From an uncultured Acidobacteriota bacterium (lineage in GTDB: Bacteria; Acidobacteriota; UBA6911): DNA of 64,000 nucleotides. The stretch is taken from the NCBI GenBank assembly GCA_963827655.1, contig CAWHCF010000034.1, positions 79,225-143,224 on the forward strand. Direction: 5' to 3'. The stretch's first letter is position 1. Every line of letters begins with the position of its first letter. Position numbers and translations under genes: made by a program. The notes below the pieces were generated by a model. That model was not told where the DNA came from and searched no databases. It worked only from the letters and a program-made list of their open reading frames with translations. Of the stretch, positions 1 to 64,000 are shown piece after piece.

Positions 1-198
1 TCCAAGAAATACGCCCCCAGGCCGCTGGCGAGGCGCGAGCGACGATGCGTACCCGGTGCGGTACGTGAGGAGCGAGCAAAGCCAGCGGGGCTGCGGGCCG
101 CAGCCCGAAGGGGCGCGATCCTCAGCGTGCTTATACAACGGTTCATGATTGACCACCGACTCTCGCGCCAGAATGTGAAGTTATTTCTGCGCGAGCCT
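1..198. mobile_element. MITE-like element, copy 1 (left end lies outside the window)
   Basis: Near-identical to 1203-1396 from position 16 on; ends in the same terminal repeat CAGAATGTGAAGTTATTTCTGCGCGAGCC. Confidence 0.75.
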
Positions 199-388
199 AG
201 ATCCTCTCTCGGCGAATGCTGACAGACAAGCCCGAGCTTAGCTATTATCCGCCGTTACAGTAGCCGATAGCGGGTTCCCGAGGTTAGGGGAAAGCGAGTC
301 TGTCACCCAATTCCCGCTTTGACTTATCGCCGGCTGCGGCCTAATATAACCACTCCTCGATAGTCGGTCGTGCGGAGCGCAACCAGAG

Positions 389-1147
389 TTGTCACCCCAG
401 CCCAAATCGGAAATGCCTTTCCCTGGTGACGTTGCCCCCCTGATTGGATTGCCGTCCAGAATGGATCCAGGGACCGACACCCAGTACCTCAGCCGCCACT
501 ATGCCGATGCCATCCTGGATGCAGGCGGCATCCCGGTCATTATACCTCTACTGGAAAAGCCCGGTGCCCTCCGAAGCCTGGCCGAGACTCTGGACGGTAT
601 CTTGCTCACCGGGAGCAGCAGCGACGTCGATCCTCAGGAGTACGGCGCGGAGCGCGAGCCGGCGTGCGGTCCGGTGCAACCATTGCGCGACGCCACCGAC
701 TTCCAGCTCCTGGATATCGCTCTGAACCGGAAGAAACCCGTTCTCGGGATCTGCTTCGGCATGCAGTCAGTAAATGTTTTTTTGGGTGGGACCTTGATTC
801 AAGACATCGACACGCGAATCGGAAACACTATCGTTCATGACAATCCGAGTACGGAGGGACGTCCGGCCCATGGCATCGAGATTCGGCAGGGATCGGTTCT
901 GGAAGAGCTTGTTCCCGGGGTCAAGGCGGAAGTGAACAGCACGCATCACCAGGCCATCGATCGTGTAGCGCCTGGTCTGGAAGTCATCGCCAGAGCACCC
1001 GACGGAGTCGTCGAGTCAGTAATCAGCCGAGGCTCCGACCCGTGGATCCTGGGCGTCCAATGGCACCCTGAGAAAAGCTTCCGCTACGACAGGTTGTCGA
1101 AAAAAATTTTCGAGCTGTTTCTGTCGCGATGCCGCACGCCGCTTTAG
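389..1147 (+). CDS. Gamma-glutamyl-gamma-aminobutyrate hydrolase family (peptidase C26, class I glutamine amidotransferase)
   Basis: GILLTG, PVLGICFGMQ (catalytic Cys), VNSTHHQ and GVQWHPE (His-Glu) motifs; start could be ATG at 413. Confidence 0.88.
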   Translation: MSPQPKSEMPFPGDVAPLIGLPSRMDPGTDTQYLSRHYADAILDAGGIPVIIPLLEKPGALRSLAETLDGILLTGSSSDVDPQEYGAEREPACGPVQPLRDATDFQLLDIALNRKKPVLGICFGMQSVNVFLGGTLIQDIDTRIGNTIVHDNPSTEGRPAHGIEIRQGSVLEELVPGVKAEVNSTHHQAIDRVAPGLEVIARAPDGVVESVISRGSDPWILGVQWHPEKSFRYDRLSKKIFELFLSRCRTPL

Positions 1148-1164
1148 CTCGGCGTCAAGGTGTC

Positions 1165-1396
1165 AGGGTTCGCGCAGAAATAAGTTCGCATTCTGCTGCA
1201 GGCCCCAGGCCGCTGGCGAGGCGCGAGCGACGATGCGTACCCGTGCGGTACGTGAGGAGCGAGCAACAAAGCCAGCGGGCCTGCGGGCCGCAGCCCGAAG
1301 GGGCGCGATCCTCAGCCTGCTTAGCGAACAGAAACCGGTTCATGATTGACTACCGACTCTCGCGCCAGAATGTGAAGTTATTTCTGCGCGAGCCCT
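1165..1396. mobile_element. MITE-like element, copy 2 (complete, ~230 bp, ~31 bp terminal inverted repeats)
   Basis: Left AGGGTTCGCGCAGAAATAAGTTCGCATTCTG is the near-perfect reverse complement of right CAGAATGTGAAGTTATTTCTGCGCGAGCCCT; intergenic; no transposase. Confidence 0.8.
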
Positions 1397-1438
1397 AAGA
1401 CGCGAAGAACGGCTGAATCGCATTCAAAAGGAGCAGCA

Positions 1439-2005
1439 TTGCCGACCCATTCCATGAAAGATCATGTGCGCAAAATCCTGGTTGAAATCGGAGAGGATCC
1501 TGATCGCGAGGGCTTGAAAGGAACGCCCTACCGGGTCGATCAGGCGTTGAGATACCTGACCAAGGGCTATTCTCAAGATGTCGATAAGATTCTGAACAAC
1601 GCTCTCTTCAACGTGAAGTACGACGAAATGGTCATCGTGACCGACATCGATTTTTTCAGCCTGTGTGAGCATCACCTGCTCCCGTTTTTCGGTAAATGCC
1701 ACGTGGCCTATCTCCCGGACAAGAAGGTGATCGGGTTGAGCAAGATTCCGCGCCTGGTTGAGCTCTTTAGCCGGAGGCTTCAAGTTCAGGAGCGGTTGAC
1801 CTATCAGATTGCCGAGACCATAAGCAAGAAGATTGCCCCCCTGGGGGTGGGGGTGGTCATCGAGGCCCAGCACATGTGCATGATAATGCGCGGTGTGGAG
1901 AAGCAGAATTCCCGGGCCATCACGAGCGCCATGCTCGGCGTATTCCAGACCCAGGAGACCCGTATCGAATTCCTGGATCTGATTCTCAGAGGCAGGACGC
2001 GATAG
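1439..2005 (+). CDS. folE: GTP cyclohydrolase I
   Basis: [44 protein letters not shown] and HMCMIMRG motifs; likely start ATG 1454. Confidence 0.96.
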
Positions 2006-2072
2006 AATTCCTGGTGTTTCTTCGTGTCTTTGGGTCCTGGTGGTATTTGTTTCGGTGCGGGAAGCGGGTAAG

Positions 2073-3701
2073 CTAGCGTATCCGTATTCGAAATGGCATC
2101 CAGAGTAACACGGCTGCTCTGCCAATCCATTCCAATGCTCCAAGCAACTCGACACCCGGATGGGGTGCCGCGAAAAGTCGCAAACCAGCCGTGATGTCGG
2201 GCGCAATTAACTCTCGGAGCCGCCGACGCCGGTGGTAGTGTACGAGCCTCGTTTTTTGGGTTTCGGGTATGCCGGCTCGCCGGCGGGCTTCCTCAATCGC
2301 TTCCCTTAACCCGGCGGTCATATCCACCAAACCGTTATCCCGGGCGCGCACGCCGCTCCAGATGCGGCCTCGACCAACCTGGTCCGCCGCATCGTCCGAC
2401 ATTCTTCGGCCATCGGCCACCTTCTTCAGGAAATCCTGCCGATAGAATTCTTCCAGCTGTCTGGCGAGTCGGTCGGACTCGCCTTGAGAAAATGACGATA
2501 ACGGCGACCCGTATTCCGCGTGGTCTCCACGGCGCAGCGACGTGTGGTGAACACCCAGGCGTTCAATCAACTTCTTGGCGACGAACTTACCTCCCATGAC
2601 CCCTATCGACCCGGTGATTGAAGTAGGCTCGGCGACGATGCTCGAGGCTGCGGCAGCGATGTAATAAGCGCCCGAAGCGGCGACGTCCCCGAAGCTTGCC
2701 ACCACGGGTTTTTTCTTCTGGAGAAGAGAAACCTTCCTCCAGATTACATCGGACGCGATGCCGGTCCCGCCGGGCGAGTCTATTCGCAGAACGACGGCGC
2801 GGATCCGCCGCGACTTGTTGGCGTGATCCAGGAACCCGCCGATGGTATCCGATCCTGAGATGGCGCGGCCATCCGCCCCCCGGCGACTCTCGCCCGACGA
2901 TAAGTTGCCGATTACATGTACCAACGCAACGCGGGGACGCCGGAAGGTGATGAGTCGTCGAATGAAACCTTCACCCACAGAAAGTTTACTGGCGGGAATC
3001 GCCCGCAGCGCGCAGCCGAATTTTTCTTCGAGCTTCTCTTTGATTTCGTCCTCGTAACCGAGGCCATCCACCAGCCGTTGTTCGTAGGCCTCCCTTGCGG
3101 TGTAGGGACCCTGGTTGATTTTGGCCATGATTTCTTCGCGCGGCAGGCCGCGCCCCTCGCCCAGGAGCCGGCAAAACTCTTCGAACAGGTCATCCAGCAG
3201 AACATTCCACTGCTCGCGCGACTGTGGCGACATTTCATTGCGGGTAAAGGTCTCGCCCGCCGACTTGTACTCTCCCACTGACTGAAGACTTGGTTCGATC
3301 CCGAGACGGTCCAGGACATCGCGAAAAAAGAAAACCTCGGCTTTCAGCCCGACAAGATGGAGACTGGAAGCCGGCGGGATAAAGATTTGATCGCACGCGC
3401 TGGCCAAGAAGTATTCCGCGTTGCCGCCACTCTCCATGAAACAATAGATCGGCTTCCCGCTGCGTCGAAACTGGACCAGCGAACGGCGAAGGGCGCTCAA
3501 GCGGCCCCAGCCAATGACCAGGTCGTCCAGAGTCAACTCCATGGCGACAATCTTGCGGTTCCGCGCGGCCTTTTCGATAGCTGCGAGGACGTCTTCCAGC
3601 GCCGTCTTCTCGCGGCGTGAGAACAGGGTGTAATCGGGCCGACCCTCAATGATTTCTTCCTTCAGGAGCAGCTGAAGGTACCGTGGTTTAGGTTTTCTCA
3701 T
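2073..3701 (-). CDS. sppA: Signal peptide peptidase SppA (two S49 domains)
   Basis: YFLASACD, GEYKSAGE, LRIDSPGG, AASGAYY and TGSIGV motifs. Confidence 0.92.
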   Translation of the reverse strand: MRKPKPRYLQLLLKEEIIEGRPDYTLFSRREKTALEDVLAAIEKAARNRKIVAMELTLDDLVIGWGRLSALRRSLVQFRRSGKPIYCFMESGGNAEYFLASACDQIFIPPASSLHLVGLKAEVFFFRDVLDRLGIEPSLQSVGEYKSAGETFTRNEMSPQSREQWNVLLDDLFEEFCRLLGEGRGLPREEIMAKINQGPYTAREAYEQRLVDGLGYEDEIKEKLEEKFGCALRAIPASKLSVGEGFIRRLITFRRPRVALVHVIGNLSSGESRRGADGRAISGSDTIGGFLDHANKSRRIRAVVLRIDSPGGTGIASDVIWRKVSLLQKKKPVVASFGDVAASGAYYIAAAASSIVAEPTSITGSIGVMGGKFVAKKLIERLGVHHTSLRRGDHAEYGSPLSSFSQGESDRLARQLEEFYRQDFLKKVADGRRMSDDAADQVGRGRIWSGVRARDNGLVDMTAGLREAIEEARRRAGIPETQKTRLVHYHRRRRLRELIAPDITAGLRLFAAPHPGVELLGALEWIGRAAVLLWMPFRIRIR

Positions 3702-5013
3702 ACAATCTCCGTTCCAGCCAGGATGACAGTATGGGCCCCTTCCGCCGTATTTCCCACGCCATCAGAGCGTACATAGGAAGATACTCGACCAGCAACACCC
3801 AGGGCGGCTCGTACACGGGATGATAGGCATAGGCCAGGTACGACAGAAAAACCGCGCCGGTCCAGTAGATCATGAATCCATAGGGAAGTATCGGCAGCGC
3901 CAACGCCGCCCAGGAGAGGTACCAGGGGTGCACAGTGGTCGACAGGCAAAGGTCGGCGATCATTAGCCAGAAACCCGCATGCAGCAGATCGCGCTCGCTT
4001 CGAACAGGAAATTTCCACCAGATCACAGCGCAGATCAAGACCAGGATGACAGCGAGAAAAGGGCCGGTAAACTTGTCCCACGCCTGCTGGAACACCTCGC
4101 GACCGATAAACCGGAGCAGATAGTGGACACTGGCATTGAACTCGAAGAGCCGGTAATAAAGTGAGAGCGACCGAATGTAGCGCAGGCCCGAGGAGGGTGT
4201 GTAGTAGATCCAAACGAGGACGGCGCCGGCTGCGATACCGGCGAGCGCCGCCTTCCAGCCGGTTCGGCGCAGGTAGAACGGAAACCACAGCGCCGGGTGC
4301 AGTTTCACGAGCGTGGCCGCCGCATAAGAGACCATCGCCGTGATTTTCCTGGAGTGATGAAGAAGAAGAATCGAAAGGAGCATGAAGAACATCATCGCGC
4401 TGTCCGAGTGGCCGGAGTGCGAAAACTCGAAGATGAAAAACGGATTCCAGGCGAGAAGGTACAGCGGCTGCATCGGCCGACCGAGAGCTTTGATGAGCCT
4501 CCAGGCCAGTATCACAACTCCGAATTCAAAGGCGCTGAAAACAGCCTTCATGGCAAGAAAACTGTTGCCGAAGACTTCATACGAAAACCGGAAAAGGATT
4601 TGTGAAAGGGGAGGATAGGCCGTCAGGTACTGTTTCGAATTCAGGAACGGATAAATGCTCGAATCGCGAAGCGCCTGCAGCTCGGGGGCGTCCGGGGTGA
4701 ACCGGAACGGATCGTACCCCATCGCCGAAACTCTCGCGTCCCACATATACCGGTACACATCTTCGCTCTGGTAGGGCGGGGCCGGTAAGACCGTGAGACG
4801 AAAGAGAAATGCGAATGCCAGGATTGAAATGAGCCCGGGAGTGTTCCTTATGGGTAGCCGGAAAAAGGCCCAGAGGCAGAGTGCGAACTCGGCCAGCATC
4901 AAGCAGACAAAAGCGACGGCATGCTCACGAAGCGGCCCCAGGCCGAGGGCCGCGACCCAGAGCAACTCGACCGTGGTTCCCAGCATGAAGATTGGTGCTA
5001 ACTGCTTGAGCAT
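3688..5013 (-). CDS. Polytopic membrane glycosyltransferase (GT-C, GT87-like)
   Basis: SEDVYRYMWD, YPPLSQ, LAWNP, GHSD and VHPWY motifs; many hydrophobic segments. Confidence 0.75.
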   Translation of the reverse strand: MLKQLAPIFMLGTTVELLWVAALGLGPLREHAVAFVCLMLAEFALCLWAFFRLPIRNTPGLISILAFAFLFRLTVLPAPPYQSEDVYRYMWDARVSAMGYDPFRFTPDAPELQALRDSSIYPFLNSKQYLTAYPPLSQILFRFSYEVFGNSFLAMKAVFSAFEFGVVILAWRLIKALGRPMQPLYLLAWNPFFIFEFSHSGHSDSAMMFFMLLSILLLHHSRKITAMVSYAAATLVKLHPALWFPFYLRRTGWKAALAGIAAGAVLVWIYYTPSSGLRYIRSLSLYYRLFEFNASVHYLLRFIGREVFQQAWDKFTGPFLAVILVLICAVIWWKFPVRSERDLLHAGFWLMIADLCLSTTVHPWYLSWAALALPILPYGFMIYWTGAVFLSYLAYAYHPVYEPPWVLLVEYLPMYALMAWEIRRKGPILSSWLERRLYEKT

Positions 5014-5244
5014 TCAAACAATATATCATGGTCCGGGCGGGACAAAACTCCTTGACGACCCTGGAGCCCTATGATACTTCTTACCCTCTTCGCGTCTTCA
5101 TGGTTAACGCTGGGGAACAGAGACCAGCCAACGAGACACGAAGACGCGAAGAAGCGCAAGAATCTTCGTAAGAAAAGCAAGAAACTACCAATCAGCGACG
5201 TCGAAGACGCTGGGGGAAGAGTGTCCTCGGCGCAGAGTAAGCCT

Positions 5245-5667
5245 GTGATCAGCCTTGATAGCTCCATAATACCGGCGATACTTATTTTTTTCTTGCTGAT
5301 CTTTGCGCTCAATTCTCTTTTGTTCCGGCCGCTGATGCGGGTTCAGGCCGAGCGAGAAAGCAGAACCTCGGGTCTCTTGCTCGAGACGCAAAAGAAGGTC
5401 GACCACCACCTGGATTCATTCAGCAGTTATCAAGCCTCGCTCAAGAATGCCCGCATGCAGGGCTACCGGCACCAGGAGCAAGTTCGCGCGCAGGCAATGA
5501 AAAAACGCGCCGAAGTTCTGGAATCGGCCCGGCTAAATGCCGAAAAACTGATCCAGGATTCTCGCGCCACGATTCAGAGCCAGGTTGTCACCGCGAAGGA
5601 GCAGTTGGGCCGCGACGCCCAGGAAATCGCTCGCAGCATTGTGAGCACCATTCTGCAAAGGCCCTAA
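5245..5667 (+). CDS. atpF: ATP synthase F0 subunit b'
   Basis: N-terminal TM then LFRPLMRVQAERE and a coiled coil; first gene of the atp cluster; GTG start preferred over the ORF start at 5071. Confidence 0.8.
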   Translation: MISLDSSIIPAILIFFLLIFALNSLLFRPLMRVQAERESRTSGLLLETQKKVDHHLDSFSSYQASLKNARMQGYRHQEQVRAQAMKKRAEVLESARLNAEKLIQDSRATIQSQVVTAKEQLGRDAQEIARSIVSTILQRP

Positions 5668-5669
5668 CA

Positions 5670-5799
5670 ATTGCGGATTACCGATTTCAGATTGCGGATT
5701 GCGGATTGCGGATTGTCTCAGCTGACATTCTCACTCCGCGTGCAGCTTCTTGAAATCCGCAATCCGCAATCTGCAATCCGCAATCGGTAAATCCGCAAT
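5670..5799. repeat. Heptamer (GATTGCG/CGCAATC) tandem repeats arranged as an inverted repeat
   Basis: Left arm ~5670-5714 pairs with right arm ~5753-5799 with few mismatches. Confidence 0.85.
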
Positions 5800-6334
5800 C
5801 GGAATGCTCCTGCTGCCCTCGGTGGCTCTTGCGGCCGAAGGCTCCGGCGATAAATGGGGACCCTGGTTAACCATCGGCCGATTTTTCAATCTGGCGCTGG
5901 TTATCGGAGTTGTGGTGTGGGTTGCGCGCAAGCCGCTGGCAAGCTTCTTTGCCGGCCGGACCCAGTCGATTCAGGAGCAACTGGCAGCCGCGCGCAAGGC
6001 CCGGGAAGAAGCCGAGGCCAAGCTCGCGGAGATCGAGTCGCAGATGAGCCATCTCAATGAAGAACTGCGGGACCTGGAGACCGCGGCGGAGAAAGAGGCC
6101 CAGGACGAGTATCAACGTCTTCTGGCTGAGACGCAGCGTGATGCCGATAAGATTGTCGAAAGAGCCCGCCAGGAAATCGACGGTCTGACGCGAACCGCCC
6201 AGATGGAACTCAAGGCGCACGTGGCGGAATTGTCGGTCCGTCTAGCGGAGGAAGGCATTCGCCGGGAGATTACCGACCAGGATCGCGACCGGCTGTTTAT
6301 GCGGTTTGTCACCAAGCTGGGAGCGAAGCAATGA
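5750..6334 (+). CDS. atpF: ATP synthase F0 subunit b
   Basis: TM FFNLALVIGVVVWVARKPL followed by a coiled coil; position before atpH; true start uncertain (possibly ATG 5804). Confidence 0.85.
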   Translation: MKSAIRNLQSAIGKSAIGMLLLPSVALAAEGSGDKWGPWLTIGRFFNLALVIGVVVWVARKPLASFFAGRTQSIQEQLAAARKAREEAEAKLAEIESQMSHLNEELRDLETAAEKEAQDEYQRLLAETQRDADKIVERARQEIDGLTRTAQMELKAHVAELSVRLAEEGIRREITDQDRDRLFMRFVTKLGAKQ

Positions 6335-6873
6335 TCTCTTCGGCGCTCTTTGCGCGCTACGCGCGCGCCCTGGCGGACGTCGTGATGGAGCAACGGCAAG
6401 AGCAACAGGTAACGGAGGATCTTGCCGTTTTTCGTGAGATTTTCAGGAGCGTTCCCGACCTGCTGGACGTCTTCGACAGTCCGGCGATTCCGCGCGAAGC
6501 AAAGGAACGAGTACTGAAGGAGCTGATTGCTCGATACCCCGTCAGCCCGACGACGGCGAACTTCTTGCGCGCTCTCCTGGGACACAATCGAATTCGCTAC
6601 TTCCACGAGATCTTCAACTACTACGTCAGGACGATAAACGACCGGAAGGGAATCGTCGCTGCCCAGGTGACCGCCGCGTCGCCGCTGTCCGAGCCTGACC
6701 AGGCCAGCCTTCGCGCCAGTCTTGCCGGCGCTACCAGCCGGACCGTAGTCCTGGACGTTCGCACCGACCCGGATCTTCTGGGCGGACTGGTCGTGCAAAT
6801 CGGCAGTACCGTCTACGACGGATCGATCCGGACGCAGCTGACGGAAATGCAGCGCCGGTTACGCGAGAGCTGA
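6331..6873 (+). CDS. atpH: ATP synthase F1 delta
   Basis: ARYARAL, DPDLLGGLVVQIGSTVYDGSIR. Confidence 0.93.
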   Translation: MISSALFARYARALADVVMEQRQEQQVTEDLAVFREIFRSVPDLLDVFDSPAIPREAKERVLKELIARYPVSPTTANFLRALLGHNRIRYFHEIFNYYVRTINDRKGIVAAQVTAASPLSEPDQASLRASLAGATSRTVVLDVRTDPDLLGGLVVQIGSTVYDGSIRTQLTEMQRRLRES

Positions 6874-6938
6874 CCGCATCAAGGGGCCGCCGCCGCAAGA
6901 CAGGCGCCCTCGCCTACGTCTAATAACGAAGGGACGTC

Positions 6939-8465
6939 ATGGAAATAAGGGCCGACGAGATCAGCAAGATACTGAGAGATCAGATCAAGGATTACCAGAC
7001 CGGGGTCGTCGTGAGCGAAATAGGCACGGTGATTTCGGTCGGGGATGGAATTGCCCGGGTCCATGGACTGGAGAAGGTGATGGCCGGGGAACTTCTGGAT
7101 TTTCCCCACGGCGTGAAGGGAATTGCGCTCAACCTGGAAGAAGATAACGTCGGAGTTGTCCTCTTCGGGGAATACACGCGTATAGGCGAGGGAGATGTCG
7201 TCCAGCGCACCAAGCGAATCATGTCGGTCCCGGTAGGACCGGCGCTCATCGGGAGAGTCGTCAATGCGCTGGGTGAGCCGCTGGACGACCGCGGACCCAT
7301 CCCGACTACAGAGTTCGCTCCAATCGAGCGCCTGGCTCCCGGTGTCATAGATCGCCAGCCCGTGAAAGAGCCTCTTCAAACCGGACTCAAGGCGATCGAC
7401 GCCATGATTCCCATCGGGCGGGGACAACGGGAGCTGATCATCGGCGATCGCCAGACCGGCAAAACTGCCATCGCAATCGACACGATCATCAACCAGAAGA
7501 ACACGGACGTCATCTCCATCTACGTGGCCATAGGGCAGAAGCGCTCGACCGTGGCGCAGGTGGTCAAGACGCTGGCGGATTACGATGTTCTAGACCGCAC
7601 CATCGTGGTGTCGGCCTCAGCCTCCGATCCAGCCACGATGCAGTACATAGCCCCCTATTGTGGCTGCGCCATGGGAGAGTACTTCCGCGACCGCGGTCAG
7701 CACGCGCTGCTGATCTACGACGACCTGTCGAAGCACGCCGCCGCCTATCGCGAAATCTCTCTGTTATTGAGGCGTCCTCCGGGCCGGGAGGCCTTTCCCG
7801 GAGATGTGTTCTACCTCCATTCCCGTCTGCTCGAGCGCGCCGCGAAGCTGAACGCCGCCAACGGCGGGGGTTCCTTGACGGCGCTTCCTATCATCGAGAC
7901 TCAGGCCGGCGACATTTCCGCCTATATCCCGACCAACGTCATCTCCATCACCGACGGCCAGATCTTTCTGGAGGCCGACCTGTTTCACGCCGGCATCCGT
8001 CCGGCCGTTCACGTCGGCAACTCGGTAAGCCGCGTGGGGGGAAATGCCCAGATCAAAGCCATGAAGCAGGTGGCAGGCACCCTGCGGTTGGAACTGGCGC
8101 AGTTCCGGGAACTGGCAGCATTCGCACAGTTCGGATCGGAACTGGACAAGGCGACGCAGGCCCAGCTCTTCCGCGGCGAGCGTTTGACCGAGATCCTGAA
8201 GCAGGGCCAATACCAACCGGTGGACGTGATCAAGCAGGTGTTGGTTGTCTTCGCGGGAACTCAGGGTTTAACGGATGACCTGAAACTGGAAGAGATCAGT
8301 TCGTTCGAGAAGGGATTGTACAGTTTCATGGACAGCGCAAAGAGCTCGCTGTTGCAGCGCCTCGCCAGTGAGAAAGCCCTGAGTGATCAGTTGCGCGGCG
8401 AACTCCTTTCCGCATTGAAGGAATACAAAGAGAAGTTCGTCGCCGAGAAAGCCGTCGCTACCTAG
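6939..8465 (+). CDS. atpA: ATP synthase F1 alpha
   Basis: GDRQTGKT Walker [24 protein letters not shown]. Confidence 0.98.
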
Positions 8466-8527
8466 CCGATTGCGCGTCTGGTAGCGTGTTGGTGCATCGT
8501 CAGACCTTGTAGACGTCACAATTCAAG

Positions 8528-9384
8528 ATGGCAAACGTCCGCGACATCCGAAGGCGAATTCGAAGCGCCAAAAGCATTCAGCAGATCACTCGCGCGATGA
8601 AATTCGTCTCCGCAGCGAGACTGCGCAAAGCGCAGGACCGGGTCATCGCCGCGCGTCCCTACGCCCAGCAAATGCTGGCGGTCCTCAATAGCCTGGCAAC
8701 AAGGGTACGGGAGCGGAGTCATCCACTGCTGGCGCGGCGTGGAGATGAAAAGATTGGACTTGTCATCATCACCGCCGACCGGGGGTTGTGCGGAGGATAC
8801 AACACCAACATTCTCAAGCGGGCTACTGAATTCCTGGTCGGGCGCCATGGCAAGTCGGTACACTTGACCGTGCTGGGGAAACGCGGGAGGGACTTCTTCC
8901 GGCGTCGAACTTACGCCGTGCGGCATGAAGCCGTTAGCGTCCTCGAAAAACCGAGCTTCGAAACCGCGGCCGCCATTGCCCGCGACGTCATTGAGGAGTT
9001 TGAGAAAGGCGCGCACGACCAGGTCTGGCTTTTGTACAACGAGTTCAAGTCGGTGGTGCAGCAGCGGGTCGTGGTGGAGCCGCTGCTTCCGATCAAGCCT
9101 GTCGAGCAGCCGGGCGAGGATACTCATCTGGAGTATCTTTATGATGTGCCTCCGGAAAAGATTCTCAAAAACCTGCTGCCGCGTTACGTGGAGGCACAGA
9201 TTTTTCGCGCCCTTCTGGAGGCCGCAGCCTCGGAGCACGGAGCGAGAATGACGGCCATGGATGCTGCCACCAAGAATGCCACCGAGATGATTGACAATCT
9301 TACGCTGTTTGCCAACAAAGTGCGCCAGGCCGCGATCACGAAGGAGTTGATCGAAGTTGTGAGCGGCGCAGCCGCGCATGATGT

Positions 9385-9391
<7 letters not shown>
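8528..9391 (+). CDS. atpG: ATP synthase F1 gamma
   Basis: ITRAMKFVS, DRGLCGGYN, RQAAITKELIEVVSGA. Confidence 0.97.
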
Positions 9392-10863
<1,472 letters not shown>

Positions 10864-10908
10864 AGTTCACGGCTAGAAAGCGCACGCCAACGTCATCGTC
10901 ACTAATCG

Positions 10909-10936
10909 TCAATCGTCAATCGTAAATCGTCAATCG
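10909..10936. repeat. 28-bp heptamer tract; right arm of the inverted repeat flanking atpD
   Basis: TCAATCGTCAATCGTAAATCGTCAATCG. Confidence 0.9.
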
Positions 10937-10938
10937 GA

Positions 10939-11358
10939 ATGGTTTTGCCGGATCAGATTCAGCTGGAAATCGTGACGCCTGAGAAGCGGCTCTTCAGCGG
11001 CCGGGTAGACGAAGTAACGGTTCCATCGTCTCGTGGCTACCTTGGAATCCTTCCAGGACATGCGCCCCTTCTCGGAGAACTCGGCATTGGTGAAATCAGC
11101 TGTCGCATGGCGGACCGCCGGGAATATTTCTTTTGCGCCGGAGGTTTTCTTGAAGTCCTGCCGGATCGGGTTGTGATTCTGGCGCAGACTGCGGAGAAGG
11201 CCTCGGAGATTGACGTGGGTCGCGCAGAGCAAGCCAGGCTCCGCGCCGAGAAGCTGCTGGCTTCGAAGGATCCTGATACCGACTTCGATCAAGTCCAGTC
11301 GGAGTTGAAGCGCGCTACGGCCCGGCTCGAGACTGCAAGACATCAGCAGCGCAAGTAA
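10939..11358 (+). CDS. atpC: ATP synthase F1 epsilon
   Basis: LEIVTPEK, GYLGILPGHAPL, GGFLEV. Confidence 0.95.
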   Translation: MVLPDQIQLEIVTPEKRLFSGRVDEVTVPSSRGYLGILPGHAPLLGELGIGEISCRMADRREYFFCAGGFLEVLPDRVVILAQTAEKASEIDVGRAEQARLRAEKLLASKDPDTDFDQVQSELKRATARLETARHQQRK

Positions 11359-11398
11359 GAGCTTTTCTGGGCGGCTTCGCGCCTTTGCGGTGACCGGT

Positions 11399-11875
11399 TC
11401 AAACCTGGGCAGCGCGCGGTTTGAGAATTGCCACCCCCAGGATCCCTCCCAGGATACCAAAGACCACCGAGACACCGAACCGGATGACGATTTTGAAGAA
11501 TAGAGCTACGCCTACAACGGTTCCGAAATGGGTGAAAAAGAACTCCAGAAGAGGCCGGATCTCCTCCGGAGCGTCCGCCAGGCTGGGGACGGCCCTGCTC
11601 AGAAAGGACTGCAGAATCCCGCCGAAGATCAGCGTGACGGGACCGAGCAGCAACCCATAGATCAGGGTCCCGACGACCCCGGTCATTACTCCGAGGATGA
11701 TGCCGTCATTGTTCGTGGGAGGGGTGGGGCTCGAGCTTCGATATACCGCTACCGCGACGATGCTTCCCAGGATAGGAAAGACGCAGCAGGCAAGATTGAG
11801 AATTGGAACAAAAGGGCCGAGGCCTGTGATCAGGCCACCGATCAGTATCGCTCTCCACTTTCCTTCAAGAGCCAC
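11399..11875 (-). CDS. Hypothetical membrane protein
   Basis: Several hydrophobic helices; NLACC motif. Confidence 0.65.
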   Translation of the reverse strand: MALEGKWRAILIGGLITGLGPFVPILNLACCVFPILGSIVAVAVYRSSSPTPPTNNDGIILGVMTGVVGTLIYGLLLGPVTLIFGGILQSFLSRAVPSLADAPEEIRPLLEFFFTHFGTVVGVALFFKIVIRFGVSVVFGILGGILGVAILKPRAAQV

Positions 11876-11920
11876 GGGCCCCCGGGGTGGCTGATCACAG
11901 CAAGCGGGAACAGTTTACGG

Positions 11921-13015
11921 TTATTTTACGCCGAGCTCTTGGGCAGCCTTGGCGTATCTCCTTTCGACTCCTACCAGGGTATTGTTGTGCGCGGCCTTGT
12001 AAATTCTCTCGAGGCGTTCTTTGGCCTCGTCGGCCGCCTCGCCTTTGAGCACGACCGCCTTGGCAAAAGTGATGACCGCCTCTTCCATTAAGTCGTAATT
12101 ATTCTGCGAGAAGGCGATTTTCTCCTGGCTGAGCCCGATGTAGTAGTAAGGCCAATCGAACTTCTTATCAATAGCCAGCGCCTGCTCCATGGACTTGATG
12201 GCTTCGGTGTACTTATCCTGGTCGTAGTAGTTAACCCCGATGAAGTAATGGCACTCGCGCTTATATGCGGTAAGCTTCTTGCGCCAATCGGCTTCGGACA
12301 CACCGTCGGGTTTCTTCGTCGTTTCAAGAGATTTCAACACAAGCTGAGCGGACTCGGCGGCTTTAGCGAAGTTCTTCTCCTTTAGGAAGGCCTCCTCCAT
12401 TTTGTCTACGCGAAGATTGAATTCGCCCACCGCATACTTTGGATCCGCGAGGGTTTTCTCTGTCCACTCCTCGTACTTGGCCTGATCTCCAATCTTCTTG
12501 AAGGTCTGAGCGATTTCATAGGCCATGTCCGCGCTGGGTTTGGCCGCATAGATCTTCTGGCCATACTCTACGAATTTCTTGTCGTCGCCCAGCCCTTTGG
12601 CGGCGTCGGCGATATAAGCCATGCTTCCAAGATCATTGGGTTCGTACTTGAGCCATTGTTCGGCGGCAGGGAGCAGTTTGGCGTAGTTCTTGTTCTTGTG
12701 GTACTCGGCGAGAAGGCTCTTGTAAGAGTGAACGATGTATTGCTGGAGCTTCGACTTGGGATACTTCTCCATGAAGGCTATCAGAGCCGCCTGGCGCTTG
12801 TCCGGGTCGGGCTCCTTGGTCGCCTTCTCGTAGGCATCGTATTCTTCTTCCGTGTACTCTTCCTCTGGTTGTGCCGGCTGCTGTGCCGGGGCGGGCTTTG
12901 GCTTCGGCTGGGTTTGGGGCGGAGTCTGGCTGAAACCCGGCTCTACCGTGGCTGGCGCGATCAATAGACCGACCAGCAAACCTAAAAAGAAATTTTTATG
13001 ATGGCTAAGACTCAT
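11921..13015 (-). CDS. Exported tetratricopeptide-repeat protein
   Basis: Signal peptide, Pro/Gln linker and TPR-like helices (YFIGVNYY..YTEAIKSMEQALAID..YYYIG). Confidence 0.75.
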   Translation of the reverse strand: MSLSHHKNFFLGLLVGLLIAPATVEPGFSQTPPQTQPKPKPAPAQQPAQPEEEYTEEEYDAYEKATKEPDPDKRQAALIAFMEKYPKSKLQQYIVHSYKSLLAEYHKNKNYAKLLPAAEQWLKYEPNDLGSMAYIADAAKGLGDDKKFVEYGQKIYAAKPSADMAYEIAQTFKKIGDQAKYEEWTEKTLADPKYAVGEFNLRVDKMEEAFLKEKNFAKAAESAQLVLKSLETTKKPDGVSEADWRKKLTAYKRECHYFIGVNYYDQDKYTEAIKSMEQALAIDKKFDWPYYYIGLSQEKIAFSQNNYDLMEEAVITFAKAVVLKGEAADEAKERLERIYKAAHNNTLVGVERRYAKAAQELGVK

Positions 13016-13392
13016 TGGATTTGTGCCCCCCTCTGTGTAGCGACTGCGGGCATTCTAATGGAATGCCAAAATTCAAATCAACTATATTCATCCCAAAGTA
13101 TTCCCTGCGCGATATCCGAAGGCTTTTTGCCTGGTGAGGTTAGGAGCGAAAGCTCCACGCACCATACACGGACTCGGTTCACCTACGGTTCCTGGAAGAT
13201 GCCGGATATCGGGAGAAGTTGCACCTCTCCTACGCTTGTTTGAACCCGAGCGATGAAAAAAGGTTCCAACCTTCCCAGCGACCGAGAACTGGCACTCGGT
13301 TCCAGAGCCCTTTTTGACCAGACGAGATTCCAATCCGCCACGAGGCGCTCAGGTTTACGGGCACCGCGCCGCTGGACGGCCCCGGAAGGTCC

Positions 13393-13421
13393 TTGAAATC
13401 TCCGGATCGATTCTCTAACAT
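13393..13421 (+). promoter_or_regulatory. Sigma70-type promoter of tRNA-Gln
   Basis: TTGAAA-17 bp-TAACAT, 15 bp upstream of the tRNA. Confidence 0.65.
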
Positions 13422-13436
13422 GAAGCACTTTCGGGT

Positions 13437-13510
13437 TGGGAGATCGTCTAACGGTAGGACGGGTGGCTCTGGACCACTTAATCGGGGTTCGAATCCCTGT
13501 CTCCCAGCCA
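13437..13510 (+). tRNA. tRNA-Gln (anticodon CTG)
   Basis: Acceptor stem TGGGAGA/TCTCCCA, anticodon arm GGTGG-CTCTGGA-CCACT, T-loop TTCGAAT, encoded CCA. Confidence 0.96.
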
Positions 13511-13527
13511 CAACCTCTGCATTCTCA

Positions 13528-13604
13528 TAACCCACTGATTAAAGAAAAGTTAGTTTTTCGTACCTTCCTCAAAAATCTCCCTCGGGTGCCACTTTGGGTG
13601 CCAC
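13528..13604. other. attL-like arm region of an island integrated at tRNA-Gln
   Basis: AT-rich TAAC..GTTA dyad and a direct repeat GGGTGCCAC x2 (13584, 13596) just after the tRNA 3' end. Confidence 0.5.
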
Positions 13605-13677
13605 CTCGCCCTGAGACCAGAGACGTTAGCTTGCTCACAATTTCCCGAAGATGCTGCTGTTCGACCTTTGCATAAGT
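13605..13677 (-). pseudogene. C-terminal remnant of a tyrosine recombinase/integrase
   Basis: Reads TYAKVEQQHLREIVSKL, like the catalytic-Tyr helix and tail of integrases; upstream motifs are missing. Confidence 0.45.
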
Positions 13678-13899
13678 GTCGTGAGTCGCCTGCCTGATGC
13701 CTGCCGGGGGCAGATCATTTTCAGCGCTCGACCTTGATGATGCGATCGTTTCTACGGGTCTTCGTTACCTGGCCGTACAGACACACTGGCCCCAAAATGC
13801 AACGGTCTCTTGTAAAACTGGAAGCCGTCTGTGGCGATCAGGGGGACACGTCCAAGATTCATTCGGCTGGTTAGGTCTTGAAAGAGGGCGAGCGTGTTT

Positions 13900-14440
13900 C
13901 GATAGCTTCGTCTCCCTACGACCGTCGCTGGTCAAAGCCGGGACCAGACCTCAATCGTGGTGAAGTTCCAGATCGGGTGTTTCTTGCTGCGGACGACCCG
14001 CCGAATCTCATCAGCCTGGAAGTTCCGCGATGCCGAGAGTTGCAATTCTTCGATCGTTGAACCGACGACACGAATGGGCTGCCTTTTCGAGCCATCGAGC
14101 GACGGTATTCCAGCAATCTGCTTACCCGTGCGATTGCAGACTTGTCCAGACCCTCTACGCTGAGGATTGCGACTTCGTCGAAAGTCGAGCGACGGTGTTG
14201 GAGTCGATAGTATGGCGTACCGGTGTTCGAGCAGAATGTCTTCGCACAAATCCGGCACACAGATATCGCCGACACTTCTCGGAGTTGGTCTGGTAGAACC
14301 CATGGAGGATGATGCTTCCGGCACCGCCATCTCTCGACAAACGGAAGTTGCGATCGAGCTGCCAACAGTCAACGGCGGAAGCACCGGGAGTTGAGAGACT
14401 GCGACCCTTCTACGAGTAGCCGACAATTCGTCCAAGTGAA
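13900..14440 (-). pseudogene. IS1-like transposase remnant (frameshifted)
   Basis: CRICAKTF..GTPYYRL..SVEGLDKSAIARV in one frame; QADEI..SKKHPIW..IEVWSRL in another. Confidence 0.65.
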
Positions 14441-14581
14441 CCGAGCCTTTGTAGGAGCCATGGTCCTTTTGGGTGTAGGATTGGCACTATAGAGACTACG
14501 GAGCAGTCCGCGGTACTGCCCCCATTTTTTTCGCAGCTTCAAAGACGCTAAGAATCACCAGGAGGGGTGCGCTTCGAGGTT

Positions 14582-14590
14582 TGCTATAAT
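14582..14590 (+). promoter_or_regulatory. Extended -10 element upstream of the kinase gene
   Basis: TGCTATAAT about 70 bp before the ATG. Confidence 0.45.
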
Positions 14591-14657
14591 GGCCCGCTAT
14601 TGGTCGCCGTTTTGAGGCACTGATTTCACCGCGTCTCCGCGTCAGCCGAAACCTCAC

Positions 14658-17390
14658 ATGACGTTGTCCTCTGGAACTCGTTTGGGGCCGTACGAAATCT
14701 TCTCCGCCATCGCTGCCGGCGGCATGGGCGAAGTGTATCGAGCGCGTGATCTGCGGCTCGGGCGCGACGTGGCGATCAAGGCGCTGCCCGCTCTCTCTGT
14801 TGCTGATTCGGAGCATGTTGCCCGTTTTCGGCGCGAGGCGCAGATCCTCGCCGCCCTAAACCATCCCCACATCGCCGCCATCTACGGGCTCGAAGAGGTG
14901 AACGGCTCTCAGTTCCTCGTCCTCGAGCTGGTCGAAGGGGACACTCTCGCCCAGCGGCTGAAGGAGGGACCGCTTCCGCTGTCCGAGGCCTTGACGATCG
15001 CGCGCCAGGTGGCCGACGCGCTGGAAGCCGCGCACGAGAAAGGGATCATCCACCGCGATCTGAAGCCGGCCAACATCGCTCTGACGACCGACGGCCGCGT
15101 GAAGGTCCTCGATTTCGGCCTCGCCAAGGCGCTCGACTCCGATCCGTCGAAAGACCTCTCCAATTCACCCACGGTGACCTGGGCCGCGACTCGGGCCGGG
15201 GTCATTCTTGGCACGGCTGCCTACATGAGTCCGGAGCAGGCACGAGGGAAGCCCGTCGATAAGCGTACTGACATCTGGGCCTTCGGCTGTGTCCAGTATG
15301 AGATGCTGACGGGCCGGCGCCCGTTCGTTGGACAGACGATCTCCGACACAATCGCCGCGATCCTGGGACAGGAGCCTGACTGGCCCGCGCTGCCCACGGC
15401 GACTCCCGCGCGCGTGCAGTGGCTGATACGCCGATGTCTTGAGAAAGATCCGAAGCGCCGGCTCCACGACATCGCCGACGCACGGATCGAGCTCGACGAA
15501 ACGCTGAATCACCCCCCCGAATCCGATCAGGTGGTACTAGCGGGTCTGTCCGCCCCCGTCTCGCGTGGCAGGATGCGGGAGCGGATCGCCTGGACCATTG
15601 CAGGCGTGTGCCTGACCGCGTTGATCGTCGCCTTGGCTTTCGACTGGGCCGGCATTCTCGGTCGGAACGCGGTGGACACCCGCCTTTATCAGTCGTCGAT
15701 TGTTCTTCCCGAGGGTCTACGCCTGGCACGCCATCCGGCGGGACGCTTTGCGCTGTCGCCCGACGGCCGTCGCCTCGCATTCGTGGCGTCGGATGGCACC
15801 GGACAACCGAGGCTGTGGCTGCGTCCGCTGACCATGCTCTACGCCCAGCCGCTCTTGGGAACCGAAGGCGCGGAGTTCCCATTCTGGTCGCCCGACTCCC
15901 GCTTCATCGCGTTCCGGGCGCAAGGGAAGCTGAAGAGGGTCGAGGTCGCCGGCGGCTCGCCCGTCACGTTGTGCAACGCGGCCTTTGGCGCCACCGGCGC
16001 CTGGAGCCCGGACGACGTTATTCTCTTCACCCCCAAGGGGGAGTCTCCTCTCTATCGTGTGTCGGCGTCAGGCGGCACGCCATCCCCCGTCACCACGCTC
16101 GACGCGTCGAGCGGGGATTCCCAGCACTCGTACCCCGTCTTCCTCCCCGACGGCAGGCACTTTCTCTATCTCGCGCTGGGGAGCAAGACAGAGGGTGCTC
16201 TCGCCCCGCACGCCGTGTATGTAGGCTCACTAGATCCACAGGAGCCGCGCAAGCTCCTGTTGAGGGGTGGCTCCAACGCGAAGTACGCGCAGGGCTATTT
16301 GATTTTTCTGCGCGAGAGCACGCTCATGGCGCAGGCGCTTGACCTGAGCCGCCTGGAGCTACGCGGCGAGGCGGTGCCAGTTGCTGAAAAGACGCAGATT
16401 TTCAAAGAAAGTGTGAGCGACGTGACCGGCGCCTTCACCGTATCGGAGACCGGAGTGCTCGCATATCAGGCAGGTCTGGGTATGGTCTCGGCCGAGCTCG
16501 TCTGGTTCGACCGCGCAGGAAAGCAAATCGCCGTGCTTGGAGACCGGGCTGACTACGGAGACGTCTCGCTGTCGCCCGATAATGCTCGGGCGGCGGTCAG
16601 TCTCCTTGATCCGGAGCGGGGGACTCGCGACGTGTGGCTCTACGATGTGGCGCGCGGCCTCCGCCAGCGCTTCACGTTCGATCCCGGGGACGAGTTCGGG
16701 CCGAGTTGGTCGCCTGACGGCGACCTCCTCGTCTTCAGTGCGCGGCGAAAGGCGAGCATCGATCTGTATCAGAAAGCGTCGAGCGGCGCGGGCAGCGAGA
16801 ATGTGCTCCTGGAAGCTGGTCTCGGTAAATTTCAGGCCAGCTGGTCTCCGGACGGCCGCTACCTCCTTTACGTGGCCGGCGGTGCCGCGATACAGAGAAG
16901 CGACCTTTGGGTTCTGCCGCTCTTCGGGGAGCGGAAGCCGTTTCCGTTCCTGGAAACGGCGTATGTCGAAACCCAGGGTCAGTTTTCTCCCGATGGGAGG
17001 TGGATCGCATACGCGGCAGGCGAGTTTGGACGATTGGAAGTCTATGTTCTTCCGTTCCGGGGACCGGACGGGGCCCGCCCGAACGGCAAGCGAGTGTCCA
17101 CCGCCGGAGGCGGTTGGCCGCGATGGCGGCGCGACGGAAGAGAGATTGTCTACCTGGCGCCCGATAACACACTGGTTTCCGCAACGGTCAACGGCCAGGC
17201 TGCGGAGTTCGAGGTAGTCACTGTGCGACCGCTGTTCAGGGTTCGTCCACGCCCGTTTGTACGACAGGATGCCTATGCCTATGACGTCTCGTCCGACGGT
17301 AAGCGCTTTCTCGTCAACACGCTCGTCGAAGACGCGCCGTCGACGCCCATCACGCTCGTCGTGAACTGGACGACTGGACTCAAGAAATGA
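14658..17390 (+). CDS. Ser/Thr protein kinase with TM helix and C-terminal PD40/TolB-like beta-propeller
   Basis: GGMGEVY, VAIK, HRDLKPAN, DFG and YMSPEQ motifs; repeated SPDG motifs. Confidence 0.93.
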   Translation: MTLSSGTRLGPYEIFSAIAAGGMGEVYRARDLRLGRDVAIKALPALSVADSEHVARFRREAQILAALNHPHIAAIYGLEEVNGSQFLVLELVEGDTLAQRLKEGPLPLSEALTIARQVADALEAAHEKGIIHRDLKPANIALTTDGRVKVLDFGLAKALDSDPSKDLSNSPTVTWAATRAGVILGTAAYMSPEQARGKPVDKRTDIWAFGCVQYEMLTGRRPFVGQTISDTIAAILGQEPDWPALPTATPARVQWLIRRCLEKDPKRRLHDIADARIELDETLNHPPESDQVVLAGLSAPVSRGRMRERIAWTIAGVCLTALIVALAFDWAGILGRNAVDTRLYQSSIVLPEGLRLARHPAGRFALSPDGRRLAFVASDGTGQPRLWLRPLTMLYAQPLLGTEGAEFPFWSPDSRFIAFRAQGKLKRVEVAGGSPVTLCNAAFGATGAWSPDDVILFTPKGESPLYRVSASGGTPSPVTTLDASSGDSQHSYPVFLPDGRHFLYLALGSKTEGALAPHAVYVGSLDPQEPRKLLLRGGSNAKYAQGYLIFLRESTLMAQALDLSRLELRGEAVPVAEKTQIFKESVSDVTGAFTVSETGVLAYQAGLGMVSAELVWFDRAGKQIAVLGDRADYGDVSLSPDNARAAVSLLDPERGTRDVWLYDVARGLRQRFTFDPGDEFGPSWSPDGDLLVFSARRKASIDLYQKASSGAGSENVLLEAGLGKFQASWSPDGRYLLYVAGGAAIQRSDLWVLPLFGERKPFPFLETAYVETQGQFSPDGRWIAYAAGEFGRLEVYVLPFRGPDGARPNGKRVSTAGGGWPRWRRDGREIVYLAPDNTLVSATVNGQAAEFEVVTVRPLFRVRPRPFVRQDAYAYDVSSDGKRFLVNTLVEDAPSTPITLVVNWTTGLKK

Positions 17391-17664
17391 ATCGGCCTGT
17401 GCCGGCATCGAAGCCTCGATGAAAATCTGGCAAAAGCGCTCCATCGCGGTTCGCGGCTCTGATGAATACTGGGCTCGCCGCATTCCATACCAAGTGAGAC
17501 CTAAAGAGGCGAAGAATCACGAAGAGCGGGCCCTTCAAGGTGGGATTCAAGCAGTGACGGAGAAGAAGTTGCTGTAAATCACGAGCGCATATAGAACGTG
17601 CGCGGCTCTGGATTGCCCACCTGTAGCCACATAGCGTTTCAGAAACCGCTCTCCGACGCTGATT

Positions 17665-18043
17665 CTCAGCCCGACAAACCAGCGGAACAGGAGGTTGTAC
17701 TCCAATTGCTCAATCAGCAGGCGCTCACTGCGAATCGAGTACAGTGCCTGCAGCAGCAGTGCACGAATCAGTTTCTCTGGAGCTACCGACGGCCTTCCAG
17801 TACGCGAATAGAGTTTCGCGAACTGCAGCGACATGCCTCGCAATGCTTCGTCGACCATCGTGCGAACCGATCGCAACGGGTGATCCTGCGGCACGCGCTT
17901 CTCCGGAGAGATGTAACTGAACATCCAGCCCTGCTGTTCGTCGCTTCCTCGCATGACATCGGCCTCCTGCAAAGAAATACGATGTTCAGGTTTTTCCGGT
18001 TTCATATTCATGCATTCGAACCGAGTTTTTCAGCATCCTGTTA
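17665..18043 (-). mobile_element. IS5/IS1182-type element remnant (left end plus 5' part of the transposase)
   Basis: MRGSDEQQGWMFSY..RVPQDHPLR..GRPSVAPEKL..RSER..LFRWFVGL, then truncated. Confidence 0.8.
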
Positions 18044-18061
18044 GAGCTATGGGAGGCAAAG

Positions 18062-19015
18062 ATGACAAAATGGAGAGTCCTTTTCTTTCTTGTGAGTCTA
18101 GTGGCATGGACCACTAGAGTTGACACACCGGTTTTTGCTCAGACACAGACAACCGATAAAAAGGCGCAAGATATGGCCGGCATCGAGAAGTTCCACCAGC
18201 AGGACATCGCCGCTACTCTGTCGCGAGATCCTATTGCCCTGACGGATTTGTGGACCGATGACGCGGTGCGCCTCAGATTGGGCCAGTCGCCTGAGCTTGG
18301 CAAGAAAGCGATTCAAGAGAGCTACCAAAGCTGGGCCGCTGTGCCAGGCATCAAGGTGGTGAGCTACGTTCCAGAAACCAAGGACATCACGATACTCGAC
18401 GGCTGGGCGGTCGAGTGGGGCTACATCACTGGTTCGTATGTTGAGACGCCGGGTGGTGAGGTCAAGCAGATTCTTGGAACGCGGCTGATGGTCCTGAAGA
18501 AGATGCCGGACGGGAGCTGGAAATGCTTCCGGGGAATGGGGGGTCCGACGTTCACAGCGCCGTTGGCAGGGCAAGTGGTTCAGGTGCCGGCCGCGTCGGC
18601 TGCAAAAAACAGAGCGGACCGCGCTGCAGACGTCGCCGGCATCGAGAAGCTCCGCCAGCAGGACATCGCCGCTAGTTTGTCGCTAGATCATGTTGCCCTG
18701 ACGGAATTGTGGACCGATGACGCGGTGCGCCTCGGCCCAGTCCCGCCCGCGGACGTCGGCAGGCAAGCTATCCGAGAGAGCAACGAACGCCTGACGGCTA
18801 ACAAAGAGTTAAAGGTGTTGAGCTACGTCCCGGAAAACAAGGAAATGATTTTTCTGGATGGTGGCTGGGAAGTCGAGTGGCGTCCGTACACCTTGTCGTT
18901 TATCCCATCGCCGGGCGGTGCGCCGGTGCACCTTCGTGGCATGGTGCTCGGGGTGCAAAAGAAGCTGCCGGACGGCACTTGGAAAGGCTACCGCGGGGCG
19001 GGGATCTTCTACTGA
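18062..19015 (+). CDS. Exported protein with two tandem SnoaL/DUF4440-like (NTF2-fold) domains; probable cassette
   Basis: Internal duplication [26 protein letters not shown] ... KK.PDG.WK; signal peptide; followed by attC. Confidence 0.8.
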
Positions 19016-19050
19016 GTGAGTTGCACGACAGTGGAGTTGACTGACACGCC

Positions 19051-19108
19051 GCCGAACAAGGAGTTGCAGCGGACACGCTTCGCGCGCCGCTGAACTCCAG
19101 CGTTCGGC
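19051..19108 (+). other. Integron attC site
   Basis: GCCGAAC-AAGGAGTTGCAGCGG...CCGCTGAACTCC-AGC-GTTCGGC imperfect palindrome with an extrahelical base. Confidence 0.8.
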
Positions 19109-19123
19109 TGCTTACAAGCTGAG

Positions 19124-19615
19124 ATGAACGTAGGAGATGTGATGAGCGATACAACCACCTTAATAGCCGCCTTAGAAAATGCCCCTGGTGTTATCATTCC
19201 CCTTATTCGTGAGGTGCCGCCCCAGTTCCTGAAGCGTCGGCCCAGTCCGACGAAATGGTCCGCTCATGAACACGCTTGTCATCTCTCCGCCAGTGATGGG
19301 CCATTCCTCGCGCGCCTCGACTTGATGTTATCTGCTCCAGCGCCTTTTATAAGGTCCATCCTTAATTCTCCAGAGGTGGAATCGGGAGCGCTACTTAGCG
19401 TTGATTTAGACGAAGCACTCGACCGGTATGTGAGAGAGCGAGCCAGTCTGGTTAAGAGGCTGAAGGAACTATCGGTGGAGGACTGGCAGCGAACGGCAGA
19501 GCATGAGGCATTCAGTCATTATTCGGTATGGATCATGTTCCGGCATGTGCTGAACCACGAGATGTTTCATGCCTACAGGATTGAAGAATTGCTGCTAAAG
19601 AAGGACTGGGAATAG
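19124..19615 (+). CDS. DinB-family protein (probable cassette whose attC is lost)
   Basis: KWSAHEHACHL and HEMFH His motifs; begins right after the attC core. Confidence 0.8.
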   Translation: MNVGDVMSDTTTLIAALENAPGVIIPLIREVPPQFLKRRPSPTKWSAHEHACHLSASDGPFLARLDLMLSAPAPFIRSILNSPEVESGALLSVDLDEALDRYVRERASLVKRLKELSVEDWQRTAEHEAFSHYSVWIMFRHVLNHEMFHAYRIEELLLKKDWE

Positions 19616-19635
19616 GTAGAAACTACAGCAGGTCG

Positions 19636-19910
19636 GTGGATAAGAGAAACAAGCGTCATTTTCAGCTCGAGTCGGGGCAACTCAGGTTCTGAGAACGGGC
19701 TTTATGTTAACTTTGCGCGATGTTCCTCGGTCCTGGATGAGTCCGACTCTGCGGATTATACGCCAGGTGCATTGGAAGCGCGAAGAACCTAGCCGTGAAA
19801 TCGTGAGATTTTGCGGAAGAATCCTACCGCGAGGGAGTGCCCTAATGCCCCATTAATACCTCCAGTCGGCTTCCTCTACCGCAGGAGAGATTGGCGGAGC
19901 GCGGGAAGGC
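19636..19910 (-). mobile_element. IS91-family 3' end / oriIS module, copy 1
   Basis: Identical to 32446-32720; minus strand encodes (GL)PSRAPPISPAVEEADWRY* and ends GCTTGTTTCTCTTATCCAC. Confidence 0.78.
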
Positions 19911-19952
19911 AGGCCAGCACATGGCTGCGCTTGCGGATTCAGCGCCGACTAT

Positions 19953-20520
19953 GTATAAGCATTTCTATGTCGAGAGGGCTGGAGAAGCAAGAGAAATTCC
20001 GGCGCGGGCGAGGGCTGGTAGGTCTGTTCGGAGCAAGTTGACGGCTCCAGGTCAAGGGGAAAGGGGTTGGTTGTCATTCACGGACACTGGGAAGGCTACG
20101 GCCGTCTGGTGGTGACCGGATTCAGGAGAGACGGGTATCCACAAGGTGTGCCGTGGTCCGGTTAGGTGGGCGAAGGGCTTGCCGCCGCGGGCGGAGCCCG
20201 GGGCTCAAACGGATCGCGCGCCTTGCAGGCTTCGCTCGCTAGGTGCCTCAGGATCCGGTCGACGACACGGGGTTCCGTGATGAAGGAGACGATTTTCATC
20301 TGCGCTCCGCAGGCACACAGAAGAGGGTCCACCTCGAAGATCTTACGGAGCAAGCGCGCCGAGGAAGCCCTCCGCGCGCGGTTGGAGTCGATTTCCCCCT
20401 CATCTTCCTGCTGCTGCACCCCGGACGGGCGGCAGCTCTGGTCGTTGAGCCCCGCTATCGTGACGCGCGACCGGTTTCCGAAAGCGAAGTCCGCGCACGT
20501 ATCGGATCTTGAGATCCCGA
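19953..20520 (-). mobile_element. Second, different IS91-family remnant (transposase C-terminus plus oriIS-like end)
   Basis: ARLLRKIFEVDPLLCACGAQMKIVSFITEPRVVDRILRHL..RAPP (20162-20419); end motif ATAGAAATGCTTATAC at ~19953. Confidence 0.8.
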
Positions 20521-20681
20521 GGCATTCGTCTCCCCTTGTTCAGCGGAATCCCGGCTTGGAGTGAGGGGGGCACGCCATTCCTTGAGGGAACTGCGAAGAT
20601 GGATGGCAGGCGGATCGTGAACATGTCCCCCCGAACAGTTGTTCGGACCCGAAACGCGCTCCAGCGGGAGGGCGGCGTCGT

Positions 20682-21650
20682 ATGAACTCCGTCGGAATCG
20701 CCGGCCGGCTTATCAGCGTGGTTATTCCAGTCCACAACGAAAACGATTCGTTGCAGGAATTGGCCGGGGAGCTGCTTGCCGTTGCAGCCTCGCACTCTCT
20801 TCCCCTGGAGATCGTTTTCGTCGATGACGGCAGCACGGATGGCTCCTGGAAAACGATCTGCGCGCTTGCCGCTAAGGATTCCCGTATGCGGGGGATCCGC
20901 TTCCGACGCAACTTCGGCAAAGCGGCGGCGCTGGCGGCGGGATTCCAGGACGCGCGCGGACAGGTTGTGTTCCAGATGGATGCGGACTTGCAGGACGATC
21001 CCGCGGAACTGCCCCGCTTTCTCTCCCGCCTGCAATCGGGCGTCGACGTCGTCAACGGCTGGAAGCGAACCCGTCACGATCCCTGGCATAGGGTCTGGTC
21101 GAGCCGGGCGTTTAACTGGATGGTCAGCCGTTTGACCGGCCTCCGGTTGCACGATCACAACTGCGGATTCAAGTGTTTCCGGGCGGACGTGGTGAAGGAA
21201 CTGAAGCTTTACGGCGAGATGCATCGGTTCATTCCCGTGATCGGATTCGCGCGCGGCTACTGCGTGGAAGAGATGGAAGTGCGGCACCGGCCGCGGCGCC
21301 ACGGGCGCTCCAACTACGATTTCCGCAGGATTCCCAAGGGTTTTCTTGACTTGATGACCGTGGCGTTCCTAACGGTCTTCGGACGGCGCCCCCTTCACCT
21401 CCTGGGAGGTGTCGGGTTGGTTCCCTTCTGCCTGGGAGGTCTCGGATTGACCTACCTGGCCGTACAATGGCTTCTGGCGCGGCTTGGGCTGGAAGGGTAC
21501 GGTCCCATCGGCCAGCGGCCGCTGCTGCTGTATTCGGTTGCGGGGGTCCTGTCTGGCCTGCATCTCCTTTCGATCGGCTTTCTCGCCGAGTTGCTTCTCG
21601 CTCTCAACATCCGCCACGTGGACAGCTTCAGCGTTCTCGATCGGACGTAG
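20682..21650 (+). CDS. GT2 polyprenyl-phosphate glycosyltransferase (ArnC/DPM1-like)
   Basis: VIPVHNE, VDDGSTD, RNFGK, MDADLQDDP, HDHNCGFK; two C-terminal TM helices. Confidence 0.9.
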   Translation: MNSVGIAGRLISVVIPVHNENDSLQELAGELLAVAASHSLPLEIVFVDDGSTDGSWKTICALAAKDSRMRGIRFRRNFGKAAALAAGFQDARGQVVFQMDADLQDDPAELPRFLSRLQSGVDVVNGWKRTRHDPWHRVWSSRAFNWMVSRLTGLRLHDHNCGFKCFRADVVKELKLYGEMHRFIPVIGFARGYCVEEMEVRHRPRRHGRSNYDFRRIPKGFLDLMTVAFLTVFGRRPLHLLGGVGLVPFCLGGLGLTYLAVQWLLARLGLEGYGPIGQRPLLLYSVAGVLSGLHLLSIGFLAELLLALNIRHVDSFSVLDRT

Positions 21651-21712
21651 GCTCAGGCTGCAGATTCCGGACATCCCTGCGCTAGCCGTTGGCGGTGCCT
21701 GGTGGACGGGCT

Positions 21713-23206
21713 TCATCGGGACGCCGGCTGAGCGAAGGCCAGGGCGGCCTGCTTTCCTTCCGTATAGAAGTACGTCGCCGTTGCGACGCGTGGCGTGACC
21801 CGGGTGAGGTCCACCTCGAAGTTTTTCGTCACGAACTCCGCCAGAGCAGGAGGCATCGCCCGGCTCCGCGATCCCTCCCAGACGACGAGGAGGGGCCGGC
21901 CCCCGGATGGAATCCCGGCCGTAAGCAGAGGCACGATCAGGTCGCTGTCGCGGAAGTAAAGCCGCAGATTCGCTCCCAGAGCCTTGTTCTCGGCGACAAT
22001 CGTCCCCCCGGTGAAGCCCGCCTTCCTGATTTCCGCGGCCATGTCTGCGGCCGGATAGTGAAGCGGAAGAATAACGCCGTTTGCACCGGCCAGCGGAACG
22101 CGCGCGTGCAGAATGGTCAAGGCGAGAATCGACGAGAGGCCCGAAACAATCGCGAATCTTTTGAATGTGGGCGCGGTGACTGGTCCCTTGACGAGGCTCA
22201 GGAAATAGATGGGGACGAAAAAAAGAACCGGCTCGAGCCAACGATCCTTGAACCGGGTAGCGCCGGTGGCGACCACAACGAGGAAGCATAATATCAGAAC
22301 GACCGCCAGAGTCCTTCCCAGGATCGTCGAGAGCAGTCGAGTTTCCGGATCGGAGCCGAAAGGATCGGGCCTTTTGAAGAGCCAGTAATAACACAGGAGG
22401 AGCGGTCCCAGGAAACTCAAGAGTGCGATGAGCAAGTGCCCGATGCCCGTGGAGGCGATCGTCAGGAAGCCTTGAGAAACATCCGGATCGAGCTTTCTCA
22501 CCACCTCGGAAACGTAGCCGCGATGTTGCCGCAACCAGAATCCGTGCGGGACGACGAGGATGAGGAAGCTGAAAAGGGCGGGAATCACTCTGCCGTCGAG
22601 CAACCGTTTGCGCCCTAGTGGAGTCGAAAGGCATCCAAGTCCCAGGGCCGCCGCAAATGCGGCGAAATTGTAATAGCTGAGGATGCCGAGCGCCGCTGAA
22701 AGACCGAGACCGCAGTAGTTCGCGGTCGAGGGGGTTTTGAGCAACCTAAGGGTGCACAGGAGCGTCAGCCCTGCCATGAGCGTCGCCAGCACACTGTGTG
22801 CCTGGCTGCGCAGGGCTTCCCAGACAAAGGTCGGAATGAGGAAGAGCGAGAGCGAGGCGATGAGCGAGATGTTTTCGTCCTTGAGCACATGCTTTGCGCA
22901 CCCGTACAGCGAGAGGTACACGCCGAACAGGATCAGATTTTTCAGGAGGGCGAGGGAAAAAACACTAACGCCGAAAAGCCGGAAACAGGCACTTTGCAGC
23001 CAGGGGTACAGCGGTGGCGGGGTCTTGTAGCCCCACGCCAGCTCCTGAGACACGAGCGCCATTTCCGACTCGTCAAATCCCAGGCTGGGGGACACCGCGA
23101 CGCGAAGCAGCATATTCGTCATAAAGTAGAGAGCCAGCAGCGAGAAGACGACGAGTTTGAGCCTCGCGCCGTTTGCCGCCGCGGGCCATGCCCGGGAATA
23201 CTCCAT
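21713..23206 (-). CDS. GT39/ArnT-like membrane glycosyltransferase
   Basis: DESE..LAWGY..PPLYPWL motif; polytopic; ATG 23206 preferred over the ORF start. Confidence 0.8.
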   Translation of the reverse strand: MEYSRAWPAAANGARLKLVVFSLLALYFMTNMLLRVAVSPSLGFDESEMALVSQELAWGYKTPPPLYPWLQSACFRLFGVSVFSLALLKNLILFGVYLSLYGCAKHVLKDENISLIASLSLFLIPTFVWEALRSQAHSVLATLMAGLTLLCTLRLLKTPSTANYCGLGLSAALGILSYYNFAAFAAALGLGCLSTPLGRKRLLDGRVIPALFSFLILVVPHGFWLRQHRGYVSEVVRKLDPDVSQGFLTIASTGIGHLLIALLSFLGPLLLCYYWLFKRPDPFGSDPETRLLSTILGRTLAVVLILCFLVVVATGATRFKDRWLEPVLFFVPIYFLSLVKGPVTAPTFKRFAIVSGLSSILALTILHARVPLAGANGVILPLHYPAADMAAEIRKAGFTGGTIVAENKALGANLRLYFRDSDLIVPLLTAGIPSGGRPLLVVWEGSRSRAMPPALAEFVTKNFEVDLTRVTPRVATATYFYTEGKQAALAFAQPASR

Positions 23207-23345
23207 TGCGCGGACGAGACTATCACACGCGCAGATATCCTTGCCAATTCTGAAGCGCTTCTCGGTCCATGGCGTCCCCCCGGCGGGCACCTTGCGGTCC
23301 CGGCAGTGTCTGAGTCGAACTCGGCGGCGGGAAAAAACAGCCTCA

Positions 23346-23931
23346 TCAAGCCTTGGCGAGGGGCTGACGGCTGCGCCGCAGGAAATCGCGCTCGGTCGTG
23401 TTCTCGGTGCGGGCGATCGCCGCCTCGTAGGCCAGCACCGCCTCGGCGTTGCGGCCGAGGCGTCGAAGCAGGTCGGCGCGGGTGGCGTGGAACAGGTAGT
23501 AGTCACGGAGGTCGAGGCCGTCGACGACGGCGAGCGCCGCTTCCGGTCCGTTCACCTCAGCCACCGCCACGGCGCGGTTCAGGGCCACGGCCGGGCTCGG
23601 GGCCAGCAACAGGAGATGGTCGTATAGCTGCCACGGTCGCGCCGTGGCCGTGCTGGTCCGCCACTTCGAACCGGAGGTCATGGGCCTGCTTGCGCTCATG
23701 CTGCTCGTCGAGTCGCGCCGGGCCACGCGCACGACCCCGGACGGCGACCTCGTACTGCTGGCGGATCAGGACCGCGGCCGCTGGGATCGAGGCCTCATTG
23801 CCGAAGGCCAGGCCATCGTCCGGCAATGCCTCCGGCGCAACCAGCCCGGCCCGTACCAGATCCAGGCGGCGATCAACGCTGTCCACAGCGACGCTCCGGC
23901 CGCGGCAGCTACAGACTGGCGGCAGATCCTG
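23346..23931. pseudogene. Scrambled fragments of a DUF6596-type ECF sigma factor
   Basis: C-terminus on - (23346-23630), N-terminal HGRAVAVLVRHF on + (23632-23667), middle EPEVMGLLALM..ATDWRQIL on + (23668-23931). Confidence 0.8.
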
Positions 23932-24046
23932 GCGGCTCCGGGGCGGAGAAGTCCTGACGACCGACGGCCCGTTCGCCGAGGGCAAAGTGCACATCGGCGG
24001 ATTCTTGATCATCAAAGCGCCTGATCTCGACGCCGCGCTCGAGTGG
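23932..24046 (+). pseudogene. YCII-domain fragment
   Basis: TDGPFAEGKVHIGGFLIIKAPDLDAALEW, cut at repeat copy 2. Confidence 0.8.
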
Positions 24047-24308
24047 GTGGATAAGAGAAACAAGCGTCATTTTCAGCTCGAGTCGGGGCAACTCAGGTTC
24101 TGAGAACGGGCTTTATGTTAACTTTGCGCGATGTTCCTCGGTCCTGGATGAGTCCGACTCTGCGGATTATACGCCAGGTGCATTGGAAGCGCGAAGAACC
24201 TAGCCGTGAAATCGTGAGATTTTGCGGAAGAATCCTACCGCGAGGGAGTGCCCTAATGCCCCATTAATACCTCCAGTCGGCTTCCTCTACCGCAGGAGAG
24301 ATTGGCGG
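24047..24308 (-). mobile_element. IS91-family 3' end / oriIS module, copy 2
   Basis: Identical to the first 262 bp of copy 1. Confidence 0.78.
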
Positions 24309-25449
24309 CTCAAGATCTACACGACGCTCGATCCGACGATCCAAGCAGCGGCAGGAAGCCATCGTCACGGAGCTCGACCGTCTGCAAAACGGGCGCCCCG
24401 CGCTCGAAGGCGCCGTGATCGTCACGAATCCGCACAACGCCGAAGTGCGCGCGCTGGTCGGCAGCCGCCGAATCGGCTACGACGGCTTCAACCGCGCGCT
24501 CGACGCGAAGCGGCAAGTGGGCTCGCTCATCAAACCCGTCGTCTATCTCGCGGCGCTCGAGTCGGGCCGGCATTCGCTCGCGACGCAGATCGAAGATGCG
24601 CCGATCACGATATCGCTCGACAACGGCACGGCCTGGACGCCCGCGAACTTCACGGAGGAAATGCACGGCTCGGTGACCACCGTGCGCGCGCTTGCGGAGT
24701 CGTTCAATCTCGCAACCGTGCATCTCGGCTTGGATGTCGGACTTTCTCCGGTTGCGGACGTGCTCGGCCGACTCGGTCTCGATCGAACGCCCTCGCTGTA
24801 CCCATCACTCCTCTTGGGCGCCGTCGACATGACGCCGCTCGAGGTCACGCAGATCTACAACACGCTCGCGAACGGCGGATTCCGCGTGCCCTTGCGCACC
24901 GTGCGCAGGGTCGTCGGCGGCGACGGGCAGACGTTGCAGCGCTACGCGCTCAAGATCGAGCAAGTCAGCGATCCCGTGTCCGTCTATGCGTTGAATCAGG
25001 GATTGGTCCAAGTCATGCAGCGCGGCACAGGCAAGGCGGCACGCGCACAGCTTCCCGCATCGCTAAGAACCGCGGGCAAGACCGGGACATCCGACGGGCT
25101 GCGCGACAGTTGGTTTGCAGGTTTCAGCGACGATCATTTGGTCGTCACATGGGTCGGCAACGATGCGAACGAGGTCGTCGGTCTCACGGGAGGCACGGGG
25201 GCATCGCAAATCTGGGCGCGCACGTTCGCGGAGCTCGAAGCAAGCCCTTATAGCACTCCTCCGCCCGCAGGCGCCGAAGTGGTCTGGATCGACTACAACA
25301 CCGGTTTGACGACGGACGAACGGTGTCCCGACGCCGTGCTCGTCGCGATGACAGCCCCCGATGTCCCGCCGAAAGCAGTCGCATGCGGCAGCAATAGCAC
25401 ACGCGTCGGCTCGAGGATTCGCTCGTGGTTCCAGAACGCATTGCACTAA
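24309..25449 (+). pseudogene. mrcB: Penicillin-binding protein 1B, transpeptidase half only
   Basis: LKIYTTLDP starts at the repeat junction; SLIK (SxxK), SFN (SxN) and KTGT motifs; no transglycosylase domain; frameshift near the start. Confidence 0.8.
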
Positions 25450-25862
25450 TGAAGCTTTGGTCGTTTCTCGTAACTGCATGCGTCGTTGCGGCCGGCTGCT
25501 CGACGCTTGCGCCTGCGGACTCGGGCTCCTCGTCATCAGAGCCCGGTGCCGCCGCGCCAAATCGCGTACCGGCCCCGGACGCCGAAGATCGCGCTGCCGA
25601 GGTCCCGCAACCGAGCGCGGCGAGCGTCGCGTTGCTCGAGCGCAGTCGCAGTGAGCGCGCAGCCGGAGATTTCACCGCAGCCGCTGTCTCCGTGGAGCGC
25701 GCGCTGCGCATCGAGCCGAACAACCCGTCGCTCTGGATCGAGCTCGCCGAGATCAAGGCCGCGGAGGGCGATCGCGATCAAGCGGAAATGATCGCACGCA
25801 AAGCCTTGACACTCGCGGGCTCCGACCGCTCGATCCGCGAGCGCGCCGACCGCCTCTTGTAG
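25449..25862 (+). CDS. TPR lipoprotein
   Basis: Lipobox AAGC; ERALRIEPNNPSLWIELA TPR; lies downstream of mrcB. Confidence 0.8.
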   Translation: MKLWSFLVTACVVAAGCSTLAPADSGSSSSEPGAAAPNRVPAPDAEDRAAEVPQPSAASVALLERSRSERAAGDFTAAAVSVERALRIEPNNPSLWIELAEIKAAEGDRDQAEMIARKALTLAGSDRSIRERADRLL

Positions 25863-25896
25863 GAGCGAGCTCCGCTCGCGATTCTTGACTATGCTG

Positions 25897-26913
25897 TTAT
25901 TTCGGCTCGTGCACCGTGTAGCCCAGTTCCGCCAGTGTGCGCACCAGTGACAAGCTGCCCTTGATGTACGCCACGGGCAGCATCGTGAACGTGGAGCGGT
26001 TGTGCTCGAGTGCGGATACTGCCGCGTCGAGCCAGCGTTGCCTGCTTTCCTCCAGCAATTCTTGCGCCAGCTCGCCTTCCGAACTGGTCAGCAGCAATTC
26101 GGAGCAGGGATCTTCTAGGCTGCCCGGCTGTACGAAATCTTCGATGTCGCGGGCATTGCCGGTAGCCCAGGCATTGGCCACTTCCTTTATATCATTCAGG
26201 TGACTCTCGAACAGCGTCAGTTGCGACTCGAAACAGTCGATCTCGCTTTGGAGCGGCAGGCTGTCAGTCATCTCTTCCAGACGATTGCTGAGATCGCGAT
26301 AGTCGCCTTCCAGCATCCGTTCCACCTTGACGTCCGTTTTGCGGATATCCCGATTCTTGCGAATCAGCTTGTCCACATGGCGGGTGATGACCTCGAAGCC
26401 CGTGAGTCGCTCTTGCGCCTGGACCTCTCTCGCGATCATTGCGGCGGCGAAGGCGGGGCGCAGCATGTCGACGTCGCTGTTGTGGGGAAAATATTCGGCT
26501 TTCACGGCGGTATAACGCTGATAGATGTCTTCGGGCAGCACTTCGGCCAGCGACGCGTCATCGGGGTTTCGTTGCAGCCGCCGGTACAGGCGTGGGCCGC
26601 GAATAAGATTGATGGGGTTGAGCAACAACAGCTTTGACACGCCAACTGAAATATCGGGTTCGCCGATGGCTGCGTCCGCATCGGCAATGATCGCCGCCAC
26701 TCTGTCGTCTTCCCAGATCATGTCTTTGGGCACGATAGGGACCAAAGGCAGGATCCAGAGCACATGATCACCGCTGCTCACTTTCCACAGTGGCGGACCG
26801 GGCTGCCGGCCCGTGACGACGATCTCTTCGACGTCGTGCTCTTGCGCCAGAACAGGGAACAGGGAAGGGTTGAGCAGCAAGCAGCAAAGCACGAGTCGTT
26901 TGAAGTATTTCAT
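25897..26913 (-). CDS. TraB/GumN family exported protein
   Basis: Signal peptide; GRQPGPPLWKVS.GDHVLWI N-terminus. Confidence 0.75.
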   Translation of the reverse strand: MKYFKRLVLCCLLLNPSLFPVLAQEHDVEEIVVTGRQPGPPLWKVSSGDHVLWILPLVPIVPKDMIWEDDRVAAIIADADAAIGEPDISVGVSKLLLLNPINLIRGPRLYRRLQRNPDDASLAEVLPEDIYQRYTAVKAEYFPHNSDVDMLRPAFAAAMIAREVQAQERLTGFEVITRHVDKLIRKNRDIRKTDVKVERMLEGDYRDLSNRLEEMTDSLPLQSEIDCFESQLTLFESHLNDIKEVANAWATGNARDIEDFVQPGSLEDPCSELLLTSSEGELAQELLEESRQRWLDAAVSALEHNRSTFTMLPVAYIKGSLSLVRTLAELGYTVHEPK

Positions 26914-26928
26914 GACCTTCAGCGCCGC

Positions 26929-29900
26929 CTATAGGCTGCGGGCGTTGTCCTGCGCTCGCCGGTCGAGCATCAAGCCGTAGGGATCGACCGCGACTCGCCC
27001 CGGCCGCGCGGGCACGCGCACGACGACGCGTTGCGGGCCGGACGTAAGCCAGTGCTTCTCGAGGTAGATCGGACCGGCGATCGCTGCTGCGTCTGTCGCG
27101 AACACCGCGACGTCGAAAGGTGCCCGCAACGGCACTTCCGTCTCGACGCCGGCGCCGTCGACGTCGAGCTGCCGCGCAGCGATCTCGATCGTGACCTCGT
27201 AGCCGTCGCCCGCGGCGCGCTCTTCCGCGCCCGTGACGGCAACGTCGTACAACGTGATCCGCTCGAACCAGTCCGTGATCAACGCCTGATGCTCTTCACC
27301 GGCCACAGCACGCAGCTCCGCGACGAGCTCGCGCGTCGTCGGATTCGGCGGCGGCCGATTGCCGTACTTCTCGATGAAGCGCTTGAGCGCGAGGTTCACG
27401 CGATCCGCGCCGAGCACATCGCGTAGCGCGTACATCGCGTGCACGCCTTTGGTCCCGGCGATCGCCGTCTCGCTGCGCATGATCGGCAACTCCTCGATGC
27501 GCTGGCGGCTGCGCGTGTCGAGGTACTGGCCTCCCAACGCTGCGACGTCGGGATAAACGGCCGCTCTGCCCTCGACGTGCTCGCTCAACATGAGCGCCGA
27601 GTAGCTCGAGAGCGTCTCGTTCAGCACGAACATGCCTTGCAGGACTTGGCTGCGGACCTGCCCGCCCCACCACATGTGCCCGAGCTCGTGCGCGGTCACG
27701 AAATCGATTTCGCGGTCGCCGTACTTCGAGAAGAAGCCCGCGCCCTCGTTGAACGCGATGATGCCCAAGCGCGCATCTACGACCGTGCTGTAGCGCGGAT
27801 ACTCGAAGATGCGGAACGAGCCGAACACATACGGCCCGAACTCCGCAACGTAGTAATCCAAGCCGCGCTTCACCGTGTTCATGATCGTCGGGACGGCCCC
27901 CGCATGCTTCGGGTCGTAAAAGATCTCGATCGGAATGCCGCGCGCCGAATCGCGCGCCACGTCGTAGCGCGCGGACGCGAACGCCAGGCCGACGGGGAAC
28001 GGGGGCCGATACTCGAAATAGCGCCGCCCGCCTTCGCTCCACTCGCGTTGCAGTGCGCCGGCCGCGACGGCGGTTTGGTCCGCCGACGTGCTGAGCACGA
28101 CGCGAACGTCCGCGGCCTCGAGCCGCATACCGGCAGCGCGGCGCGCCTCCGGATCGTCGAGATCCGGCATACGCCCCGCCGGGGGCAAACCCTCCCGCCC
28201 GCGCGCCGCGGGGTCCGTGAGCTCGCGCTCCGGGTCGTAGCGCATGTCCGGCATGACGGTGGGGCCGTCGAGGTAGGCGCCGTTGGCGGCCACGGCGCCG
28301 TTTGCCATCAAGTTCGCAAAGCCGTCGTTGCGCCACGAGAAGTCCCACGTCCCCGTGATGCTCGCTCCGACCGCCAGCGGCTCGGCGAACCGGTAGACGC
28401 GCCCGCCCGAGCCCTGCTCGACGATCTCGGCATCACCGAGCTCGAGGGCGTTGACGGTGAGCGCGGGGTTCAGCGTCACAAGCACTTCTTCGATCGGCCG
28501 GTCGGAGTTGTTGACGAGCTGTGCCGTGCCGCGCGACTCGACGCGCCGCTCTTCCGGGAAGAAGTCGATCGCCATATCGACGGCGGTGGGGAACGGCGCC
28601 GGCAGACCCGCGTAGCGGCGGAACTTCCTCTCGTACTCGGCCGCGCGCGCCTCGAGGTCGCCGCTGTCCAGGTACTCGTTCAAGACGTGCGTGTTGTAGA
28701 AGATCCAAGCGCCAAGCCCGACGAACGCGACCGCGGCCGCTGCGGCAACCGCCACCGTTGCGCGCGTCACGCGTGAACGTGCGTCGGCAACGCGATGCGC
28801 GAGCCGGTCGTAGTAGCCGCGCGGCGCGACCAAGTACGCGGCGACTGTCGCAAGCACGAGGAATGCGGACCAATACGCCATCAGCGAGGCGTGCCGCACG
28901 GCGAAGTGACCGAAGCCGTTCATGTCCGAGTGCGGAACGCTCGGCAGCCGGAACGTGTACAGCAGATCTTGGAACCCGAACGGCAGCAGCGACAGCGACG
29001 CCACGAACGCCGCGAGGAACGCGAGCGTGCCGAGCCAGCGGTTCGGGAAGAGCAGATGGAGGAGCACGGCAGGCACGACGAGCAGGTAGTGATTGAAGCC
29101 GTACCAGATCAGCCCCTTGAGATAGAGGCCGAGCTCGAAGCGCGTGTAGCCGCTCGCCGCTTGCAGCACGATGAACGTGAGAATTCCGGCGCCGAGCAGC
29201 AGCGTGAGCGCGACCCACAGCGCGCCGATCTGGCTCAAGACAAAGGTCGCGCTCGAGACGGGCGATGCGTCCGCGATCTCCGCGACGCGCGCCTCGCGCG
29301 CGCGGTGCGCGAGCAGGCCCGCGTAGTAGGCGATGAAGAGCAGCAGCTGCATTGCGAGGCCGGGATCGAGAAAACCGATCATGAGACTCGTGAGAGGCTC
29401 GCGGGGCCCGATCATGAGAAGCTCCGCGGGCGGCTGAAAGTCGAAATGCTGCGCGCAGCCGAGCACCACGATCGCCAGGACGAGGAAGAACGGCGGACTG
29501 CGCAAGGTCGCGCGCAGATCCATCTTGAGCTGCGACTTAAGCTGCGCGAGCGTGGCGCCTTGACCGAAATGCGGCGCGACTCGGGCGCCGGACAACGCCG
29601 GCGCATGCGTTCCAGCGGACGTGCGAAGGCGCCATAGCCGCGGTGCCGTGCGCTGCACGACGAATCGGTACCGCACGAGCGTCGCGACCATCGCCGCGGC
29701 CGCGACGCCGAGCCACAACGCTCGGTTCACGAACAGCACGCCGCCCGGCAGGTCGCTCGCGAGCTCGGCGCCCGTCCAATAGCGCGTGACGTCGACGATC
29801 GCGAGCAGACCGAACGGGTCCACCAGCGGGAGCCAGCCGCCGCCGTCCGGATCCAGGTACCCCTGCGCGACGAGCGGTATGAGCGGCAGCACGATGGCTA

Positions 29901-30459
29901 CACAAAACGCCGCGGCGATCGACCGCGCAGCGGCCGCGGCGCTGAACGCGAGTGCCGCGACGATGATCGTGTTCGGCACGGCCACGGCGCCGACCACGAA
30001 CCACCATGGCGCCGCGGCGAACGCGCCGAGTCGTGCCGGATCGACGCCCGGAGCCGCAAGGGCCACGAGACCGCCGAGCACGCCCGCGAGCGACGCGAGC
30101 AGCGCGAACGCGAGCCCGCCCGCGAACCGGCCGAGCACGTAGCTCGGCTCGCGTATCGGCCGCACGAAGAAGAGCTCGGCCATCAAGCGCTCGTAGTCGC
30201 GCGTGATGGCGGCGGCGACGATCGCGACGGCCGGGAAGATCGCGAACAGGCTCAAGACGAGCTCGTTCTGGATGATCGCGACTGCGGCGTTCAGCGGAAT
30301 CGTCGCCGCGTCCGCATTCGCGCCGATGCCGATGTCGATGCCGAGCTTGCGCGCCGTGAGGAAGTGAATCAGAAAGAACAGCACAGCCACCGCGATGTAC
30401 AGCGGCGACTTGACCTGGAACCGGCATTCAAACCGGAAGATCTCGAGAAATGCACGCAT
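26929..30459 (-). CDS. ABC-2 type permease fused to an M1-family zinc aminopeptidase
   Basis: Two permease repeats, YSDMNG-like HSDMNGFG, HELGHMWW + NETLS zinc motif. Confidence 0.88.
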   Translation of the reverse strand: MRAFLEIFRFECRFQVKSPLYIAVAVLFFLIHFLTARKLGIDIGIGANADAATIPLNAAVAIIQNELVLSLFAIFPAVAIVAAAITRDYERLMAELFFVRPIREPSYVLGRFAGGLAFALLASLAGVLGGLVALAAPGVDPARLGAFAAAPWWFVVGAVAVPNTIIVAALAFSAAAAARSIAAAFCVAIVLPLIPLVAQGYLDPDGGGWLPLVDPFGLLAIVDVTRYWTGAELASDLPGGVLFVNRALWLGVAAAAMVATLVRYRFVVQRTAPRLWRLRTSAGTHAPALSGARVAPHFGQGATLAQLKSQLKMDLRATLRSPPFFLVLAIVVLGCAQHFDFQPPAELLMIGPREPLTSLMIGFLDPGLAMQLLLFIAYYAGLLAHRAREARVAEIADASPVSSATFVLSQIGALWVALTLLLGAGILTFIVLQAASGYTRFELGLYLKGLIWYGFNHYLLVVPAVLLHLLFPNRWLGTLAFLAAFVASLSLLPFGFQDLLYTFRLPSVPHSDMNGFGHFAVRHASLMAYWSAFLVLATVAAYLVAPRGYYDRLAHRVADARSRVTRATVAVAAAAAVAFVGLGAWIFYNTHVLNEYLDSGDLEARAAEYERKFRRYAGLPAPFPTAVDMAIDFFPEERRVESRGTAQLVNNSDRPIEEVLVTLNPALTVNALELGDAEIVEQGSGGRVYRFAEPLAVGASITGTWDFSWRNDGFANLMANGAVAANGAYLDGPTVMPDMRYDPERELTDPAARGREGLPPAGRMPDLDDPEARRAAGMRLEAADVRVVLSTSADQTAVAAGALQREWSEGGRRYFEYRPPFPVGLAFASARYDVARDSARGIPIEIFYDPKHAGAVPTIMNTVKRGLDYYVAEFGPYVFGSFRIFEYPRYSTVVDARLGIIAFNEGAGFFSKYGDREIDFVTAHELGHMWWGGQVRSQVLQGMFVLNETLSSYSALMLSEHVEGRAAVYPDVAALGGQYLDTRSRQRIEELPIMRSETAIAGTKGVHAMYALRDVLGADRVNLALKRFIEKYGNRPPPNPTTRELVAELRAVAGEEHQALITDWFERITLYDVAVTGAEERAAGDGYEVTIEIAARQLDVDGAGVETEVPLRAPFDVAVFATDAAAIAGPIYLEKHWLTSGPQRVVVRVPARPGRVAVDPYGLMLDRRAQDNARSL

Positions 30460-30465
30460 CGTCAG

Positions 30466-31353
30466 TTACTCCGCAGTCGTGTCGATGCCGTGCTCGAGCA
30501 GCGTCGCGAAGTAGACGTCTTCGAGCGTCGGTGCAGCGCCCTGCATGCCCGCAGGAGCCGAGTCCGCGAGCACGCGCGCTTCCGTGCGCCCAGCCACGAT
30601 GCGTGTCGAAATGACTTTCAGCGTCGCACGCAAGCGCTCCGCTTCGGCCTTGTCGACGGCCGTCGACCAGAGCCTCCCGTCGAGCTCGGCCGTGAGCGCG
30701 CGCGGCTCGCCGACGCGCAAGATCTTGCCGGCCGCCATGATCGCGACGCGCGGGCACAGCGCCGAGACGTCGTCGACGATGTGTGTCGACAGGATCACGA
30801 CGACGTCCTCGCCGACCTCGGACAACAAATTCTGGAAGCGCCGCCGCTCGACGGGGTCGAGGCCGGCCGTCGGCTCGTCGACGATGAGCAGGCTCGGGTT
30901 GCCAATCAGCGCCTGCGCGACGCCGAAGCGCTGGCGCATGCCGCCCGAGAACTTGTCGATGCTGCGTTTACGTACGTCCCAGAGGTTCGTGCGCACGAGC
31001 GCGTCGCGGACCACCGCTTTGCGCTCCGCGCCGTGAATGCCCTTGAGCGCCGCGAAGTGCCCGAGCATCACTTCCGGCGACGTGCGCGGATACGCGCCGA
31101 ATTCCTGCGGCAGGTAGCCCAAGCGCTTGCGCAGCTCCATCTTCGCGCCGAGCACGTCGAACCCGTCGAACGTGATGGCGCCGCTGTCGGGATCTTGCAG
31201 CGTCGCGATCGTGCGCATCAGCGTCGACTTGCCCGCGCCATTCGGGCCGAGCAGGCCGAACATGCCTTTCGGTATGTCGAGGCTCACGGCGTCGAGCGCA
31301 CGCACGCCGCCCGAATAGGTTTTGGACAGGTTTGAAATGCTCAGCATGGGCAA
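30466..31353 (-). CDS. ABC transporter ATP-binding protein
   Basis: GPNGAGKS, FSGGMRQR, IVDEP, STH. Confidence 0.95.
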   Translation of the reverse strand: MPMLSISNLSKTYSGGVRALDAVSLDIPKGMFGLLGPNGAGKSTLMRTIATLQDPDSGAITFDGFDVLGAKMELRKRLGYLPQEFGAYPRTSPEVMLGHFAALKGIHGAERKAVVRDALVRTNLWDVRKRSIDKFSGGMRQRFGVAQALIGNPSLLIVDEPTAGLDPVERRRFQNLLSEVGEDVVVILSTHIVDDVSALCPRVAIMAAGKILRVGEPRALTAELDGRLWSTAVDKAEAERLRATLKVISTRIVAGRTEARVLADSAPAGMQGAAPTLEDVYFATLLEHGIDTTAE

Positions 31354-31363
31354 CCTCTTGTTG

Positions 31364-32445
31364 TCATTCGACGGCCCAATCCGCGAGACGTAGTTGCGGC
31401 ACGATCAGGCGGGACGTGAAGTGCTCGCGCGGCCGGAAGGGCACGTACCGCACGAGCCAGTCTTCGCGCCGCGCGTCGTCGGGCAACGGCACGTCGATCT
31501 CGAAGCTCTCGAACAGCCGAAAGCCGAGCTGGAAGCGGGAGTAGTCCGGCTGGCAAATCAAGCGCTCGCCGACGCGCGCGTCGCCCGCGCGCTTCTCGGC
31601 ACTCACGCTGTAGCAGGACGGTCGATGCAGCGTGAGGCAGCGCATCCGCACGCCGTCGCGGTTGCGCAGCGGTTCCGTGGTGCACCGATCGTTGCTCGCA
31701 AAGCGCGCCTCGCCGCCGTCCGCAGGCAGGGAGAGCTCGCCGTCCATCTCGAGGGCCGTGAGCGAGTAATCGACCTCGAGCCGCAGCGCTTCGTCGCGAT
31801 GCCGGTCGAATACATCCGACGGGACGAAGAGAATCTGCACCTCTTCCGTCTCCGCGTGCACTTCGAGCGCGTCGCCCGTGCCGCGATACACGACGCGGCC
31901 GCCGGCGTCGACGAGGCGCGCCTCGACCCGGTCGGCCCAGAGCACATCGCCGTCATGACTCCGCGTGATCTTGAGCGGCAGTGCGAGCGTCGTGCCTTGC
32001 GTCTGCCGGGACAACCACACCCCGAGCTCGCCGTTGCTAGCCTGGCCGGCGAGACTGGCGCGCGCCCTGAAGATTTCGGCCTGCGCGGGGCTCAGCATGT
32101 CCGGCGCAGTGACGTGCCCGCGCGCGAGGTCGAGCTCGAGCGCGACGTCCGCCGGGACGGCCGGTGTACCGGTCGATCGTTGTTGCAGCCCGTGCGCAAA
32201 ACCCCATGGCAGCTGCCCGACCGCTGCGTAGGCAACCGTCGCGACGAGGACGGCCGCACGCGCCGAGCGCGTAGCACCGCGCCTGAAGTACTGCAGGCCG
32301 ATCACTGCGAGCGCGCCTATTACCACGACGGAGATTCGGCCGAGCATCGTGATCCACGCGATGCCCGTGCCGCACGTGGCGCACGGAATTCCCGCAAGCC
32401 CGAAGAACAAGAGCGCGGCAGCTTCCGCCACGATAGAAACGATGA
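31364..32445 (-). pseudogene. Hypothetical membrane protein, N-terminus cut by repeat copy 3
   Basis: Hydrophobic reading frame PLIVSIVAEAAALL.. runs right up to the repeat end without an evident start or RBS. Confidence 0.6.
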
Positions 32446-32720
32446 GTGGATAAGAGAAACAAGCGTCATTTTCAGCTCGAGTCGGGGCAACTCAGGTTCT
32501 GAGAACGGGCTTTATGTTAACTTTGCGCGATGTTCCTCGGTCCTGGATGAGTCCGACTCTGCGGATTATACGCCAGGTGCATTGGAAGCGCGAAGAACCT
32601 AGCCGTGAAATCGTGAGATTTTGCGGAAGAATCCTACCGCGAGGGAGTGCCCTAATGCCCCATTAATACCTCCAGTCGGCTTCCTCTACCGCAGGAGAGA
32701 TTGGCGGAGCGCGGGAAGGC
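32446..32720 (-). mobile_element. IS91-family 3' end / oriIS module, copy 3
   Basis: Identical to copy 1; followed by a 15-bp duplication CGGAGCGCGGGAAGG (32721-32735). Confidence 0.78.
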
Positions 32721-32872
32721 CGGAGCGCGGGAAGGGCCTTTCTGTAGACGTAGTGGCTGTAGTGAACCAGCGGTATCAGATGTTCCTACGATCAATACAC
32801 CGTCGTCGAACACGTGACCAGGCTGTCGCCCAATCATTGAGTACCTGTTCCATACCAGAAGTTGCCATGACA

Positions 32873-33802
32873 TTACCGGATTTGTTGTTTTGCTAAAAAG
32901 CTCTGGATCAATTGGGCGATGTGGTCGTCTTCTTCTTCAAGCGCAAAGTGTCCGGTGTCGAGCAGGTGAAACTCAATATTCTTCAAATCGCGCTTGTACG
33001 GTTCCGCGCCTTCCGCAGGAAAAATGTGGTCGTTTTTGCCCCACACAATCAGCGTTGGCGGCTGGTGTTTGCGGAAATACGCCTGCCACTTCGGGTACAG
33101 CGCTGGGTTCGAGCCGTAATCAAGAAACAGCTTGAGTTGGATCTCCTGATTACCGGGACGGTCAAGCAGGGCTTGGTCAAGTGTCCATGTGTCGGGTGAA
33201 ATGCGGTTCGGATTGCGCGTGCCGTGCGTGTACTGCCACTTCGTCGCCTCGACTTTCAAGAAATCGCGCAGTTTATTGGCGTTTTCCTCGGTCGAATTTT
33301 CCCAGTAGTTTTTGAGCGGATTCCAAAAACCGCGCAAACCTTCCTCATAAGCGTTGCCATTTTGCACAATCAACGCCTGTACCCGTTCGGGATATTTCAC
33401 CGCGAGGCGATAACCGACAGGTGCGCCGTAGTCCTGTACATAGAGGCTATATTTTTTCAGTCCCTTGGCGATGGTAAATTTTTCAATGACGTCCGCCAAA
33501 TGGTCGAACGTGTAGCTAAACTCGCCCACACTCGGCGCGGAACTGTAACCGAAACCCGGATAGTCCGGCGTGACGACGTGATACTTGTCCGCCAAAAGCG
33601 GAATCAGATTGCGAAACATGTGCGACGAAGTTGGAAAGCCATGCAGCAAAAGAATTGTCGGCTTGTTCGGATCGCCCGCTTCGCGGTAAAAAATCTCCAG
33701 ATTGTCAATTTTCAACGTGTTGTAAATCACCTGGTGTTGGTTTGACAACGCAGGCACAGTTTGTGCTCTGGCGGCTAAACTGTCGTTATTTTTGTCTTTC
33801 AT
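32873..33802 (-). CDS. Alpha/beta hydrolase (epoxide hydrolase-like)
   Basis: LLHGFP, DYPGFG, QDYGA nucleophile Asp, TGHFALE. Confidence 0.9.
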
Positions 33803-33883
33803 TTTCTCATCCTTCTCTTTCTTGTTCTGATTCGGAGCGTTACCCGATCGCGAAACGGCTACGCTGCGCGTGCGGCCGCCCCC

Positions 33884-34429
33884 TTACGCCGGCACTCCGA
33901 GTTGGACTTTCGGAAAGTCAATGTCGGTTTTGGCAATTACGTTGAAGTAGTTAGTGAAGATGTTGAGCGCGACGTTGGCGATGATTTCGCCGATCTCACC
34001 GTCGGAAAAACCGGCGCCCTTCACCGACTGTAAATCCGCGTCCGAAACTTCGCCGCGATTGACGATCACGGTGCGCGCGAATTTCAAAGCTGCGTCGGTT
34101 TTGGCGTCGGCGGCATTCCCGTTGCGCGCCGCCAGAATCGCGTCTTCGCCCAGACCGACCATCTTGCCGATTGCCGTGTGGGCCGAAGCGCAATAGTCGC
34201 AGCCGTTAATCTCCGCCGAGATGAGGGCGATCTGTTCGCGCAAGCGTGCGTTCAGTTTGCCGCCGCCGAGCGCACCGCTAAATTTCAGGTAGGCTTCCAG
34301 AACCGCGGGCGATTGCGCCATCGTTTTCATCATGTTCGGCGTCATGCCGAGCTGGGCTTTGACGGCGTCCAGCAACTCCTTCGCTTTCCCGGTTGACTGC
34401 TCGTAGCTGACGGGTTGAATTCTGGTCAT
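33884..34429 (-). CDS. AhpD/carboxymuconolactone decarboxylase-family peroxidase-related protein
   Basis: EQIAL..NGCDYCASAH CxxC motif. Confidence 0.9.
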   Translation of the reverse strand: MTRIQPVSYEQSTGKAKELLDAVKAQLGMTPNMMKTMAQSPAVLEAYLKFSGALGGGKLNARLREQIALISAEINGCDYCASAHTAIGKMVGLGEDAILAARNGNAADAKTDAALKFARTVIVNRGEVSDADLQSVKGAGFSDGEIGEIIANVALNIFTNYFNVIAKTDIDFPKVQLGVPA

Positions 34430-34478
34430 CGTTTCCTCCTTAGCTAATTTCGGCGTCTCGCGCCGCGCCTCCCCTTAG

Positions 34479-34494
34479 TGCACCGCTCGTGCCG
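34479..34494 (-). promoter_or_regulatory. Sigma54 -24/-12 promoter
   Basis: CGGCACGAGCGGTGCA (GG-N10-GC) upstream of the AhpD gene; ACGAA..TCGT dyads at ~34580-34615 are possible activator sites. Confidence 0.65.
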
Positions 34495-34626
34495 ATCAAG
34501 CTTAACTTGTTAAATCAATGACACGCAGCAACATAACGAAGAGAGGTATCAGCCGGTCAACTTGAAGAATCGTTATCTCACGAAATCTCGTTGCCTATGA
34601 TCACGAACACTCGTTAAGCTTGTCGC

Positions 34627-35691
34627 ATGACACCTGCCACAGATCATTTCTACGAAGAAGAAGGAGACGAAAGAGAGCCGGTCGAGGGGTTGATCGGCGA
34701 GAGCGCGGCCTGGCGCAAGGTCCTGCAGCAGATCGAGCTTGTCGCTTCCTCCAACGCGACCGTTTTAATTACGGGTGAATCGGGAACGGGCAAGGAAGTG
34801 GTGGCAAAGGCTATTCATGCCAAAGGTGCGCGCCGCCAACGTCCGCTTGTCAAAGTCAACTGTGCGGCAATCGCGCCAGACCTTTTCGAGTCGGAATTCT
34901 TCGGGCACGTAAAGGGCGCGTTTACCGGAGCGCACAAAGACCGTGTTGGCAGATTCGGACTTGCCGACGGCGGGACGATCTTTCTCGACGAAGTCGGCGA
35001 AATCCCGCTCGCCCTGCAGGGCAAACTGCTGCGCGTTTTGCAGGAAGGACAGTATGAGCGCGTCGGCGAAGACCGCACGCGAAAGGTCGATGTGCGCGTG
35101 ATCGGGGCGACGAATCACGACCTGGGAAAGGAAGTCGAAGCGGGCAGATTCAGGCAGGATCTATTTTACAGGCTGACCGTTTTTCCGATTCATGTGGCGC
35201 CTCTTCGCGAGCGGTTGGAGGATGTGCCGCTGCTGGCTGAACATTTCATGCGAAAGCTGAATTGGCGCGACCGAAGTAACCTGCCAGTGCGTTTAAGCGA
35301 GGAGAACGTGAGCGCTCTGCTTGATTATCACTATCCAGGGAACGTCCGCGAGCTCCAAAATATCATCGAGCGAGCCGGCATTCTGACGCATTGTTTCCTG
35401 TATAACCTAAGTGTGCAGCAGATTCTCGACGCGATGTTGCTCTCTGAACAGAGGAAACAGCTTGACTTGGCTGTCAAAGAACCTTTGATCGCCAATGGTC
35501 GTTCGCAGAAAAAAATCATGACATATGCGGAAATGAAAGACTTGGAACGTCAAAACTTGATCGGCGCTTTACAGGCTACGAATTACAAAATTTATGGCGC
35601 TGGCGGGGCCGCCGAGCTTCTCGGCGTTAAGCCGACGACGCTCGCCTCGCGCATCAAGGCTTTGCAAATCCCGCTTCGCCCGAGCACATAA
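34627..35691 (+). CDS. Sigma54-dependent activator (AAA+ and HTH, no N-terminal sensory domain)
   Basis: [34 protein letters not shown]. Confidence 0.92.
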
Positions 35692-35726
35692 ACCGGGGTG
35701 GCATTGAGCGATTAACACCACTGGCG

Positions 35727-35780
35727 GCAGAACCCCGCCTTGCACTCGACTCGCCTCCGCTGGCGCCCGGCGAGCGGGTG
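35727..35780 (+). other. Truncated attC-like site
   Basis: GCAGAAC-CCCGCCTTGCACTCGACTCGCC..GGCGAGCGGGTG, cut off at GTGGATAAG before any GTT core. Confidence 0.45.
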
Positions 35781-35904
35781 GTGGATAAGCCTATCTCAGG
35801 CGGAACGAGCGCACAGCGCGGCGTTGGGAAAAAACAGAGGGATTGCCGGTTTACCGGCACGCCCACGCGAAGCGAAGGCTTCTATCTCCGCCAGCTAAAT
35901 CCGG

Positions 35905-37139
35905 AAATTATCTCGCTCCATCCTTATCCCCCAGCGGGCGTTACCTCGCTTTTGTGCAAAGAACCGATTTCGTGGTGAGTGAAATCTATCTCAGCACTCT
36001 GCAGCCCGATTTCACACCGGAGGGCGAACCGAAAAGGATCACCTACGAGAACCGGCTGACGACCAGTCCTGTAATGGGCTGTTGATGGGCGTGAAATCAT
36101 GTTCCTGTCCGGCGAGCTTGGTGCGGACGCCGCCCTCTATAGCGTATCAATCTCAGGAGTTGGGAAGCCCAACGTGTTGCCGTTTCTCCGAGAAGGTGCT
36201 GCCCTCCTTGCGCTGGCTCGACCTGCCGGGGGTCCGTTCCCGCCCGGGCCGCGACGCCTCGCCTACACGCGCGCGATCAAGGATCACAACATATGGCGCA
36301 CCGACGCATACCGCGCGGACGGTCGGTTCAGTGCGCCACGCCCTTTCATCCCCTCCACGCGCATCGATTTCAATCCGCAACTGTCACCGGATGGTACGAG
36401 AATCGCCTTCGAATCGAGCCGCTCGGGCAGCACGGAGATCTGGGTTGCCAATAGCGACGGTTCAAATCCCATGCAAGTGACCTATGTCGGTGGTCCGCTG
36501 ACCTCAGCCGCCCGCTGGTGTCCGGATAGCCAGTGCATCGTCTTTAACTCACGTGCAGGAGGGCAGTCCGACATCTACGTCGTCAGCGCCAACGGGGGCA
36601 AGCCGCGGCGGTTGACGGATGAGCCCAGTATGGAGGACATGCCAAGCTTTTCGAGAGACGGGCATTGGTTCTATTTCCAATCAAACCGCAGCGGGAGCAA
36701 CCAGGTTTGGAAAATGCCTGTGCAGGGAGGCAAGCTAATCCAGGTAACAAACAAAGGAGGGCTCCTTGCAGTGGAGTCACCCGACCGTAAGTTTGTCTAC
36801 TATTCGAAGGGTAATGCGCTCGGACCCGCCTCCCTCTGGAGAGTTCCGTTGTCCGGAGCTGGCCCCGGCGGCGATGAGACTCAAGTTTTGGAATCTCTTG
36901 CTGACTGGAGCACATTCTCGGTCGTTCGTGATGGAATTTACTTCATCCCGTACGCAGCGGGTAACCTGAGAACCTCCATTCAGTTCTTTGGCTTCGCTGA
37001 CAAGAAGACCAGGCAGGTAACCGCCATTGACAAGCCGGTTGCTGTGGGTCTTGCGGTTTCGCCGAATAGTCGCACCATTTTGTACAGTCAGGTTGACTAC
37101 GAAACTAACGACCTGATGCTCGTTGAGAATTTGCGGTAG
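35905..37139 (+). pseudogene. PD40/TolB-like propeller fragment (5' truncated, frameshifted)
   Basis: PQLSPDG.RIAF.S.RSG..EIWV repeats; frames 35843.. and 36099.. join. Confidence 0.75.
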
Positions 37140-37322
37140 TCCGGCCGCGCCCCGCTAGCATGGTGGCGGCACAGCGTTGGCAAAGTGTTGCGGCGGCCAG
37201 AATGTCTTTCAGTTGATACTGGCCGCTTCGTCTCTTTTCGATTTCTGCGTGTCGACTTGCTCCGATGACAATGGTTGCCAGACGGCCCACGTGATAGAAT
37301 GAGCCATTCTAAAGGAGTCCTG

Positions 37323-37709
37323 ATGCCCCCTACGCTCGCGAACGGCAAGGTGTGCTACATCGAGATCCCCGCTGACGACATCCAGCGTTCGGCCGACTTC
37401 TATGCCAGGGTTTTCGGCTGGCGGATCAGGCAGCGCGGCGACGGTCACACCGCATTCGACGACACGACCGGCGAAGTGAGCGGCACGTGGGTGGTCGGCA
37501 GGCCGGCGTCGTCGGAACCGGGCCTGCTCGTCTACATCATGGTCGACAGCGTGGCCGCGACCATAGACGCCGTAATTAGCCACGGAGGCGAACTCGTGCA
37601 ACCGATTGGCGCGGATGCGCCCGAGGTGACCGCCAGGTTCCTCGACCCCGCTGGAAACGTGATCGGCCTCTACCAGGAACCCGGCCGTTTGCCCTCTTCC
37701 GAGAAGTAA
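37323..37709 (+). CDS. VOC/glyoxalase family protein
   Basis: CYIEIPA..FY..VFGW, DPAGNVIGL; RBS AAGGAG. Confidence 0.88.
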   Translation: MPPTLANGKVCYIEIPADDIQRSADFYARVFGWRIRQRGDGHTAFDDTTGEVSGTWVVGRPASSEPGLLVYIMVDSVAATIDAVISHGGELVQPIGADAPEVTARFLDPAGNVIGLYQEPGRLPSSEK

Positions 37710-38142
37710 TACAATCCCCTCGTCGCGCGGCGCGGCCATGTCTTTCTCCATGTGCGCCGGGTAAAACCGGCGAGGGTCGCGCTAGCAGCGCCTCACGGGT
37801 ATAGAGCGACAGGTTCGGCATCGCGTTCGGCATGAAGCACTAGAGGAGGTAAGACGCGAATGCCAGAACCGCGCCGCGGGGCCTATTCGATGACCGCCCT
37901 CCGCTACGAGTATTCCATGGCCCCTGCCGGCTTCAACCAAACGACGAGAATGCGGTTGAGAATGCGATGGAAACGCAGCCGGGGCTGACGTCCTCGCGAC
38001 CGAACACGACCTGAAAGCTCTTGCGGATTGAGTCGTAGGCCGTGCGCGACAGCAGGCCCAGCAACCTTCGGACTCCACGCGCAGATCCCTAGCCCGGAAA
38101 CGACTTGGCTGCAAGCGCGTCGGGCCAGAACTGCTCGAAACG

Positions 38143-38349
38143 TCATTTCGTTATCGGCGCCGCGGCAATGTTCTTGTTAACGATGTCAATCGTCTGCTGG
38201 TACTCCTTCTTTGGACTGAACTCAAGAACCTCGGTGTCCTCCTCATAGACGGGCACGTGTCCAGGTTCGAGGTAATAGACGTCTCCAGTTTTCAACACAA
38301 CATCGCCATCCGCGCTCTTGATGCGCACTCGGCCCCTGAATACATAACG
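38143..38349 (-). pseudogene. Cupin-like protein, C-terminal fragment
   Basis: YVFRGRVRI..GDVYYLEPGHVP..EFSP. Confidence 0.6.
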
Positions 38350-38372
38350 GTACTGTCGAACCGTCTCCGTCA

Positions 38373-38444
38373 GTGGATAAGAGAAACAAGCGTCATTTCA
38401 GCTCGAGTCGGGGCAACTCAGGTTCTGAGAACGGGCTTTATGTT
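38373..38444 (-). mobile_element. IS91-family oriIS module, partial copy 4
   Basis: First ~72 bp of the repeat, with one T missing. Confidence 0.75.
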
Positions 38445-38562
38445 CGAGGTTCAAGAACTGGGTTGGTACTCTCGATCGCGTCGTCAATCCTCATCGCCAC
38501 ACAAAGCCGAGTCGTTAGCCGACGCGGGAACGGAGCTAAGTCTCAAAGCATGTGCTAGAAAA

Positions 38563-38692
38563 ATTAGGACAAAATGATTGTTCTGTCCTAAATCCTAGGG
38601 ATGGACCTTCGAACGGTCAAGAGAGCTGATCTGATCACGTTAGACAGAACAGTGATATCGTATTATACGGAACTGTCTAATTCCTGTTAGCC
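38563..38692 (+). other. attI-like or degenerate recombination site ahead of a cassette
   Basis: Dyads TTAGGACA..TGTCCTAA and TTAGACAG..CTGTCTAA, followed by the core GTTAGCC at 38686. Confidence 0.5.
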
Positions 38693-38716
38693 GGACACAA
38701 ATCGGCCGAGAACCGA

Positions 38717-39562
38717 ATGGAAGAGGGCTCTCCAGTTATCACCGGTGCGACGGGTCAGGTCGGACGAGTGACAATTGACGCGCTTGTCCGCCGAGGCATC
38801 AGACCCACAGCCCTCATCCGCGGAACCGCACAACTCAAGGGCTGTGTCACAATCTCCGACTGGCTAGTCTCTGACAGAGCCGTCGCGGCAATCGAGCGTG
38901 CACCGACGGTCGTGCATCTCGCCGGTACTCTGAATCCCGCTGACCGTGATTACGAGCAGGCGAATATCCTTCCGACCCAGAGGGTTGCCAGCGCGGTGAG
39001 TCCGGTTCGGACCCGCAGTCTGGTCTTCTTGAGCTATGTCGGCGCCTCCGAGCAATCAGCGAATCGCTATCTGGCCACAAAGGCGCGCGCCGAGCGTTTG
39101 CTTCGGGAAACCGGCGTGCCTCTGACAGTGATCCGGTGCACTCACATCATTGGCTCTCCAAGTAGCCCAGGCCCGACTGCGGCCAGCCTTCTCGCCAAGG
39201 GCAAAAACTCGGTCACGGTCTTGGGCAACGGCAAACAGCGGGTGGCTCCCGTCTACCTTGGTGACGTCGTGGCAGCGATAGAGGCCGCTATCATCTCGGG
39301 GCAGGCTGGCACGTTCGACCTACAGGGCCCTGAAGAAATGACCCTTGACGACCTCGTTCGTCGACTGAATGGGCCGGCCAAGGTGTCCATCGCTCACGTG
39401 CCCGCCGTGTTGGCCCGTGTGCTCCGGTTCGTAGGCCCGAAATTACCGGGGCCGCTGATAGATGTCATGCTGAGTGATTGCCGCAGCGAGCACCCGACAG
39501 CACACTCGGTGTTCGGGTTTTCGCTAACGTCTTTGGATCGTGTGTGGTCGCGGGCCGGCTAA
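38717..39562 (+). CDS. NAD(P)-binding atypical SDR / epimerase-like protein carried as an integron cassette
   Basis: ITGATGQVG, VHLAG, YLATK; flanked by GTTAGCCGG and CCGGCTAAC. Confidence 0.85.
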   Translation: MEEGSPVITGATGQVGRVTIDALVRRGIRPTALIRGTAQLKGCVTISDWLVSDRAVAAIERAPTVVHLAGTLNPADRDYEQANILPTQRVASAVSPVRTRSLVFLSYVGASEQSANRYLATKARAERLLRETGVPLTVIRCTHIIGSPSSPGPTAASLLAKGKNSVTVLGNGKQRVAPVYLGDVVAAIEAAIISGQAGTFDLQGPEEMTLDDLVRRLNGPAKVSIAHVPAVLARVLRFVGPKLPGPLIDVMLSDCRSEHPTAHSVFGFSLTSLDRVWSRAG

Positions 39563-39612
39563 CGAATAAAGGATTTTTGTCGCGCTTGCCGCGACAAGAT
39601 CCTGGGTTGGAC
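39557..39612 (+). other. Integron attC site
   Basis: GGCTAAC..AGGATTTTTGTCGCG-loop-CGCGACAAGATCCT..GTTGGAC; inverse core overlaps the stop codon. Confidence 0.75.
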
Positions 39613-39944
39613 TAAATCCGAAAGCTTGATATTGGAGATCGGATGCGTTTTGGCTCTGGCTTGTTAGCTTGGAATCGCCTGAGTTGCGAGGGTGGCTCTG
39701 GTGAGATCGGGCGTCAGGCGTTGTGCAGGGTATGGAAAAATCGTTCTCTGGGCAAAGCTATGCCTGACTGTGCAGGCGTGGGTAAGCAGGACGGGAAAGA
39801 AAAACGGCGATGGGCGTAGCGTTATCATGGGGGAACCTTGCGCTGGGGATATACGGGTTCAATCGGAATCAGCTGCCCGATCCTGCAATAGGGACAACGA
39901 TCCAGCGGGCAAACGGGCGCACCGAGGCTGCACGGGGAACTACT

Positions 39945-40624
39945 GAAGCTCGGAATCGAGGTATCGCAGGCAACGGTTGCCAAGTACATGGTGAAGCACC
40001 GCAAGCCGCCGTCGCAGACGTGGCGGACGTTTCTGGAGAACCACGTAAAGCAGTTGGTATCGGTGGACTTCTTCGTGGTGCCGACTTTGAGTTTCCGAAT
40101 CCTGTATGTGTTCCTCGTTCTGGCTCATGAACGCAGACGGGTGGTGCATTTCAACGTGACCGAACAGCCGACTGCAGAGTGGGCGGCGGCGCAGTTGAAG
40201 CAGGCATTCCCGTGGGACACGGCGCCGAGCTACATACTTCGGGACCGTGATCGAGTCTATGGCAAGACTTTCCGGACATTGGCAGCCGACATGCAGATCA
40301 CGGAAGTGCTCACGGCTGCCCGATCTCCCTGGCAGTTCCGTCTGGACAGTCCTTCGCAAGCGGAAGATGCCGGATCTGGGCCGGATTGTCGCCGTGCCGA
40401 AAGTCGGCGGGCTTCACCATCGATACGAACGCCGAGCCGCATAAACTCTCTACCTTCGGTGACCTTGGACCAGCGGGAGAATTCAGCTGGCTTGGGGCTG
40501 CATGGAAGCGAACGAGCTCCGGGACATTGGTCTCCTGACAAGGTATTCCCCTGGCTCATTGTAGGCTCTTCCACCTCCCACAGCGGCTCAGTTTGATCCG
40601 GACCGAGTTTTTAGTAACGACAGG
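39945..40624 (+). mobile_element. IS remnant with integrase-core (rve) transposase, internally deleted
   Basis: SQTWRTFL.NH..DFFVVPT..RDRD and C-terminal GGLHHRYERRAA*. Confidence 0.8.
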
Positions 40625-40647
40625 CCATCGAATCGGATCACTCGGAA

Positions 40648-41523
40648 TCAGCGTAAACCGGCTGAGGTGTTTCGGAAGGCGGCAGCGTGCTCGGCCGCCC
40701 AGGCCGCGAAGGTAAGTGCGGAGCGACCCAAGATCTGCTCAACGGTGTGCGAGGACGGGCCAGGTTGTTTGGCGTAGTCGGCCAGCGAGCCGAGCATCCG
40801 ATCGGGGACATCCTCGGGGACGCCCTGCGCGATCAGAGCGTCGCGGATCTGTTGCGGAGGAACGTCCTGCCAAGAGAGTTCTTTTCCGATGGCTTCGCCG
40901 ATGAGACGGACCTTGTCGCGCTGAGTAAGCGACTGCGGGCCGGTAAGTAGATAAGCCTGACCGGCGTGTTCCGCCTTCCGTAAGGCCCGTACGGCAACCG
41001 CGGCGACGTCCCGCTCGTGGATCGTCGATGTCGCCGCCTGGCCGTAAGCGCCCCGTACGACGCCGCTCGCGCGAATCTGCGGCGCCCAGGCGAGGGCATT
41101 GGAGGCATAGTCAACGGACCGCAGGATGGTCCATTGCAGGCCAGACGCTTTGACGGCGTCCTCGACCGCCCTGAAGGCATCGGCGAAGCGCCGATAGCCG
41201 GCAGGGTACTCCACAGTCGCTGCCGAGAGCGCGACGACCCGCTTGACGCCCTGGTCGGCCGCAAACGCCAGCAATTCGGCGGTGGCGACTCCGGCCGTGG
41301 CGTCTCCAAGGGCGCGGGGACTGACCAAGACTGAGTCGACGCCGCGCAGTGCCGAGATCAGCGTCGATGGGCGGGAGGGGTCGCCGCTCACCACGTGGGC
41401 GTCGCTGGGCAGCGCGGCGGTGGCTGGATTGCGAGTCACCGCAGCCACCGTTTCACCGTCCTCTAGCAACAGCTTCACCACCTCTCGCCCAACGTTTCCA
41501 GTTGCTCCGGTAATCAAGATCAT
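40648..41523 (-). CDS. NmrA-like NAD(P)H-binding protein
   Basis: ITGATGNVG, IHERDVAAVA, LTGP. Confidence 0.88.
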   Translation of the reverse strand: MILITGATGNVGREVVKLLLEDGETVAAVTRNPATAALPSDAHVVSGDPSRPSTLISALRGVDSVLVSPRALGDATAGVATAELLAFAADQGVKRVVALSAATVEYPAGYRRFADAFRAVEDAVKASGLQWTILRSVDYASNALAWAPQIRASGVVRGAYGQAATSTIHERDVAAVAVRALRKAEHAGQAYLLTGPQSLTQRDKVRLIGEAIGKELSWQDVPPQQIRDALIAQGVPEDVPDRMLGSLADYAKQPGPSSHTVEQILGRSALTFAAWAAEHAAAFRNTSAGLR

Positions 41524-41603
41524 GGTCGCCCCCGCTCGCTTGGTCAGATATTTTGAAGCTGTAGATCAGAACTCACGTCAGTCCCATTGGTCGAGTTCGC
41601 CCA

Positions 41604-42794
41604 TCACCCACTTTTTTGCGCTGCTCGTAGGTCACGCTCGTCGAGTTCGGCAATCTTGCGCGCCAGCGCATGGGTGAGGAACGGCAGGTGCCCTGCGACG
41701 TTAATCGCGGCATTACGCAGCGTCCGCGCTGTGGGCGAACGGAGGGTCGCTATGCGCGTCAGATAATCAGTGAGCGCGACCACGTCCTTCGCAATATGGT
41801 GTCGATCGGACGCCCACGCATCGAGTTGTGCGGCGTCCTCTGCGCCACCCATCGCCCCGAAGATGTCCGCGAGCGACATTGCATCCTGAATGCCCGTGTT
41901 CATGCCTTGGCCGCCGGCCGGACTGTGCACATGGGCCGCGTCCCCGCAAAGCAAGATCGGCCCCTTGTGCGCGCGTTCCGCGACCCGATGGTGCACGCGG
42001 AACCGGGAGGTCCAGACGCTGCCCAGAATATGGGCGCGCGTGGCCTGCGGACCACGCGCGTCGAGCAGCGCCTGAACGTACGCCACCGACGGTTGCTCCG
42101 GTGCATCGTCGCCAGTGGCGACGATGCGATACCGGTTCTCGGGCAGCGGCGCCACGACGACCAGTCCGTCAGGTGAGAAGAACAGGCTGACCTCGTCGCG
42201 CGAAAGCGGCCAATCCATGTCGACGTCGGACAGCACGAAGTCCTGGTCGTATGCCGCACCTGAGAACGCGATCCCGGCGTCGTCGCGCACGCGGCTGTGC
42301 ATGCCATCGCAGCCCACTACCCAGCGAGCGGTCACGACGCGTGTGACGCCGTTCAGGAGGATGTCGACCTCCACGAGGTCCTGTCCGACACGCACAGCGG
42401 TCGCTTCGGCCGGGCGCACCACATCGCCGCCCAGCGCCTGAAGCCTCGCCAGGAGGATCGCCTCAGTACGATTCTGGGGACACATCAGCGTGAAGGCGTA
42501 CGCACTGGGTAGGTCCCTGAAGTCGAGCGTCATCAGCGTTCGGTCAGAATCGCGGACGCGGAAGATGGGAACCTTCACACCCGCCTCCAGCATCGTAGGA
42601 ACGACGCCAAGCGGCTCCAGGACTTCGAGTGTGCGCGCATGCACGACGGCGGCGCGGGAGGTGTTGGCGCCCTCGGCGATCTTGTCGATCGTAAGCGCCT
42701 CAACACCGCGACGTCGAAGTTCGGCGGAGAGCGCTAGGCCGGTTGGACCGGCGCCAATAATGAGGATCTCGGCGTGTAACGGAAGGCTTCGCAC
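41604..42794 (-). CDS. FAD-dependent aromatic monooxygenase
   Basis: GAGPTG, GCDGMHS, GDAAHVHSPAGGQGMNTG. Confidence 0.9.
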   Translation of the reverse strand: MRSLPLHAEILIIGAGPTGLALSAELRRRGVEALTIDKIAEGANTSRAAVVHARTLEVLEPLGVVPTMLEAGVKVPIFRVRDSDRTLMTLDFRDLPSAYAFTLMCPQNRTEAILLARLQALGGDVVRPAEATAVRVGQDLVEVDILLNGVTRVVTARWVVGCDGMHSRVRDDAGIAFSGAAYDQDFVLSDVDMDWPLSRDEVSLFFSPDGLVVVAPLPENRYRIVATGDDAPEQPSVAYVQALLDARGPQATRAHILGSVWTSRFRVHHRVAERAHKGPILLCGDAAHVHSPAGGQGMNTGIQDAMSLADIFGAMGGAEDAAQLDAWASDRHHIAKDVVALTDYLTRIATLRSPTARTLRNAAINVAGHLPFLTHALARKIAELDERDLRAAQKSG

Positions 42795-43139
42795 ATCTGC
42801 CTCACAACGAGAAGGGTGGAATCCATGCCAAAAACCGGCGGCTCAGGCACGATCGCGCGCGCGACAACAAAAGTGCCTCGGAACGTATCTTTGCAGCTTT
42901 CAGTGTCCGCCACGTCGCTCTAGGCAACCTGAACGCACCTCCTTGAGGTTGTTGCGCAGGCTCACCTTGAAATCGCATCGCCGCCTGCGGGCCCGGCGCT
43001 GTGAACAAACAGAATCTGTTTCTCCCCTGTCATGGTTGTTGATCTCTCAACTGCCGGAGTACGCGCATCCGGGAAGGCCTTCGGCACCTGCGACGCTGTT
43101 TCGACGCGTGAGGCGTTCGTCACTCCCGCCGCCGGTACG

Positions 43140-43290
43140 TGGGCGGCGTGAGGCCATTGTGGTTGGTCAGGCGCCCGCCGGCCGGTAGGTGCAGATCACC
43201 AGTATCCGTCGGGTGCAAAGGCAGCACCCTCCAAATCATCGGCGACGCCGCACACGCGGTCTCTCCCTCGTCTGGACAGGGCGCGTCGCG
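43140..43290 (+). pseudogene. FAD monooxygenase fragment
   Basis: IIGDAAHAVSPSSGQGAS with no surrounding ORF. Confidence 0.5.
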
Positions 43291-43369
43291 GGATCGTTCG
43301 CCGCACGCCATAAATAGATCGGTCTCGGCCTTCGCGGGTACAGGCGGTTCCGCGATAAGGAATAGTGTC

Positions 43370-43389
43370 GGCGGAGCGGGTGGGATTCG
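43370..43389 (-). other. tRNA 3'-end fragment (att-core-like scar)
   Basis: Minus strand CGAATCCCACCCGCTCCGCC resembles the T-arm/acceptor 3' side of a Ser-type tRNA. Confidence 0.5.
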
Positions 43390-43392
43390 GGA

Positions 43393-44289
43393 TTACGATC
43401 GTCCCTGTCGCGCCCCCAAGTGCCGGAGGCGGCCGACGTCCGCGTGAAAGAAGACGCGGTGGATGCGGTTGTCTGCGACGGCAAGCAGAAGCGCTGCGAA
43501 TGGTGTGTTCTGTTCGTAGAAGACGAGCGCCGGCTGGCCGTTGAGCTCGTGTACTTCGGCTTCCAGATCCGAGCTGCGAGCCGTCGCCGCCACGAACGCG
43601 GCGATCTTCGCGGCACCCAGGAGCGGGGCCCGAAGGTTACGAATAGCTCCAACACGCCTGCCTTCAGGGCCGCCGTCTGTGATCATCACGGCGTCTTCGG
43701 CCAGCATGGCGACGAGCGCGTCGAGGTCCCCTGCGTATGCGGCTTGCGTGAACGCCGCGAGCAGGCGCCGGTGCGCTTCAGGCGACGCGGAGAACAAGCG
43801 CTTCTCTGTCGCCACGTTCTGTCGAGCGCGCTCGAGGAGCTTTCGGCAAGCGGGCTCAGTCTTGCCGACCAGCGCCGCGATTTCCTTGTAATCGAAGTCG
43901 AAGACGTCGCGGAGGAGCAACACCGCACGTTCGGCGGGCGTCAAGCGCTGGAGCACTACCAGGAACGCCATCGAGACCTGGTCGAGCATCTCGACGCGGC
44001 CGATGCCTCCTTCGTCGAGATCAACGGGCTCTGGCAGCCGGTCGCTGCGACTCTCCTCCCGGCGCGTTTTCGCCGAATCGAGCTCGTTGAAGCACAGGCG
44101 CGTCACGAGCGTCACCAGATAGGCGCGCGGAGAGTCCACCTCCACGTGACGACCGTTCCAGCGAAGCCACGCCTCCTGCACCATATCTTCCGCGCGCCCG
44201 AGATCGCCGAGCATGCGGTAAGCATGCGCCACAAGTAGCGCCCGATGCGATTCGAAGGTGGCGAGATCTGCGGCAGTCGACCGGTCCAT
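43393..44289 (-). CDS. ECF41/SigJ-like sigma factor with C-terminal SnoaL-like extension
   Basis: AYRMLG..AEDMVQEAW, LPEP, LTPAERAV.LLRDVF, DGG, NGQP motifs. Confidence 0.88.
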   Translation of the reverse strand: MDRSTAADLATFESHRALLVAHAYRMLGDLGRAEDMVQEAWLRWNGRHVEVDSPRAYLVTLVTRLCFNELDSAKTRREESRSDRLPEPVDLDEGGIGRVEMLDQVSMAFLVVLQRLTPAERAVLLLRDVFDFDYKEIAALVGKTEPACRKLLERARQNVATEKRLFSASPEAHRRLLAAFTQAAYAGDLDALVAMLAEDAVMITDGGPEGRRVGAIRNLRAPLLGAAKIAAFVAATARSSDLEAEVHELNGQPALVFYEQNTPFAALLLAVADNRIHRVFFHADVGRLRHLGARQGRS

Positions 44290-44720
44290 CAGAACGGTTT
44301 TACCTCCATCAGTACAGTAATGGCAACGATGAGCGCGCACATTCCATACGCGATCCGCTCGACCCGACGAAGGACAATGGCTCCGTCGTTTTCTTTGGCG
44401 AGCCCCGAGCGAACCGCCCGGCGCGCCTCTCCGTGTAACACACCAGTCGCGACAAGGAGCAACGCCGATCCGCGAAACCACCAAGCCACACGAAATGCCC
44501 CGCCCGCCGCTAGATCCAGGAGAACGCCGGTCACCAGCATTGCTGCGAGACTGAACGCTGAGTAACGGAGCAAAGGGCCGAACCACGCCGAACCGTCCAT
44601 CGAGCCGCGACCGACTCTCCGGGCCGTAGCTGCCACTACGGCGATCGACGCGATCGAGCCGAGACCCAGGACCGCCACCAGGACGTGCGCTACCAGCACG
44701 GGAGTGTAAAGACTGCTCAC
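44289..44720 (-). CDS. Small membrane protein
   Basis: Four hydrophobic segments ending LMEVKPF; overlapping start/stop codons with both neighbours. Confidence 0.7.
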   Translation of the reverse strand: MSSLYTPVLVAHVLVAVLGLGSIASIAVVAATARRVGRGSMDGSAWFGPLLRYSAFSLAAMLVTGVLLDLAAGGAFRVAWWFRGSALLLVATGVLHGEARRAVRSGLAKENDGAIVLRRVERIAYGMCALIVAITVLMEVKPF

Positions 44721-45349
44721 GACGCCACCCCCAATGCGTGCCCCAAGCCGACGATTTCGGTGAGATGCGTTCGATGCTCGACCGCATCCAGCATGAACGC
44801 CGCGACCGATCGGTACGATATCGCCCAGCTTCCCGGCGGTAGCGCGTCTCGAAGCGCGCGGAAGCTCACATCGGGAGATTTCTTCAAGCGAGGCGGCCGG
44901 GCAATGGTCCATTCGAGGCCGCTAGTCTGCACGATGTTCTCCATTGCGTAGAGGTCGCGTGCGTGATGTCTGAGAAGCCATCGAAAGAATGCGAAGTAGA
45001 GACCCTTTTCTGGGAACAGCACGGCAGCGGAAACAATGGCGAGACGAGCGATGCCCCTCGCGGTCATCGCGTTCACGGTCGCGCGCGCGCAATCGGCAAG
45101 CAGCGTACTCGGGCGCAGCGCGTCCGGCGGATGGGGGCCGATCGCTGACAGCACCGCGTCATGGCCAGGCAGTGCGGCCGCGATCGATTCCGGGCGGCGC
45201 GGATCGCCACGGACGACCGTCAGCGAACCGGCCGGTTTGAGCTTTTCAGGCGACCGGACGAACGCGGTGACCTTGTGGCCTCGCGTGCGCGCGAGGTCCA
45301 GCAGCTCCGTGCCCGTTCTTCCGTTGGCGCCGAGCACAAATAGTCTCAT
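44717..45349 (-). CDS. NAD(P)H-binding flavin reductase-like protein
   Basis: VLGANGRTG, FVRSP, WTIARPPRL; RBS AAGGAGG. Confidence 0.85.
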   Translation of the reverse strand: MRLFVLGANGRTGTELLDLARTRGHKVTAFVRSPEKLKPAGSLTVVRGDPRRPESIAAALPGHDAVLSAIGPHPPDALRPSTLLADCARATVNAMTARGIARLAIVSAAVLFPEKGLYFAFFRWLLRHHARDLYAMENIVQTSGLEWTIARPPRLKKSPDVSFRALRDALPPGSWAISYRSVAAFMLDAVEHRTHLTEIVGLGHALGVAS

Positions 45350-45493
45350 GTGGGGACCCTCCTTTAAAGAGTCTTCTGGTCTTTCGCTCACAAATCCCGG
45401 CAAGAACCGCGACCGGGCCACTCGAATCGCTTCCTCCAGCTGGGCCGAGTTTCCTCTTGGGCCCAGCCGAAACAGATGCCATTCATCCGTTAA

Positions 45494-45520
45494 GACCGAA
45501 TAGCCCGGTAAGTTGTGACA
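45494..45520 (-). promoter_or_regulatory. ECF41-type promoter
   Basis: TGTCACA-N16-GGTC, close to the ECF41 motif TGTCACA-N16-CGTC, upstream of the operon containing the sigma factor. Confidence 0.6.
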
Positions 45521-45880
45521 TGGCGTTCCGGAATATTGCGCAAACTCAGCCGAACACCGGATAGAAGTTCAGGACGCCCGGGGTGGGCGAAGAGATGATT
45601 CTTGAAGGCAACGCATTCGTGGAGGGGGTTCTTCCTGTGGCCCGGAGGCTCAAATCAGTGCCCTCACCCTCGCGGATTAACCCCTGCCTTGTCGCCTTGT
45701 GTTTACCGATCGGATCTAGACCATTTGGTCTTGTAAAGGGCAAACCATCGAAGTGAGCCGACGGGGCGCCACGCCCTACTGGAGTTCCGAGACCGTTGGC
45801 AGGCAAAGCCGATTAAAGCAAGACCAGCGAGGATGTTGTAGTATCTCACTTCGACTTTAATCCTGACAATGGAGGACAAA

Positions 45881-46283
45881 ATGGCAGAGACAGTCCGGAC
45901 AGTCTATCGAAACCCCTGACAAGCCTGGAGAGGCGGCACGGGTGCTTTCGGCGCTTCGCGACGCGGGAGTGAATCTTCTTGCCTTTACCGCTTTCCCACA
46001 CGGTCGAAAGTCTCAGCTGGATTTCATTCCAGAGGATGTGGTGACATTTAAGACAGCCGCCAAGAGCGCCGGGCTCAAGCTAAGTCCGAAGAAGACAGGC
46101 TTCTTGATCCAGGGAGAGGATCGACCGGGCGCCATAGCTGAGATACTGGAGAAGCTCGCTTCTGCAAGAATCAATGTCACTGCGACCGATGCGGTTTGCA
46201 GTGGGGGAGGACGATACGGGGCGATTCTGTGGGTAAAACAGCCTGACTTGGTTAAGGCGGCGAAGGCCCTCGGGGCCTCGTAG
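45881..46283 (+). pseudogene. ACT-domain protein, frameshifted near the start
   Basis: PDKPGEAARVL..GVNL and EDRPGAIAEIL..ARINV repeats. Confidence 0.7.
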
Positions 46284-46318
46284 GTGATCGTGTTATTCCG
46301 CAGCGGAGAAGCGCATAC

Positions 46319-46750
46319 ATGAAAACGATGGCTCCGAACGAATGGCGTGCCTTCTTGGAATCAGGCACGCGCACGGCTAAGCTTGCGACCCGCCGTCCTG
46401 ACGGCCGCCCCCACGTAGCACCGATATGGTTCATACTGGACGGCCATGAGCTTGTTTTCACGACCGGACGCGATTCGGTGAAGGGCCGGAACATGCGGCA
46501 GGATCCACGCGTCATGCTCAGCGTCGATGACGAACTGCCGCCATTCGCCTTCGTCTTGATCGAAGGTTCGGCCGTCCTTCGCGAGCCTTTGGTGGAGGAG
46601 CTGCTGCCCTGGACTACCCGGATCGCAAAACGATACATGGGAGCAGAGCAGGCCGGAGCTTACGGAAGACGTAATGCCGAGGAGGGCGAGCTACTAGTTC
46701 GAGTGCCACTCTCGAAGGTCACCGCGCGAAAAGGGATCGCCGATTGGTAG
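46319..46750 (+). CDS. PPOX-class (split barrel) F420/FMN-dependent oxidoreductase
   Basis: LATRRPDGRPHVAPIWF, KGRNMRQDPRV. Confidence 0.88.
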   Translation: MKTMAPNEWRAFLESGTRTAKLATRRPDGRPHVAPIWFILDGHELVFTTGRDSVKGRNMRQDPRVMLSVDDELPPFAFVLIEGSAVLREPLVEELLPWTTRIAKRYMGAEQAGAYGRRNAEEGELLVRVPLSKVTARKGIADW

Positions 46751-47188
46751 AGCCGAAGCCGTATCTTAAAAAACAGGATTGAGCGGCTGTCGGGCAAGGC
46801 CCAGCTTGATGGCCGTCGCAAGTTGGAGTTGGTCTGGTCAACCGCGATGTTGAGCTCGCGGTCGCAGGACCCGTTGCTCATTCTGGGATTTTCATGACTC
46901 CTTCGTCCAATCGCTGAATTGTAACGCTAGATGATGGCCCTCTCCGTCTCGTGGTTCTTAGCAGCGGTTGAAAACAGAGCCCAGTTTCAGTACGACAATT
47001 GGGGAGCCAGTGGTGGTTTTTGTGGGTTCTCACTTTCCGGTAATCCGACAAGTTGTCCACTTAGCCGGATTCGTAAAGAAAGCGGCGTTAGTCGGGATCG
47101 AGAGGTTCGCGTTCGGAACGTGTTTCTAGCGTGGGCGTTGGGCATCTTTTGTTGATTAATGAGATATGTGCCAAGAAAGGAGAGCATC

Positions 47189-47905
47189 ATGGCTGAAATA
47201 CCAAGATTTGAAGCAAGAACTGTTGTTCTCGTCCACGGTGGCTTCGTGGACGGCTCCGGTTGGGAAGGCGTCTATAAGATCCTGAGGAAGGACGGCTACG
47301 AGGTCAGCATCGTTCAGAATCCGACGATATCGCTGGCCGACGATGTCGCCGCAACCAAGCGCATTATCGCCGTACAAAATGGCCCAGTGATTCTCGTCGG
47401 CCACTCCTACGGCGGAGCGGTGATCACCGAAGCCGGCAACGATCCAAAAGTCGCGGGACTTGTCTACATCACCGCATTTGCCCCGGACAAGGGCGAGTCG
47501 GTGTCCACGCTTATCAAGAATCCACCGCCGGGCGCGCCTGTGCCGCCGATACTGCCGCCGCAGGACGGCTATCTATTCCTCGACAAGGCGAAGTTCCCCG
47601 CCTCATTCGCGGCTGACGTGGACAGCGAAAGGGCTAGGTTCATGGCAGACTCCCAGGTTCCATGGGGCGTGGACGCGCTCAGCGGCACGATCAGCGAGCC
47701 GGCTTGGAAGACCAAGCCGAGCTGGTACCTGGTTGCCACCGACGACAAGATGATCCCACCGCCGGCCCAGTGCTTCATGTCCAAGCGCGCGGGTTCGACT
47801 GTGGTCGAGGTCGCAGGCAGTCACGCGATCTACATGTCGCAGCCGAACGCGGTAGCCGCGCTCATCGAAAAGGCCGCAGGGCAAGTGAAGGCGGCGTCGA
47901 GGTAA
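47189..47905 (+). CDS. Alpha/beta hydrolase
   Basis: VHGGF, GHSYGG, DDKMIP, GSHA. Confidence 0.9.
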   Translation: MAEIPRFEARTVVLVHGGFVDGSGWEGVYKILRKDGYEVSIVQNPTISLADDVAATKRIIAVQNGPVILVGHSYGGAVITEAGNDPKVAGLVYITAFAPDKGESVSTLIKNPPPGAPVPPILPPQDGYLFLDKAKFPASFAADVDSERARFMADSQVPWGVDALSGTISEPAWKTKPSWYLVATDDKMIPPPAQCFMSKRAGSTVVEVAGSHAIYMSQPNAVAALIEKAAGQVKAASR

Positions 47906-47990
47906 GTCTGGCGAACGAGGGGAAGGCGACTTGTTCTGGTGACGCGTGGCATCAAACCCTCGATGCGTCGAATCGGTTCGTCACAGCGAT

Positions 47991-48076
47991 GCCCAACAAG
48001 CGCTTGCAGCCTACTCGCCTGTACGGACCTTCTTTGGTTAGTTGAGTGTGCGAGCAGCTGAAGCGCAGCGTTAGGG
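47991..48076 (+). other. Integron attC site
   Basis: GCCCAAC-AAGCGCTTGCAGC...GCTGAAGCGC-AGC-GTTAGGG. Confidence 0.8.
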
Positions 48077-48255
48077 TTTGACATCCAGAACCATTTCGGG
48101 CAGGAACCGTCAAGTTTGGACTCGCCGAAACAAGGGGAACCCTCGGTCGGCCGCTCGTGTTGCCTCGGCCTGCCCGGCCACATAAATGGCGTCCTCCCTT
48201 TAAAACGTCGCTGTCTCGCCGCTCGCCACATTCAGGAGCGCGTGAATCGACTGCT

Positions 48256-49011
48256 CTAAAGCGTCGCCATACCGCCGTCGATGATGAGTTCTGCGCCCAA
48301 GACGAACGCGGATTCGGGTGCCGTCAAATAAAGTACTCCGGCGGCGATCTCCTCCGGCGTACCAAAGCGTTTGATAGGGACTTGGCTTTGAATCCAATCT
48401 TTGATTTCTTGCACCTTCTCCTGGCTCATCCCGTCTCGCCCGAGAAGCGCTGAGGTGATCGGACCCGGGCTGACGGCATTGACCCGAATCCCTTTTTCCA
48501 ACAGATCTCTGGAGAATGTTTTGGCCATGTTGATAACGGCCGCTTTGGTCGCGCCGTACACCGTGGTGCCCGGCATGCCCAGGTGCGCGTTGATCGAGGC
48601 ATTGAGCACGATTGCCGAGCCTTTAGACATCAGCGGGATTGCTTTCTGGACGGTAAAAAAGACTCCCTTCATGTTGATGTTGACCGTCTCATCAAAGAAC
48701 TCTTCGGTGACCTCTTCGAAGGGGATAAGCTTCGCAACGCCGGCGTTAACGAACATGGCATCAATACGTCCGAAACGTTCTTTGATTTTCTTCATTGCGG
48801 TTTCGATTTCTGCCACCTTACCAGCGTCCGATTGGATGGCGAGGGTTCCATCGCCGATTTCTTTGGCGGCAGCCTCCAACGTCTTCTCGTTCCGTCCGGT
48901 GATTGCCACCTGCGCACCTTCCCGTGCGTAGGCTTTAGCAACACCTAAACCAATTCCACTGTTGCCGCCCGTGACAACGGCAACTTTGCCCTGAAATCGC
49001 TGTGCGGTCAT
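48256..49011 (-). CDS. Short-chain dehydrogenase/reductase
   Basis: [16 protein letters not shown]. Confidence 0.93.
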   Translation of the reverse strand: MTAQRFQGKVAVVTGGNSGIGLGVAKAYAREGAQVAITGRNEKTLEAAAKEIGDGTLAIQSDAGKVAEIETAMKKIKERFGRIDAMFVNAGVAKLIPFEEVTEEFFDETVNINMKGVFFTVQKAIPLMSKGSAIVLNASINAHLGMPGTTVYGATKAAVINMAKTFSRDLLEKGIRVNAVSPGPITSALLGRDGMSQEKVQEIKDWIQSQVPIKRFGTPEEIAAGVLYLTAPESAFVLGAELIIDGGMATL

Positions 49012-49125
49012 ATACGCTCCTTCTGCCCTGACTCAGACGTTCACAATCGATGTTAACGAAGACCACTGAGAAGGAACATATCACTCCTTGTTCTCAAAGC
49101 GGTCCAACCTCGTTTGGGGCCGGAA

Positions 49126-49911
49126 TCAAACCGTCGGCACGGTGCCGCCATCAATCATGTATTCTGTGCCGGTAATCGAGGCCGCACGAGTGGAGGCAAG
49201 AAAGGCGATTAGGTCTGCTACCTCCCGCGGTTTCGCCGGGCGACCGATCGGAATACCGCCGAGAGAGTCCATTAAGGATTGGCGAGCGCCGTCATAATCG
49301 ATGCCTTTGCTTGCAGCCAACTCGTTCACCAAGCCGACAGCCGCTTCTGTTTCGACCCACCCCGGAGAAACGCGGACAACGCGAATCCCCTTCGGGCTCA
49401 CCTCTTTGGATAAACCCTTGCTGTAATTTGCGAGCGCGGCCTTCGCCGCAGCGTAGGCCAGCGTGGCGTCGTGCAACGGCATTACGCTCTGTATCGAGGT
49501 AACATGAATAATCACTCCGGAGCCCTGGTTGAGCATCGAGGGCAAGAGCGCCCGGTCAAGCCGAACCGCTGCTAGCAAATTCAATGCCAGCGCACGATTC
49601 CACTCGGCATCATCAAGTGCGGCGAACCCACCGCCAGGAGCCGACGATCCTCCAACGACATGAACGATGATGTCGATCCCCCCAAGCCGTTTCAGAACGG
49701 CATCGGCCACCGCCGCGCAGCCATCTGCCGAGGTGACATCCGCGGCCACAAATAAATCGCTATCGGCGCTATCGCCGGACGGCCCGCGTGCTGTTGTGAG
49801 GACCTTCGCACCGTATTCACGTAATCTGGTAGCTACCGCCTGGCCGATCCCTTTCGTGCCGCCTGTTACAAGAGCCCGTTTGCCGTCGAATTCGCCACTG
49901 GCTGTCATCAC
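49126..49911 (-). CDS. Short-chain dehydrogenase/reductase
   Basis: [13 protein letters not shown]. Confidence 0.93.
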
Positions 49912-50145
49912 TTGATCTCCAAGGATCGAATCTTTCCGGCGTCGACGGTGAAGATTAACTCAAGGTCGACAGGGCTGCCAGGGAAATTCCCCGTTAACCG
50001 CGCGGTAACGACAGGCGTGCCGTATGCTTCGACCCTCGTCCTGCACAATTGCATCTTCGGCGAAGCATCGAGACATCGCGTCCTTATCCCTTTGTTCCTC
50101 GGCGGAGAAGAAGTCCGCAATCGGTTGAGCAAGTTCAGGATTCAC
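49908..50145 (-). pseudogene. SnoaL-like protein, internally deleted
   Basis: CFAEDAIVQDEG and GNFPGSPVDL..IRSLEI lie in different frames. Confidence 0.7.
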
Positions 50146-50273
50146 TTTGAAGTCCTCTCTGGCGCTCGCCAGAGGAAAAGGGAGCAAGCGGAGCTGACAC
50201 CGACGTCAGCGGCATCGTAGCGAATGCCGCCCGGCCGAAGCGCTCGAGGATCGGCCCGATACACTCCTTGGCC

Positions 50274-50545
50274 TCATGGCTCATCTGGAATCTCCGCCTC
50301 GACCAGCTTCGCCAAAAGGGCCAATGACTCTTGCCAACCAAGATAACAAGCCTCGGCCGGAATCACATCGGGGACGCCTTCCTGAGTGATGTTGACCTCA
50401 GTCCCGCAAGACACCTTCTTAAAGGTGACAGTCACCTGCATCTCGCCGGGCAGATTCGGATCGTCGAACTTGTCGGTGTGGCGAATTCGCTCGTGCGGCG
50501 CCAATTCGAGATATTGCCCGCCGAACGAGTGGCTCTTGCCCGTCA
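50274..50545 (-). pseudogene. SRPBCC/AHSA1-like protein, C-terminal part
   Basis: HSFGGQYLEL..FDDPNLPGEM..CYLGWQESL. Confidence 0.75.
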
Positions 50546-50717
50546 TTGGTAAGTCGATCGGCACATCGCCAGATCGACATCTCTTGACTCTGCCAATAAT
50601 AATAAAGCGTGTTCCCCAGTAACAAACCGTGATCCCTAATACAAACGGGTGTTCCTGTGCAACAACTGTTCAATTCGCTGACTATAAGGAATCGTCGCAA
50701 AGGACCACAGAAATGAT

Positions 50718-51707
50718 TCAACATCTGGTACTAGTGGAGTCCGTATGGGAGCAATATATCGTTGTGACACCTTCGGGCAGAGTCACAAATGAGTCTGGAT
50801 CGAGATTGGCTTCAATAAGAGCAGTTGCGAGATCTCGCACCGGCGCATCAATTTCTTCTTCCGTCAGTTGAAATGTTCCAAAATGAATGCCAATCGATTG
50901 GCGTGATTCTAAATCTAGATGCGCCTGAACAGCCTCGGCCGGATTCATGTGAAACGATTTCATGAACCATCGGGGCTCGTATGCTCCGATGGGTAGGAGA
51001 GCAATATCGGTAGGACCGAAGCGATCAAGTATCTCCTTGAAGTGAGCCGAATAACCGGAGTCTCCGCCGAAATAAATCAAGCGCCCACGGAATCCGATCA
51101 TATAACTCCCCCAGAGGGTCTTGTTACGATCAAACAGCCCTCGAGCGGAAAAATGTTGGGTTGGAGTGAACGTAATCGAACTTGTTGGATTCACTACGGT
51201 TGTATTCCACCAATCCATTTCCTCGACTTTGTCAATCCCTTCAGACTTCAAACGTGTCCTGTCGCCAAGAGGGGCAAGCATTCGCGGTGAAAAGCGTTGA
51301 TTCAGTCTTTTTAAAGTCGTCAGATCCATGTGATCGTAATGATTGTGACTGATGAGCACCAAATCGATTTTAGGCAAAGAGTCGAAATCAATCCCGGGCT
51401 CACGTACTCTTTTCGGGCCGCTCCAACTCACGGGACTAACACGCTTAGACCAGACCGGATCGGTGAGAATGTTTAGCTCCGGCAACTGAATCAAAACCGT
51501 TGCGTGATTGATGAATGTAATGGCAATTTGATCGGACCTTAACTCGCAATTTAGATTGAGAACTGGCTTATTTTCGACGAAATCGGGCCATTTTTTGAAT
51601 CGCAAGCTTGTGAGCATTTTGACGCTTTTCCATAAGCCAGGCTCTTCACTTCTATTTGGATTGAAAAACTTTTGGCCGTCATGGTGATCAGAGAGCGAAT
51701 ATTTCAT
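50718..51707 (-). CDS. MBL-fold metallo-hydrolase (RomA/NAPE-PLD-like)
   Basis: LTDPVWS, SHNHYDH, GDSGY, PIGAYEPRWF, HFGTF; visibly AT-richer. Confidence 0.9.
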   Translation of the reverse strand: MKYSLSDHHDGQKFFNPNRSEEPGLWKSVKMLTSLRFKKWPDFVENKPVLNLNCELRSDQIAITFINHATVLIQLPELNILTDPVWSKRVSPVSWSGPKRVREPGIDFDSLPKIDLVLISHNHYDHMDLTTLKRLNQRFSPRMLAPLGDRTRLKSEGIDKVEEMDWWNTTVVNPTSSITFTPTQHFSARGLFDRNKTLWGSYMIGFRGRLIYFGGDSGYSAHFKEILDRFGPTDIALLPIGAYEPRWFMKSFHMNPAEAVQAHLDLESRQSIGIHFGTFQLTEEEIDAPVRDLATALIEANLDPDSFVTLPEGVTTIYCSHTDSTSTRC

Positions 51708-51725
51708 TGTGTGCCGTGTCCGCAG

Positions 51726-52050
51726 TTAAAGATTCTGGCAGCAGATTTTGATAGCTGCCTTCATCCGTTCCCGGAATTCCTCGCGTGAGCCTAACTCAAG
51801 CTTCCAACCGAATCCACAGGCAAAAAGCGTCTGCACAATTTCAGAAGCTAATTTAACCTGTTTACCTCTTCGCTGGTTGGAAGACGACTCACTGATAATC
51901 TTTACCATTGTTTTCTGAAATGAAGCCCTGTATTCATCAATCGTATCTCCGAGCATCAATCGGCTTTGTTCGATTATGTCGGAGGTCTCCATATGAAACC
52001 AACCAGCGTGCCGGCCAAACCATTCATCTAAAGCATCCAACACTTGGTAT
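51726..52050 (-). pseudogene. TetR-like regulator C-terminal fragment (tentative)
   Basis: Helical C-terminus upstream of the MBL gene; no HTH or start seen. Confidence 0.35.
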
Positions 52051-52155
52051 GTCGCCACGTCCGCTGATCGTGTGGGTGGGACCATCCTGCTCATGCCCAT
52101 CCTGCTCGTGCGGCAACCGCGCAAGAACGCGCATAACGCGTGCTAAAATAATCGC

Positions 52156-54516
52156 ATGACGGAGTTGCCCGACGATGTCATCGAGCTTCAGCGATTGGCA
52201 TTCCGTTATTTTCTGGACCATACGAATGGCAGGAACGGCCTTGTGGCCGACAACACACGCGAGGATTCGCCTTGCAGCATTGCGGCCACGGGGCTGGGAT
52301 TGAGTTGTCATCCGGTCGCGGTGGTCAACGGTTGGCTCAAGCGTGCGGACGCGGCCGAACGCGTTCTGACCGCGCTGCGATTCTTTGAGCACAGCCCGCA
52401 AGGGCCCGAGCCGGACGTGACGGGCTACAAGGGGTTCTACTATCACTTTCTGGAAATGAACGACGGCCGTCGCGCCGGCAGGTGCGAGCTTTCGACGGTC
52501 GACAGCGCGTTTCTGCTGGCGGGGATGCTTGCGGCGGGGGCGTTTTTTGACGCGGATCTGTCCGCCGAGCGTGAAATCCGCGAGACCTCCGACGCCCTCT
52601 ATCGCCGCGCCGACTGGCAGTGGGCGCTATACGGCGTTCCGTGTGACGCAAACGGCTGGCCGACCAAGACCGTCGAAGATGTCACGATCATCCACGGCGG
52701 CACGCCAGAGAACGGTTTCATTAGCTATCGATACCAGGGATACGATGAATCGCTGCTGATGCACGTGCTGGCACTGGGCTCGACAACCTTCGCGCTGCCG
52801 CCGGAGTGCTACCAGGCGTGGCAGAAGACATTCGACTGGGGAAAGCGATACAGAATCGAATACGTCCACATGGGTCCGCTGTTCATTCACCAGCTCAGTC
52901 ACTGTTGGCTCGATTTTCGTGGAATTGTGGATGGGTTCATGCAGGCCCGGCGGCTCGATTATTTCGAGAACAGTCGACGTGCCCTCCGCGTGCAGCAGAG
53001 CTACGCCCAGGAGAATCCGCAACAATTTCGCGGCTATGGACCGCTCTGCTGGGGTGTGAGCGCCAGCGACGGTCCCGGGCCCGCGACGAAGACCATCGAT
53101 AACGTCGATCGGGTTTTCTGGATGTACGAAGCCCGGGGTGTACCCGACGGACCTGATGATGGCACGCTGGCGCCCGGCGCCGTCGCGGCGTCGCTTCCGT
53201 TTGCGCCGGAGCTCGTCACTGACACGCTTCGAGAGCTTGTTCGCGCATATCCCAATTTGCGCAGCGAATACGGCCTGCGCGCCAGCCTGAATCCGACCTT
53301 CGGCGACTGGGTCAGCCCGCTGAATTACGGATTGGACCAGGGTCCGATCGTCATGATGATCGAGAACCACCGGACCAGCCTGCTGTGGAATCTCATGCGG
53401 CGATGCCCGTACATCTGGCGCGGATTGCGGCAGGCGGGCTTCGCCGGCGGATGGCTCGAATCAGAACGCGAACCGCAATGCCCGCAGGCCGTCGAGGGAC
53501 GGTGGCGCGAGCGGGGCACGCCATTCAGCAAGTTGTCCGAGAGTACGACGCAAGGCGAACGATCGGATCCGCACCCGACGGCAACCATGCTGGCCGCGCG
53601 AATCCACTCCTACGGCGATCCGACCGGTGTCAAGATCGCGCAGGCTCCCCGACCCGAGCCGGGGCGCGGACAGGTTTTGGTCCGCGTGAAAGCAGCTGGC
53701 GTGAACCCGCTGGACTGGATGGTCGCCGAAGGCAAGGCTCGCTCGTGGCTCGACCACCGCCTGCCGCTGACATTGGGCTGGGAGCTGGCTGGAACCGTCG
53801 AGAAGTTGGGCGCCGATGTTGGACGGTTCAAGCCCGGCGATGAAGTCTTCGGCATGATTGATCTGTTCCGCGACGGCGCTGATGCGGAGTTTGCCGTTGC
53901 CAATGAGAAAGCTCTGGCAATCAAGCCCAGGACACTCGATTTCCCCCGCGCGGCGGCCGTACCCGTCGGCGCGCTGACGGCGTACCAGGCGCTGTTTGAC
54001 GCCGCGGAACTGCACACGGGGCAGACGGTGCTTATCCACGCGGCGGCCGGCGGAGTCGGGTCGATGGCGGTGCAACTCGCAAAGGCGCACGGCGCACGAG
54101 TGATCGGCACCGCTTCCGGCGCCGAACACATCAATCTGATCCGAAAACTCGGCTGCGACGAAGCGATCGACTACAAGGCGACGCGCTTTGAAGATCACGT
54201 TCGCGACGTGGACGTTGTGCTCGACCCAGTGAGCGCTGATTCGCAGAGGCGATCGTTCGGAGTCCTCAAGAAAGGCGGGATTCTCGTGGCGCTGACGGAA
54301 GAGCCGCGGCAAGACCTCGCCCGGGAAAATGGCGTGCGCGCCACGATGATCGGCGTCAAGCCCGACGGCCGGTGCCTCGCCGACATCGGAAAGATCATCG
54401 ACGACGGCAAGCTCCGACCCCTCGTTCAGGCGGTTTTTCCACTTGAGCAGGCCAAAGAGGCACTGGAACTCAGCCGCAGCCGACATGTCGCGGGGAAGAT
54501 CGTCCTGACCATCTGA
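52156..54516 (+). CDS. Glucoamylase-like (GH144/DUF3131-related) domain fused to an NADPH:quinone oxidoreductase-like MDR domain
   Basis: SIAATG, GFYYHF, STVD, GPLFIHQ, GLDQGP; then GVNPLD, HAAAGGVG, GKIVL. Confidence 0.8.
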   Translation: MTELPDDVIELQRLAFRYFLDHTNGRNGLVADNTREDSPCSIAATGLGLSCHPVAVVNGWLKRADAAERVLTALRFFEHSPQGPEPDVTGYKGFYYHFLEMNDGRRAGRCELSTVDSAFLLAGMLAAGAFFDADLSAEREIRETSDALYRRADWQWALYGVPCDANGWPTKTVEDVTIIHGGTPENGFISYRYQGYDESLLMHVLALGSTTFALPPECYQAWQKTFDWGKRYRIEYVHMGPLFIHQLSHCWLDFRGIVDGFMQARRLDYFENSRRALRVQQSYAQENPQQFRGYGPLCWGVSASDGPGPATKTIDNVDRVFWMYEARGVPDGPDDGTLAPGAVAASLPFAPELVTDTLRELVRAYPNLRSEYGLRASLNPTFGDWVSPLNYGLDQGPIVMMIENHRTSLLWNLMRRCPYIWRGLRQAGFAGGWLESEREPQCPQAVEGRWRERGTPFSKLSESTTQGERSDPHPTATMLAARIHSYGDPTGVKIAQAPRPEPGRGQVLVRVKAAGVNPLDWMVAEGKARSWLDHRLPLTLGWELAGTVEKLGADVGRFKPGDEVFGMIDLFRDGADAEFAVANEKALAIKPRTLDFPRAAAVPVGALTAYQALFDAAELHTGQTVLIHAAAGGVGSMAVQLAKAHGARVIGTASGAEHINLIRKLGCDEAIDYKATRFEDHVRDVDVVLDPVSADSQRRSFGVLKKGGILVALTEEPRQDLARENGVRATMIGVKPDGRCLADIGKIIDDGKLRPLVQAVFPLEQAKEALELSRSRHVAGKIVLTI

Positions 54517-54528
54517 ACGATCACGTCT

Positions 54529-54846
54529 TCATCCATCGACCGTCAGTTGGGACAATCTCGTCGATAAGGTCATGGACAGCTCTTCGAATTCACGGATGAG
54601 CACTTTGTACGAAGCCGCGGGACGAGGGGCAACATCCGCGCGACGTTTCGCTGCTAGGTCATCGCGGATCTCGGAGCCTTTTACGATTGTCGAGATGATC
54701 TGGCCGGCGGTCGAAGAACGCTCGTGCGGCTTACATGAGAGATCCGCTTGGGCGAGTGCAAGTAATACTTCGATCGTCAACAGCGTTTCCTCCGTATGGC
54801 GTGTCTTGTAAAAGTCCAGCCTTCCTGTCTTGGAATTGTTGGCCAT
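54529..54846 (-). CDS. Hypothetical protein (possibly a fragment)
   Basis: ORF between genes; no motif recognised. Confidence 0.3.
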   Translation of the reverse strand: MANNSKTGRLDFYKTRHTEETLLTIEVLLALAQADLSCKPHERSSTAGQIISTIVKGSEIRDDLAAKRRADVAPRPAASYKVLIREFEELSMTLSTRLSQLTVDG

Positions 54847-54885
54847 CGATCAATCTCGTCTCCTGGCATTCGTTTGCCGTACGGT

Positions 54886-55287
54886 TCACTTTGTGAACAC
54901 ATCGCCGAACATCGGGAGGCCGCTCTTTGATTGTTCGCGGGAGGCTTCGTCTTGAATCACATCCCAATGCTCTACAAGGATTCCATCCTTGATTCGAAGA
55001 ATGTCCGCTGCGATCCAGTTCACGGGCTGTCCGAAGCCCGAAAATCGTCCGTGCACGATCACGAAATCTCCCTCAGCCACGATCGTTCCCGGTTCGTACT
55101 TCAACGTTGGTGGCATGCTCTTGATAAGGTTGAAGAGACCCTCCCGGCCAGGTGCGATATGAGCGCTGTGCTGGATATAGTTGGGCGACCAATAACGCTC
55201 AGCCGCTGCGTAGTCCCGCTTGTTGAACAGTGTGTCGAAGGCCTTAAGGACAAGCTCTTTGTTCTTCTCTTCAATCGTCTGATTCAT
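54886..55287 (-). CDS. SnoaL-like (NTF2-fold) protein
   Basis: YIQHS, AEGDFV, DILR..EHWDV; RBS GGAGG. Confidence 0.88.
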   Translation of the reverse strand: MNQTIEEKNKELVLKAFDTLFNKRDYAAAERYWSPNYIQHSAHIAPGREGLFNLIKSMPPTLKYEPGTIVAEGDFVIVHGRFSGFGQPVNWIAADILRIKDGILVEHWDVIQDEASREQSKSGLPMFGDVFTK

Positions 55288-55463
55288 TTTTATCCTCCGT
55301 TCCGAACGCGTGTGCCACGCGCGTTTAAGAGTGAGAGCTATTGGGCGGTTTTGCCGCCGTCAACGCGGTAGGACGCGCCCGTGATGAATGACGCCTTATC
55401 GGAAGAGAGAAAGGCGATGGTCTGCGCGATCTCTTCTGGTTTCCCTACGCGAAGGAAAGTCGA

Positions 55464-55590
55464 TGAGGTACCGGTTCATCGCGGTGGAGAAGGCCCTCTA
55501 CCCAGTGACAGTTCTGTGCCGCGTCCTGCGCCTCTCCACAAGCGGTTTCTACGCGTGGATGAAGCGACCGGCTTCGAGGCGGGCAAGAGG
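55464..55590 (+). pseudogene. IS3-family OrfB N-terminal fragment, next to an SDR C-terminal scrap
   Basis: RYRFI..YPVTVLCRVLRLSTSGFYAW..RPAS. Confidence 0.7.
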
Positions 55591-55591
55591 C

Positions 55592-56020
55592 TTAAAGCAG
55601 CTTCGCGTTCAGATGAATCTCGGTGCCGGCCAGGGCTCTCGACACGGGACAGTTCTGTTTGGCGTCCAGCGCATGTTTTTGGAAGGTCACATCATCGATG
55701 CCCGGAATGTCGGCCTCAGTCTGCAGGTCAATCCTGGTGATAACAAACGCTTCGCCGACCTTTTCGAGTTTCACCTTTGCGACGGTGTGGATCCGCGCCG
55801 GCGTAAGGCCCGCCCGGGAAAGCTGCGCAGTCAGGGCCATGGTGAAGCAGCCGGCCTCGGCCGCGCCGATCAGTTCTTCGGGATTCGTGGCCGATTGGCC
55901 TTCTTCAAATCGGGACTTGAACGAATACGGGCCATCGAAAGCGCCGCTGCCTACTTTCAGCCGGCCGCTGCCTTGGGCCAGATTACCCTTCCATTCTGCT
56001 TCTGCTTTGTGGGTTGGCAT
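55592..56020 (-). CDS. osmC: OsmC-family peroxiredoxin
   Basis: YSFKSRFE, TNPEELIGAA..GCF, NCPVSRAL. Confidence 0.9.
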   Translation of the reverse strand: MPTHKAEAEWKGNLAQGSGRLKVGSGAFDGPYSFKSRFEEGQSATNPEELIGAAEAGCFTMALTAQLSRAGLTPARIHTVAKVKLEKVGEAFVITRIDLQTEADIPGIDDVTFQKHALDAKQNCPVSRALAGTEIHLNAKLL

Positions 56021-56039
56021 AAAGTCTCCTTTCGATTTG

Positions 56040-56576
56040 CTACTGATGTTGTACTGGATTCTGCGCCGCGTTCGCATTCTCCGTCGCGTTTCCGTGTTGA
56101 CTCAAATCGAGACGGCGAGGCACAACCAGCTTGGCGGCAAACACCTGGACGATCTCGCCGAATTGGTTTCGAGTCTCGCTGCGGATGGTGGCCAGGCCGC
56201 GGTCTGGACGAGAGCGCGACGGTCTCAGTTCGAGGATTTCGCTCTCGACACGGAGGACAGCGCCCGGCCGCGTCGGCTTTGGCCAGGCGATTTCTCCGCC
56301 GGCCCCAATGACGCCGCCAGCGATGGGCATACCGCTTTCCACCAATAGCCGCATCGTGATAGCTGCGGTGTGCCATCCGCTTGCCACGAGCCCTTCGAAC
56401 AGTGTCCCCTTTGCAGCCTCGGCATCGAGATGAAACGGTTGAGGGTCGAACAGCTTCGCAAACGCCTTGATCTGTTCTTCATCGATCAGGTGCGTGTCGC
56501 TGGTGAATCGTTGTCCGACGTGCAGGTCGTCGAGGTAGAGAGCCTTTGTCGGACCAGCTTGATTCGAGTTTGCCAT
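56040..56576 (-). CDS. MaoC-family dehydratase
   Basis: FDPQPFHLD, ASGWHT. Confidence 0.88.
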   Translation of the reverse strand: MANSNQAGPTKALYLDDLHVGQRFTSDTHLIDEEQIKAFAKLFDPQPFHLDAEAAKGTLFEGLVASGWHTAAITMRLLVESGMPIAGGVIGAGGEIAWPKPTRPGAVLRVESEILELRPSRSRPDRGLATIRSETRNQFGEIVQVFAAKLVVPRRLDLSQHGNATENANAAQNPVQHQ

Positions 56577-56665
56577 GCTGAGCCTCTCCTATTTGTGCAA
56601 CCCAATCGTTCGGAACATTTTTCCGGTACGTTCCAGGCTGATGGTGACCCTCCGTTATTGACGGC

Positions 56666-57415
56666 CTATACCTGTGCGAAACCTCCATCCACAAACAGTT
56701 CCGTTCCCGTGACGTAGCTGCTGTCGTCGGATGCGAGAAAGACCACAGCCCTGGCGATCTCATCGGGTGTACCGAGCCTGCCGAGCGGAACACTGTTGGA
56801 AATCATCTTCCGGCGTTGCTGACCCGTTGGGGCGGAAGCCAGCAGATCACTCAGTCCGGGCGTGTCGATGGAGCCTGGGCTCACTGCGTTCACGCGAATA
56901 CGGCGATCCTTTAAGTCCGTTGTCCATGTCCGCGCAAACGAACGCACGGCGGCCTTTGTGGCGCTATAAACACTATTCGTCGGCAACCCTTTACTGGCGA
57001 CGATAGACGCATTCAGGATGATAGAGGCGCCATCCGGCAGCACCGAAAGCGCCTTCTGCACCGTGAAAAGCAGGCCTTTCACATTGACGTTGAAGATCGA
57101 GTCATAGAGCTCCTCAGTTATCTTGCCGAAGGGGGCATACTTCGCAACACCGGCATTCGCGAACACAATATCGAGCTTGCCCTTCTCCCGCTTGATTTGT
57201 GCGAAGAGGCGATCAAGATCGCTCAGGCTCGACACGTCTCCTTGTACGCCGGTTACATTTCTTCCGATCTCCTTTACCGCCGCAGCCAACTCCGGCTCAC
57301 GGCGTCCCGTAATGAAGACATACGCGCCTTCGTTCACGAACTGCTTCGCCGTCGCAAGGCCAATGCCGCTATTGCCACCAGTAACGAGTGCAATTTTCCC
57401 TTCAAGTTTACCCAT
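56666..57415 (-). CDS. Short-chain dehydrogenase/reductase
   Basis: [17 protein letters not shown]; RBS AAGGAG. Confidence 0.93.
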
Positions 57416-57499
57416 GTATTTCTCCTTAGTTGTCATTTGATCACTAGCTCCTGCAATGGGCTACATAGTCTGTGCCGCCGCCGGGCCTCGCCGTATCGG

Positions 57500-57825
57500 C
57501 GCTAGGCATCCACTCGGACGATCAGCTTGCCGAAGTTGCGTCCTTCCAGCATGCCGATAAAGGCTTCCGGCGTCCTCTCCAGACCATCGACGAAGTCCTC
57601 GCGATAACGGATGCGGCCATCGGCGATGCCGGCACCGACCTCGCGCAGGAATGCGGATAGTGCTCGGCGGCAAAATCGTTGTTGATGAAGCCGCGCACCG
57701 TCAGGCTCTTCGACAGAATCTCGCGCATAGTGGCGGGCAGCCGGTCGGTGCCGAAGTTGCCAGTCCCAGCGCGAGTTCCGATACGCGCAGGCCGGTCCGC
57801 CGCCCGAAAAGCTTGTTTCGCATAA
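57500..57825 (-). pseudogene. Deletion scar joining an aldo/keto reductase start to an NADP-dependent oxidoreductase C-terminus
   Basis: GRRTGLRVSELALG, then ILSKSLTVRGFI..NFGKL. Confidence 0.65.
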
Positions 57826-57834
57826 GAAGTCTCC

Positions 57835-59301
57835 TCATTTCGTCTGGTCGCCGCACGTTTGTTGCAGCAATGTGCTCTGCCACCGAGTAATACGGATGCG
57901 CGGCCAGCTTAGGGGGCCAAACCAGGCGCCGCCCGCGACCGCCACCGCGTTCATCAGGCCAAACACGGCAAGGGCAGCGCTCAGCGCCATGAAGACGTGC
58001 GATGCATCACCGCCCCAGCGGAATGCCAGCCATCCGCCGCCCACCGCAATCGCGAGTCGTGTCAGGTTCGCTAGCAGAGGCCACCGCAGCCGTCCCGCAC
58101 CCACCGATGCGAAGTAGAGGGCCAGGCCAAGTCCGAACAGGCCATAGAACGGACCGACCACGCGCAGATAGCGCGATCCGGAGTCCAGCATGGCGGGATC
58201 GGTGCCGAATAGCGACAGCCAGGCGTGCGGGAACGCCGCAGCCCACAGGCCGATGATCTCCGTGAGGCCCGTGGCCAGTCCGGCGCCGATCCACGCGGCG
58301 CGCAACGCGCGGTCACGCCGGCCCGCGCCGATGTTGGTCCCGACCAGGGCGACGAGTGGGGCGCCCAGCCCGAAGACCAGCGGAACCAGGAGGTACTCCA
58401 GCCGCGAACCGGTGCCGTAACCCGCGATCGCTGCGGGGCCAAACCGTCCGACGAGGCCCGTCGCAATCGCGATCGTCAGATTGGTCTGGACGGTGATCAC
58501 AGCGGCGACGGCGCCGACTCGCAGAATCTCGCGGAAGAGGAGCCAGCGGAGGCGCGCGTGATGGAACGAGAGACGGACGACGCTCCGCCCCGCCCAGAGG
58601 TAGGCGGCGAAGACAATCGTTCCTGCAGCGTAGTATGCGATCACAGCCACCGCGCCACCGGCAATACCCAGCTCCGGGAACGGGCCCCAGCCGAAGATGA
58701 GACACGGCGATAAGGGGATAAGCGCCACGGCACCCGCACAGGTCACGATGGCCGGGACTGCCATGTTGCCGGTGCCACGGATAGCACTCGCGAGCGAGTT
58801 GAACGTCCACACGAGGATCGCGCCCGCGAACACTACTTCGGAGTAGGTGAGCGCCGCCGTGAGCGACGCCCCGGTCCCGCCCATAGCGCTATAGAGCCAG
58901 CGTCCGCTACCGAGCACTAAGAGCATGAACAGGAGACCGAAGCCCGCGGCGATGGCCAGCGCATGGAAGACGAGCGCATCGGCCTCGGCTCGGCGCCCGG
59001 CCCCGAGGGCGCGCGCGATGGCGGAGGAGATCCCGCCACCCATCGAACCGGCCGACATCATCTGCATCAGCATCAAGACGGGAAAGACGAGGGCAACGCC
59101 GGCCAGCGCATCGGTGCCGAGCTTGGCGACAAAATACGTCTCGATCAGCCCGACCGAGGCCTGCACGAACATCACCAGCACGTTCGGCGTCGCGAGGCGG
59201 AGGAGCGTTCCAAGGATCGGTCCGTCGAGCAGCAGGCGAGTTCGCGCGTCGAAGCGGGGCGGCTCCTTTAACCGTTCGATCTCGACCTTTCTGACCGTCA
59301 T
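57835..59301 (-). CDS. MATE family efflux transporter
   Basis: LLRLATP, LGTDALAG, RGTGNM, VGTNIGAG. Confidence 0.92.
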   Translation of the reverse strand: MTVRKVEIERLKEPPRFDARTRLLLDGPILGTLLRLATPNVLVMFVQASVGLIETYFVAKLGTDALAGVALVFPVLMLMQMMSAGSMGGGISSAIARALGAGRRAEADALVFHALAIAAGFGLLFMLLVLGSGRWLYSAMGGTGASLTAALTYSEVVFAGAILVWTFNSLASAIRGTGNMAVPAIVTCAGAVALIPLSPCLIFGWGPFPELGIAGGAVAVIAYYAAGTIVFAAYLWAGRSVVRLSFHHARLRWLLFREILRVGAVAAVITVQTNLTIAIATGLVGRFGPAAIAGYGTGSRLEYLLVPLVFGLGAPLVALVGTNIGAGRRDRALRAAWIGAGLATGLTEIIGLWAAAFPHAWLSLFGTDPAMLDSGSRYLRVVGPFYGLFGLGLALYFASVGAGRLRWPLLANLTRLAIAVGGGWLAFRWGGDASHVFMALSAALAVFGLMNAVAVAGGAWFGPLSWPRIRITRWQSTLLQQTCGDQTK

Positions 59302-59376
59302 GTTTTCCTTCCTCTCATCGACGTGAATCACGCAACCACGACATCGGTGATCTGAATCATACCGCAGTCGGGCCGT

Positions 59377-60048
59377 TCACGACGGTCCGGACGGGGGTCG
59401 TGGGACGACTCGCCGAAGGGTTGGGAAGACGATTCCCTTGAAATTCGCGTGGTCGAAGCAATAGTGCGAGGCCGGGCCGACGGCCAGATAGTCGAGCCCA
59501 TGCAAGAGTCCCTTATCGTTGAAAAAGAATGTCTGCTCGCCGCCGGTCTGGAAGTTGTTATGCGTTGGAATATCGGGCGGAAATCTCACGTGGAGACATC
59601 GCCAGGTTTCGTCATTCTCCTGGTGCGGCTCATTTTCCTTTTGCTTGAAACCGGGCTGCGTGAAAAGAAATGGAGTCGTGAGATAGTTCCACATCGCGTA
59701 GCTCGTGAAGTAGAGCCGGTGCAGTTGATCCCACGGCGTCTCCAGCACATGGCCCGCGAACGAATCGCGAGGATGTTCGCGCTCATCGATGACGCGGCCT
59801 GCGCGGTCTTCGATCCAGACTCGATCCGGTGTGAAGTAACCGCGATGATCCGGTCGGGCGTACGGGCTGATGATGACTGCCCGCCGGCGGGCGTCGATCC
59901 TCATCGTGACGTTGGGCACACCTTCCGGGTAACCCTTGATTAGATACAAGCCGCCTGTCAGCGAGACGTGCACGTCGAGGCTTTGGACTCCACTCCAGCG
60001 TTCGAGACCGCCGTGCGCTTGCAATGCCAAATCGAGAAGTTCACTCAT
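59377..60048 (-). CDS. Hypothetical protein (C-terminus possibly frameshifted)
   Basis: AHGGLERW, WDQLHRLYF.SYAMWNYLTTPF; RBS GGAGAG. Confidence 0.7.
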   Translation of the reverse strand: MSELLDLALQAHGGLERWSGVQSLDVHVSLTGGLYLIKGYPEGVPNVTMRIDARRRAVIISPYARPDHRGYFTPDRVWIEDRAGRVIDEREHPRDSFAGHVLETPWDQLHRLYFTSYAMWNYLTTPFLFTQPGFKQKENEPHQENDETWRCLHVRFPPDIPTHNNFQTGGEQTFFFNDKGLLHGLDYLAVGPASHYCFDHANFKGIVFPTLRRVVPRPPSGPS

Positions 60049-60131
60049 GTGTGCTCTCCTTTTCCGTCCTCTGAATTTGTCTTTTGGATGAGCGCTTTTA
60101 CTCCTTCATTCGCGTGGCTCCCAGCATCTCG

Positions 60132-61253
60132 TCACTCCCGAGTGAGAAGAAAAGCCCCTGCCATGGCCCCTGCCGCACACATGCTGATCAGACCATACCG
60201 TGCGTTGCGACGCGCCATCTCATAGGCCAGGGTGGTGAGAATCCGTCCGCCAGTTGCGGACCACGGATGCCCGACGGAGATCGAACTTCCATTCACGTTA
60301 ACCCGATCCCAATTCACCGGATCTGTGGCGGGACCCTTCCAGCCTTTCTCCCATGCCGCGGCGTTTGCCAGCACCTGGGCGGCGAACGCTTCGTGGATCT
60401 CGATCAGATCAATGTCCTTCAGTCGCAGACCTACGCGGTCGAGCAATCGCGGGACCGCAATGGCCGGGGCCATGAGCAGCCCCTCGCTCGGATGGAGCGC
60501 GGCGTATTCCATGGCCTCAATGAAGGCCAAGGGCGCCCGGCCTTCCTGTCGCGCGCGTTTCTCGCTCATGAGCAATACGGCGGATGCCCCGTCGGTGACG
60601 GGTGACGAATTGCCGGCAGTGATCGTTCCGTCGGCATCGAATGCGGGCTTTAGCGTGGCGAGGCGTTCCAGCGATGTATCGGGCCGCGGACCCGTGTCGC
60701 CGGCTATGCCATCGACCGCCAAAATCTCTTGAGCGAGGCGCTCTCGCGCCGCCACCGCGTTACGGTGACTGGCGAGAGCAATCTCATCCTGGCGCGCTCT
60801 CGAAATGCCCCACTTCTTGCGCGTGATCTCCGTGTGCTGACCCATGGAGAGGCCTGTGCTCGGCTCGTTGAATGTGCTCGGGTCGGATCCGCTCAGCCAT
60901 TCGACGCCGCCTGCGATGCCGGCTGTTATCCTTCCCTCTGTTATAGCGTCGGCGAGGATGGTCGCCGTCCGTAAGCCGGTGATGCAGTAGGAGGAAACCG
61001 TCTGCGCCTCTATGCGGGCCGGCAAGCCTGCTTCCAAGACGATTTCCCGTGCAAGGTTCGGTTTGCCGCGCTCAGGAACGACCGCACCGAAGGCAATGGC
61101 TTCGATCTGATCCGGATTAACGTTGTGGCGATCGAGGAGCCCGCGCACAGCATGTTTTGCGAGTGCGGAGGGGCCGAGGGACGCGAACGCCTTCCCGGAC
61201 TTCACAAAGGGCGTGCGAGCCCCAGCGACAATGGCAACCCTGTGATTACTCAT
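60132..61253 (-). CDS. Thiolase (acetyl-CoA C-acyltransferase, HEAF type)
   Basis: RTPF, YCITG, TAGNSS..TDGA, HEAF, GHP, CAAG. Confidence 0.92.
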   Translation of the reverse strand: MSNHRVAIVAGARTPFVKSGKAFASLGPSALAKHAVRGLLDRHNVNPDQIEAIAFGAVVPERGKPNLAREIVLEAGLPARIEAQTVSSYCITGLRTATILADAITEGRITAGIAGGVEWLSGSDPSTFNEPSTGLSMGQHTEITRKKWGISRARQDEIALASHRNAVAARERLAQEILAVDGIAGDTGPRPDTSLERLATLKPAFDADGTITAGNSSPVTDGASAVLLMSEKRARQEGRAPLAFIEAMEYAALHPSEGLLMAPAIAVPRLLDRVGLRLKDIDLIEIHEAFAAQVLANAAAWEKGWKGPATDPVNWDRVNVNGSSISVGHPWSATGGRILTTLAYEMARRNARYGLISMCAAGAMAGAFLLTRE

Positions 61254-61390
61254 AAACTCTCACCCATTCTCAGATTATGGCTTGACCGCTCGCGCCGAAC
61301 TCCAGAGCACGCCCGATCAGGCGGATCGTGGTTCGTTCTCTACCCGAGCTCCGTTCGAGCTTTAACATCCGAGACCTCGTCCTGCTTTGA

Positions 61391-61406
61391 TGCAAGAATA
61401 GGGCCG
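61391..61406 (-). promoter_or_regulatory. Sigma54 -24/-12 promoter
   Basis: CGGCCCTATTCTTGCA (GG-N10-GC) upstream of the thiolase gene. Confidence 0.6.
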
Positions 61407-61501
61407 TCGACCAACTCACAGAATCCACATCATTTGTGATTTAGCGTAATGACGGCGCTGTCAGAAAATGCTGATTTATCAGAAAAGAATGCTGAGGGTG
61501 A

Positions 61502-61645
61502 TTAAGTCTTGAAGCGGTATTTATCGATTCCGAGGGCGGCAATCTTCGAATCCAAAGTCTGCCTGGGAATCCCAAGCTTGGCTGCGGCTCCGAATGGGCC
61601 GGCGATGCGGCCTCGCGACTCCCTTAGCGCGGCTTCAATCAGTCT
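61502..61645 (-). pseudogene. Sigma54 activator, C-terminal HTH fragment
   Basis: LIEAALRESRGRIAGPFGAAAKLGIPRQTLDSKIAALGI. Confidence 0.75.
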
Positions 61646-61734
61646 CGTTCCCGGTCGAGGAGACTTCCGGTCAAGGGCTGGGTTCTATCGTTACACGGCC
61701 GATCACGCGATTCCGTATCTCCTGAGCAGGTCGG

Positions 61735-62118
61735 CTATTGTCTGGTGGCTTCGCGACACGCTTCCCACACCGAGCCACAGCAGGCATCGATTGTTTGGTC
61801 TCGCTCCGGTCCTGCGGGCGCAGCCACCACATCGGCAACGGTCATCGCGCGCCGGTCCCTCGGTAGTACGAACACCGGCCAAGGTCGTTTCTGCCGCGCG
61901 AGGCTCATGTGCGCCCACTGAACCTGTTTTCCAGGCAACTGGTTCTCGACGTGCAGGTAGAGGCCGACCAGCGCGAACGTTAAGGCAATCGGCTTGGTGT
62001 GTTCATCCGCTGTCTGGGCCGCGAACGCATCCACTACATGCTGGTGAATGAACGACGCTTCACCATACCCAATCGCGTAACAGCACAGCTCGTCGTACGC
62101 GGCCCCTTCTGAATTCAT
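61735..62118 (-). CDS. DUF5946-like protein
   Basis: HQHVVDAFAAQ, ALVGLYL. Confidence 0.6.
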   Translation of the reverse strand: MNSEGAAYDELCCYAIGYGEASFIHQHVVDAFAAQTADEHTKPIALTFALVGLYLHVENQLPGKQVQWAHMSLARQKRPWPVFVLPRDRRAMTVADVVAAPAGPERDQTIDACCGSVWEACREATRQ

Positions 62119-62342
62119 AGCTATGCGACCGCCGCGCCCATGGCCGCAAACCGCGCGGCACAGCATCCTTACGCTTGCCCACAGGCAACCCGACGCTCCA
62201 CTGCGGAGCCGCTCGCGGAGAGATCGGTTTCACCTTCCAGCGCATGTACGCCACGAATGTGAGGACTACCAGCAGGACCGCCGTGGTCGTAGCGGAACTG
62301 TATTCACCGCGCGCTACGTGAAGGACGCGGGCGCAAGTGCAG

Positions 62343-63242
62343 TTAAGGTGTCTGAACCGGGAAATTGAGTCGGGCCCAGGTCGAGAACTTGCTCGGTTGC
62401 CGGCCTGCTATTTTGTTTGCGAGCGCAATTCGGTCGCACGAATCCGAACCTAGGTAGGTATGAGCCTGGAAGTACCTGAAGATTTCGGCCACCTCGGCAG
62501 CCCCAGCGAAGAGAGGAGCGAACACTTCCTTAAGGACCCGTTTGAATAGAATGGCGACCCTGTCGATTTAGCGTGTCAACGATTTCATTAAAGCTCATGA
62601 AATCACCGACGAGTGGCAGATACTCGCCATGGCCTGCGTGATCCGGGTGTGCGAACGCTCCGGCAACGATGTTGCCCAGTTCGCGAATGTCGCCCATGTG
62701 GATCCCACGCACATCTGGATCAAGAGGGAGAGCCCAGCCCAAGGATCCGTCGGCCTGCTTTTGCGGAGCAAGAGCGCCCACAAGGCTCTGGTAGTACATC
62801 GGCGCGATGACGAACGTATGATGCTGAAAGCGTTCTTCCTTCACGATCCCATCAATCTTGGCCTTGCCGGTAAAGTGGGGAACGTAAACTTGCCGCCGCT
62901 GATGGCTTTCCCTTTAGGCAGCGTTGACCAGATAAAGTGTTTGACTCCGGCAGCCTTGGCGGCGCGCACGGCCGCCGCCGCCTGCTTAGCTCGTCGGTAC
63001 CTTCTTCCCAGAAATTGGTGACAAGAAAGACCCCATGTGCCCCTTCAAACGCAGCTTTGAGGGTATCCGGCCGGTGAAATCTGCTTCAACGACTTCGCCC
63101 GCGAGGTCGCGATGCTTGTCTGGATTGCGGCTCAGAGCGCGCACCTTGAATTGGCTGCCGGCCTGCAGGGCACGGACCACTGCGCTCCCTGCCGCCCCGT
63201 TGCGCCGATCACGGCGATCACTCTTGCATTGTTGGATGACAT
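62343..63242 (-). pseudogene. NmrA/HSCARG-family protein with several frameshifts
   Basis: MSSNNARVIAVIGATGRQG.., VRALSRNP and later pieces in several frames. Confidence 0.75.
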
Positions 63243-63251
63243 AAGTCCAGT

Positions 63252-63328
<77 letters not shown>

Positions 63329-63345
63329 TGTCCAATTTCGGAGAA

Positions 63346-64000
63346 TCAGAGTCGGCCTTGGCTCTGCAATCGGTGCCGGATCTCGCTGATCCTTTGTTCG
63401 CCGGCCCGCAGCGTCGCGGGGCTGGTATGCACCGAATGTTGCCCGAGCACGAGGTCATGGGCGTGCGGAGCCGCGGACCCAACAACGAACTCCGTATCGG
63501 TATTTGCATGGAAGTCGATCGCGCCATTCGACGGTTCGAAGATCGCAAGTTCCCCGGCTTCCACACTCACAGCGACACGAATGCGTCCCGTGCTCGGCGA
63601 GACCCAGCCAACCGTATGGCCGATGGCCGGTTGGTAGCGCCAGGACTCGCCAGCTCGCATGCGCACCGCCAGGTAGTTCAGCGAGGCCGGGAAGCTGGAG
63701 TGAACTCGTCGCCCCGCCGTGGGTCCCGACCAGAACACGCGCCGGGCCGTCGCGGGCGACGGCGTCAGGTGCCAGGTAGACGTTTTCCACTGATCCGAGT
63801 TCCTGCTCGGGCGGCAAAGCGAGCCAGAGCTGGAAACCGCGGGCACGGCCGGTGTCGCCAGGTCCCCCACCATGCCAGGCTCCGTCACCCGCCTTGAACC
63901 ATTCAACCCCACCTGCCCGCACCAGTCCGGTGGCTCCTGTCGTATCTTCGTAACGAACGCTTCCCTCGAACAGATACGTCACCGTCGCGATACCCGAGTG
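63346..64000 (-). pseudogene. Pirin family protein (5' end outside the window; frameshift)
   Basis: HSGIATVT, AGDGAWH, GFQLWLALP. Confidence 0.8.

What the first reader, a model, noticed from the sequence alone, without database searches (positions are those of the whole stretch)
19636..38444. Candidate gene-capture array punctuated by identical, non-autonomous IS91 oriIS ends (Helitron-like)
Seen: one sequence occurs at 19636-19910, 24047-24308 and 32446-32720 (identical by eye over 262 bp) and partially at 38373-38444, all in the same orientation. On the minus strand it encodes (GL)PSRAPPISPAVEEADWRY*, then ~210 non-coding bp ending GCTTGTTTCTCTTATCCAC. All outer ends are precise and begin GTGG, with no target duplication or terminal inverted repeats. 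The inner ends vary and are joined to unrelated DNA, and genes are cut at the junctions (YCII, mrcB, a membrane protein). Known: IS91/ISCR HUH transposases typically end in an RAPP/RGPP motif upstream of oriIS (..TTCCTAT-like), insert at a tetranucleotide without duplication, and mobilise DNA lying inside oriIS. Inference: short ori-only modules, mobilised in trans, each carried 4-8 kb of foreign cargo and stacked head-to-tail here. This would be a bacterial parallel to Helitron gene capture with no transposase in the unit.
Basis: partly seen in the sequence, partly recalled or inferred. Interest (0 to 1): 0.88.

Follow-up and report, generated by a model that had tools for sequence, protein, structure and literature searches.

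The report
Solo IS91 right ends bordering DNA
Five broken-off "start" ends of rolling-circle insertion sequences (IS91 family) lie head-to-tail at the borders of unrelated DNA segments in a soil bacterium's chromosome, a known way for bacteria to shuffle genes, seen here without any transposase gene in the array.

Summary
An identical unit lies at 19636-19916, 24047-24308 and 32446-32723, with 72 bp of it at 38373-38444, all in one orientation. It is the right (oriIS-side) end of an IS91-family insertion sequence: the last 20 codons of tnpA plus 217 non-coding bp. Elsewhere in the genome the same unit continues into a Y2_Tnp fragment. A fifth right end, of another subfamily, lies at 19951-20477.

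The genome holds 33 such ends. Only one carries an intact transposase gene, and each truncated copy breaks at a different inner point. Three genes are cut exactly at junctions. Segment 24309-32445 is a compositional outlier.

One end-plus-cargo block from another contig recurs at 98.9% identity in a metagenome contig, with both flanks different. This favours one-ended rolling-circle transduction. Insertion followed by deletion or recombination is not excluded, and no read evidence confirms the window's own junctions.

The mechanism is already known from IS91, IS801 and ISCR, so this is a new member of a known kind. Interest is moderate.

The parts
13437..13510 (+). tRNA-Gln. The mobile-DNA-rich mosaic starts just downstream of it (context only).
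   Evidence: ARAGORN; Rfam. Repeats and IS fragments from 13710 onward.
19124..19615 (+). DinB-family gene, intact. It is the left flank of copy 1; its stop lies 20 bp before the IS end.
   Evidence: Pfam PF12867, profile positions 2-125 of 128.
19636..19916 (-). Copy 1 of the subfamily-A IS91 right end (281 bp): 217 bp non-coding terminus plus the last 20 codons of tnpA. The outer end is at 19636.
19917..19950 (.). 34-bp spacer of unknown origin between the copy-1 inner end and the subfamily-B outer end.
   Evidence: Sequence read.
19951..20477 (-). Subfamily-B IS91 right end (527 bp; outer end begins TGTATAAGCATTTCTAT), with about 95 C-terminal codons of its tnpA. Same orientation as the A copies.
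   Evidence: 89.6% identity to G000:C26:121147-120593, which lies 3' of a PF04986 fragment. tblastn gives 92.7% identity to that ORF, aa 179-274.
20478..24046 (.). Segment S1: GT2 glycosyltransferase (20682-21650 +), PMT_2 mannosyltransferase-like gene (21713-23506 -), and a YCII fragment cut at 24046.
   Evidence: Pfam. Composition is ordinary, at the 72nd percentile.
24047..24308 (-). Copy 2 of the A right end (262 bp).
24309..32445 (.). Segment S2: 5'-truncated class-A PBP (transpeptidase part, 24415-25449 +), TPR protein, TraB/GumN, ABC-2/peptidase-M1 fusion (26929-30459 -), ABC ATPase (30466-31353 -), and a 5'-truncated membrane protein (31364-32431 -). It is a compositional outlier.
   Evidence: Pfam. 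GC 66.2% (99th percentile) and 4-mer distance at the 100th percentile of 2017 genome windows.
32446..32723 (-). Copy 3 of the A right end (278 bp), followed by a 14-nt local duplication.
32724..38372 (.). Segment S3: alpha/beta hydrolase (32873-33802 -), CMD family protein (33884-34429 -), sigma-54 activator (34627-35691 +), PD40-repeat protein (36099-37139 +), and a weak IS91 tnpA remnant at about 37969-38070 (-).
   Evidence: Pfam. Remnant: 35% identity over 34 aa, E 0.012, plus a joint 20477->37973 in one contig of run X3.
38373..38444 (-). Copy 4 of the A right end (72 bp, one T missing).

Best explanation
The repeats are transposase-less right-end (oriIS-side) remnants of IS91-family rolling-circle insertion sequences. 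Four belong to subfamily A and one to subfamily B. They sit head-to-tail at the borders of unrelated DNA segments, inside a mobile-DNA-rich stretch downstream of tRNA-Gln.

Proposed mechanism. A Y2 HUH transposase supplied in trans nicks at the exact outer terminus. The strand is peeled off inward, and termination is imprecise (one-ended transposition). Early termination leaves short ori-proximal stubs. Late termination carries along whatever DNA lies inside the end, cutting genes at the stop point. New units land beside existing ends, and the near-identical copies can also recombine. The result is a same-orientation array of end-plus-cargo modules.

Shown: the family identity of the ends, their exact outer and variable inner boundaries, the cut genes, the foreign composition of S2, and one end-plus-cargo block in two genomic contexts.

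Inferred: that transposition rather than deletion or recombination made the window's own junctions, and that any transposase now in this genome acts on subfamily-A ends.
For: 1. Family identity. The unit is contiguous with a PF04986 fragment in C8. The intact C52 ORF has PF14319 plus PF04986 and a similar terminus about 225 bp after its stop.
2. Census. nhmmer finds 33 right ends in the genome, 11 of which were in the model. One carries a full-length tnpA, 8 carry fragments, and 24 give no tblastn hit.
3. All 24 truncated copies measured keep the outer terminus and break at different inner points between 29 and 394 bp. The 4 metagenome contigs and 1 MAG contig carrying A or C ends are truncated as well.
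4. Orientation. 14 of 17 adjacent pairs of ends on the same contig point the same way.
5. Both terminal genes of S2 are truncated and S2 is a compositional outlier.
6. L054 positions 584-2508 match C40:65263-63339 at 98.9% (a 270-bp end plus 1655 bp of cargo, same inner junction). Its left flank matches C39 at 93% and its right flank matches neither. That cargo was found in 0 of 136 other genomes of the class.
7. Precedent. The last 82 bp of the IS91 right end suffice with TnpA in trans, and one-ended events reach about half of events without Orf121 (PMC13181058, passages read). IS801 yields 229-, 360- and 679-nt right-end miniatures and transduces flanking DNA in vivo (PMC3189936, abstract and passages read).
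Against: - No two ends in this genome share an inner junction or cargo. The single exception is a 1.65-kb repeat that includes both flanks. Replicative spread of a unit inside this genome is therefore not seen.
- Inner ends show no ter-like tetranucleotide. Only 3 of 24 have CTTG, GAAC or GTTC at the break. The flanks of the outer ends show no tetranucleotide consensus, only a pyrimidine bias by my tally of the rows.
- No intact subfamily-A transposase was found: not in the genome (90% complete), 0 hits in species genomes for an exact 26-mer, and all 4 JGI contigs truncated. The intact C52 element belongs to another subfamily.
- The 100% identity of copies 1-3 could come from recombination or gene conversion.
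- The study of IS801 fragments in Pseudomonas syringae genomes concluded that most arose by reorganisation, not one-ended transposition (PMC3189936).
- The window's own junctions are not confirmed by independent reads.
Confidence: 0.5

Rival explanations
1. Decay in place. Complete or miniature IS91-family elements inserted independently into this island. Later deletions, or homologous recombination between same-orientation copies, removed the transposase parts and neighbouring DNA. The segments between copies are then leftovers of the local sequence, not cargo that travelled with an end.
For: Each inner junction is unique, and there is no ter-like tetranucleotide at inner ends. The region is a graveyard of mobile fragments: DUF772 at 17547-18011, rve at 39988-40596, the B end, and a small IS91 tnpA remnant at about 37969-38070. 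One insertion plus one rightward deletion explains a cut gene on each side of a copy. The P. syringae survey reached this conclusion for most IS801 fragments (PMC3189936, passages read). S1, S3 and S4 have ordinary composition.
Against: Random deletions would not leave all 24 measured copies shorter than about 400 bp of a roughly 1.8-kb element, nor place 8 of 24 breaks within 21 nt (reference positions 263-283), with three cross-family pairs at the same homologous position. This model does not explain the sharp compositional break at S2, the C40/L054 block with both flanks different and higher identity in the block (98.9%) than in the flank (93%), or the 14-of-17 same-orientation bias.
Confidence: 0.35
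2. Assembly artefact. The contig is a chimera in which a metagenome assembler joined unrelated pieces through a 262-281-bp repeat present in several genomes.
For: The genome looks like a metagenome bin (53 contigs, 90% complete, 2.4% contamination). The repeat occurs in several contexts in soil metagenomes. In run X1 a contig matches 19099-19635 without a mismatch and then continues for 72 letters unlike the window. S2 differs in composition from the rest.
Against: The same architecture (exact outer end, truncated inner end, unrelated DNA on both sides) is spanned within single independent JGI contigs L052, L053 and L054. It recurs on six contigs of this genome for five subfamilies. The assembly also carries 88 near-full copies of a roughly 235-bp repeat inside long contigs, which suggests reads longer than such repeats; that is my inference.
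Confidence: 0.07
3. The ends serve as recombination sites of another system, for example cassettes moved by a tyrosine integrase as shown for the CR2-sul2 unit, rather than as rolling-circle origins.
For: Arrays lie next to tRNA genes. The C40 array starts 26 bp after tRNA-Glu, C27 has tRNA-Met plus an integrase nearby, and the window mosaic starts after tRNA-Gln. Integrase-driven movement of an ISCR-linked unit is documented (PMC9376610, abstract and passages read).
Against: None of the 20 PF00589 matches in the genome lies on contig C34. No shared att-like core was seen at the far ends of the segments. The conserved part is the IS91 terminus itself.
Confidence: 0.05

Closest known systems
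IS801 right-end 'miniature' fragments and one-ended transposition in Pseudomonas syringae (PMC3189936)
   Same: Both are transposase-less pieces that keep the exact right (ori) end of an IS91-family element and a few hundred nt inward. There, TnpA acts in trans, flanking DNA can be carried along, and fragments sit near accessory genes.
   Different: The IS801 miniatures end at a tetranucleotide resembling the left end. Here only 3 of 24 inner ends show such a tetranucleotide. Here the solo ends far outnumber complete elements (1 intact of 33), and they form same-orientation arrays.
IS91 / IS1294 one-ended transposition (PMC13181058; Mendiola et al. 1994 known only through citations)
   Same: Both have distinct ori and ter ends, no inverted repeats and no target duplication. 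The ori end lies downstream of tnpA, about 80 bp of it is sufficient, and read-through moves adjacent DNA.
   Different: IS91 inserts next to CTTG or GTTC. No such consensus is seen beside these ends. Activity is untested here.
ISCR elements in complex class 1 integrons and CR2-sul2 units (PMC9376610, PMC6218425)
   Same: Both are IS91-like elements found repeatedly, in one orientation, at borders of captured genes, and truncated copies are common.
   Different: ISCR units normally keep the transposase gene and carry resistance genes in clinical Proteobacteria. This array has no transposase gene, and its cargo in a soil bacterium is housekeeping-type genes and gene fragments.
IS91-mediated catabolic gene modules and circles in Sphingobium herbicidovorans MH (PMC5737581)
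   Same: Both are in environmental bacteria, with oriIS about 170-220 bp downstream of tnpA, repeated IS91 ends flanking accessory DNA, and one-ended transposition proposed.
   Different: In Sphingobium the units contain IS91 genes, and an 11-kb circle was observed. Here there are no transposase genes and no circle data.
Helitrons (Helraiser, PMC4778049)
   Same: Both work alike: a rolling-circle HUH enzyme, one essential end, sloppy termination giving truncations and transduction, and end-to-end insertions.
   Different: The protein architecture differs (Rep plus helicase) and the hosts are eukaryotes. This is a likeness of mechanism only, not family membership.

Membership tests
IS91 family (right-end / oriIS remnant) | Y2 HUH transposase (PF04986, with the PF14319 zinc domain) encoded just upstream of the end and reading towards it | tested here: met
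   In the window only the last 20 codons remain. The same unit in C8 continues into a PF04986 fragment. The intact relative in C52 has PF14319 plus PF04986.
IS91 family (right-end / oriIS remnant) | Two different ends, with no terminal inverted repeats | tested here: met
   0 inverted pairs in 15000-45000. All ends in the window share one orientation. The left end of subfamily A is unknown.
IS91 family (right-end / oriIS remnant) | No target-site duplication | tested here: inconclusive
   No duplicated bases flank any copy. However, the copies are truncated and their flanks are unrelated, so this is not a clean test.
IS91 family (right-end / oriIS remnant) | Conserved target tetranucleotide (CTTG / GTTC-like) abutting oriIS | tested here: not met
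   The flanks listed show no tetranucleotide consensus, only a pyrimidine bias at the first flanking base in transposase sense (my own tally of those rows). Alternatively, the conserved last 2-4 nt of the repeat could themselves be the target; this is unresolved.
IS91 family (right-end / oriIS remnant) | oriIS about 170-220 bp downstream of tnpA, with a conserved terminal motif | tested here: met
   217 bp lie between the stop and the terminus. The terminus aligns with those of four other subfamilies and with the intact C52 element. Likeness to the canonical IS91/ISCR oriIS consensus is recalled, not tested.
IS91 family (right-end / oriIS remnant) | Subterminal palindromes at oriIS | tested here: inconclusive
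   A 5-bp stem (CTCAG..CTGAG) is present in subfamilies A and D. RNAalifold gave no consensus structure, and single-strand folds were no better than shuffles (z -0.7 to +0.4).
IS91 family (right-end / oriIS remnant) | Rolling-circle or one-ended transposition activity | not testable with these tools
   Needs a mating-out assay or detection of circles.
IS801-type miniature (one-ended product) | Intact right end, and an inner end at a tetranucleotide homologous to the left end | tested here: not met
   The right end is intact in all copies except C8. Only 3 of 24 inner ends carry a canonical tetranucleotide.
Integron-like cassette array | Tyrosine integrase beside the array and attC-like sites at cassette borders | tested here: not met
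   20 PF00589 matches in the genome, none on contig C34. The borders are IS91 termini.
Helitron | Rep plus helicase protein, with 5'-TC / CTRR-3' ends (ends recalled) | not tested
   The only related proteins found here are IS91-type (PF04986/PF14319). I did not search for a helicase fusion, so only the mechanism is compared.

The most novel reading that the evidence does not exclude
Transposase-less oriIS stubs are a working class of non-autonomous launch pads in soil bacteria. An internal termination hot spot in the RAPP-coding tail of tnpA (8 of 24 breaks within 21 nt, shared by three subfamilies) sheds roughly 265-285-bp mini-elements. Any compatible IS91-family TnpA then fires these in trans, so that each drags the DNA inside it to new sites and stacks head-to-tail. 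This would be a natural, transposase-free cassette-building system, comparable in effect to Helitron capture or integron arrays.
Probability: 0.25. Interest if true: 0.75.

Novelty: new member of a known kind. Interest (0 to 1): 0.42.

Why it matters
Gene capture by IS91/ISCR elements is mostly inferred from antibiotic-resistance regions of clinical Proteobacteria, and the Helraiser paper still calls the evidence circumstantial (PMC4778049, passage read). This soil genome offers a natural data set outside that setting. It has 33 right ends from at least five subfamilies, almost all solo, clustered in one orientation at borders of unrelated DNA. One end-plus-cargo block is seen in two contexts. 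If the stubs are active origins, the material allows direct tests of three questions: how little of an IS91 element is needed to move genes, where termination occurs, and whether transposases cross-mobilise foreign ends. If the stubs are only debris, the case is an ordinary IS graveyard, useful mainly as a warning for annotation and metagenome assembly.

Tried and rejected
- **Simple mini-insertion (flanks once contiguous).** A script removed each of 15 copies and looked for reading frames spanning the join. The two long spans, at copy 2 and at C9:74761, are not real genes: one is a YCII-PBP chimera in frame by chance, the other a low-complexity antisense frame. For copy 3 the missing 159 codons of the membrane protein are not on the other side, where the hydrolase gene lies. 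I rejected this for copies 2 and 3; it stays open for copies 1 and 4.
- **Synteny with relatives.** No genome of the same genus is held. The 40 relatives share only single genes at 65-76% nt identity. Five fetched regions showed only single genes or the ABC pair. This was uninformative.
- **Replication-strand bias as the cause of the shared orientation.** Local GC skew is weak (|skew| <= 0.03) and not consistent between arrays. Inconclusive.
- **Conserved structure at the ends.** None found.
- **Known RNA family in the repeat.** Only the tRNA reached threshold in the window. A group II intron reading, which I considered because of the GTG start, was dropped on the transposase evidence.
- **Read support.** All four runs laid were Logan contigs. 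No listed record bridges a junction of the window. This does not count against the junctions, because such contigs break at repeats and most records were not shown.
- **Parent element.** An exact 26-mer gave 0 hits in genome contigs. A degenerate 41-mer gave 1 hit (L055, a truncated subfamily-C end). The metagenome scan gave 4 contigs, all truncated.
- **Donor of the C40 cargo.** 0 of 136 other genomes of the class.
- **Closed or unavailable.** PMC43276 (Mendiola 1994) is not held. Supplementary files were not opened; the annotation files of PMC3189936 and the in-silico terIS tables of PMC13181058 may bear on the tetranucleotide comparison.
- **Unpublished genomes.** G034, G063 and G185 were among those searched. 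They enter only the tallies, and no specific claim rests on them.


Full report
**Observation.** The repeat is real and exact. The repeat finder gives copies at 19636-19913, 24047-24324 (262 bp truly shared) and 32446-32723, and a 49-nt core in four copies that includes 38396-38444. MAFFT shows all four begin GTGGATAAGAG, with unrelated DNA to the left. Measured against longer copies, the lengths are 281, 262, 278 and 72 bp. The minus strand of copy 1 reads GLPSRAPPISPAVEEADWRY, then a stop at 19853-19855, then 217 non-coding bp. The window is G000:C34:79225-143224, in an 8.18-Mb genome of 53 contigs that is 90% complete.

**What the unit is.** The 278-bp unit has 25 matches in its own genome. 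The copy in C8 lacks the outer 27 bp but runs on into an ORF with a PF04986 (Y2_Tnp) match. The genome has 13 PF04986 matches. The one long open frame, C52:175240-176820 (527 aa), has PF14319 plus PF04986. About 225 bp after its stop comes a terminus that aligns with the repeat's outer end. The repeat is therefore the right, oriIS-side end of an IS91-family element. By the literature this is the end where rolling-circle transposition starts (PMC13181058 and PMC3189936, passages read). A second right end, which I call subfamily B, lies at 19951-20477, 34 bp after copy 1 and in the same orientation. It is 89.6% identical to C26:121147-120593, which follows another PF04986 fragment.

**Census of right ends.** A nucleotide profile built from 11 ends finds 33 right ends in the genome at E <= 0.001. 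I group them by terminal sequence into subfamilies A, C, D, E and F; subfamily B was outside that profile. Within 2.6 kb inside each end, tblastn with the C52 protein finds the full protein once, fragments at 8 ends, and nothing at 24. The ends cluster: four on C34, three on C40, four on C9, five on C45 and two on C31. Of 17 adjacent same-contig pairs, 14 share orientation; the one-sided binomial is about 0.006, but the pairs are not independent. Three clusters lie beside tRNA genes. Upstream of the intact C52 gene lies a further ori-like terminus, head-to-tail with it.

**Inner ends.** For the 24 truncated copies of subfamilies A, C and E, the outer terminus is kept and the inner break differs each time:
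- A: 33, 72, 112, 253, 262, 270, 278, 281 and 394 bp
- C: 29, 45, 93, 123, 148, 209, 212, 263, 279 and 285 bp
- E: 101, 111, 243, 267 and 362 bp

Eight of the 24 breaks fall at reference positions 263-283, in the DNA that encodes the RAPP tail of the transposase. Three pairs from different subfamilies break at the same homologous base. Only 3 of 24 breaks carry a canonical IS91-type tetranucleotide. The flanks of the outer ends show no tetranucleotide consensus.

**Copies elsewhere.** The public copies I could find are also stubs. Four JGI contigs hold A ends of at least 183 (cut by a contig end), 409, 394 and 270 bp. One titled MAG contig (L055) holds a C end of about 425 bp. An exact 26-mer of subfamily A was absent from the species-genome collection.

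**Anatomy of the array.**
- The left flank is an intact DinB gene.
- S1 (20478-24046) holds GT2 and PMT_2 genes and a YCII fragment cut at 24046.
- S2 (24309-32445) starts in a PBP that keeps only the transpeptidase part. Homologues in 298 of 301 genomes of the phylum mostly have 780-850 aa open frames, and the best identity among the top full-length matches is 42%. S2 ends in a membrane protein that lacks about 159 N-terminal codons.
- S3 (32724-38372) begins 150 bp before the intact 3' end of a hydrolase gene.
- S2 is a compositional outlier, with GC 66.2% against a genome mean of 59.1% and a 4-mer distance above all 2017 genome windows of 4 kb. S1, S3 and S4 are ordinary.
- There is no transposase gene in 19636-38444. 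Apart from the A-copy tails, which are too short for tblastn, only the B tail was detected, and weakly a 34-aa remnant at 38070-37969. One X3 contig links 20477 to 37973, so pieces of a B-type element may lie on both sides of 17.5 kb.

**Evidence on mobility.** Within the genome, no two ends share cargo. Between genomes there is one informative case. Metagenome contig L054 matches C40:65263-63339 at 98.9%, covering a 270-bp A end, the same inner junction, and 1655 bp with an ECF-sigma operon. Its left flank is 93% identical to a kinase gene on C39, which the end cuts at codon 7. Its right flank matches neither locus, whereas in C40 the block ends 26 bp from tRNA-Glu. The cargo was found in none of 136 other genomes of the class. 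A block with both borders sharp, different neighbours, and higher identity than its flank is what a moved unit would look like. Recombination plus a second event could imitate it.

**Mechanism and rivals.** I favour one-ended rolling-circle transposition from these ends with a transposase in trans (confidence 0.5). Early stops would give the stubs, late stops would give end-plus-cargo units, and insertion beside existing ends together with recombination between copies would build the array. It accounts for the exact outer ends, the short length range and hot spot, the orientation bias, the foreign S2 and the L054 block. Laboratory work supports it: 82 bp of the right end is sufficient, one-ended events are frequent, and IS801 produces miniatures and transduces flanking DNA. 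The main rival is insertion followed by deletion or recombination in place (0.35). It is favoured by the unique inner junctions, the missing tetranucleotides, the lack of a cognate transposase and the general debris in the region. An assembly chimera (0.07) is unlikely, because single independent contigs span the same architecture, but the window's own junctions remain unconfirmed. An integrase-driven cassette system (0.05) lacks an integrase on this contig.

**Comparison and novelty.** The closest described cases are the IS801 miniatures and one-ended events (PMC3189936), IS91 and IS1294 themselves (PMC13181058), ISCR units (PMC9376610, PMC6218425) and the IS91-borne catabolic modules of Sphingobium (PMC5737581). 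The Helitron likeness is one of mechanism and has already been drawn in print (PMC4778049). Two literature searches turned up no description of same-orientation arrays made only of transposase-less right ends. That is a statement about those two searches only. I file the finding as a new member of a known kind, of moderate interest.

Noticed in passing
window 13-197 and 1165-1399: A roughly 235-bp element with terminal inverted repeats of about 30 bp (MITE-like). There are 88 copies of at least 180 nt at a median 94.7% identity on 34 contigs of the genome (221 hits in all).
   Followed up: partly
window 2007-2054: A roughly 46-bp dispersed repeat: 249 hits of at least 40 nt on 48 contigs, median 88.9% identity. 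Its nature is unknown.
   Followed up: partly
reference positions 263-283 of IS91 right ends (window 19898-19916, 24308, 32723; also C9, C31, C40, C2): Eight of 24 truncated right ends from three subfamilies break within 21 nt, in the DNA coding for the RAPP tail of the transposase. Three cross-family pairs break at the same homologous base. This may be an internal termination or recombination hot spot.
   Followed up: partly
window 37969-38070 (-) and 19951-20477: A weak IS91 tnpA remnant (35% identity over 34 aa, E 0.012). One contig of run X3 joins 20477 to 37973, so pieces of one subfamily-B element may bracket 17.5 kb of the array.
   Followed up: partly
G000:C52:176990-177030 (about 480-505 nt into the reverse-complement view): Another ori-like terminus lies head-to-tail just upstream of the only intact IS91-family element.
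   Followed up: no
G000:C40:63237-70046; G000:C27:31794-38986: Other clusters of IS91 right ends also lie next to tRNA genes. The C40 array starts 26 bp after tRNA-Glu, and C27 has tRNA-Met with a tyrosine integrase nearby. In L054 the A end supplies an in-frame ATG to the kinase gene that it cuts.
   Followed up: partly
window 63254-63321: A perfect palindrome of about 64 bp; the stretch matches its own reverse complement.
   Followed up: no
window 17547-18011 (-), 39988-40596 (+), 13710-14326: Further mobile-element debris: a DUF772 transposase fragment, a weak rve integrase-core fragment, and a roughly 600-bp repeat with 4 long copies at 84-88% identity.
   Followed up: partly
window 60043-61654 and 63337-64000: 98% and 88% identity to the start of contig C47 (1-1613 and 1706-2368). 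Contig C34 ends in a repeat shared with another contig end.
   Followed up: no
window 18169-18402 and 18628-18861: A 234-nt internal duplication (75% identity) inside the two-domain DUF4440/SnoaL gene at 18062-19015.
   Followed up: no
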